DNA of 42,193 nucleotides from Chiloscyllium plagiosum. Taxonomy: Eukaryota. This document shows, piece after piece, positions 1 to 42,193 of the stretch. The notes beneath the pieces were generated by a model. The model had not been told where the DNA came from. It saw only the letters and a program-made list of their open reading frames with translations, and searched no databases. The stretch covers positions 9,822,456 to 9,864,648 of the forward strand of contig NC_057758.1 in assembly GCF_004010195.1 (NCBI RefSeq). Direction: 5' to 3'. A program made the position numbers and the translations under genes. How positions within the stretch are numbered: position 1 is the first letter of the stretch; each line of letters starts with the position of its first letter.

Positions 1-363
1 CTCTCCTTCCCCTCCCCATCCCACTTTCCCCTCCCCCACCCCATCCCACTGTATCCTTCTATATCCCATTCCCTTCCACACTTTCTGTCTTCCTCTCACT
101 CGTCCTCACCCAGAGCTTTGTGTCTTCCATCCTGTGCCACCCCTTCCTCTCTTGCCATGTCTCTCTAGGAGGGGCATCAAACGGGTTCGAATGCTGCAAA
201 GGCAATGGGTGTGATGGAGTTTGTTCATGTTAAAGTTTTCAGGCTGCCAGTGGCCACTGGATTAACTTTCCTTTGACTTGGCGCTAGCTACCACAGATCG
301 AGTTACGGCAATAATAGCTGGGAGATGGGTGAGCACAGACACATGCAGGGCGTTCCCAGAAGA

Positions 364-614
364 CATTCCCTATATGGAGAGGTATTCCTTCTTCATGGTT
401 CCTTCTGATTGGTCACCTCTTTTCCTAACATGGCTGTGTCTATCTCTCAGATTGAGAGCTTCCTTTCATTGGGACTGAATTGCTGCTATTTCACCTTGAA
501 TGGGCCTGGTAAAAGGAGCCGCAGCCCCTTCTCCAAATAAGGAGTGTGAGACTGACAATTCCTTCTGGGGATCTGAGTGTGCAGTCAGCCTGGGATCTAC
601 TGGGGTCTATAAAA
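364..614 (+). promoter_or_regulatory. actc1: Cardiac alpha-actin-type proximal promoter (four CArG-like boxes, MCAT-like, inverted CCAAT, TATA)
   Basis: CCCTATATGG 368-377, CCTAACATGG 424-433, CCTTGAATGG 494-503, perfect CArG CCAAATAAGG 533-542, TATAAAA 608-614, CATTCC 364-369, CTGATTGGTCA 405-415. All lie directly upstream of the actin transcription unit. Confidence 0.88.
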
Positions 615-638
615 GTCAGTGAGCCACCAAGCTGCTCC

Positions 639-690
639 ATCCTACCTCCATCCTCACCTAGACCTCTCTCGCTCTCTCTCCTAGGAGCCG
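639..690 (+). other. actc1: Non-coding exon 1 (5' UTR) of the actin gene; start approximate
   Basis: Begins about 30 nt after the TATA box and ends at the donor CCG|GTAAGA (GT at 691). Vertebrate actin genes have a 5' UTR intron. Matching acceptor (branch-like GCTAAC 2785-2790, pyrimidine tract, CAG) ends at 2811. Confidence 0.75.
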
Positions 691-2229
691 GTAAGACCCT
701 AATTCTTGCTCTTTCTTACACAACAGGCAAGTTGAGCGGGGGGGGGGGGGGAGGTTGTTGGATTGGAAGGGTGGGTGGGTTTTCAACAGTGAGAGAACTG
801 AGCAAGCAGAAATGAACAGTAACAATGATAGCACATTCACTGAAGGTGAAATAAGGGAGAAGAAGTACATTCTAAGCAAATTGGAAACAGAAAAAGAGAA
901 GAAATCATTGAAAAAGATTTTTAAAAAACCAAGAAGGAGATTAATCAGCAGAGGGACATGGAGTTAGGAATTTGGTGAATTATTTGTGTGAGGTGTTTGG
1001 GTGAATAAATTATTTGCATTTCTGGGTAAAAATAGTGATTGTTAAAATCCGAAAAGGTGGTTGCTTCTTCCATTGTCACCGTGTTTTTTTTTATATACGA
1101 AAGAATAGCTTGCCCCAAATGCAGAGTGAATAACTCAGGGGCCCTGTGGAAGTAGCCTGACCTCTGAGTCAGGAAGTCACCTGCACTAGAGATGTGTCTC
1201 AACAACTTGATTATAAATATCCAGAGCAGCTGTCTCTGATCACTGAGTGTTAGTGGGGTGCAGAGTCTCTGTGTGTCTGGAAGAATGGCTGTCAATGGCC
1301 AATCAATTGGAATGGGAATTCTTCGGGATTGCACACTGTCCAGTTGCTTGAAAATCAGCTTCTACAGTTCCCTTAGCAACTTGGTTCCCTCCCTCCTAAG
1401 GAGGGTTTGGGTTCAGATCCCGAGAACAGAGTAATGGCAATTGACGATTTTGCCTGTCTCTTTCCCTAACATGTTCCTGGGTCAGTCAGGCTTTATACTG
1501 CCCACTACAGACCTGTATTCCTCATTTGCCATTCCCCTGCGCATGTTCTCCTTCTCTCACTTCATTCAATTCTTTTCCTCTGCTTTCCACATCTCCTCCT
1601 TCCCCTCTTTTTCTAACTCCCTCCTCATTCTCCCCTCCATCACCCTTCTACCCCTTCCTGCTTCACTCCAAACTTTTCCATCAAAACTCAACATAAGTCC
1701 CCTCCCCCAGGAGAGACCATCTATGAACCACACTGTGAACAGGCAGGTGGGGCAAATGGGAATGGAATCTTCTGGGAAACTGTTCCCAAAAATGAATGAA
1801 TGAACGCTTGAGCATGAAAGAGGGTAAGTCTTGACTCGTAGTAATGGCCTGGAAACTTGATTCAGGTGTACTATCCCTGATGACAGATTCTGACTGGGAC
1901 ACTTTCAGAAACTGCTGCCCTTGTCTGACCCAAGTCAAGTGTGAAGATCATACAGGACAGACTGGACTCACCAGCTCTACCATCGCTGCCCTATCTTCAC
2001 AATCTGCAGAATTATTTCTCCCTCTTCTTTGATATCTGAATTTCACCGTTCCTCTTTCTCCTGAACTTACACTTGTGGAAGAAAGTTGTTCAGTCTTTAG
2101 GAATGCTGTGGGAAATTTGGGAAGGGAAGCTTGAAGAAGGGGGTTAGCAGTGAGGAAGAAACGGGGGTGTGGGGGAACCTGAAGAATATTTGATTCAGTT
2201 CTAAGCCCAAGGTGCCAGGGCAACTAACC

Positions 2230-2665
2230 AAATTCATGGGCTGGAGGGATTGTTCCATACAGAAAAGTTAAATGGACTGATTCTGTATTGTCTGGTGTTT
2301 AGAAGAATGAATGGTGATCTCAGGATGGTAATAAGTGGAAATTAGAAGGATGTTTCCCTTTGCTGTAAAGTCCTGAACCAGAAGACAAAGTTTGAGAATA
2401 TAGGACAGACAATTTAGGACTGAGATGAGGAGGTATGTCTTCTTTCAGACAATGGGTGAAGTTTTGGAATTCTCTAGCCCAAAGGATGTGGATACTCAGT
2501 CACTGAACATGTTCAAGACAGAGATCAATGCATTTATAGATGTTAAAGACACTGAGGCACATGGGGATAGCAGAGAAAAATGGTGCAAGACCAGCCATGA
2601 TCTCATTGAGTAGCAGATTAGGTTTGAAGGGCTGGACAACCTCCTCCTGTTGTAATTTCTTTATG
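2230..2665 (+). mobile_element. Decayed CR1 LINE 3' end in actin intron 1
   Basis: CR1 3' motifs TTTAGGACTGAGATGAGGAGG, TGGAATTCTCT and CAGCCATGATCTCATTGA, shared with other copies in the window. Confidence 0.8.
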
Positions 2666-2760
2666 TTCTGGAATATGCTGAGTAGTGTCTCTTGTGAGGG
2701 TAGCAGAGAGGCGAATTGCTTGTTGCGGAATAGGGTCTGAGCTGCTGTGTCTTTTTGTGA

Positions 2761-3084
<324 letters not shown>

Positions 3085-3339
3085 TAGTTCATTTATGCAA
3101 CATATTTATACACAATGGAAATGGTAGGACTCTACATCTTCCTACATCCTGCAATGATTAGAGACAGGGGCTCAATAAAACCCCACACCAACTAAAAGGG
3201 TCCAAAGACAGTAACAATCCTCAAAGAGGTTAACTTTGGTCCAGTGACATTGTGATTCTTTACTTAATTATACTGAATGTCATCATGCCCTTGTTCTTTC
3301 CCTGAAGCCTTGCAATTATCAAAACTATATTCTGTGTGT

Positions 3340-3785
3340 CACTGGTTGGACCAGTATTTGTTGCCCACCCTAATTGCCCCTTGAACTGATTGGCTCAGAG
3401 GCAATTTCAGAGGGGAGTTAAGAGTCAACTATATTGCTGTGGTTCTGGAGTCACATATAAGCCAGGTTTTATTCATTTGTGGGATGTGGGTATCACTGAC
3501 TGGGTCAGTTTTATTGCCCGTCCCTAGATGCCCCTTGAGAAGGTGGTGGTCAGCTGCCTTCTTGAATAGCTGCAGTCCACACAGTAGTGAACCAGATGGG
3601 GTGTATGAGAATTGCTGATAGTCTCATGTTCACTGTCAGTGAAACAAACCCTCAATTCCAGGTTCACTAATATCATTGAAATTCTGCCTGCTGCTGTGGT
3701 ACGATTTGAACCTGTATCCCCCCGACCATTAGCCTGGGTCTCTGGATTATTGATTCAGTAAGTTTCCCAGTCCACTACTGTACCC
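3340..3785 (-). mobile_element. tRNA-headed SINE relic(s) in intron 2
   Basis: Reverse B-box-like GATTTGAACC; body shared with 36655-36915, and a nested tail piece shared with 10585-10685. Confidence 0.6.
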
Positions 3786-4399
3786 TCCGTTTATTTTCTT
3801 CCAGTATTTTATCTAATTCCATTTTTAAAATTCCAATTGAATGTACCTTTCAAGCAGTGCATTCCAGCTGCCAACACTCTGTAAATATAACTTCTCCTCA
3901 TCTCCCTCTGTCTGACTCTATGCCAAAGTTGATGAATCATTTGACTCATTTAGCATGATGAGTTTCTGAATTCCTGCCCAGTAACGGAGGTGACTAAATA
4001 TAGAGAGGGTGACTGTGAAGAAGACCATGTGTCACAGTAAGAGTCTTGGGGCTGCAGTGTTCCACTCACTTTTACATTTCCCAAATTCTCAAGCTCTCAG
4101 AGCAAGCCGATCCCAGCTGTTAGTTTTAAGTTTCTCTTTTAATGTTCTAGCATCTTAAATAATGTTTTTTTGGTACACCGACTCAGTCATATATTTCTCA
4201 CCATGTTGAAGTATTAAGGAGCTTTTACTGAGATATTTGAAAATAATGAAGTTTTAAATCAGCTTCAGTAAGAAAGATTGTGGTGCTTCTGCAGAGAGAT
4301 CCCTCCGCAAGGAATAGCCCCTCCTCAGATAAACCCTCTTCTCAGGGAACACTGCCTCCTCTGAGTGGATAATTTGAGTATTGCACTGCACCCCAACAA

Positions 4400-4625
4400 C
4401 TCACACTGACTCACTCACTCATTCATAGTCACTCATGCAGTCACTCTTTCTCTCACACACACATACATACACATAGTCAGAGCTATACTCACCCACATAC
4501 TCACACATAAAAACCCATACACATATTCACTCTGACAGTCACTCAATCACTCATACTCACCAACAACCTCACCCACAGAAACATGGACACACACACACAT
4601 TCACTCTCACAGTCACTCACACAGA
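4400..4625. repeat. CA/CACT-rich low-complexity tract
   Basis: Degenerate (CA)n and (CACT)n runs upstream of coding exon 2. Confidence 0.8.
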
Positions 4626-4660
4626 CTCTGACCTTTCCCGTTTGGGAGATGACTGTCTAA

Positions 4661-5050
<390 letters not shown>

Positions 5051-5403
5051 TAACTATCATTCAGCTTCACACAATGTTCAATCTTTGACATATTGAGCCA
5101 TGAGAAACTGACTGATATGTCTGATAGATTCTCCATGGGTTCCAGTGAGATTTACTATCTGATCAGTACTGGAGGCTGCTCCACTGTGGAGACCAGTAAA
5201 GCCAAACCTGGTTCTGTTCTCACTGAATCAGTCCAAGAACCCACTTTGCAAGTTTGGACTCCCCTAGGCTTGGGAAGGTTCCTGCAGCTAGCTGGAACAG
5301 GACCAAACCAACCTGGGCTTTGTTCAGGAAGCCATCTGGCTTAAACCTCAGGATTACTGTGAAGCAATACTCACAGTCACATAATCAATGTCCATCCCAT
5401 TGA

Positions 5404-5694
<291 letters not shown>

Positions 5695-5742
5695 TGAAAT
5701 GCTCACACCTTGGGGGCCACACTTGTTTTGGGGATGGGATAG

Positions 5743-6081
<339 letters not shown>

Positions 6082-6469
6082 TGAAGCTATTCTCAATCTG
6101 ACCCCTAGAATAGTTGATGGGACACCCTCAGAGCAGGGACATTGCTTGGATCATTTTGTTTCCTTCCCTTCTCTGTAATTGAGGACGTAGAGGCCAGTTG
6201 CAATGCCTCACATTCAGTGAAATTCCACAGCCCACAGACTATACCATGGTATGTGGAAACGACTGGAGCAGTTTCTGTGAGAAATAATCAAACACAACAA
6301 TTGCTACTTTAAGGTAGGCATCCTAATTGTCAAATAAAATCAACTGAAAAGCACTAGAGCTCCATTGATCGTTAGACTAGGATTTGATTTGGTCTGTCAG
6401 GAATTATTGCTTCAAATAATTGGCAGGAAGCTTTCCCACCTCTTTGAACACAAGCAGCATTGCAAGTAG

Positions 6470-6802
<333 letters not shown>

Positions 6803-7140
6803 TAGCATTGGGATGTTCATTGGCAATTCATGCTCCAAACAAATATGACTGCACTTTGCAACAGGAAAGGCAGCTTGCTAAGCTGTCACCATTCCTGTGT
6901 GGAAGGCTGGAGAATTAATAGCTTCCCCTCCGGGGAATGCACTATCTCTCAACAACAAGGCCTGAGCTGAGAGATGACAACACCTTTTAGCCTTGTCTAA
7001 ATTAGAGTGTCTCAAAAGACTTATTTAAAGTTGTAATACTTTAAAGTCAACTATTAACTGCTCATGGGGTGCAGCTAAGCTTACTACAATTTATTTTTAA
7101 ATGAGAGTGATCAGTTGAAGCATTTTGTGTGGTTTTTTAA

Positions 7141-7425
<285 letters not shown>

Positions 7426-7801
7426 AGAATCTCAGCCCCGCCCAGTAATCAAAGGCAGTGAGTTTTTGGACAAAGGCAATCCATCTCTTGTCCTCTGGAG
7501 GTTTTTTTTTACTGTGCTTAATGCTCTAACCTACAGTGCACTTGACAGTGTTCCACCTAGACCTGGCTTCCAATCGAGACACTTTGAGAAGAGGGTCAGA
7601 CTGCTCCTCGTCGAGTCTACCCTGGACTGAGGTGTACCCCAGTCTGTCAGTGTTCATTGTTTACGAATCTTAATCAACGGTCAACAGAACTAAGCACTGC
7701 CCTAAACAATATCTTAACACTCCTCTGTAAATGTCTGTCCCTTTAATTGTTTTGTTCAAGTCCCTGTTTTGTTATTTATGAACATTATTCGTGTTCTCGT
7801 G

Positions 7802-7850
7802 AATAAAAAAACAGATGATCCTCTGATTGTTGTGTGAGTTTCTTTCATTG
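7802..7850 (+). terminator. actc1: Polyadenylation signal and downstream GU/U-rich element of the actin gene
   Basis: AATAAA 7802-7807, about 375 nt after the stop, followed by TGATTGTTGTGTGAGTTTCTTT. AU-rich TTATTTAT at 7772-7779. Confidence 0.85.
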
Positions 7851-7857
7851 CTAACTT

Positions 7858-8280
7858 GGCTGGGACTGTTTTCCCTAGAGTGTCGGAGGCTGAGGGGTCA
7901 CCTTATAAAGGTTTATAAAATCATGAGGGGAATGGATAGGATAAATAGACAAAGTCTCATCCCTGGGGTGGGGAAATCCAGAACTAGACAGCATAGGTTT
8001 AGGGTGAGAGGAGGAAGATATAAAAGAGATCTAAGGAGCAACTTTTTCACACAGAGGGTGATGTGTGTATGGAATGAGCTGCCAGAGGAAGTGATGGAGG
8101 CTGGTATAATTGCAACATTTAAAGGCACCTGGATGGGTATATGAATAGGAAAGGTTTAGAGGGATATGGGCCGGGTGGTGGTAAGTGGGACTAGATTGGG
8201 TTGGGATTCTGGTCGACGTGGACAAGTTGGACTGAAGGGTCTGATTCCGTGCTGTACATCTCTCTGTTTCTATGACTCTA
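7858..8280 (+). mobile_element. 5'-truncated CR1 LINE 3' end
   Basis: LGLFSLECRRLRGHLIKVYKIMRG...NFFTQRV..WNELP (CR1 ORF2 C-terminus) plus 3' UTR ending CTATGACTCTA. Confidence 0.9.
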
Positions 8281-8479
8281 CTGATTGATGGGCTGATTGG
8301 GTGGTTACCTGGGGCAGGTATTGTCCTTTGACCTCTGGTTCCCAAGCTGAGAGGCACCAGCTCTTCTCAGCTTCATTGTAAACCTTGGATAGTGTTGAGT
8401 TGTGAGATTTGCACCCACCCAGTTCTCCCTTCTCTTGAATCATGTTGGAATTTTTTCAGGGGCCACGTGATGTTGTGGG

Positions 8480-9065
8480 TAATGTCCAGGTACGTCCAAT
8501 CCCCAAAAAGCAGAACAAGTTCAACCCTGGCAAATTATACCCCATCAGTCTGCTCTCAATCATCAGTAAAGTAATGGAAGGGGTCATTAGCAGTGCTATC
8601 TAGTAGTACCTGCTCAGCAATAACCTGCTCAGTGACATCCAGTTTGGGATACCCCAGGATCACTCAGTTCCTGATCTCATTAAAGCCTTGTCTTGTTTCA
8701 AACATGGACAAAAGCACTGAATTCCAGAGGGGAGGGGAGAGTGACAGCCCTTGACATCAAGGTCATATCTGACCGAATATGGTATCAACAAGCCCTAAAA
8801 AAACTACTGTCAATGGGTATTGGGGGCAAATCTTGCTGGTTGGAGTCATACCTGGCACATAGGAAGATGTTATTGTTAGTTGGACGTCAGTCTTCGCAGC
8901 TCTGGGACACCTCTGCAGGAGTTCCTCAGGGTAGTATCCCAGACCCAAACATCTTCAACTGTTTAATCAATGACTTTCACTCCATCATTTGGTCATACAT
9001 GGGAATGTTAACTGATAATTGCACAATGTTCAGCATTGTTCGCAACTCCTCAGATACTGAACAGT
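8480..9065 (+). mobile_element. Decayed LINE (CR1/L2 group) reverse transcriptase fragment
   Basis: ALDIK..DRIW, SAGVPQGS..P..FN..IND and a degenerate ADD-like motif (TDN). Confidence 0.8.
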
Positions 9066-9139
9066 CCACGTCCAGGATAGAAAGAGTAAGTGCAAGAGGA
9101 TGCTCCTGAAGATCAGGGAGTTCCAAAGCAAGGGTCACA

Positions 9140-9385
9140 GTTCGACCCTATGGGCAGACCATTTCAGACTGAGATGAGAAGAAATGCCTTCACCCAAAGA
9201 GTAGCCAGCCTGTGGAATTCTCTGCCATGGAAAGGGGTGGAGGCCAAAACAATGGAAGCTTTCAAGAAAGAGTTAGATATAATACTTAGGATTAGGGGGA
9301 TGGGGAGAAATCAGGAACAGGGGACTGAGTTGGGTGATCAGCCATGATCACATTGAATAGCAGAGAGGCTCAAAGAGTGGAATGG
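9140..9385 (+). mobile_element. CR1 3' end fragment
   Basis: GRPFQTEMRRNAFTQRVASLWNSLP and GATCAGCCATGATC tail. Confidence 0.8.
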
Positions 9386-9387
9386 GC

Positions 9388-10040
9388 AAGTGCTGAGGGA
9401 GTGCTGCACTGTCAGAGGGTCAGTGCTGAGGGAGCACCGCACTGTCGGAGGGTCAGTGCTGAGGGACTGCTGCACTGTCAGAGGGTCAGTGCTGAGGGTG
9501 TGCCGCACTGTTGGAGGGTCAGTGGTGAGGGAGCGCCGCACTGTTGGAGGGTCAGTGCTGAGGGTGCGCTGCACTGTCGGAGGGTCAGTGCTGAGAGTGC
9601 TCCACACTGTCGGAGGGTCAGTGCTGAGGGAGCATAGTGCTATCATAAGGTCAGTGCTGAGGGTGCACCGCACTATTGGAGGGTCAATGCTGAGAGTGCT
9701 CCACACTGTCGGAGGGTCAGTGCTGAGGGAGCATAGTGCTGTCATAGGGTCAGTGCTGAGGGAGTGTCGCACTGTCGGAGGGTCAGTGCTGAGGGTGCGC
9801 CGCACTGTCGGAGGGTCAGTGCTGAGGGAGCATAGTGCTGTCATAGGGTCAGTGCTGAGGGAGTGCAGCACTGTCGAAGGGTCAGTGCTGAGGGTGTGCC
9901 ACACTGTCGGAGGGTCAGTGCTGAGAGTGCGCTGCACTGTCGGAGGGTCAGTGCTGAGGGAGCATAGTGCTGTCATAGGGTCAGTGCTGAGGGAGTGCCG
10001 CACTGTTGGAGGGTCAGTGCTGAGGGTGTGCCATACTGCC
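9388..10040. repeat. 33-bp minisatellite (GGGTCAGTGCTGAGGGAGTGCCGCACTGTCGGA)n, about 20 units
   Basis: Direct tandem periodicity; explains the 11-aa periodic ORFs on both strands. Confidence 0.95.
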
Positions 10041-10584
10041 ATTGTGCATTATCAGTGGAGAGTCCTGGTCTTTCTTCCATGCCCTGGGGGCAACATTCCT
10101 TCTTTAATCAACACTAAACAAAATGCTAGTTAAAAGTGACTTTCATATCATTCCTCTTTGTAGGATTTGGCTGTGTCAGAAATGGCTCCCACTTTGCCTC
10201 AGAACAAAGCACTTCATTTGAAATTATTTTATTATGCTTGATGGAGGTAGAGAAGCCTTTGACAGTGTGTACTTCACACAGAATTAAATATGCAGCAATA
10301 TGAAGCTGTCCCATTCTATTGAGATTTGTGTAAACATCATATTCTCCAAAAGGATGTTGGACACGGTGCAAAGCACTGGAGATATTTGGGAATGTTTACT
10401 CCTATATGGATTGTTAAAGATCTGCCAAGCTCTGGCAAATGGCCTTGTTTATGTTCCTTTAGCAACCCTTACACTCCAGGGATTCTCTGTCACTACACAG
10501 ATCTGTTTCTGATTGAAGTTCCGTTATCAACTCTTAGACCTAGAACCATGACCTGAATCAGCCTTTTTTATTTCCAACCACACT

Positions 10585-11380
10585 GTGTGGGTATCATTGG
10601 CTGTCCCAGTGTTTATTGCCCCGTCCCAAGTTGCCTGTTGAGAAGGTGCTGCTGAGGTTCATTCTTGAACTGTTGCAGTCCTACTGCTGTAGGTTGACCC
10701 GCAATGCCCTGAGGGAGGGAGATAATGTATTTCCATGTTGGTGACTTGGTAGGAACTTGCAGGGGGTGGTGTTCCTATGTATCTGCTGTCCTTGTCCTTC
10801 TAGATGGAAATGGTTGTGAGTTTGGAAGGTGCTGTCTGAGGATCTTTGGTCAATTTCTGCACTGCATCTTGTAAATAGTATAAGCTGCTGCTACTGATGG
10901 ACAGCGTGGGTGTTTCTGGATGTGGTGCCAATCAAGCAGGTTGCTTTGTCCTGGATGGTGTCAGGCTTCTCAGGTTTTGTTGGAGCTGCCCTCATCCAGG
11001 CAAAGGAGCAGTATGGTATCCTACTCCTGACTTATGTCTTGTAGAAAGTAGACAGGCTTTAGGGAGTCAGGAGGTGAGTTATATGCCGCAATATTCCTAG
11101 CCTCTGATGTGCTCTTGCAGCCACTTCATTAATATGGTGATTCCAGTTCAGTTTCTGGTCAATATTAACCCCCAGGATGTCAGTGATGGTGAGGCCATGA
11201 AATGTTAAGGGCTCATATCATGCGGAGTGAATCAAATTGGCTGAAGGCTGAACCACTGGGGGAGGCTAAAATGGATCATTCACTCGGCACTTCTGGCTGA
11301 AGATTGTTGCAAATGCTTCAGCCTTAAGTTTTTCCCTTGATGTGCTGGACTCCACCATCATTAAGAATGGGGATATTTAT
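10585..11380 (-). mobile_element. Decayed LINE 3' portion, apparently the same family as 39730-40140
   Basis: Reverse-complement similarity, e.g. TTTGGAAGGTGCT and CCAATCAAGCAGGTTGCTTTGTCCTGGATGGTG versus CACCATCTTGGACGAAGCAGCCTGTTTGATTG at about 39740. Confidence 0.65.
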
Positions 11381-11389
11381 AGTCAAAAA

Positions 11390-11860
11390 GTCATAGATTT
11401 GTAGAGTCATAGAACACGGAAATAGGCCAAATAATCCAACTTGTCCATGCCGACCAGATATCCGAAATTAATCTAGCTTATAGAATCACAGAATCATAGA
11501 ATCCCTACAGTATGTAAGCAGGCCATTCAACCCACTGCATCCACACTGACCGTCTGAACAGCATCCATGCCCTACCCTATCTCTGTATTCTTGCATTTCC
11601 TATGACCAATCCACCTAATTAGCACCTGTTTGGACTGTGGGAGAAAACTGAGCACCCGAAGGAAACCTATACAGACATGGGGAGAATGTACAAACTCCAC
11701 ACAGTAACTCCAGGCTGGAATCGAACCCGGGTCCCTGGCGCTGTGAGACAGCATTTGGCCTCTAAGCCCTTCCTATTCATACAGCCATCCAGATGCCTCT
11801 TAAATGTTGTAATTGTACCAGTCTCCATCACTTCTTCTGGCAGCTCATTCCACACACAAA
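11390..11860 (-). mobile_element. CR1 3' end interrupted by an HE1-like V-SINE (about 11480-11753)
   Basis: CR1 tail (CATGCCGACCAGATA) stops at about 11480 and resumes at 11754 (TTTGGCC...CTTCCTATTCAT). The insert has a V-domain and B-box (ATCGAACCCGG). Confidence 0.75.
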
Positions 11861-11863
11861 CAA

Positions 11864-12575
11864 GATGTTTCAAGCATGAACTCTTCATCAGGAATGAGAG
11901 GGTTCCAAAAGAGCTGAGAGATAAATGGGAATCGACATTGATCTCGTGTAGTTGGAGGGTCTCTAGGTGGAAGGTGAGGCGTTGATTAGGGTGTAGCCCA
12001 GGATTTGCAGTCCTGGAGGAGGCCCAGGATTTGCAGCCCTTGTCAGAGTGGGAGGGGAGTTGAAGTGCTTGGCCATTGGGTACTGAGGTAGTTTAGTGCA
12101 TGTGTCCCAGAGATCTTCTCTGAAACATTCCATAAGTTGGCATTCTATCTCCCCAGTGTAGAGGAGACTACATCAAGAGCAACTGACACAGTTGGTAATA
12201 TGTATGGAGGTGCAGGTAAATCTCTGTCAGATGTGGAATGATCCTTTCAGGCCTTGGATGGAGGTGAGGGGGGGGAGATGTGGGCGCAGGTTTTGCACCT
12301 GTTGCAGTGGCAAGGGAAGATGCCAGGAGTGGAGGGTGGGTTGGTGGGGAGGGGAAGGGGGCACGGACCTAACAAGGGAGTCACGGAGAGAATGGTCTCT
12401 GCAGAACGCAGATAGGGGTGAGGGAGAAAATATATCCTCAATGGTGGGGCCTGTTTGTAGCTGCTGGGAATGGCGGAGGATGATGAGTTGTATCCAGAGA
12501 TTGGTGAATTGGAAGGTGAGGACTGGGGGTTTCTGGGGGGCGATTGGAGGGGTGGGGCTCAAGAGTATAGGAGTT
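11864..12575 (-). mobile_element. Penelope-like retroelement 3' fragment (GIY-YIG region plus hammerhead remnant)
   Basis: Minus-strand peptides FPCHCNRCKTCAHI, SIQGLKGSFHI and RFTCTS...CSLLYTGE, followed by CTGATGA-A-GAGT-TCAT-GCTT-GAAA-CATC at 11864-11891. Confidence 0.8.
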
Positions 12576-12579
12576 GGGA

Positions 12580-13153
12580 AGTCATGTTGAGGTTGTAGAG
12601 GACATTGGAGAGACCTCTTCTGGAATATTGTGTCCAGTTCTGGTGGCCCAGTTATAGAAAGAATATTTTTAAGCTGGAGAGGGTTCAGAAGAAATGTACC
12701 AGGATGTTGCTGGGCATGGAAGGTTTGAAAGAAAGGCTGGATAGGCTAGGACTTTTTTCACTGGAGCGCAGAAGACTGAGAGGCAATCTGAGAGAAGTTC
12801 ATAAAATAACGAAAGGTATAGATTGAGTTAACAGTAGTTGTCTTTTCCCTGGAATGGGTGATTTCAAGACCAGGGAGCTTATTTTTAAGGTGAGAGGAGA
12901 GAGATTTAAAAAAGACGAGAGGCAAATTTTTACACAGAGGATAGTTCATGTGTGGAATAAGTTTCCTGAGGAAGTGGTGGATGTGGGTACAATTATAACA
13001 TTTAAAAGACATTTAGATAGATACATGAATAGGAAAGGTTTGGAGGGAGATGGGCCAGGAGCAGGCAGGTGGGGCTAGTTTAGTTTGGGATTATTTCGGC
13101 ATGGGCTGGTTGGACCGAAAGGTCTGTTTCCGTCCTGTATGACTCTATGACTC
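12580..13153 (+). mobile_element. CR1 LINE 3' fragment
   Basis: RPLLEYCVQFWWPSYRK...LGLFSLERRRLRG...WNKFPEEVV; tail ATGACTCTATGACTCT. Confidence 0.9.
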
Positions 13154-13650
13154 TCCCTATAGCTCAAACCCTCCAACGTAGGCAACGTCTGAATTCTTTC
13201 AAGTTTAACAAGATCCTTCCTATAGCAGAGAGACCAGAATTGAATGCAGTATTTCAAAGTGGCCTAATTAATACCCTATACAGCCTCAACATGACATCCC
13301 AACTCCTATACTCAATGCACTAACCAATAAAGGCAAGCATACCCAACACCTTCTTCACTATCCTACCTACCTGTGACTCCACCTTCAAGGAACTATGGAC
13401 CTGCACACCAAGGTCTCCTTGCTTGGCAACATCCCCCAAGATCCAAACATTAAGTGTATTAGTCCTGTCCTGATTTCCACTACCAAATGCAGTACCTCAC
13501 ATTTATCTAAATTAAACTCCATCTGCCACTCCTCAGCTCTCGGGCCATCTGGATCAAGGTCCCAGTGTACTCTAAAATAACCTTCTTCAGTATCCACTAC
13601 ACCACCAATTTTGTGTCACCTACAAACTTACAAACTATTCCTCCGATATT
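13154..13650 (-). mobile_element. CR1 LINE ORF2 internal fragment
   Basis: WQMEFNLDKCEVLH and YCIQFWSLCYRKD on the minus strand. Confidence 0.85.
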
Positions 13651-13924
13651 CGCATATTTATGGAGCCGCCTTCTCCAGTGAGCTATGTAATTGTCCATCA
13701 CCATGCAACACAGTTTGTGGCAGGACTGCAGAGCTCAGATCTGATCTGTTGGTTGTGTGATTGTTTAGCTCTGTCTATCACTTACTGCTTCTGCTGTTTG
13801 ACATGCACATGGTCCTGTTTGGTAGCTTCATCAGGTTGACATCTATCTCATTTTTAGGCTTACCTGGTGCTGCTCCTGGCATACCACCTGCACTGTCCAT
13901 TGAACCAGAGTTGATACCCTAGAA

Positions 13925-14159
13925 GGAGAAACTGAGGATTGCAGATGCTGGAGATCAGAGTCAAAAAGTGTGGTGCTGGAAAAGCACAGCCAGTCAGGCA
14001 GCATCTGAGGAGCAGGAGAATCAACGTTTCGAGTATAAGCGTTTCAACAGGAATATGTCCACATTCCTGATGAAGAGCTTGTGCTCGAAACATTGACTCT
14101 TCTGCTCCTGGGATGCTGCCTGACTGGCTGTGCTTTTCCAGCGTCACAATCTTTGATGC
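13925..14159. mobile_element. Palindromic Penelope-derived short insertion (hammerhead family B) inside a LINE relic
   Basis: Inverted arms; hammerhead core 14067-14094; imperfect TSD TTGATACCCTAGAA (13911-13924) / TTGAACCCCTAGAA (14160-14173). Confidence 0.8.
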
Positions 14160-14683
14160 TTGAACCCCTAGAATGATTGGAAAAATTGAGTGGGGGATAT
14201 GCTGGGCCGTGAGGTTGCAGACTGTGTTAGTGTATGATTCTGCTGCAGTTGATGGATCATAGTGCCTCATGGATGACTGGTGAAGATGAGGTCAAGTATG
14301 TTTTCAAGTACGTTGTTTTCCTGAGCACTGGCTCAAACCCAGTCTAGCAGCTACATCTTTCAAAACTTAGCCAACTGATTCACCAACAGTGCTCCTGAGT
14401 CACTCTTACCTGTGACAGCTCCAAAATTCTGCAGCCTTCTCACCCTCAGTGCACACTCCAAGTGGTGTTCATCAGCAAATGAAGGGACTTTGCAGTACCT
14501 GGCCATCAGCCAAAAGGGTTCTTGTCCTGTGTTTGACATTTAAAGAGTCAGGAATTGGGACAGGACATAATAGGGGATGATGTTGGTGGTGTAAATATGA
14601 TTCTGTGAGTACAAATCAGTCAGATTGCTCCTGGAACAGTCTGTGAGACAGGACTCCCAGATGTCAAGACAGCTAGAGACTAT

Positions 14684-15283
14684 TGGAGGGTCAGTGCTGA
14701 GGAAGCTCCACATTTAAAAGGTCAGTGCTGACGGAGCGCCACACTGTTGGAGGGTTAGTGCTGAGGGAGAGCTGCACTGTTGGAGGGTCAGTGCTGAGGG
14801 AGGGCTGCACTGTTGGAGGGTCAGTGCTGATGTAGTGCTGCACTGTTGGAGGGTCAGTGCTGAGGTAGCGCCGCACTGTTGGAGGGTCAGTGCTGAGGGA
14901 ATGCCGCACTGTTGGAGGATCAGTGCTGAGGGAGGGTTGCACTGTCGGAGGGTCAGTGCTGAGGGAGGGCTGCACTGTCGGAGGGTCGGTGCTGAGGGAA
15001 TGCCACACTGTCAGAGGGTCACTGCTGAAGGAATGCTGCACTGTTGGAAGGTCAGTGCTGAGGGAGGGCTGCACTGTTGGAGGGTCAGTGCTGAGGGAAT
15101 GCCGCACTGTTGGAGGGTCAGTGCTGAGGAAGCTCCACATTTAAAAGGTCAGTGCTGAGGGAATGCCGCATTGTTGGAGGGTCAGTACTGAGGGAATGCC
15201 ACACTGTGGGAAGGTCAGTGCTGAGGGAGCGCCACACTGTTGGAGGGTCAGTGCTGGTGGAATGCTGCACTGTCAGAGGTTCA
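14684..15283. repeat. Second array of the 33-bp GGGTCAGTGCTGAGG minisatellite
   Basis: Same unit as 9388-10040, about 18 units. Confidence 0.95.
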
Positions 15284-15960
15284 GTTACAGACTGGAAACT
15301 AATTTGGGGATAAGGCTTATTAATATACAATGATGCCCAGGAGTGAGTTCAGTGAGTGCTATTTACAAAATAACAGAGACCAAAGAGAATGTTACAGAGT
15401 GGAATGTAATTGAAGGGTTCAGGAAATTTATATATAGAATAACAGATACCCAGGAGTGAGTTACAGACTGGAATCTAATCGAGGAGTTCAGGGTGGTTGA
15501 TGTGTACAATAACAAATACCTGAGAATGAGTTACAAACTGGAATTTGATCGAGGGATTCAAGGTGATTTAAATATAAAATTACAGATACCTAGAGCAAGT
15601 TACAGACCAGAATCTACTAGGAGAAAGTGAGGACTGCAGATGCTGGAGATCAGAGCTGAAAATGTGTTGCTGGAAAAGCGCAGCAGGTCAGGCAGCATCC
15701 AAGGAGCAGGATTCCTGAAGAAGGGCTCATACCCGTAACGTCAATTCTCCTGCTCCTTGGATGCTGCCTGACCTGCTGCGCTTTTCCAGCAACACACTTT
15801 CAGCTCAGACCAGAATCTAATCAAGGGATTTCAGGGAGGTTTATTTATAAAACAACAAATACCTGAAAGTGAGTTACACGAATGGAATCTAATCAAGGAG
15901 TTTAGGGAGGTTTATAATTAGAATAACAGATTCCCGGGAGTGAGTTACAGACTAATTGAA
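15284..15960. repeat. About 70-bp degenerate tandem repeat (GAGTTACAGACTGGAATCTAATC...AATAACAGATACC)
   Basis: Unit anchors at 15458, 15528, 15597, 15871 and 15942; interrupted by an insertion at 15617-15805. Confidence 0.85.
15617..15805. mobile_element. Palindromic Penelope-derived short insertion (family B) with 14-bp TSD
   Basis: TSD CAGACCAGAATCTA at 15603-15616 and 15806-15819; inverted arms; degenerate hammerhead CTGAAGA-A-GGGC-TCAT-ACCC-GTAA-CGTC. Confidence 0.88.
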
Positions 15961-17226
15961 TCCTACCCGTCTGCCGGCAGGATTGTTGGAAATCCCGAGC
16001 AAGTGGGTGGGCTGCCTCTCTGGGTGTTCCAGTCACGCTCTCCTGCTGCCATTGCCCTGTAATGACTCAGACAATGAATAGCTAATCTATTGGGTTCTGC
16101 GGTTTCATAGCCCACAATCTGGCCCATCACTGACTCTGGAGAAACACAACCTGGGAGTGTCAGCATCAGGGGAAGCCAAGTTTGCGACTTAATGCTGAGG
16201 GCTGCCCTTTGAATGAACTCACTCAGTGCCCAACAAACAAGGCGTGTCTACAAATGAATTAATCACTGTCATTACTTTCCAAGTGTAGGCCTGCACGACA
16301 GCCCCTCTGTGATTTCTGTTTTTTTCTCATTATTATCTGCTTCATTTTTCATTCTGGACACGTAGGTAAGTGTGCATTTGATGCTACCGAAGTTACCGAG
16401 CAGTGGCTAAAGGTGCAAATAACATAAAAGAGACACTCGCCCAACACCCCCAATTTGTGGACTTGCTGCTCCACTTGTGACATCTCAACCCGCAGCAGGA
16501 TCCTCTTCTCCCTCATTTTCGAGTTCCCTTCAAATGTCTCCAAACAATTTCCATTTGAAGGAGCGAGTTCCACAGTTGCCTCCCCCTTGCTACTCATCAC
16601 TGGCTGAAGAGCCTTCTCAAATTCCCCATTGCTAACTGCCTAATGTCAATGGTCTACCATTCTGTGACACACCTCAGGGATAGGTGAGCCTTAAACATGG
16701 ATCTCCTGGCTCACAGGTACATTACAACTGCACCACAACAGCTGGGCCTCCATTATTAGCAAAAAGAGGAAGCATTCTCTCTCAATTCACTTGATAAAAA
16801 GCTTTCATCATTTAAAGAGCCATAGGAGGTTGTTCTTCAGCATTCTTGTTCCAAAGCAGAACTAGTCTGTCAGTTCTTTCCTGATGTGCAAGGTCATTCA
16901 TGTCTGATATCTTCCTCCTAAAACCTCCCTCCCCTGTGTCTCGCTATCCATTTATTATGTGGCAACTAGACCACAAACCATATCTAAGTGTGATCCAACC
17001 AAGGTTCAATACCAGTTCAACATAAACTTCCCTTCTTTCCAATTCCACTTCAGAATTGTATAAGACTAAAATAAAAGGCCTATAATTTTGCAGAAATAGC
17101 AGTAAATATGAGGATTGGGTGGTTTATAGAACACAGCAAAGAAGGAACCAAGAAGCCAGTCTTTGTCAGCATGTTCTGTTGTTAACTGGAAAGTTGGTGA
17201 TTCAAGACCACCCAGGACAGAGCGCA

Positions 17227-17552
17227 GGGTGACACGGTAGCTCAGCGGTTAGCACTGCTGCCTCATAGTGCTAGGGACCCAGGTTCAGTACCAAACTCAG
17301 GAGCCTGTCGGTGTGGAGTTTGCACACTCTGCTCGTGTCTGCATGGGTTTCCTCCCACAGTTCAAAAGATGTGCAGGTTAGGTGAATTAGCCATGCAAAA
17401 TTGCCCAGTGTTCAGGGGTGTGTAGGTTAGTCAGGGGAAATGTACGATAATAGGATAGGGGAATGGGTCTGGGTGGGTTATTCTTTGGAGGGTAAGTGTG
17501 GACTTGCTGGGCTGTAGGGCCTGTTTCCACACTGTAGGAACTCTTTGATTCT
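17227..17552 (+). mobile_element. HE1-like V-SINE, near full length
   Basis: tRNA head (A-box GGTAGCTCAGCGG, B-box GGTTCAGTACC), V-domain GTGTCTGCATGGGTTTCCTCCCACAG, CR1-like tail GGGCCTGTTTCCACACTGTAGG. Confidence 0.85.
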
Positions 17553-17595
17553 GACAAGGAAAAGGCAAATAGAATATGAATGCAATCTAACAAAA

Positions 17596-17740
17596 AGGCA
17601 TCTGGATGGATATTTGAATAGGAAGGGTTCAGAGGGATATAGCCCAAGTGCTAGCAAATGGAACAAGATTAGGTTAGGATATCTGGTTGGCATGGACCAG
17701 TTGGACTGAAGGGTCTGTTTCTGTGCTGTACATCTCTCTG
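17596..17740 (+). mobile_element. CR1 extreme 3' end
   Basis: GGATATCTGGTTGGCATGGACCAGTTGGACTGAAGGGTCTGTTTC. Confidence 0.8.
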
Positions 17741-17779
17741 ATAAGAACAGAAAAATGGACTGTAAAGCTTCCATTGTTA

Positions 17780-20240
17780 CATAAAAAGGAAATGTTTGGC
17801 TAAAATGAATGTGGGCCCATTACAAGCAGAACCAGGAGAATTCATAACAGGGAACAGAAAAAGGAAGAACTAAGAAATGGCAAAGAAGCTAAAGACATAT
17901 TTTGTGTCTATCTTCACAGAGGAAGACACAAGAAGTCTCCCTGAAATAAATGGCCTAGTGAAAGAGTGGAACCTCAAATAATTTCTATTCATTATAAAGC
18001 AGCAATGGAGAAATGAATAGATCTGAAAATTGACAAATCCTCAAGATCTGATGACCTTCACCTGGAATAGTTCCTGCAGCTCAGAGGGTTGCTAATGTAA
18101 CCCCACTGTTTCAAGAAAGGAGAGAAACCGGAGTGCTACAGACTTGTCAGCTTAATATCAGTCTTAGGGAAAATGCCAGAATCTGTTCTAAAGGATATGA
18201 TTATTGGATATTTAGAAAATAATTGGCTGATTGGGCGGAGTCAACATAGATTTATGAAGTGGAAATCACATTTGACAAATCTACCAGTTTTGTTTCGGAT
18301 GTTACCAGCAGAGGTTATAGGGGGAAGACCCGTGGATGTAATGTAATTGGATTTTCAGAACACTTTTGAAAAAAATCACAGACAGGAGTTTCACAATCAT
18401 AATTTGGGCAGATGGGATTGTGGTGGTATACTAGTGTGGTGGTGGTGTACGAATGTGGTGGTAGTATACAAGTGTTGTGGTGGTATACTAGTGTGGTGGT
18501 GGTATACTAGTGTGGTGGTATACTGGTGTGGTGGTGGTATACTGGTGTTGTGGTGGTATACTAGTGTGGTGGTGGTATACTGGTGTGGTGGTGGTGTACG
18601 AATGTGGTGGTAGTATACTAGCGTTGTGGTGGTATACTGGTGTGGTGGTGGTATACTGGTGTTTGGTGGTATACTGGTGTGGTGGTGGTATACTAGTGTG
18701 GTGGTGGTATACTAGTGTGGTGGTGGTATACTGGTGTTGTGGTGGTATACTGGTGTGGTGGTGGTATACTAGTGTTGTGGTATACTAGTGTTGTGGTGGT
18801 ATACTAGCGTTGTGGTGGTATACTAGTGTTGTGGTGGTATACTAGTGTGGTGGTGGTATACTAGCGTTGTGGTGGTATACTAGTGTTGTGGTGGTATGCT
18901 AGTGTGGTGGTGGTGGTATACTGGTGTGGTGGTGGTATACTGGTGTTGTGGTGGTATACTGGTGTGGTGGTATACTGGTGTGGTGGTGGTATACTAGTGT
19001 GATGGTGGTATACTAGTGTGGTGGTGGTATACTAGTGTGATGGTGGTATACTAGTGTTGTGGTGGTATACTGGTGTGGTGGTGGTATACTGGTGTGGTGG
19101 TGGTATACTAGTGTTGTGGTGGTATACTAGTGTGGTGGTGGTATACTGGCGTTGTGGTGGTATACTGGTGTGGTGGTGGTATACTGGTGGTATACTAGTG
19201 TTGTGGTATACTAGTGTTGTTGTGGTATACTAGCGTTGTGGTGGTACACTAGTGTGGTGGTGGTATACTAGTGTGGTGGTGGTATACTGGTATTGTGGTG
19301 GTATACTGGTGTGGTGGTGGTAAACTAGTGTTGTGGTGGTATACTAGTGCTGTTGTGGTATACTAGCGTTGTGGTGGTATACTAGTGTGGTGGTAGTATA
19401 CTAGTGTTGTGGTATACTAGCGTTGTGGTGATATACTAGTGTGGTGGTGGTATACTAGTATTGTTGTGGTATACTAGTGTGGTGGTGGTATACTAGTGTT
19501 GTTGTGGTATACTAGTGTTGTGGTGGTGGTATACTAGTGTTGTTGTTGTATACTAGTGTGGTGGTGGTATACTAGTGTTGTTGTGGTATACTAGCGTTGT
19601 GGTGGTGGTATACTAGTGTGGAGTGAGGATTGGTTAACAACAAAAAGCAATGAGTAGGAATAAATGGGTCAACCTCAGGTTAGCAGGCTGTGACCAGTGG
19701 GGTACTGCAAGGAACAGTGCTTCGATGGATGTAGAATAGATGGGAGTGATGGAGGACTGATCTGGGAAACTGCAGCGTTGATTTTGGAGGGTGCAGGGTT
19801 GATTTGGACAGGCTGAGTGAGTGGGCAAATGCCTGACAGATGCAGTTTAATGCAGATCAATGTGAGGTTATTCACTTTAGTAGCAAAAACAGGAAGGCAG
19901 TTTGTTGTCTGAATGGCGATTGATTGGGAAAGAGGGCGATGCAATAAGACTTGGACGTCCTTATACATCTGTCACTAAAAGTAAGCATGCAGGCAGTGAA
20001 GAAGGCAAATGGTATGTTAGCCTTAATAACGAGAGAAATAGAGTGCAGGAGCAGGGATGTCTTGCTGCATTATACTGGGCTCTGGTGAGACTGCTCCTGG
20101 AATATTGTGTGCCTTTTTGATCTCCTTTTATGGTGAAAGATGGTCTGCCAATGGAGGGAATACAGAGAAAGTTTACCAGATTGATTCCTGGGGAGGTAAG
20201 ACTGACATATCAGGAGAGACATATGAAGAGAAATGATAGA
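17780..20240 (+). mobile_element. Old CR1 ORF2 relic split by an internal satellite expansion
   Basis: RT-region motifs on both sides of the array: GCTAATGTAACCCCACTGTTTCAAGAAAGG and DFQ..F before it, ALVRLLLEYCVPF after it. Confidence 0.75.
18418..19621. repeat. About 19-bp minisatellite (GTGTGGTGGTGGTATACTA)n with 16- and 22-bp variants
   Basis: About 1.2 kb of direct tandem units with strong G/T strand skew. Confidence 0.97.
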
Positions 20241-20269
20241 CTCATGATCAATTTCCATCATTGTATAGA

Positions 20270-21695
20270 CTCTGGCAGAGTTCGAATTGATGGAGATTAG
20301 CTAATGTAACCCCACATTTTTAAAAAGGAGGGAGAGAGAAAACTGGGAATTATAAACTGTTTTGTCCGACATCAGTGGAGAGGAAAATGCTCGAGTCAAT
20401 TATTAAGGATGTCATAACTGTGATAGAACTGGTCCTAGTCAGCATTGAGTCACTAAAGGGAAATCATGTTTGACAAATCTTTTTTGAGGATGTGTCCAGT
20501 CGAGTGGACGAGGGTGAATCAGCAGATGTTGTGTATCTGGACTTTCAAAAGGCTTTTGACAAGGTTCCACACAAGAGATTAGTAAGCAAAACTAAAGCTC
20601 ATGGTATCAGAGGTAATGTATTAATGTGGATAGAGAGCTGGTGGGCAGACAGGAACAGAGAGTTGGCATCAATGGGTCTTTTTCAGAGTGGCAGGTAGTG
20701 ATGAGTGGGGTACCACAGGGTTCAGTGCTGGCCCTCCAGCTGTTCACAATATACGTTAATGGTTTGGACAAAGGAATTAAATACAATATCTCCAAATTTG
20801 CAGACAACACTAAGCTGGCTGGCAGTGTGTGCTTTAAGGAGGATGCCAGGAGGCTGCAGGGTGACTTGAACAGACTGGCTGAGTAGACAAATATTTGGCA
20901 AATGCAATACAATGTAGATAAGTGTGAGGATATTCACTTTGGTCACAAAAACAGTAAGACAGATTATTATCTGAATGGTGACAGTTTTGGGAAAGGTGAG
21001 ATGCAATGAGAGACCTGGATGTCATGGTGGAACAGTTGCTGAAGGTTAGCATGCGGGTGCAGCAGGCAGTGAGGAAAACTGGCCTTCATAGTGAGAGGAT
21101 TGGAGTATCAGAATAAGGGTGTTTTACTGCAGTTATACAGGGCCACACGCGGATTATTGTGTGCAGTTTTGATCTCCTAGTCTAAGGAAGGATATTCTTG
21201 CTATTGAGGGAGTCCACCAAAGTGATTCCTGGGATGGCAGAACTGACATATGAGGAGAGACTGGATTGACTGGGCTTGTATTTGCAGGAATCTAGAAGAA
21301 TGAGGGAGGATCTTACTGAAACATATAAAATCCTGATGGGACTGGAAAGGCTAGATGTGAGAAGAATGCTCCCAATGTTTGGGAAGTCCAGAACTAGGGG
21401 TCACAGTCTAAGAATAAGAGGTAAGCCGTTCAGGACTGAGATGAGGAAGAATGTCTTCACTCAGAGAGTTTTGAACCTATGGAATTCTCTCCCACAGGAA
21501 GCTATTGGGGTCAGTTCATTAGATACATTCAAAAGGGAACTGGATGTGGCCCTTGCAGCCAAAGGGATCAAGGGGTATGGAATAAAAGTGGGATTGGGAT
21601 AGTGAAATTGCTTGATCAGCCATGATCATATTAAATGGTGGTGCAGGCTCAAAGGGCTGAATAGCCTACTCCTGCAGCTATTCTCTGTGTTTCTA
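20270..21695 (+). mobile_element. CR1 LINE ORF2 (RT to 3' end), frameshifted
   Basis: VVYLDFQKAFDKVPHKRL, SGVPQGSVL..LFTIYVN.LD, KFADNTKL, FRTEMRKNVFTQRVLNLWNSLP, 3' UTR. Confidence 0.92.
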
Positions 21696-21729
21696 AACTG
21701 ATCAGTTAGGAGTTATATTCCAGTTATGT

Positions 21730-22090
21730 TCATTGGAGTTTAGAAGAATGAGGTGAACTATCATAGAAACCTATAAAATTATAATAGGACTTGACAGTGT
21801 AAACACAGAAAGGATATTCCTGATGACCAAGGAGTCCAAAACCAGGAGTCACAGTCTAGGTCATTTCAGACTGCTATGAGAAGTGTCTTCACGCAGAGAG
21901 TGGTGAGCTTGTGGAATTCTTTGGCACAGTAAGTGGTTGAGGCGAAAATATTTAACATTTTCAAGAAGGAGATAGATATAGTTCTCAGAGCCAAAGGGAA
22001 CAGGCTGTTGAATAGGGTGATGAGCCAGGATCATATTGAATGGCAGAGCAAGTTCAAAGGGCTGAATGGCTTACTCCTATTTTCTATGTT
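21730..22090 (+). mobile_element. CR1 3' fragment
   Basis: GGAGTTTAGAAGAATGAG...TGTGGAATTCT...GGGCTGAATGGCTTACTCCT. Confidence 0.8.
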
Positions 22091-22161
22091 CCCACTCCCC
22101 ACTCCTGCACCCAGTTCCCACACATTATTCAATCACAGGATGAGGGCGTTGTTGGCTAGGT

Positions 22162-22661
22162 NNNNNNNNNNNNNNNNNNNNNNNNNNNNNNNNNNNNNNN
22201 NNNNNNNNNNNNNNNNNNNNNNNNNNNNNNNNNNNNNNNNNNNNNNNNNNNNNNNNNNNNNNNNNNNNNNNNNNNNNNNNNNNNNNNNNNNNNNNNNNNN
22301 NNNNNNNNNNNNNNNNNNNNNNNNNNNNNNNNNNNNNNNNNNNNNNNNNNNNNNNNNNNNNNNNNNNNNNNNNNNNNNNNNNNNNNNNNNNNNNNNNNNN
22401 NNNNNNNNNNNNNNNNNNNNNNNNNNNNNNNNNNNNNNNNNNNNNNNNNNNNNNNNNNNNNNNNNNNNNNNNNNNNNNNNNNNNNNNNNNNNNNNNNNNN
22501 NNNNNNNNNNNNNNNNNNNNNNNNNNNNNNNNNNNNNNNNNNNNNNNNNNNNNNNNNNNNNNNNNNNNNNNNNNNNNNNNNNNNNNNNNNNNNNNNNNNN
22601 NNNNNNNNNNNNNNNNNNNNNNNNNNNNNNNNNNNNNNNNNNNNNNNNNNNNNNNNNNNNN
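22162..22661. other. Assembly gap (500 N)
   Basis: Run of exactly 500 N; the round number suggests a placeholder of unknown true size. Confidence 0.99.
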
Positions 22662-22790
22662 CAAAGTCCATTACTCACCAAACTCCCTTACTCACCAAAC
22701 CTCCATACTGACCAAACTCCATTACTCACCAAACTCCCTTGTCACCAAACTCTCTTACTGACCAAACTCCCTGACTCATCAAACTCCCTT
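22662..22790. repeat. 17-bp tandem repeat (CAAACTCCCTTACTCAC)n abutting the gap
   Basis: About 7.5 visible units starting at the gap edge. Confidence 0.9.
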
Positions 22791-23113
22791 CCTGATGAAG
22801 GGCTTATTTCCGAAACGGCTGATTCTCCTGTTCCTCAGATGCTGTCTGACCTGCTGTGCTTTAGCATACACTCTTGACTCTGATCTCCAGCATCTGCCAT
22901 CCTAGTTGAGTTCAGCCTTACTGCGATGCCTCTTCCAAGGATGACTACGTTGAAGAAGTTTTCCTCTCTCTACAAAGATCTCAGTGAGTCTCTCTCTTAC
23001 TGTACTCCCCAAATCCTCTTTCTGATGAAGGGCTTGTGCCCGAAACATCGATTCTCCTGCTCTTCGGATGCTGTCTGATCTGCTGTGCTTTTCCAGCACT
23101 ATGTTCTCGACTC
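22791..23113. mobile_element. Two tandem Penelope terminal-repeat fragments (family B) with hammerhead cores
   Basis: CTGATGAAGGGCTTATTTCCGAAACGG at 22792 and CTGATGA-A-GGGC-TTGT-GCCC-GAAA-CATC at 23022-23049, each followed by the family B arm. Confidence 0.8.
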
Positions 23114-23119
23114 AAAGAT

Positions 23120-23670
23120 AGAGTGCACCGGTGAGACCACACCTAGATTACTGTGTACAGTTCAAGTCTTCTTACAGATGGAATGATATATTTGCTGGGG
23201 AGAAAGTGCAAAGAACAAAAGTTCATCAATTCCTGGGATGGAGGGATTGTCCTATATCGAAAAGGGGCTGTGTTCTCTGAAGTTTAGAAGATTGAGAGGT
23301 AATATCTGGTAGACATACAAAATCCTTACAGGGATGGTAATAAGTAGAAATAAGAAGAATGTTTCCCCTGGCTGTGAAGTCCTGAATGAGGAGACGAAGT
23401 CTCAGAATATAGAACAGACAATTTAGGACTGAGGTGAGGAGGAATGATTTTATTCAGACCATGGGTGAATATTTGGAATTCTCTAGCCCAAAGGCTGTGG
23501 ATACTCAGTCATTGAACATGTTTAAGGCAGAGATCAACACATTAATAGATGTTAAAGACACTGAGGCAGAGAAGAATGGTGTTGAGGTGCAAGATCAGTC
23601 ATGATCTCATTGAATAGCAGGTTAGATTTGAAGAGCTGGGCGGCCTCCTCCTACAGTAATTTCTTAAGGT
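23120..23670 (+). mobile_element. Decayed CR1 3' fragment closely resembling the intron-1 copy
   Basis: Colinear with 2230-2665. Confidence 0.8.
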
Positions 23671-24139
23671 TTTAGAACGAGTCCCATTGGTTATTTAAGG
23701 GGACATTTCAAAATATTCAGCATATAAATATTTCTACATAAAATAAAATTCTAAAGGGAGGGCCATCGTCCTAAAGACATTGGGAAAATATCAAACTTCA
23801 AGAAAAAGCATACAACTCCACAAAGGTGAATGACAGGTCAGATGATTGATCAGAATATAAAAAACTGCAAAGGACAACCAAACAGTTAAGTGGAGGGAAG
23901 AAATCAGTGTATGAGAAGAGTCCCGCTCGAAATGTAAAAATGGATAGCCAGAGTTCTCACAGGTATTTAACAGAAAAAAAAGCAAGAAAAGTGAGAAATA
24001 TTTTTTTCTGCCTTCACTGAAAGGGTCAAAAACCATTCCAGTAATAGCTGTAAGTCAGGAGTTGAAGGCAAAACAGGGCTAAATGATAGATATGAAAAGG
24101 AGAAAATATGTCTGCTCTGCTGAGGGCCGAACTAATAAG

Positions 24140-24545
24140 CCACACACACACAAGCGTACGGGGGTGGTGTTGGAATCAGAATGAAGGACAGTGATCATGT
24201 TGAACTCAGTGTTAAGTCCTGAAGGCTGTAAAGTATCAAAATGAAAAATGAAGTGGTGTTCGCTCAGCTTGCATTCAGCCTCACTGAAACACAATAGCAA
24301 GCCCCAGGATGGAAACATTTCCATGAGAGGGGATGGTGTGTTTAAATAACAAGCTACTGGAAGATCTGGGTGTAAGCGAACGATCAAGTGTAACACCTTC
24401 TGTCATTGGATGGGAAGGTGCCAAGATGAGAGGTGGATGGGGAAGTTTTAGTGATATAGGACTGGACAAGGGTGTCACAAAGGGAAAATTCCCTGTGGAA
24501 TGCTGACAGTGGACAGGAGTGGAAGATATGTTTGGTGTTGATATT
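24140..24545 (-). mobile_element. Penelope-like GIY-YIG C-terminal relic
   Basis: LPVACYLNT...GLLLCFSEAECKLSEHHFIFHFDTLQPSGLNTEFN, homologous to 30020-30285. Confidence 0.75.
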
Positions 24546-25139
24546 CCCCTCTCCACCATAGCACCTCCCTATTTCCTCCCATTCACTATCATTTACATCT
24601 ATTTTACCTCCGGATCCCTCCTTTATTACCATCAGCTCTCCCTTTGCTTTGGGCAGTGAGCACCTCACCATCTGCTCCACTTGCTCCTCCATCCTGTCTG
24701 TCAACAATATAAAAGCCATCATTTTCCAGGCCCCTTGAGATGAGGAGAAATGTATTCACCCTCATGATTTTAGGGGGTCAAACCTTCAGGAATCTCTCTT
24801 TAAACGGACCTTTACCATTAGAAACTCTTTTTAAAAAGTCTTGCACAAGTATACTTTGATAATTAGCTTAATACATCTTCCACTATAAATAATTCACTGT
24901 CAGGAATCTTCCATTAACCCAATGATTTACTCAGTATAGCTGCTATCAATAACAGCTCACCTTCCTGTAGAACACCAATAAATATATTCAGATAGATTCA
25001 GTATTAATACATTGACTATCACCAAACCACTCTGTCTCACAGGTACCAACTTATTATTGCAAATTTGAGCTGACCAGAAAGTTTCAGGTCTAGTTTTTAG
25101 GTTCCTGGTAAATCTCAACAATAGAATAGCAAACGTAGA

Positions 25140-25460
25140 GCACTCTCTCAATACTGCCCCTCCAACATCCCCTCAGTAGTAACCCTCCCCAAACTCCCTC
25201 AATACTGCCTTTCCAACATCCCCTCAGGAATAACCCTCCCCCTACTCTCTCAATACTGTCCCTCCGAAATCCCCTCAGTAGTAATCCACCCCATACTCCC
25301 TTAATACTGCCCCTCCAACATCCCCACAGGAGTAACTCTCCCCATATTCCCTCAGTACTGATCCTCCAACATCCCCTCAATACTGACCCTCCAACACTCC
25401 CTCAGTATTGATTCTCCAACACTCCCTCGGTAGTAATTCTCTCACGATTCCTCAGTAGCC
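25140..25460. repeat. Degenerate reverse-oriented relative of the CAGTGCTGAGGG minisatellite
   Basis: Repeated CCCTCAGTA / AATACTGCCCTCCAACATCCCCTCAG units. Confidence 0.75.
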
Positions 25461-25739
25461 ACAAATTGATTCAAACCAGGATCCATCCCAGATTAGAGCA
25501 GTGAACTTATCAACTATATAATCAGAAAGATGTGAAACAGTAAATGGTTTAAGAGAATTGTTTTAAAATGTATTTTAGTTGTTTCAGGCTGGTGATGGAT
25601 TCTGTTAACAGGCTTTGATTTCTTTCCTTTATCACCTTGAGAATATGGCACATTGCATTCTGTATCTGAGTCATTCACAGTAGCATTGAGCGACCAAGGG
25701 TCACCTGCAAGACTGACAGGTTTCATTCCTTGTCCTTAC

Positions 25740-25915
25740 AGTACTATGTCATTGCTGAGTCAAAATCCTGGCACTCTCACCCTGACAACACAGGGGGTGT
25801 CCAAATACCACATGGACTGCAGAAATTCAAAGACACAGCTCACTTCCATCTTTTAAGGGCTATTAGAGATGGGTAATAAATGCTGGACCAGCCAGCAATG
25901 CCCACAGCTGCATAA
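25740..25915 (+). mobile_element. LINE/SINE 3' tail of the family also at 39960-40140
   Basis: GTCAAAATCCTGG...TTCAA..CAGCTCAC...GATGGGTAATAAATGCTGG. Confidence 0.65.
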
Positions 25916-26283
25916 CAAACCAGTATTTGGGATTTCGAGACAATTTGTTGCTTTGCGAAGAACATTTTTTTTTCAAAAAGAGCCCATCTCTCTCCAAATT
26001 TAATGATTTCAATGTTTGTTTTTGCTATGATGAAATTTGCTGTGATGAGTCAAATGGCCTTCCTTAGCACCACAACAGTTCAGTAATTCTGGGAATTTTA
26101 AATTCACTTCTGAATTATTACATGCAGTTACCACAGCCACTAGACCGTCATTATCATGCCAATGGTCTGCTAAACACATTAAGTGTCATATTTTTGAGGG
26201 TGAGGGTGGTATTTCCAAATGCACAGAGACGAATTTCACCCAGCTTCAGCCCAGTGCCCAGTGTTCATCTACATGAAGGGCCC

Positions 26284-26372
26284 CTGATGAAGGGTTTATG
26301 CCTAAAACATTGATTCTTCTGCTCCTCGGATGCTGCCTGACCAGTTGTGCTTTTCCAGCAACATACTCTCAG
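26284..26372 (+). mobile_element. Single-arm Penelope family B fragment with degenerate hammerhead
   Basis: CTGATGAAGGGTTTATGCCTAAAACATTGATTC followed by the family arm. Confidence 0.75.
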
Positions 26373-26766
26373 ACCACTCCATCATGGTCTGACCGAGGCA
26401 ATGGTCAGATAGCGCAATAACACAAAATTATTATCATGCCTACTCATCAACTCTATAGTCCAGACTAAGTGGTGTGAAATTGGGAAATAGCCCACATCAA
26501 ATTAAAAAGAAAATATTTTATCAGAAGCAAAATTACATTTTAATTCTTCAATTACGAACCTGCTCCCTCTTATTAGAGAAAAATAAATTAGTTTTGAGTT
26601 TGTTTAACCATCAATAATTTGATAATAAATTACAATGACGTGAGCCTTGTGTCTTGATACATTCTCTCTTTATGTATCTATTATACTTATATATTCATTC
26701 ACTCTTTTTGTTCTTCCTGTTTCTGTCAAACTGTCTCATTCCCTTGCCTTTCTCTTTGTTAACTTT

Positions 26767-26985
26767 GAGGAGAAAGTGAGGTCTGCAGATGCTGGAGATC
26801 AGAGCTGAAAATGTGTTGCTGGAACAGCGCAGCAGGTCAGGCAGCATCCAGGGAACAGGAGAATCGACGTTTCGGGCATAAGCCCTTCTTCAGGAACTGA
26901 AGAAGGGCTTATGCCCAAAACGTCAATTCTCCTGTTCCCTGGATGTTGCCTGACCTGCTGCGCTGTTCCAGCAACACATTTTCAG
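26767..26985. mobile_element. Palindromic Penelope-derived short insertion (family B) with 15-bp TSD
   Basis: TSD CTCTTTGTTAACTTT at 26752-26766 and 26986-27000; near-perfect inverted arms of about 90 bp meeting at about 26895. Confidence 0.9.
26862..26897 (-). ncRNA. Minimal type-I hammerhead ribozyme motif (family B), intact core
   Basis: Minus strand UUC-CUGAAGA-A-GGGC-UUAU-GCCC-GAAA-C-GUC-GAUU. Helix I is weak. Confidence 0.7.
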
Positions 26986-27990
26986 CTCTTTGTTAACTTT
27001 CACTTCCTCTCTCTGTTTCACTATCTTTATGAATCTCATTGGTTTCTTACTGCTCATTCTCTCTCTTTTGTTTTTTGTTCTCTTCCTCCCTGTCTCTGTG
27101 ATTATATCTCATGCTGTAATTCTTATATCTAAGCCTCACGCAATCAGATAGTGAGCATTGTAAGTGCTGGGCTAGTTTCTGCATTCCATCACTCATTGTT
27201 GCTTGCTTCGCTGAGTGACTTCAAGGACTAGCTCTGAATTATATCTCCTGCCAGTTCCAAACAAGATGGTGAGCAAGCTGCACGTGACTCAGGCAATATT
27301 ATAAAGCAGGATGACATTGTTTGTGTGAGTTTGTTTGAAAGTGAGCCTCAACTACAATACGTTAACATGATCCTGACTGCTGTCCGGCTCCATTCTTCCT
27401 CCTCACCATGACCCCTCCTGGAGATCCATTCCTTTCTCAGTAAGTATTATCATAAAGATTGATAGTGAATGCACATTCTCCCTCTGCTCCCCCTCTACCA
27501 TTGCTCTGGCAAATCCAGCCTCCCACCCCAGGACCTCTCCTCCCTCTGATATCACATCCTACCTATCAGCAACAGATCTTCAGACAGTTAATACACTTGA
27601 AAAATGTGGGCTATTTGCTATTAATTGTAACCTTGAGTAGTCACGGTTTCCTTGCACTATCAGTGTCTCTGTAATCAGCAGCAGAAAGTACCACCTGGCT
27701 TCTGGTTATTAAAGACAGAAGTGAAAGATATAATAAGCTGTGATGGAGCTGCATGTGGCTGGGAGGTGTAGCATCTCCTGTTTGCAATCCAATAAAACAG
27801 GAATGGTAACAAGCAGAGAAGAAACAGCAACACCGTGTTTCTGAAACTCTCTGGAATGTAAAGAATGAAATATATAAAAATTTCATTGAGAGCTTGACAG
27901 GATTGATGCTGAGGGTCATATCCTCTGGCTAGAGAGACTGGAATGCAGGGGAGGAGAGAACAGTCTCAGAATAAGGGGACAATAATTTAG

Positions 27991-28110
27991 TAGAATTAGA
28001 ATCCCTACAGTGTGGAAACAGGCCCTTCGGTCCAACAAGTCCACACCGACCCTCAGAAGAGTAACCCATGAAAACCCATTCCCATACATTTATCCCTGAC
28101 TAATGCACCT
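27991..28110 (-). mobile_element. HE1-like SINE 3' fragment
   Basis: ATCCCTACAGTGTGGAAACAGGCCCTTCGG...CCACACCGACCC. Confidence 0.8.
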
Positions 28111-28162
28111 CAGTTAAAAATCACACAACACCCAGTAATAGTCCAACAGATTTATTTGGAAG

Positions 28163-28197
28163 CACTAGCTTTCGGAGCGCTGCTCCTTCATCAGGTG
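28163..28197 (-). ncRNA. Minimal type-I hammerhead ribozyme motif (family A), fully intact, within Penelope terminal fragment 28112-28200
   Basis: Minus strand CAC-CUGAUGA-A-GGAGC-AGC-GCUCC-GAAA-G-CUA-GUG: helix I CAC/GUG, 5-bp helix II, AGCU palindrome for a dimeric helix III. Confidence 0.8.
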
Positions 28198-28298
28198 ATT
28201 GTACTGACAGGGAAGTCAAAAACAAGCAGGTCGAAGCCAAAACTGGAAATTAATGCAAAGGCTCAGTAGGTCGGGCAGCATCCATGAGGAGAAATCAG

Positions 28299-28336
28299 AG
28301 TTAACATTTCGAGTCTAGTGACCTTTCCTCAGAACT
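28299..28336 (-). ncRNA. Minimal hammerhead motif (family C), partly decayed
   Basis: Minus strand AGUU-CUGAGGA-A-AGGUC-ACUA-GACUC-GAAA-U-GUU-AACU: helix I AGUU/AACU. The helix II closing pair is mismatched. Confidence 0.65.
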
Positions 28337-28720
28337 GATGGTAGCTAGGAAAAAGATTTTATGCAGACAATAGGATGAGGGGAGGGGGTAAGGAATAAAT
28401 GATAAGTGGAGGTAGAGTTCAGAGAGACGAAATTGATTTGGATGTGAGCTTAAGAGGCACAGTTAGCAAGTTTGCAGATGACACCAAAATTGGGGTGTAG
28501 TGGACAGCGAAGAAAGTTACCTCAGATTACAACAGGATCTTGATCAGATGAGCCAATGGGCTGAGGAATGGCAGATGGAGTTTAATTTAGATAAATGCAA
28601 GGTGCTGCATTTTGGGAAAGCAAACCTCAGCAGGTCTTATACACTTAATAGTAAGGTCTTAGGGAGTTTTGCTGAACAAAGAGACCTTGGAGTGCAGGTT
28701 CATAGCTCTGTGAAAGTAGA

Positions 28721-29037
28721 TTAGATTACTTACAGTGTGGAAACAGGCCCTTCGGGCTAACAAATCCACACCGACCCGCCGAAGCACACCCACCCAGACC
28801 CATTCCCCTACATTTACCCCTGCATCTAACACTACGGGCAATTTAGCATGGGCAATTCACCTAACCTGCATATTTTTGGACTGTGGGAGGAAACCGGAGC
28901 ACCCGGCGGAAACCCACGCAGACACGGGGAGAACGTGCAAACTCCATACAGTCAGTCACCTGAGGTGGGAATTGAACCCGGGTCTCTGGTGCTGTGAGGC
29001 AGCAGTGCTAACCACTGTGCCACTGTGCCACCCACAA
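28721..29037 (-). mobile_element. Full-length HE1-like V-SINE inserted into CR1
   Basis: Splits TGAAAGTAGA|GTTGCAGGTAG, which is uninterrupted in the minus-strand copy near 32985-33006. A/B boxes, V-domain and (TCTAA)n tail present. Confidence 0.92.
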
Positions 29038-29646
29038 GTTGCAGGTAGGTAGGATAGTGAAGAAGGCATTTGGTATGCTTTCCTTTATTGGTCAGAGTAT
29101 TGAGTACAGGAGTTGGGAGGTTATGTTGCGGCTGTACAGGACATTGGTTAGGCCACTGTTGGAATATTGTGTGCAATTCTGGTCTCCTTTCTATCGGAAA
29201 GATGTTGTGAAACATGAAAGGGTTCAGAAAAGATTTACAAGGATGTTGCCAGGGTGTGAGGATTTGAGCTATAGGGAGAGGTTAAATAAGCTAGGACTGT
29301 TTTCCCTGGAGCATTGGAGGATGAGGGGTGGCCTTATAGAGGTTTATAAAATCATGAGGGGAATGGATAGGGTAAATAGACAAAGTCATTTCCCTCGGGT
29401 GGGGGAGTCCAGAAATAGAGGGCATAGATTTACTGTGAGAGGGGAAAGATATAAATGAGACCTAAGGGGCAACATTTTCATGAGGAGGGTGGTACGTGTA
29501 TGGAATGGGCTGCCAAAGGAAGTGGTGGAGGCCGGTACAATTGCAACATTTAAGAGGCATTTGGATGGGTATATGAATAGGGCTGGCAGGTGGGACTAGA
29601 TTGGGTTGGGATATCTGGTCGGCATGGACGGGTTGGACCAAAGGGG

Positions 29647-29747
29647 TTCTGGATTAGTGGTGCTGGAAGAGCACAGCAGTTCAGCCAGCATCCAAGGAGC
29701 TTCAAAATCGACGTTTCGGGCAAAAGCCCTTCATCAAGGATAAAGCA
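29647..29747 (-). mobile_element. Single-arm Penelope family B insertion in the CR1 3' UTR
   Basis: Interrupts TTGGACC.AAGGG|TCTGTTTC; minus strand TTGATGA-A-GGGC-TTTT-GCCC-GAAA-CGTC. Confidence 0.8.
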
Positions 29748-29785
29748 AGGGTCTGTTTCTGTCCTGTACATCTCTATGATTCTAT

Positions 29786-30285
29786 AACAGTTGGACAGAC
29801 AAATGAATAGATAACAATCAGTCTGAGAGAATGAATAGCCACTAATGAGGACAGTTAGTGGCTAACAATGGGCTGTGTGTAATAGCAAACCAGGTAATAA
29901 CAAGGCCTGGAGAGAAGGTTAGATGTGACTTTTTGAAATGACTGGCAGGAAGGGAAAGGTGGTGGGGTTGCATTATTGGTACAGGGTAAAGTAAGCACAA
30001 CAGCAAGAAATGTTCTTGAATTAGTTATACTCAAAACTGAGTCCGGAAGACTAGAGTTCCCAAGCGGAAAAATGAAATGCTGTTCTTCCAGCTTGTACTG
30101 AGCTTCGCTGGAGCACTGCAGCAAGCCTGAGACAGAGGTGTTGGCCAGGGAACAGATGGTGTGTTGAAGTGGCAGGCAACTGGAAGCTCAGGGTCTTTTT
30201 TGCAGACAGAACGTATGCGTTCTGTGAAGCGGTCACCCAGTCTGCGCTTCGTTTCCCCAATGTAGAGGAGACCACATTGTGAATC
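29786..30285 (-). mobile_element. Penelope-like retroelement: GIY-YIG endonuclease C-terminus and 3' region
   Basis: Manual minus-strand translation from about 30283: SQCGLLYIGETKRRLGDRFTERIRSVCKKDPELPVACHFNT, then LQCSSEAQYKLEEQHFIF. Confidence 0.88.
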
Positions 30286-30299
30286 ACTATGATCTTGTA

Positions 30300-30450
30300 C
30301 TATAAATTCTGTGTCTTATGACCTTGCCCCTGATAAAGGAGCAGTGCTCTGAAAGCTAGTGCTTCCAAATAAACCTGTTGGTCTATAACCTGGTGTTGGA
30401 TGATTTTTAACTTTGTCCATCCTAGTCCAACACTGGCACCTCCTCATCAC
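30300..30450 (+). mobile_element. Penelope family A terminal fragment with mutated hammerhead
   Basis: CTGATAA-A-GGAGC-AGT-GCTCT-GAAA-GCTAGTG from 30330; reverse complement of 28112-28195. Confidence 0.8.
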
Positions 30451-30490
30451 AGTCATAAGTCAGTTAGCTTCATGTCTGTTACTAGGTAAA

Positions 30491-30783
30491 TGATTAGATT
30501 AGATTCCCTACAGTATGGCCCAACAAGTCCACACCGACCCTCCGAATAGCAACCCACCCAGACCCATTCCCCTACATTCACCCCTGACTAATGCACCTAA
30601 CACTACGGGCAATTTAGCACATCTTTGGACTGTGGGAGGAAACCGGAGCACCAGGAGGAAACCCACGCAGACACGGGGAGAATGTGCAAACTCCACTCAG
30701 GCAGTTGCCCAAGGTGGGAATTGAACCCGGGTCCCTGGTGCTGTGAGGCAGCAGTGCTAACCACTGTGCCACCATGCCACCCC
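30491..30783 (-). mobile_element. HE1-like V-SINE with small internal deletions
   Basis: Colinear with 28721-29037; (TTAGA)n tail at 30491-30505. Confidence 0.9.
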
Positions 30784-30799
30784 GTTAAGTGTTAAAGTC

Positions 30800-32316
30800 T
30801 ATAACACAGCATTATTTGGAAATACATTCTGTGACAAAGCAGAGTCAACATGGCTTCATGAAGGTGAATCATGTCAAACAAATTTATTAGAATTGTTTGA
30901 GGAAGTAACAGGCAGGATAGATATAGGGGAAGCAGTAGACATGATATATTTGGATTTTCAAAAGCATTCAATAAGGTACCAAACATAAGGCTACTTAATA
31001 AGAGTCCGTGATGTTAGGGTAGTATATTAGCATGGATAGAGGATTAGCTAATTAATAAAAGACAGAAAATCAGGATAAAAGGAGCATTTTCGAGATGGCA
31101 CCCTTTAACTAGAGGAATGCTACAGGGATCAGTGGGGGGTCCACAATCAGTTACAATATGTATTAAGCATTTGGATGAGGGAAATGACTGTCCTATTGTG
31201 GATGGCAGAAAAATTGGTGGAAAGGCAAGTGCTGAGAATGACACAAAGAGTTTTCAAATGGATACAGACAGCACTTGAGCAAAACCTTGACAGATGGAAT
31301 ATAACATGGGAAAATGGCAAGAAGAATAGACAATCTGAAGATTATTTAAATGGGGGAAGACTGCAGAAAGCTGCAGTACAGATGAACGTAGAAACAGGAA
31401 AAGTCCATTCAGTCCATTGAGCCAGCTCTGGCATTCAATATGATCATGGCTGATTGAACATGATCATATGCCTTTTGCCCACCCTATCCTTGAAACCATG
31501 ACTCTGTGTGCCACTGGTAATCTATCAACCTCGACCTTAAATATACCAGCCCTCTGTAGTAGGGAATTCCAAAGATTCACAACCTTCTGAGTAAACATTA
31601 TTTTCCTCACCTTGGACCAAAGTGACATTTGTCTTATTTTTAAATCTAGATTTGCCAAACATCTTACCTGCATCTACTTTGTCCATCCCTTTTAAGTATT
31701 TTGTAAGTTTCAATAAGATCACCTTCTTTGAAACTCTCAAGAGGATTTTGGGTTTGTCTTACATGAATCAGGAATCTAGTAGGTAATAGGGAAGGCAAAT
31801 GGAATGTTGACCTTTATTTGAAAGAAAAAGGAGTATAAAAGTAGGGATGCTTTGCTAAAAATAAACAAGACATTATTTGGACCACATCTGGAATACTGTG
31901 GATAGTTTTGGTCCCCTGATCTAAGGGAAGATTGACTGGTATTTCAGGCATTCCAGAGTAATATAAAAATTTAGGAGCAGGAGCAGTCCATTCAACCCTT
32001 CAAATCTGCTCCACCATTCACTATGATCATGCTGACCATCCAACTCAGTCCCCTGTTCCTGCTTTCTCCTCATCCCCGTTGCTGCCTTCAGCAGGTTCAA
32101 TCAGCTGATCCCAAGAATGGAAAGTATTATTTAAATTGTGATAGATTGGGAAAGGTTGACGTATAGAGACCTAGTTGTCTTTGTACACCAGCCACCAAAA
32201 CCAAATATGTTGCTGCAACGAGAAGTTCAGAAGGCAAATTGTGTGTTGGTCTTCATTGCAAGAGAGTTTGATGAAAGGACAAAGAAAGTCTTATTGCAAC
32301 TGTACAGGGCCTTGGT
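30800..32316. mobile_element. Mosaic of old CR1 fragments on both strands
   Basis: + strand RT remnants (TTGGATTTTCAAAAGCATT, CACATCTGGAATACTGTG) interleaved with minus-strand 3' ends at about 31386-31740 and 31960-32090. Confidence 0.7.
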
Positions 32317-32319
32317 GAA

Positions 32320-33920
32320 CATAGAACATACAGTCATAGAGATGCACAGCATGGAAACAGACCCTTCCGTCCAACCCGTCCATGCCGACCAGATATCCCA
32401 ACCCAATCTAGTCCCACCTGCCAGCACCCGGCCCATATCCCTCCAAACCCTTCCTATTCATATACCCTTCCAGATGCCTTTTAAATGTTGCAATTGCACC
32501 AATCTTCACCATGTGCTCTGGCAGCTCATTCCACACATGTACCACCCTCTGAGTGAAAAAGTTGCCCCTTAGGTCTCTTTTATATCTTTGCCCTCTCACC
32601 TTAAACCTACGTCCTGTAGTTCTGGACTTCCCCACCCCAGGGAAAAGACCATGTCTATTTACCCTACCCATGCCCTTCATGATTTTATAAACTTCTATAA
32701 GGTCACCCCTCCGCCTCCGACGCTGCAGGGAAAACAGCCCCAGCCTGTTCAGCCTCTCCCTGTAGCTCAGATCCTCCAACCCTGGCAACATCCTTGAAAA
32801 TCTTTTCTGAACCCTTTCAAGTTTCACAACATCCTTCTGATAGGAAGGAGACCAGAATTGCACGCAATATTCCAAAAGTGGCCTAACCAGTGTCCTGTAC
32901 AGCCGCAACATGACCTCCCAACTCCTGTACTCAATACTCTGACCAAGAAAGGAAAGTATGCCAAATGCCTTTTTCACTATCCTATCTACCTGCAACTCTA
33001 CTTTCAAGGAGCTATGAATCTTCACTCCAAGGTCTCTTTGTTCAGCAACACTCCTTAGGACTTTACCATTAAGTGTATAAATCCTGCTCTGATTTGCAGC
33101 ACCTCTCGTTTATGTAAATTAAACTCTATCTGCCAGTCAAGATTAGAGTGGTGCTGGAAAAGCACAGAAGGTCAGACAGCATCTGAGAAGCAGGAAAATC
33201 AATGTTTCAGGCAGGGGACCTTCATCATTCCTAATCTTGTCTCTGATCTCCAGCACCAGGGAATCTAATCCTATCTAATCTAATCTGCAGTCCTCACTTT
33301 CTCCATCTGCCAGTCCTCAGCCCATTGGCCATCTGATCAAGATCCCATTGTAATCTGAGGTAATCTTCTTTGCTGTGGCACCATGTTAGCCAACCTCCAG
33401 TCTTCCGGCACCACATCTGTGACTATCGATGAACTTCTAGTTGCACCAACAATCACTTCCCTAGTTTTCCACAGAGTTTTAGGGTACACCTGATCAGGTG
33501 CTGGGGATTTATCCACTTTTATGTGTTTGAAGACATCCAACACCTCCTCCTCTGTAATATGGACATTCTTCAAGATGTCGCCATCTATTTCCCCACATTC
33601 TATATCTTCCATGTGCTTTTCCACAATAAACACTGATGCAAAACCCTTGTTTAGTTTCTTCCCATCTCCTGCCGCTCCATACAAAGGCCACCTTGCTGAT
33701 CTTTGAGGGGCCCTATTCTCTCCCTAGTTACCCTTTTGTCCTTAACATATTTGTAAAAATCCTTTCGATTGTCCTTAACACTATTTACCAAAGCTATCCC
33801 ATGTCCCCCCTTTTGCCCTCCTGATTTTCCTCTTAAATATACACCTACTGCCTTTATACTCTCCTAAGGATTCACTCGATCTGTCCTGTCTATACCTGAC
33901 ATACGCTTCCTTCTGTTTCT
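32320..33920 (-). mobile_element. Relatively young CR1 LINE fragment (205-aa open ORF2 C-terminus), internally deleted
   Basis: LYRTLVRPLLEYCVQFWSP...NFFTQRVVHVWNELP; upstream KSPAPDQVYPKTL...VPEDWRLAN. Confidence 0.92.
33139..33300. mobile_element. Penelope family B insertion with 15-bp TSD inside CR1
   Basis: CTCTATCTGCCAGTC (33124-33138) / CTCCATCTGCCAGTC (33301-33315); contains a short AGGGAATCTAATC SINE-tail piece. Confidence 0.75.
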
Positions 33921-34077
33921 TACATCCCTTTTTTATTTCTCAGTTCCACTCAAATAACTTCCGTGAATGTAGGTTTGGGAATATCTTCCCTCAGTACAGC
34001 TGTAATGCTGTCCCTTATCAAAAACGCCACTCCTCCTTCTCTCTTGCCTCGCTTTCTGTTCTTCCTGTCGCATTTGT

Positions 34078-35565
34078 AATAGAACAGTACAGTACAGTGC
34101 AGGTCCTTCAGCCCTCAACGTTGTGCCGACCTTTTATCCTACTCTAAGATCAAACTACCTTTCATTTTACTATCATCCATGTGCCTTTCCAAGAGTCGCT
34201 TAAATGTCCCCAATATATCTGACTCTACTACCACTGCTGCAGTGTGATCCACGCACCCACCACTCTGTGTAAAGAAGCTCCCTCTGACATCTCCCCTAAA
34301 CCTTTCTCCAATCACCTCACAATTATGCCCCCTCAAGATAGCCATTTCCACCATGGGAAAAAAGTCTCTAGCCATCCATTCTATCTATGCCTCTCATCAT
34401 CTTGCACACCTCTTTAAAGTCACCTCTCATCCTCCTTCGCTCCAATGAGAAAAGCCCTAGCACCCTCAACCTTTCTTCATAAGACATGCCCTCCAGCATC
34501 CTGGTAAATCTCATCTGCACCATCTCTAAAGTTTCCACATCCTTCCTATAATGAGGCGACCAGAACTGAACACAATATTCCAAGTGTGGTCTAGCCAGGG
34601 CTTTGTAGAGCTGCAGCATAATCTCGCGGCTCTTAAACTCAATCCCCCTGCTAATGAAAGCCAACGCACCATATGCCTTCTTCACAACCCTATCAACTTA
34701 GGTGGTAACTTTGAGGGATCTATTATTGTGGACCCCAAGGTCTCTCTGTTCCTCCACACTGCCAAGAATCCTGCCTTTAACCCTGTAATCTGCACTTAAA
34801 TTTGACCTTCCAAAATGCATCACTTCACACTTTTCCAGGTTGAACTCCATCTGCCACTTCTCAGCCCAGCTCTGCATCCTGTCAATGTTCCATTACAGCC
34901 TACAACAGCCCTCCACACTATCCACAACTCCACCAACCTTTGTGTCATCGGCAAGCTTACTAACCCACATCTAAGTAATTTATAAAAATCATAAAGAGCA
35001 GAGGTCCCAGAACAGATCCCTGTACAACACCACTGGTGACCAAGCTCCAGGCTGAATACTTTCCATCTACTATCACCACCCTGTGTCTTCTATGGGCCAG
35101 CCAATTCTGTATCCAGACAGCCAGGTTTCCCTGTATGCCATGCCTCCTTACTTTCTGAATGAGCCTACCATGGGGAAACCTTAACAAATGCCTTGCTAAA
35201 ATCCATGCACACCACATCCACTGCTCTACCTTCATCAATGTGTTTTGTCACATCCTCAAAGAATTCAATAAGGTTTATGAGGCATGACCTGCCTTCAGAA
35301 AGCCATGTTGACTATTTTTAATCAAACAATCCTTTTCCAAATAATCATAAATCCTGTTTGTCAGAATTCTCTCCAATAATTTGCCCACAACCGACGGAAG
35401 GTTAACAGGCTATCCCAATTCCCTTTCTTGAACAAGGGAATAACATTTGCCACCCTCCAATCATCTGGTACTACTCCAGTGGATAGTGAGGACACAAAGA
35501 TCATTGCCAAAGTCGCAGCAATGTCTTCTCTCGCTTCCTGTAGTAAACCTTGGGTATATCCCATC
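34078..35565 (-). mobile_element. CR1 LINE ORF2 3' portion of a second subfamily
   Basis: [65 protein letters not shown]; tail (GTACT)n. Confidence 0.92.
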
Positions 35566-35599
35566 TATCCTCATGTTTTTCAAAATTTCCAGCACCCAA

Positions 35600-36655
35600 A
35601 ATTTTAAGGTGAAACCACACCTGGAGTATTGTGTAGAACTTGGTCCCCCTATACAAGAAAGGATAGACTTCCCATACAGGAAGTGTACCAAAGGTTTATT
35701 AGACTGATGCATGGAAGGATAGGATTGTCATATGAGGAGAGATTGCTTTAACTGGGCCTGTGTTCACTGGAGTTTAGAAAAATGAGAGGTAATCTTGAAA
35801 TGTGCAAAATTCTGAGAGGGCTATACAGACTGGATGAGGGTGATGTTCCCTTGGCCAGAGTGTCCAGAACAAAGGGTCACAGTTTAAGGACAGAGGGTAG
35901 GTCAATTTGGACTGAGATGAGGAGAAATATATTCACTCAAAGGATGGTGAGCCTGTGGAATTCTCTACCGTAGAAGGTTGTAGAGACCAAGTAAATGAAT
36001 ATATTTAAGAAAGAAATAGATTTCTACAAATTTTGGCATGCCTGTCTTCATTGGTCAGAGCACTGAGTACAGGAGTTGGGATGTCATGTTATGGTTGTAA
36101 AAGACACTGGTAAGGCCATATTTAGAGTACTGCGTTCAATTCTAGTCCCCCTGCTATTGGAACAATCTTACTAAACTGGAGAGGATGCAAAAAAAAAGAT
36201 TTACAAAGCTACTACCAAGACTGAAAGTTTTGAGTTATAAGAAGAGATAGGATAGGCTGTGACTTTTCGCCCACTGTGAGAGGAGGCTGAGGGTGACCTT
36301 GTAGAGGTTTAGAAAATCCTGAGGAACATAGATAAGGTGAATAGCCAAGGTCTTTTCCCAGGGTAGGGGAGTCCAAAACTAGAAGACATGGGTTTAAGGT
36401 CAGAGGGTGAAGATTTAAAAAGGACCTGAGGGGCAACTTTTTCACACACAACCTGGTGTGTATATGGAACAAGCTGCTAAAGGAAGTGGTAGAAGCAGGT
36501 ACAATTACAACATTTAAAAGACATTTGGACAGGTACATGAATAGGAAAAGTTTTGAGAGGTATGGACCAAATGCAGGCAAATGGGACTAGTTCGGTTTAG
36601 GAAACCCAATCAGCATGGGTCAAAGGGTCTCTTTTTGTGCTAAATGACTCTATGA
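35600..36655 (+). mobile_element. Two successive CR1 3' fragments
   Basis: KPHLEYCVE and EMRRNIFTQRMVSLWNSLP (to about 36025); second copy about 36030-36655 ending ATGACTCTATGAC. Confidence 0.85.
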
Positions 36656-36915
36656 CATTGCTGTGGGTCTGCAGTCACATGTAGACCAGACCAGGTAAGG
36701 ATGGCAGATTCATTCCCTAGAGGACAGTAGTGAACCAGGTGGATTTCACCAACAATTGACAATGGATTCCTGGTCATAGTTACACTTGATTCCAGATTGT
36801 TATTGAATTCAAATTCGACCATTTGCCCTGGTGGGATTCAAACCTGTGTCCCCAGAATATTACCCGGATCTCTGGGTTAACAGTTCACCGATAATGCACT
36901 AGGGCCATCATCCCC
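36655..36915 (-). mobile_element. tRNA-headed SINE 5' portion
   Basis: Reverse B-box GGGATTCAAACC; colinear with the intron-2 copy at 3430-3785. Confidence 0.65.
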
Positions 36916-37597
36916 CACTTCACGGGTCTGCCACACATTATTCCACTGGTAAGGTTAAGCTGTGTGTTACTTGACCCTATACTCTAACAGGCATTGATAT
37001 CTTCTCATTAACCTGTTTGGAGATGTTATTACACACCTCTGGAGCATGTGAGACTTGAATGTGGGCCTCCCGGCTCAGAGGTTCAGACACCACCACTGCA
37101 AGAGAGTTCCCTTAACCAAGCATATCCTGAGGTCAGTTAAAGTCTACAGCTGGGGGTTAGAAATTGAAAGTGAGAAATTGAAACAGAGGGTCAGGAAACA
37201 GCAGGTAGTGACTGGCCTTTATTATCTGTTTTTAATATTGAAACAATTAAAATGTGACATCTGGAATGTAGCTAATTAAAGAATAATACGTCCAGAAGCA
37301 GATTTTTTCATGGTGATGCTCATGTGATTTATAGTTAAGGTGTCAGTTGGGAATTATGCCACTAGTCAGCGTGTTAGTCTGAAACTCATAGGGCTTGATG
37401 CATGTAAGTATTTTACTAATGAATCTCACCACCAAAGCTCGGGTAAGGAGTCATCTGTGATTGTCTGAAGAATCACAATGATACTTCACATCTGTTGGAA
37501 GGCATGCAGTTGTGGCTGGTCAGTCATGCACCAGTAATTCCTTATTAAGTTTTTATTTCCAGATCAAAAGCAAAGAATTGCCTGCCTTTTCTTTTTT

Positions 37598-38225
37598 AGT
37601 CATACAGTCATAGAGATGTACAGCACGGAAACAAACCCTTCGGTCCCACCCATCCATGCCGACCAGATATCCCAACCCAATCTAGTCCCACCTGCCAGCA
37701 CCCGGCCCATGTCCCTCCAAACCCTTCCTATTCATATACCCATCCAAATGCCTCTTAAATGTTGCAATTGTGCCAGCCTCCACCACATCCTCTGGCAGCT
37801 CATTCCATACACGTACCACCCTCTGCGTGAAAAAGTTGCCCCTTAGGTCTCTTTTATACCTTTCCCCTCTCACCCTAAACCTATGCTCTCTCGGTCTGGA
37901 CTCCCTCACCCAGGGAAAAGACTTTGTCTATTTATCATATCCATGCCCCTCATAATTTTGTAAGCTTCTATAAGGTCACCCCTCAGCCTCCGATGCTCCA
38001 GGGAAAACAGCCCCAGCCTGTTCAAATCCTCCAACCCTGGCAACATCCTTGTAAATCTTTTCTGAACCCTTTCAAGTTTCACAACATCTTTCCGATAGGA
38101 AGGAGACCAGAATTGCACACAATATTCCAACAGTGGCCTAACCAATGTCCTGTACAGCCGTAACATGACCTCCCAACTCCTGTACTCAATACTCTGACCA
38201 ATAAAAGAAAACATACCAAATGTTT
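37598..38225 (-). mobile_element. Young CR1 3' fragment
   Basis: Very similar to 32330-32970. Confidence 0.92.
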
Positions 38226-38271
38226 TTTAAAGGACAGGTTGCTTTATAGCCAAGTGTGATATCTGGATAGT

Positions 38272-38698
38272 CTTGAATTGGAGATGCCGGTGTTGGATTG
38301 GGGTGTACAAAGTTAAAAATAACACAACACCCCAGTTTCATTACAGTTTCTACCTTACTGTTGTTAGAATACGGAATGGACTCACAAACTTTTAACATTT
38401 GCCTGTACCTGTGTTTTTGTTTTTGTTGCTGTTTACCTATTATTTACTTGTCTGTGCTACTTCACTCTGTGATCTGCCTGTATTGCTCGCAAGACAAAGC
38501 TTTTCACTGTCCCTCAGTACACGTGACAATAAATTCAATTCATTTCAGTTCATTTCAACACCAGGTTATAGTCCAACAGGTTTATTTGGAAGCACTAGCT
38601 TTCAGAGTGCTGCTCCTTCATCAGGTGGCTGCTCTGAAAGCTAGTGCCTCCAAATAAACCTGCTGGACAATAAGCTGGTGTTGTGTGATTTTTAACTT
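38272..38698. mobile_element. Palindromic Penelope family A insertion with 12-bp TSD and a nested LINE tail
   Basis: TSD TATCTGGATAGT at 38260-38271 and 38699-38710; hammerhead on the minus strand at 38593-38627. Confidence 0.88.
38332..38555 (+). mobile_element. 5'-truncated non-CR1 LINE 3' end (Rex1/Babar-like, tentative) with 7-bp TSD
   Basis: TSD CAACACC at 38325-38331 and 38556-38562; ends AATAAA + (TTCAA/TTCAT)n. Confidence 0.7.
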
Positions 38699-39049
38699 TA
38701 TCTGGATAGTGATAGACTAGATTATTTTATGTGGAGCAAGCTAAATGAATTCTCAGAGCATTGCAAGCAGAGTTATGACCGAACACAGCCCTTAGGTGGT
38801 GGGATTTTATTTTGACTACAAAGATTATTTAAGTCCTCATTTTGAAATCAGACATTGTTCTAATTTTTATATTCCATTTAAAAGTTGTATGTTATGTTAT
38901 AGATACGTAGTGTAAACTTCTGAAAGGAGTTTGTTATAACCATTCTGTGCAGTTTCCCAAAAACACTATTCACATGGGAGCCCCTGTATCTAACAAGTTG
39001 GTAGGTTTAAATCACTTGTGACTTCAACTTTTAGACTGGAACTGCAGAT

Positions 39050-39240
39050 AACATAGAGTCATAGAGATGTACAGCATAGAATCAGACCCTTCAGTCCAAT
39101 TCGTCCATGCCGACCAGATATCCCAACCTAATCTAGTCCCACTTGCCAGCATCTCTCCAAACCCTTCTTATTCATATAGCCATCTAGATGCCTTTTGAAT
39201 GCTGCAATTGTACTAGCCTCCACCATTTTCTCAGGCAGCA
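39050..39240 (-). mobile_element. CR1 extreme 3' end
   Basis: ATAGAGTCATAGAGATGTACAGC...CATGCCGACCAGATATCCC. Confidence 0.85.
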
Positions 39241-39729
39241 TCTTTCTGGAATTTTCATACTCTTGAGCTTCAATGTACTTAACCTTAAGTAACCTCTTCA
39301 GGGTTTTATCTCAACACTTATGGTCTGGGACTAACACAAATCTTTACTCTAAGGTAACATAGCTCATTGTGTATCCTTCCCTTACACAGTATCCCATTTC
39401 AAGGACTTCACAGAACTGCTCAAAAGTCAAAGTAAAAACTGAGACACAAAAGTGTCCCTCTTTAAGCTATGTGTGTCTTCCCTAAAGTTAAAATACCCAA
39501 GTTCCAGAATACTCTGACAAACATACTGTTATTTATCTTGTTGGATCACTAAATGATTGAAAATAAGCATAAAGTTCATAATTGGTATATTAAACCAAAC
39601 ACTGTAAAGTGGGATCTCAAAAACTTTTTAAATGAAATCTCCATTGCTACAAAATGACTGCAAGTAAATTATTAACTTTAGACAGACAGAAAACCCACTG
39701 GTTACTAACTCAAAAACAAGACATCTAGT

Positions 39730-40140
39730 TACATCACACACCATCTTGGACGAAGCAGCCTGTTTGATTGACACCATATCCATAAACATATGGTGCTTGG
39801 AGCAGCAGTATGTACCACCAGGTGCACTACAGAAATTCACTAAGGTTCCTTAGGAAGCACCTTCCAAACCTAGAACTACTACCATCTAGAAGGACGTGGG
39901 TTGCAAATAAACTTGCAAAACCTGTGCAAGTTCCCCTCCAAGCCACTCACCATACTGACTTGGAAATATTCACTGTTTCTTCAGTGTCGCTGGATCAAAA
40001 TCCTGGAACTCTCTCCCTTATAGCATTGGGGGTTTCCCTCCATAAAACACATGGCAATAGTTCAAGAAGGCAACTCACCACCATCTTTCTCAGGGCAACA
40101 CAGGATGGCGGTAAGTACTGGCCCAGCTAGTGTTACACAT
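39730..40140 (+). mobile_element. Decayed LINE 3' end
   Basis: Shares sequence with 25740-25915 and, inverted, with 10585-10970. Confidence 0.65.
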
Positions 40141-41124
40141 GGTGTTTTTTTTATAAAATCATCAGTATTTGCACCAATAAAGACAGAGAATTAAAATTAT
40201 ATTTTAATTGGAGAGCCTCTCTTAAGCCTTACACCTTAAGACATTCCACTGTTCAGGTCAAACGGCTCCTCTTGTGGAGCGGTCTGCATTATCTACATTG
40301 AAAATGTAGTGTGTAGTTAGCTTTACAACAAAATGCCTGTTTGGAGAGGGAGATTAGATAGGCAACGTCTGCATCGAGATTCTGGCAGTTCACCAATTCT
40401 TCAGTCTTAAAATGAAATTCACCATAAACATAAATTGGGATAAGGAAAATAAACTTGCCAAAATTCAAATATTTGTGAATATCTAAACTCCCCTGTGGTG
40501 CATCATTTTTAGTTTCTGTCGTGAGACAGAGTACTGACCTTTCCCCTGGCATCTGGTCAATCTCAGAATCAGGAAAGGGGTCATAGATCAAAGGTCAACA
40601 CTATACACAAATAGCGATCTATTATTGTACAGCTCTTTGTAAATCAGCTCCAAGTAACAGCAGCTATTTCTACCCAGTTGGCTGAGTACCAGCTTGAAGC
40701 CCCAGAGTAACGTAGTCACTGGCTTTGCAGTCCTGCCTGCCTCCTGACATTTATTAAAGGTTGCTGGTATACATTTGTAACGACCCACACCGTTAAATAG
40801 TCCAATTCATGAAGACCCAATGTGTCACACACCGCAAACAGCTGCCAAATCCCTTCTCCCTGGCACCTCTTTCCATCCTCCCCTTCTCTCCACCATCTTC
40901 ATCCCTCTCTCTTTCACACTGTCCATCTTTCCTCGACACACACAACCCCTTATCTCCTCTGTCCCTGATTGCTGACTTCCAGTGAGTCGATGTCAGTCCC
41001 ACAGCGAGGGGCTGGGCGTTTGCTGGCGGAGAGAGAAGACGGTGTGTCCTTACGGGATCTGATGCTGACCATTGCTTTAAACGATGCTTCGAAGTGCTCG
41101 ACACATGTCACTCTGCTTTGTCAC

Positions 41125-41264
41125 ATGGCGTGTGAGCCAATGCTCCTCCTGCTTCCTCTCAGACAGAGGGGTGTCCGTGTCCTCTTGCTGTTGCTGCTGC
41201 TGCTGTCTGTCTGTCCATCCAGCCGCCTGCCTGGAGCTCCGCACTGTCACTGTATCCCCCTGCG
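41125..41264 (+). CDS. Probable first coding exon of an unidentified secreted or membrane protein (signal-peptide-like)
   Basis: ATG 41125 (or in-frame 41140): MACEPMLLLLPLRQRGVRVLLLLLLLLSVCPSSRLPGAPHCHCIPL(R). Ends at consensus donor GCG|GTGAGT (phase 2), in repeat-free, CpG-enriched DNA. Confidence 0.55.
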
Positions 41265-42011
41265 GTGAGTTCATTGGGACAGGGGACAAAGCCGAGAGTG
41301 CAGCCTGGAAAGGCTGGCACTGGGTCCGGCACCAGGCTCGGGCTCGGCATGATGTGGACTGAGCGGCTGCATTCTCCACACTTTCAGGGAGACCGACTGC
41401 AGAGGCTTTGGGGAGGGGAGGGCAGGAGAGAGAGATGAGTTCCTCAAGTCCTGGGGCCAGTTCACCCTAATCTATGTGGACCCTTGGGTGGCTGGGTGGT
41501 CCGAGTCGGTTAGGGCACCCGCTTTGTTGGGGCAGTTTGTGGATGGTGTCTGTGTGGGGGAGGATCGGTCCCTGGGACAGACAGGGAACCAAAAATACCA
41601 TCACATGCACAATAGCTGCTCCTTTTCATTCTGCTGTCTTTGTCTCTCTCTCTCTCTTTCTCTTCCTGTCTCATTGTTTTGCAGAAAAGAAAGTTTCAGT
41701 TTTGGGTGGTTTGGGCTCAATGCTTTCTGTTTATGGCTCTGTCTAACTGTCTGTCAGTCTGTCTCTCTCTGAGTACCCCGGGCACCCACTCTGTGTCTCC
41801 ACTCTGTCCCAACACCTCTCACCGTACCTCATTCATCAATGCGGACCAACAACTCGCTCCCATCTTCACTGACCGACTGACTTCCTCTTTCAAACCAGTC
41901 GCTTCGTTTCTCTCACCTCGGAAGCCTGTTTCCCGGAAAGTCAAAGCTGTCTTTAACCTGTACACCGCGAGGCTGTCACAACACATCAGATGTGAGAAGG
42001 TCCAAATGAGA

Positions 42012-42193
42012 CCCCCAGGACAGAGCCCCTCTTCCCCAAACCTCCTCTCCCACTGTCCCCGGGACAGACCCCCTCTTCCCCAAACCACCCCTGCGACTGC
42101 CCCCGGGACAGACCCCCTCTTCCCCAAACCTCCCCTCCCACTGCCTCCAGGACAGACCCCCTCTTCCTCCAACCATCCCTCCCACTGCCCCCA
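42012..42193. repeat. 44-bp C-rich minisatellite running off the window end
   Basis: GGACAGA anchors at 42018, 42062, 42106 and 42150. Confidence 0.92.

Follow-up and report, generated by a model that had tools for sequence, protein, structure and literature searches.

The hammerhead motifs dispersed over the window, that is, the whole stretch of 42,193 nucleotides of the Chiloscyllium plagiosum genome analysed here, most probably derive from the pseudo-LTRs (pLTRs) of several GIY-YIG Penelope-like element (PLE) families, and the short stubs in which most of them reside were likely made by reverse transcription that was primed inside an uncleaved leader RNA and ran off at its 5′ end. We assign this reading a probability of about 0.7. 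The motif class itself is already known from PLEs (Cervera and De la Pena 2014, PMC4209133, in its accessible text), and it is the copy number that is extreme here.

Hammerhead motifs in the window

A strict hammerhead descriptor (CUGANGA, stem II of >=4 bp, GAAA-N-N′-U-H) retrieved three sites from the window, with C3 at 26893 (-), 28194 (-) and 38624 (-), while 100 dinucleotide shuffles of the window gave a mean of 0.02 matches and a maximum of 1. In a wider 589 kb there were 33 motif matches, against 0 in each of five shuffled sets. The sequence-only reading had listed 13 sites, and all of its coordinates land on the motif, the minus-strand positions being the low end of the site. Each of the 13 holds a minimal type-I hammerhead, whole or damaged, but only 3 are intact. 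Six of the ten damaged sites carry a core substitution (A13U at 15715, U16.1G at 22792, G12A at 26284 and 26897, C3U at 29737 and G8A at 30330), three have lost the helix-III palindrome, each with G16.2A (11891, 14067 and 23022), and the family C copy at 28332 has G10.1A together with C15.2U. Five further pieces were absent from that list (13934-14054-, 15620-15711-, 33135-33227-, 38274-38331- and 38631-38699+).

The Rfam hammerhead models, which had been proposed as a check, do not detect these motifs: a scan of the window returned five matches up to E 5, none of them to a hammerhead model. The matches to MIR2118, MIR845_1, mir-3127 and snoR125 were dismissed as the palindromes, below the cut-off, and that to mir-3533 as falling within an actin exon. 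The elements had been called invisible to ORF-based annotation, and PLE ends are indeed unseen by ORF scans as well as by Rfam scans.

At 11864-11891 (-), a family B minimal hammerhead remnant with G16.2A lies 3′ of a PLE ORF relic of family-B type (11938-12550, -), which shows a CxxxxCxxC linker, a degenerate GIY-YIG and a partly deleted 3′ region; the remnant ends at H17, abutting an unrelated LINE-like repeat, and tblastn with the homologue P0002 matches the relic at 12053-12502 (E 1e-34). The head-to-head family B pair at 13934-14152 consists of a tailed arm (13934-14054, -) and a short arm (14059-14152, +), both with damaged hammerheads (C3 at 14050- and 14067+), and the head-to-head family B1 pair at 15620-15818 of a tailed arm without a hammerhead (15620-15711, -) and an arm at 15711-15818 (+) that starts at -4 and carries the A13U. 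Family B stubs on the plus strand follow at 22789-22903 (with tail; start -3; U16.1G), 23015-23099 (without tail; G16.2A, palindrome lost) and 26283-26370 (without tail; G12A). A third PLE ORF relic, C-terminal, lies at 24217-24551 (-; tblastn E 1e-8 and 1e-7), and no hammerhead copy was found downstream of it. A young head-to-head family B1 pair occupies both strands at 26769-26989, flanked by a 17-nt target duplication with one mismatch; its tailed (-) arm has an intact hammerhead at 26866-26893, and its short (+) arm, at 26897-26924, has G12A.

Further along, a family A stub without tail (28112-28202, -; start -8) retains an intact hammerhead with C3 at 28194. The 3′ end of a family C element (28233-28427, -), with a damaged hammerhead (C3 at 28332), is colinear with the 5′ part of the element (29786-30282, -), which comprises a GIY-YIG relic at about 30038-30282 and the 3′ region; other repeats at 28428-29785 (1.36 kb) lie between the two. 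A family B3 stub without tail (29648-29745, -; C3U) sits inside a LINE-like repeat. A family A copy with tail (30285-30449, +; spanning -56 to +119; G8A) lies directly against the family C element, whose 5′ end is truncated at this point, and is inverted relative to it; no target duplication was found around this A-C unit. Another family B3 stub without tail (33135-33227, -) starts at +1 and has no C3. Finally, the head-to-head family A pair at 38274-38699 has a (-) arm at 38556-38627 with an intact core (C3 at 38624), which apparently continues at 38274-38331 beyond an insertion, and a partial (+) arm at 38631-38699.

Ribozyme architecture across families

The core (C3-A9, G12-A15.1, U16.1 and H17) is present in nine of nine family majority sequences. 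Stems I, II and III covary across families A-E around this fixed core, as had been anticipated, when the family majorities are read without correction for phylogeny: the first pair of stem I is C-G, U-A or A-U, and the second U-A, A-U or C-G. The first stem II pair (G10.1-C11.1) is G-C in all nine majorities, and the extra base after A9 is A in families A, B, C and E and U in family D. The loop-less palindromic helix III reads AGCU in family A and ACGU in family B and in D2, the latter a family that we take to be Poseidon-like; the majorities of C, D1 and E are CpG-decayed forms of ACGU. The earlier view of unrelated families sharing one core holds for the core, but families B and C also have a block downstream of the cut in common. 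Among 207 sampled hammerhead-spanning copies, 113 retain the 11 core bases and H17.

Linkage to Penelope-like ORFs

Families A, B and C are each linked to a GIY-YIG Penelope-like ORF, family A through the colinear loci L133, L138 and L148. In near-full-length family B elements the hammerhead is the beginning of the element; in B1 it is followed by about 100 nt and a 34-nt tail, after which the ORF starts at about +162. Of the 50 B1 bodies that bear an ORF, 14 begin within -17..+16, and 25 begin at points spread over +43..+283. The hammerhead sits at both ends of ORF-bearing elements, within the pLTR; in the window, it lies 3′ of GIY-YIG relics. Two copies had been said to adjoin or be linked to such relics. 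The family B copy at 11891 is linked to the relic at 12053-12502. The relic beside the family A copy at 30330 belongs to family C, since the 1.36-kb insertion separates it from the C hammerhead at 28332, with which it is colinear, and family A was rejected as the owner of the GIY-YIG at 30038-30282.

GIY-YIG motifs are found in the relics, and the homologues P0002 and P0003 match the Pfam GIY-YIG model at E 8e-4, below the cut-off. The reverse transcriptase (RT) call is based on motifs read by eye in L265, the frameshifted relics giving no Pfam RT match, and no PLE domain was found by Pfam in the window relics or the locus relics. Two long open frames, of 930 and 880 aa, proved to be N gaps rather than intact ORFs. 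The Zn-finger-like CxxxxCxxC linker is present in the window relic at 12053-12502, in L103 and in L265; it was not seen in family A. Such a linker between the RT and the endonuclease (EN) is a feature of the Neptune clade (Craig et al. 2021, PMC8557442, in its accessible part), and by this motif families B and C are of Neptune type.

Copy number and density

Copy counts are based on a blind genome sample of 1.34 Mb, which contains 155 hammerhead-spanning copies per Mb (95% bootstrap 132-178), or about half a million genome-wide by extrapolation. PLE ends make up about 3% of the genome. The inference of a very high copy number from the density of motifs was right as to the number, but the window itself is not unusually dense: its 18 pieces, against 11.8 expected (P=0.054), make it about average. 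Strict descriptors give 8-40 copies per Mb, that is, about 28,000-140,000 by extrapolation, whereas about 4,000 copies in the coelacanth and 9,000 in Xenopus are termed remarkable in the accessible text of PMC4209133, the descriptors of the two studies being different. As both this type of motif and the way the insertions are laid out have been described before, the listed copies are ordinary for the genome.

Ends of the stubs and head-to-head pairs

Most copies are stubs of 90-130 nt that start just upstream of the ribozyme, most often 0-12 nt before CUGA, rather than at the cut. In families A, B and C, 125 of 339 copies start at -12..+3, and only 11 in the 33 nt upstream. The 3′ ends form two clusters about 34 nt apart in every family, and further sequencing runs repeat the junctions at -4, +89 and +125. 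Near the cut there are 22 of the 339 5′ ends, slightly above a flat background (P=0.015), of which only 6 are exact, neighbouring positions giving an equal count; a major class of inserts beginning at the cut was sought in the end counts and in the sequencing runs and not found.

Seventy-eight head-to-head pairs account for 42% of copies. One arm is tailed and the other tail-less in 71 of the 78, where 38.8 would be expected (P=7e-15), and target duplications of about 14 nt flank 35 of the 78 pairs and 12 of 57 solo stubs (control 0 in both). The inverted 5′ copy, the 30-40-nt tail and the target-site duplication of EN+ Penelope-like elements were thus all found. The arms of a pair share subfamily letters, with a discordance in family B of 0.135 against 0.41 when shuffled. 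Two different RNAs per pair were considered and rejected, the arms being concordant save in 3 mildly discordant pairs. The identity of paired arms is equally compatible with fold-back copying.

In the mechanism that we favour, the endonuclease of the element would make a staggered cut in the target, and each DNA end would prime at one of two start sites on the RNA. Both cDNAs would then extend to or towards the 5′ end of the RNA, which would be the transcription start and probably capped, and repair would join them head to head. The ribozyme would cut slowly and in a minority of the RNAs, either as a dimer through the 4-nt palindrome or with the protein of the element, and its cutting would not be needed for stub production.

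A less likely explanation is that reverse transcription was primed at the 3′ pseudo-LTR and that the stubs are ordinary cDNAs with extreme 5′ truncation. The second arm would then come from self-priming by fold-back, or from copying of an antisense template, and the pile-up at -4 would reflect a polymerase stop or a junction preference. Self-priming was proposed for head-to-head junctions of rotifer Penelope elements by Arkhipova et al. (2013, PMC3846280, accessible part), and the overlaps of 1-7 nt at many junctions and the subfamily letters common to both arms agree with it. Moreover, 45 of 109 solo B copies reach upstream of -45, and priming at the 3′ pLTR therefore does occur. However, none of the 109 starts between -45 and -13, a cliff unlike random truncation; ORF-bearing bodies pile up at the same start as the stubs; an excess of G is seen at -4; and the element start is reached by either arm, the long one in 26 pairs and the short one in 41.

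It is improbable that the stubs form an independent non-autonomous SINE- or retrozyme-like family, one that propagates by transcription, self-cleavage and re-copying of its own members and whose ribozyme is under selection in the dispersed copies. Stubs do far outnumber ORF starts (about 1e7 against 3e4-2e5 in crude read depth from one run), and a preprint (10.64898/2026.07.22.740005) derives tandem retrozymes from PLE pLTRs, including, in its accessible part, one chondrichthyan case. The end map nevertheless largely refutes this explanation, as unit-length cleavage requires ends at the cut and the stub ends lie off it. In addition, the stubs match the leader of ORF-bearing elements, their core decays neutrally, and none of the 14 TRF rows in the window is a tandem hammerhead array; copies occur singly or head to head, and retrozyme-type tandem units were not encountered.

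RNA ends and U6 chimeras

The RNA reads, which come mostly from read-through of stubs, showed no pile-up of molecule ends in the runs, X19 among them, so that they map no transcription start. A>G differences were dismissed as evidence of editing because the same differences occur in a DNA-like run. A non-templated G precedes -4 in 13 of 19 B copies. This cap-like signal is seen at -4 alone; when the start zone is taken as a whole (-12..-3), no cap G was found (26 of 99 against 27.9 expected), nor was it in a stricter test (3 of 12).

Among 20 dispersed U6 copies, two are joined precisely at the predicted cut; four U6-PLE chimeras were seen, and in two of the four the joint is the predicted ribozyme cut. 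One exact pattern for a U tract running into the cut of family B had given 0 matches; the two chimeras that turned up later show that it was too strict. Ligation of the RtcB type requires a 5′-OH, and hammerhead cleavage yields a 5′-OH. The U6 joints at the cut hint at occasional cleavage in vivo.

Decay of single copies

At the level of copies, the core is no better kept than its flanks (111 mismatches against 118.8 expected), and catalytic G12 is lost (G12A) in 37 copies, against 40 with C11.1U at the tolerated CpG neighbour. Single copies thus decay neutrally. A core no more conserved than its flanks had been named as grounds for refutation, but it does not refute the ribozyme, because selection acted in the master elements, whose core is invariant and whose stems covary; the ribozyme would be kept by selection only in active elements. 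The description of the motifs as self-cleaving modules is accordingly sound in that they are minimal hammerheads of Penelope-like elements, but it finds no support in individual copies, 10 of the 13 listed being broken. Several of the listed copies lie in palindromes, in which the mirror arm is predicted to pair with the hammerhead. It is very improbable that the dispersed copies are working host ribozymes that cleave transcripts of introns or intergenic DNA, for instance by dimerization between neighbours. In favour of this, 87 of the 207 hammerhead-spanning copies retain all 11 core bases together with H17 and the 15.2-16.2 pair, and in family B the core is marginally more conserved than the columns downstream (P=0.046). 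Against it, G12A is not depleted, there is no overall excess of core conservation (P=0.11), palindromes predicted to form long hairpins contain 42% of pieces, the helix-III duplex is worth only -1.7 to -2.5 kcal/mol, and RNA ends do not pile up. The dispersed copies are passengers that descend from active elements; they do not amount to half a million functional modules.

Comparison with known systems

The motifs agree with the minimal hammerheads described for metazoan PLEs, in the accessible text of PMC4209133, in their core boxes, the extra base after A9, G10.1-C11.1, the loop-less palindromic helix III and the short helix I, and also in the presence of several families per genome, mostly as single dispersed motifs with opposite-strand neighbours. 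Helix II differs, with 4-5 bp in families A-C against 7-8 in Schistosoma, as does helix I of B1, B3 and B4 (2 bp, U.U and A-U), which is unlike those published there; that text names no cartilaginous fish among the hosts. Searches of open-literature listings returned nothing on this shark Penelope-hammerhead system, whether on its U6 joints or on capped or twin priming.

In the accessible part of the work on the green anole Poseidon element PAc (Frangieh et al. 2024, PMC11167929), both strands are cut and extended in vitro, there are two internal start sites, insertion is independent of ribozyme cleavage and the ribozyme cuts only with protein. The shark elements resemble PAc in having a hammerhead close to the 5′ end and, under the mechanism favoured here, in a tail defined by two RT start sites, in the cutting and extension of both strands and in the insertion of uncleaved RNA. 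They differ in that families B and C are Neptune-type by their linker motif and in that the ORF of B1 begins only beyond the tail (+162), whereas that of PAc starts inside the ribozyme; and the one-tail-per-pair rule and the 5′ pile-up were here counted on genomic copies, unlike in the PAc work. With EN+ PLEs, as far as described in the accessible parts of PMC3846280 and PMC8557442, they have in common the inverted 5′-truncated copy at the 5′ end, partial tandems, the often one-sided tail of 30-40 nt and target duplications, but here there are mostly two pLTR stubs without an ORF, in hundreds of thousands, and the duplications are of about 14 nt rather than 8-10. The non-LTR retrozymes of the preprint cited above are likewise non-coding, hammerhead-bearing and derived from PLE pLTRs, in its accessible part, but are arranged in tandem, each unit having its own ribozyme, in contrast to the dispersed single or head-to-head stubs. 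The U6 chimeras resemble the U6/LINE-1 chimeras formed by RtcB ligation (Moldovan et al. 2019, PMC6789731, accessible part), in which a full U6 is joined via its U tract to a 5′-truncated retroelement, except that the partner is a PLE and that half of the four joints coincide with the predicted cut.

To conclude, the copies constitute a large fossil record of how Penelope-like elements copy themselves, and PLE ends, at about 3% of the genome, escape both ORF and Rfam scans, while their palindromes resemble precursors of microRNAs. With so many events, questions about PLE transposition become countable, such as where the RNA starts, how the inverted arm and the one-sided tail originate, and whether the weak ribozyme ever cuts in vivo. 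We consider it an even wager that the genome holds a half-million-event record of the Penelope cycle, with twin-strand priming at two start sites on a capped, uncleaved leader RNA, and with a minority of the RNAs cut in the germ line, as recorded by U6 at the scissile bond. If true, this would settle how head-to-head PLE insertions are formed and would provide in vivo evidence that animal minimal hammerheads cut.

Hammerhead families and their fold

The sequence-only reading had named 13 hammerhead sites in the window, in families A, B and C, and the motif or a damaged form of it is present at all 13. By a strict descriptor, three sites in the window are intact (26893, 28194 and 38624, all on the minus strand; mean 0.02 in 100 shuffles), and, applied to another 589 kb of the genome, the same descriptor gave 33 sites, versus 0 in five shuffled sets. 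Of the listed copies, six have a substitution in the core, the helix-III palindrome is gone from three, and stem II is damaged in the family C copy. Five further pieces of Penelope-like elements (PLEs) in the window had been overlooked. The Rfam search proposed as a check was unproductive: the scan of the window matched no hammerhead model, and its weak microRNA matches were the palindromes. The stem sequences of the families had been called unrelated. Family A stands apart; B and C are related, because a block downstream of the cut is common to both. Families D1, D2 and E are present elsewhere in the genome.

Covariation between families marks the motif as a hammerhead. The majority sequences of nine families have in common the core, an additional base after A9 and G10.1–C11.1, whereas the stem I pairs covary (the first pair being C-G, U-A or A-U), and both the sequence and the length of stem II differ. 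For helix III the palindrome reads ACGU or AGCU, the C, D1 and E majorities being CpG-decayed ACGU. Cervera and De la Pena (PMC4209133) list these same traits for PLE minimal hammerheads. Stems I and II alone fold at most about 1 kcal/mol from the best structure in three of four intact copies; helix III requires a second molecule and contributes only −1.7 to −2.5 kcal/mol.

Subfamily B2 (L040, L032, L047, L049, L201, L223) shows almost no variation, and its stem I pairs perfectly over 4 bp, unlike that of B1, B3 and B4, which contains a U.U mismatch. For a cleavage assay, B2 is the most promising choice. D1 and D2, seen in the random sample (e.g. L043, L094, L188, L196), have a longer stem II, an extra U after A9 and a Poseidon-like ORF end, and their 5′ starts seldom lie at the ribozyme 5′ border, unlike those of A–C. 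Family E is B-like.

Copy number and the setting of the window

To count copies, 140 segments of 10 kb were taken at regularly spaced, blind positions on contigs C1–C49 (1,340,951 non-N bases) and searched with only the sequence downstream of the cut; the reversed database yielded 0 matches. The sample holds 378 PLE pieces, or 282 per Mb (246–320), covering 3.2% of it. Of these copies, 208 span the hammerhead, and this density of 155 per Mb (132–178) bears out the very high genomic copy number that had been proposed. The window itself is not unusually dense: its 18 pieces, versus 11.8 expected, are about average. Scaled to about 3.4 Gb, the counts become ~0.96 million pieces and ~0.53 million spanning copies. 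Strict motifs occur at 40, 16 and 8 per Mb when stem I has at least 2, 3 and 4 pairs, respectively, which extrapolates to 28,000–140,000, compared with earlier highs of about 4,000 and 9,000 motifs given in PMC4209133, where the descriptor differs from ours.

The window, part of a 3.56-Gb genome, contains an actin gene with dense repeats beyond; these repeats would fit a cartilaginous fish. The muscle-type actin gene lies at 2761–7425 on the plus strand (Pfam Actin, E 2e-40, one exon). An Rfam mir-3533 match at 6611–6694 was rejected, as the sequence is actin exon and the score is below the cut-off. Minisatellites occupy 9389–10026 and 14679–15285 (both 33 nt), 18420–19621 (19 nt), 22662–22790 (17 nt) and 25142–25436 (25/51 nt), and an N gap spans 22162–22661.

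Association with Penelope-like elements

The Penelope origin had been guessed correctly: the hammerheads sit with GIY-YIG ORFs and in pseudo-LTRs (pLTRs). In loci retrieved with the window GIY-YIG relic, a same-strand C hammerhead often lies about 470–620 nt beyond the YIG motif. In the window, the relic at 30038–30282, the stretch at 29786–29909 and the C hammerhead at 28332 form one element, into which 1.36 kb of other repeats are inserted. The A copy at 30330 adjoins this relic, but the relic belongs to family C; in family A itself a separate GIY-YIG lies ~0.9 kb upstream of the hammerhead, the two being colinear at L133, L138 and L148, and the adjoining ORF is therefore foreign. The B copy at 11891 comes after a relic that contains both GIY-YIG and a CxxxxCxxC linker. 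This linker, described as a Neptune feature in PMC8557442, points to Neptune for families B and C. Pfam GIY-YIG matched two homologues weakly (E 8e-4), and the Pfam search of relics and homologues gave no RT match. The textbook order of inverted pLTR, ORF and tailed pLTR is seen at L261 and L265. Near-full-length B1 elements run from hammerhead through tail directly into the ORF, with the ATG at about +162 (C3 of the hammerhead being 0 and the predicted cut +28 to +30).

At the B1 tail end (L300, L272–L299, +112..+128), upstream of the ATG, a pyrimidine tract followed by AG resembles a splice acceptor; no donor was identified, nor any spliced joint in the reads. At 30282/30285, a family A pLTR adjoins the truncated 5′ end of the family C element in inverted orientation. 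Only one arm of this unit has a tail, as in a normal pair, although here the arms come from different families; a target duplication was looked for there and not found, and the junction is either a chance adjacency or a cross-family template switch. L289 (contig G000:C40, ~230–90 nt before the ORF anchor), where a B1 leader is followed by a short C hammerhead piece and a B1 ORF, is an apparent cross-family chimera.

Insertion anatomy and proposed copying mechanism

In every family the 3′ ends form two clusters ~34 nt apart, the interval being the PLE tail. Of 339 5′ ends, 125 fall at −12..+3 and 11 in the 33 nt upstream, with a declining tail downstream; ORF-bearing B1 bodies show the same pile-up (14/50 at −17..+16). 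Exact target duplications at 12 of 57 solo stubs (control 0) identify these as primary insertions. Head-to-head pairs number 78, versus five tail-to-tail neighbours; all are same-family, and they hold 156 of the 372 non-edge copies. One arm is tailed and the other tail-less in 71 pairs (38.8 expected, P=7e-15), 35 pairs have target duplications of 10–21 nt (control 0), and subfamily letters are common to both arms. In public sequencing runs the junctions again lie at −4, +89 and +125. RNA reads of these runs come from both strands, 91% continuing into unrelated sequence, with no pile-up of molecule ends.

This pattern fits the in vitro behaviour of the anole PLE as reported by Frangieh et al. 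(PMC11167929), in which both strands are cut and extended, reverse transcription begins at two internal sites bounding the tail, and insertion proceeds from uncleaved RNA, the hammerhead cutting only with protein. We infer twin priming. After a staggered cut, each DNA end would prime at one of two RNA sites, both cDNAs would extend in the direction of the RNA 5′ end, which lies just ahead of the hammerhead, and would then be joined by repair. Fold-back self-priming, as proposed in PMC3846280, is a live rival for the making of the second arm. With regard to a possibly copied cap, G stands before −4 in 13/19 B copies (14/23 in another count, P=5e-4), but no G excess was seen over the whole start zone (26/99 vs 27.9 expected) or in a stricter small test (3/12). 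Part of the Gs may derive from the mirror arm.

Possible cleavage in vivo

Most inserts run through the cut, and their templates were therefore uncleaved. The 5′ ends near the cut (22/339) slightly exceed a flat background (P=0.015), with no sharp peak at the cut itself (six exact ends). Of the 48 U6 matches listed, 20 dispersed ones were examined, clustered likely genes being left out. In two of the 20 (L321, L335) U6 is joined to family B3 exactly at the hammerhead cut, a U tract blurring the joint by 1–2 nt, and in two (L331, L334) the joint, by eye, apparently lies inside a PLE ORF. By analogy with U6/L1 chimeras, for which an RtcB route is described in PMC6789731, the two B3 loci, few as they are, suggest that hammerhead cleavage is real but occasional.

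By eye, many of the other 16 dispersed U6 copies have SINE- or LINE-like repeats directly after them, and L322 has tRNA-like sequence there. In the B copy at 11864 the end coincides exactly with the predicted cut (H17), with a LINE-like repeat adjoining; its 3′ remainder was looked for nearby and not found.

Decay of the copies

C11.1–G12 is a CpG, the deamination of which gives either G12A, with loss of the catalytic base, or C11.1U, which leaves a G-U pair. The two occur 37 and 40 times, respectively (P=0.82). Non-CpG core mismatches (111/1940) compare with 118.8 expected from base-matched downstream columns, subfamily-diagnostic ones being left out (P=0.11). A core no better conserved than its flanks, which the sequence-only reading had held to count against it, is thus what the copies show overall, family B alone being marginal (P=0.046). 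The raw family B contrast between core and flank divergence (3.7% vs 7.8%) is mostly due to subfamily differences. Dispersed copies decay neutrally, and the core is kept by selection in master elements, not in copies; the lack of excess conservation therefore does not tell against the ribozyme itself.

To conclude, the feature is real and of a known kind, the PLE minimal hammerhead, in apparently new families whose copy number is extreme. The copies had been taken for self-cleaving modules of Penelope-like elements. Their origin from these elements stands, whereas a working state does not: decaying neutrally, the copies are mostly dead passengers.
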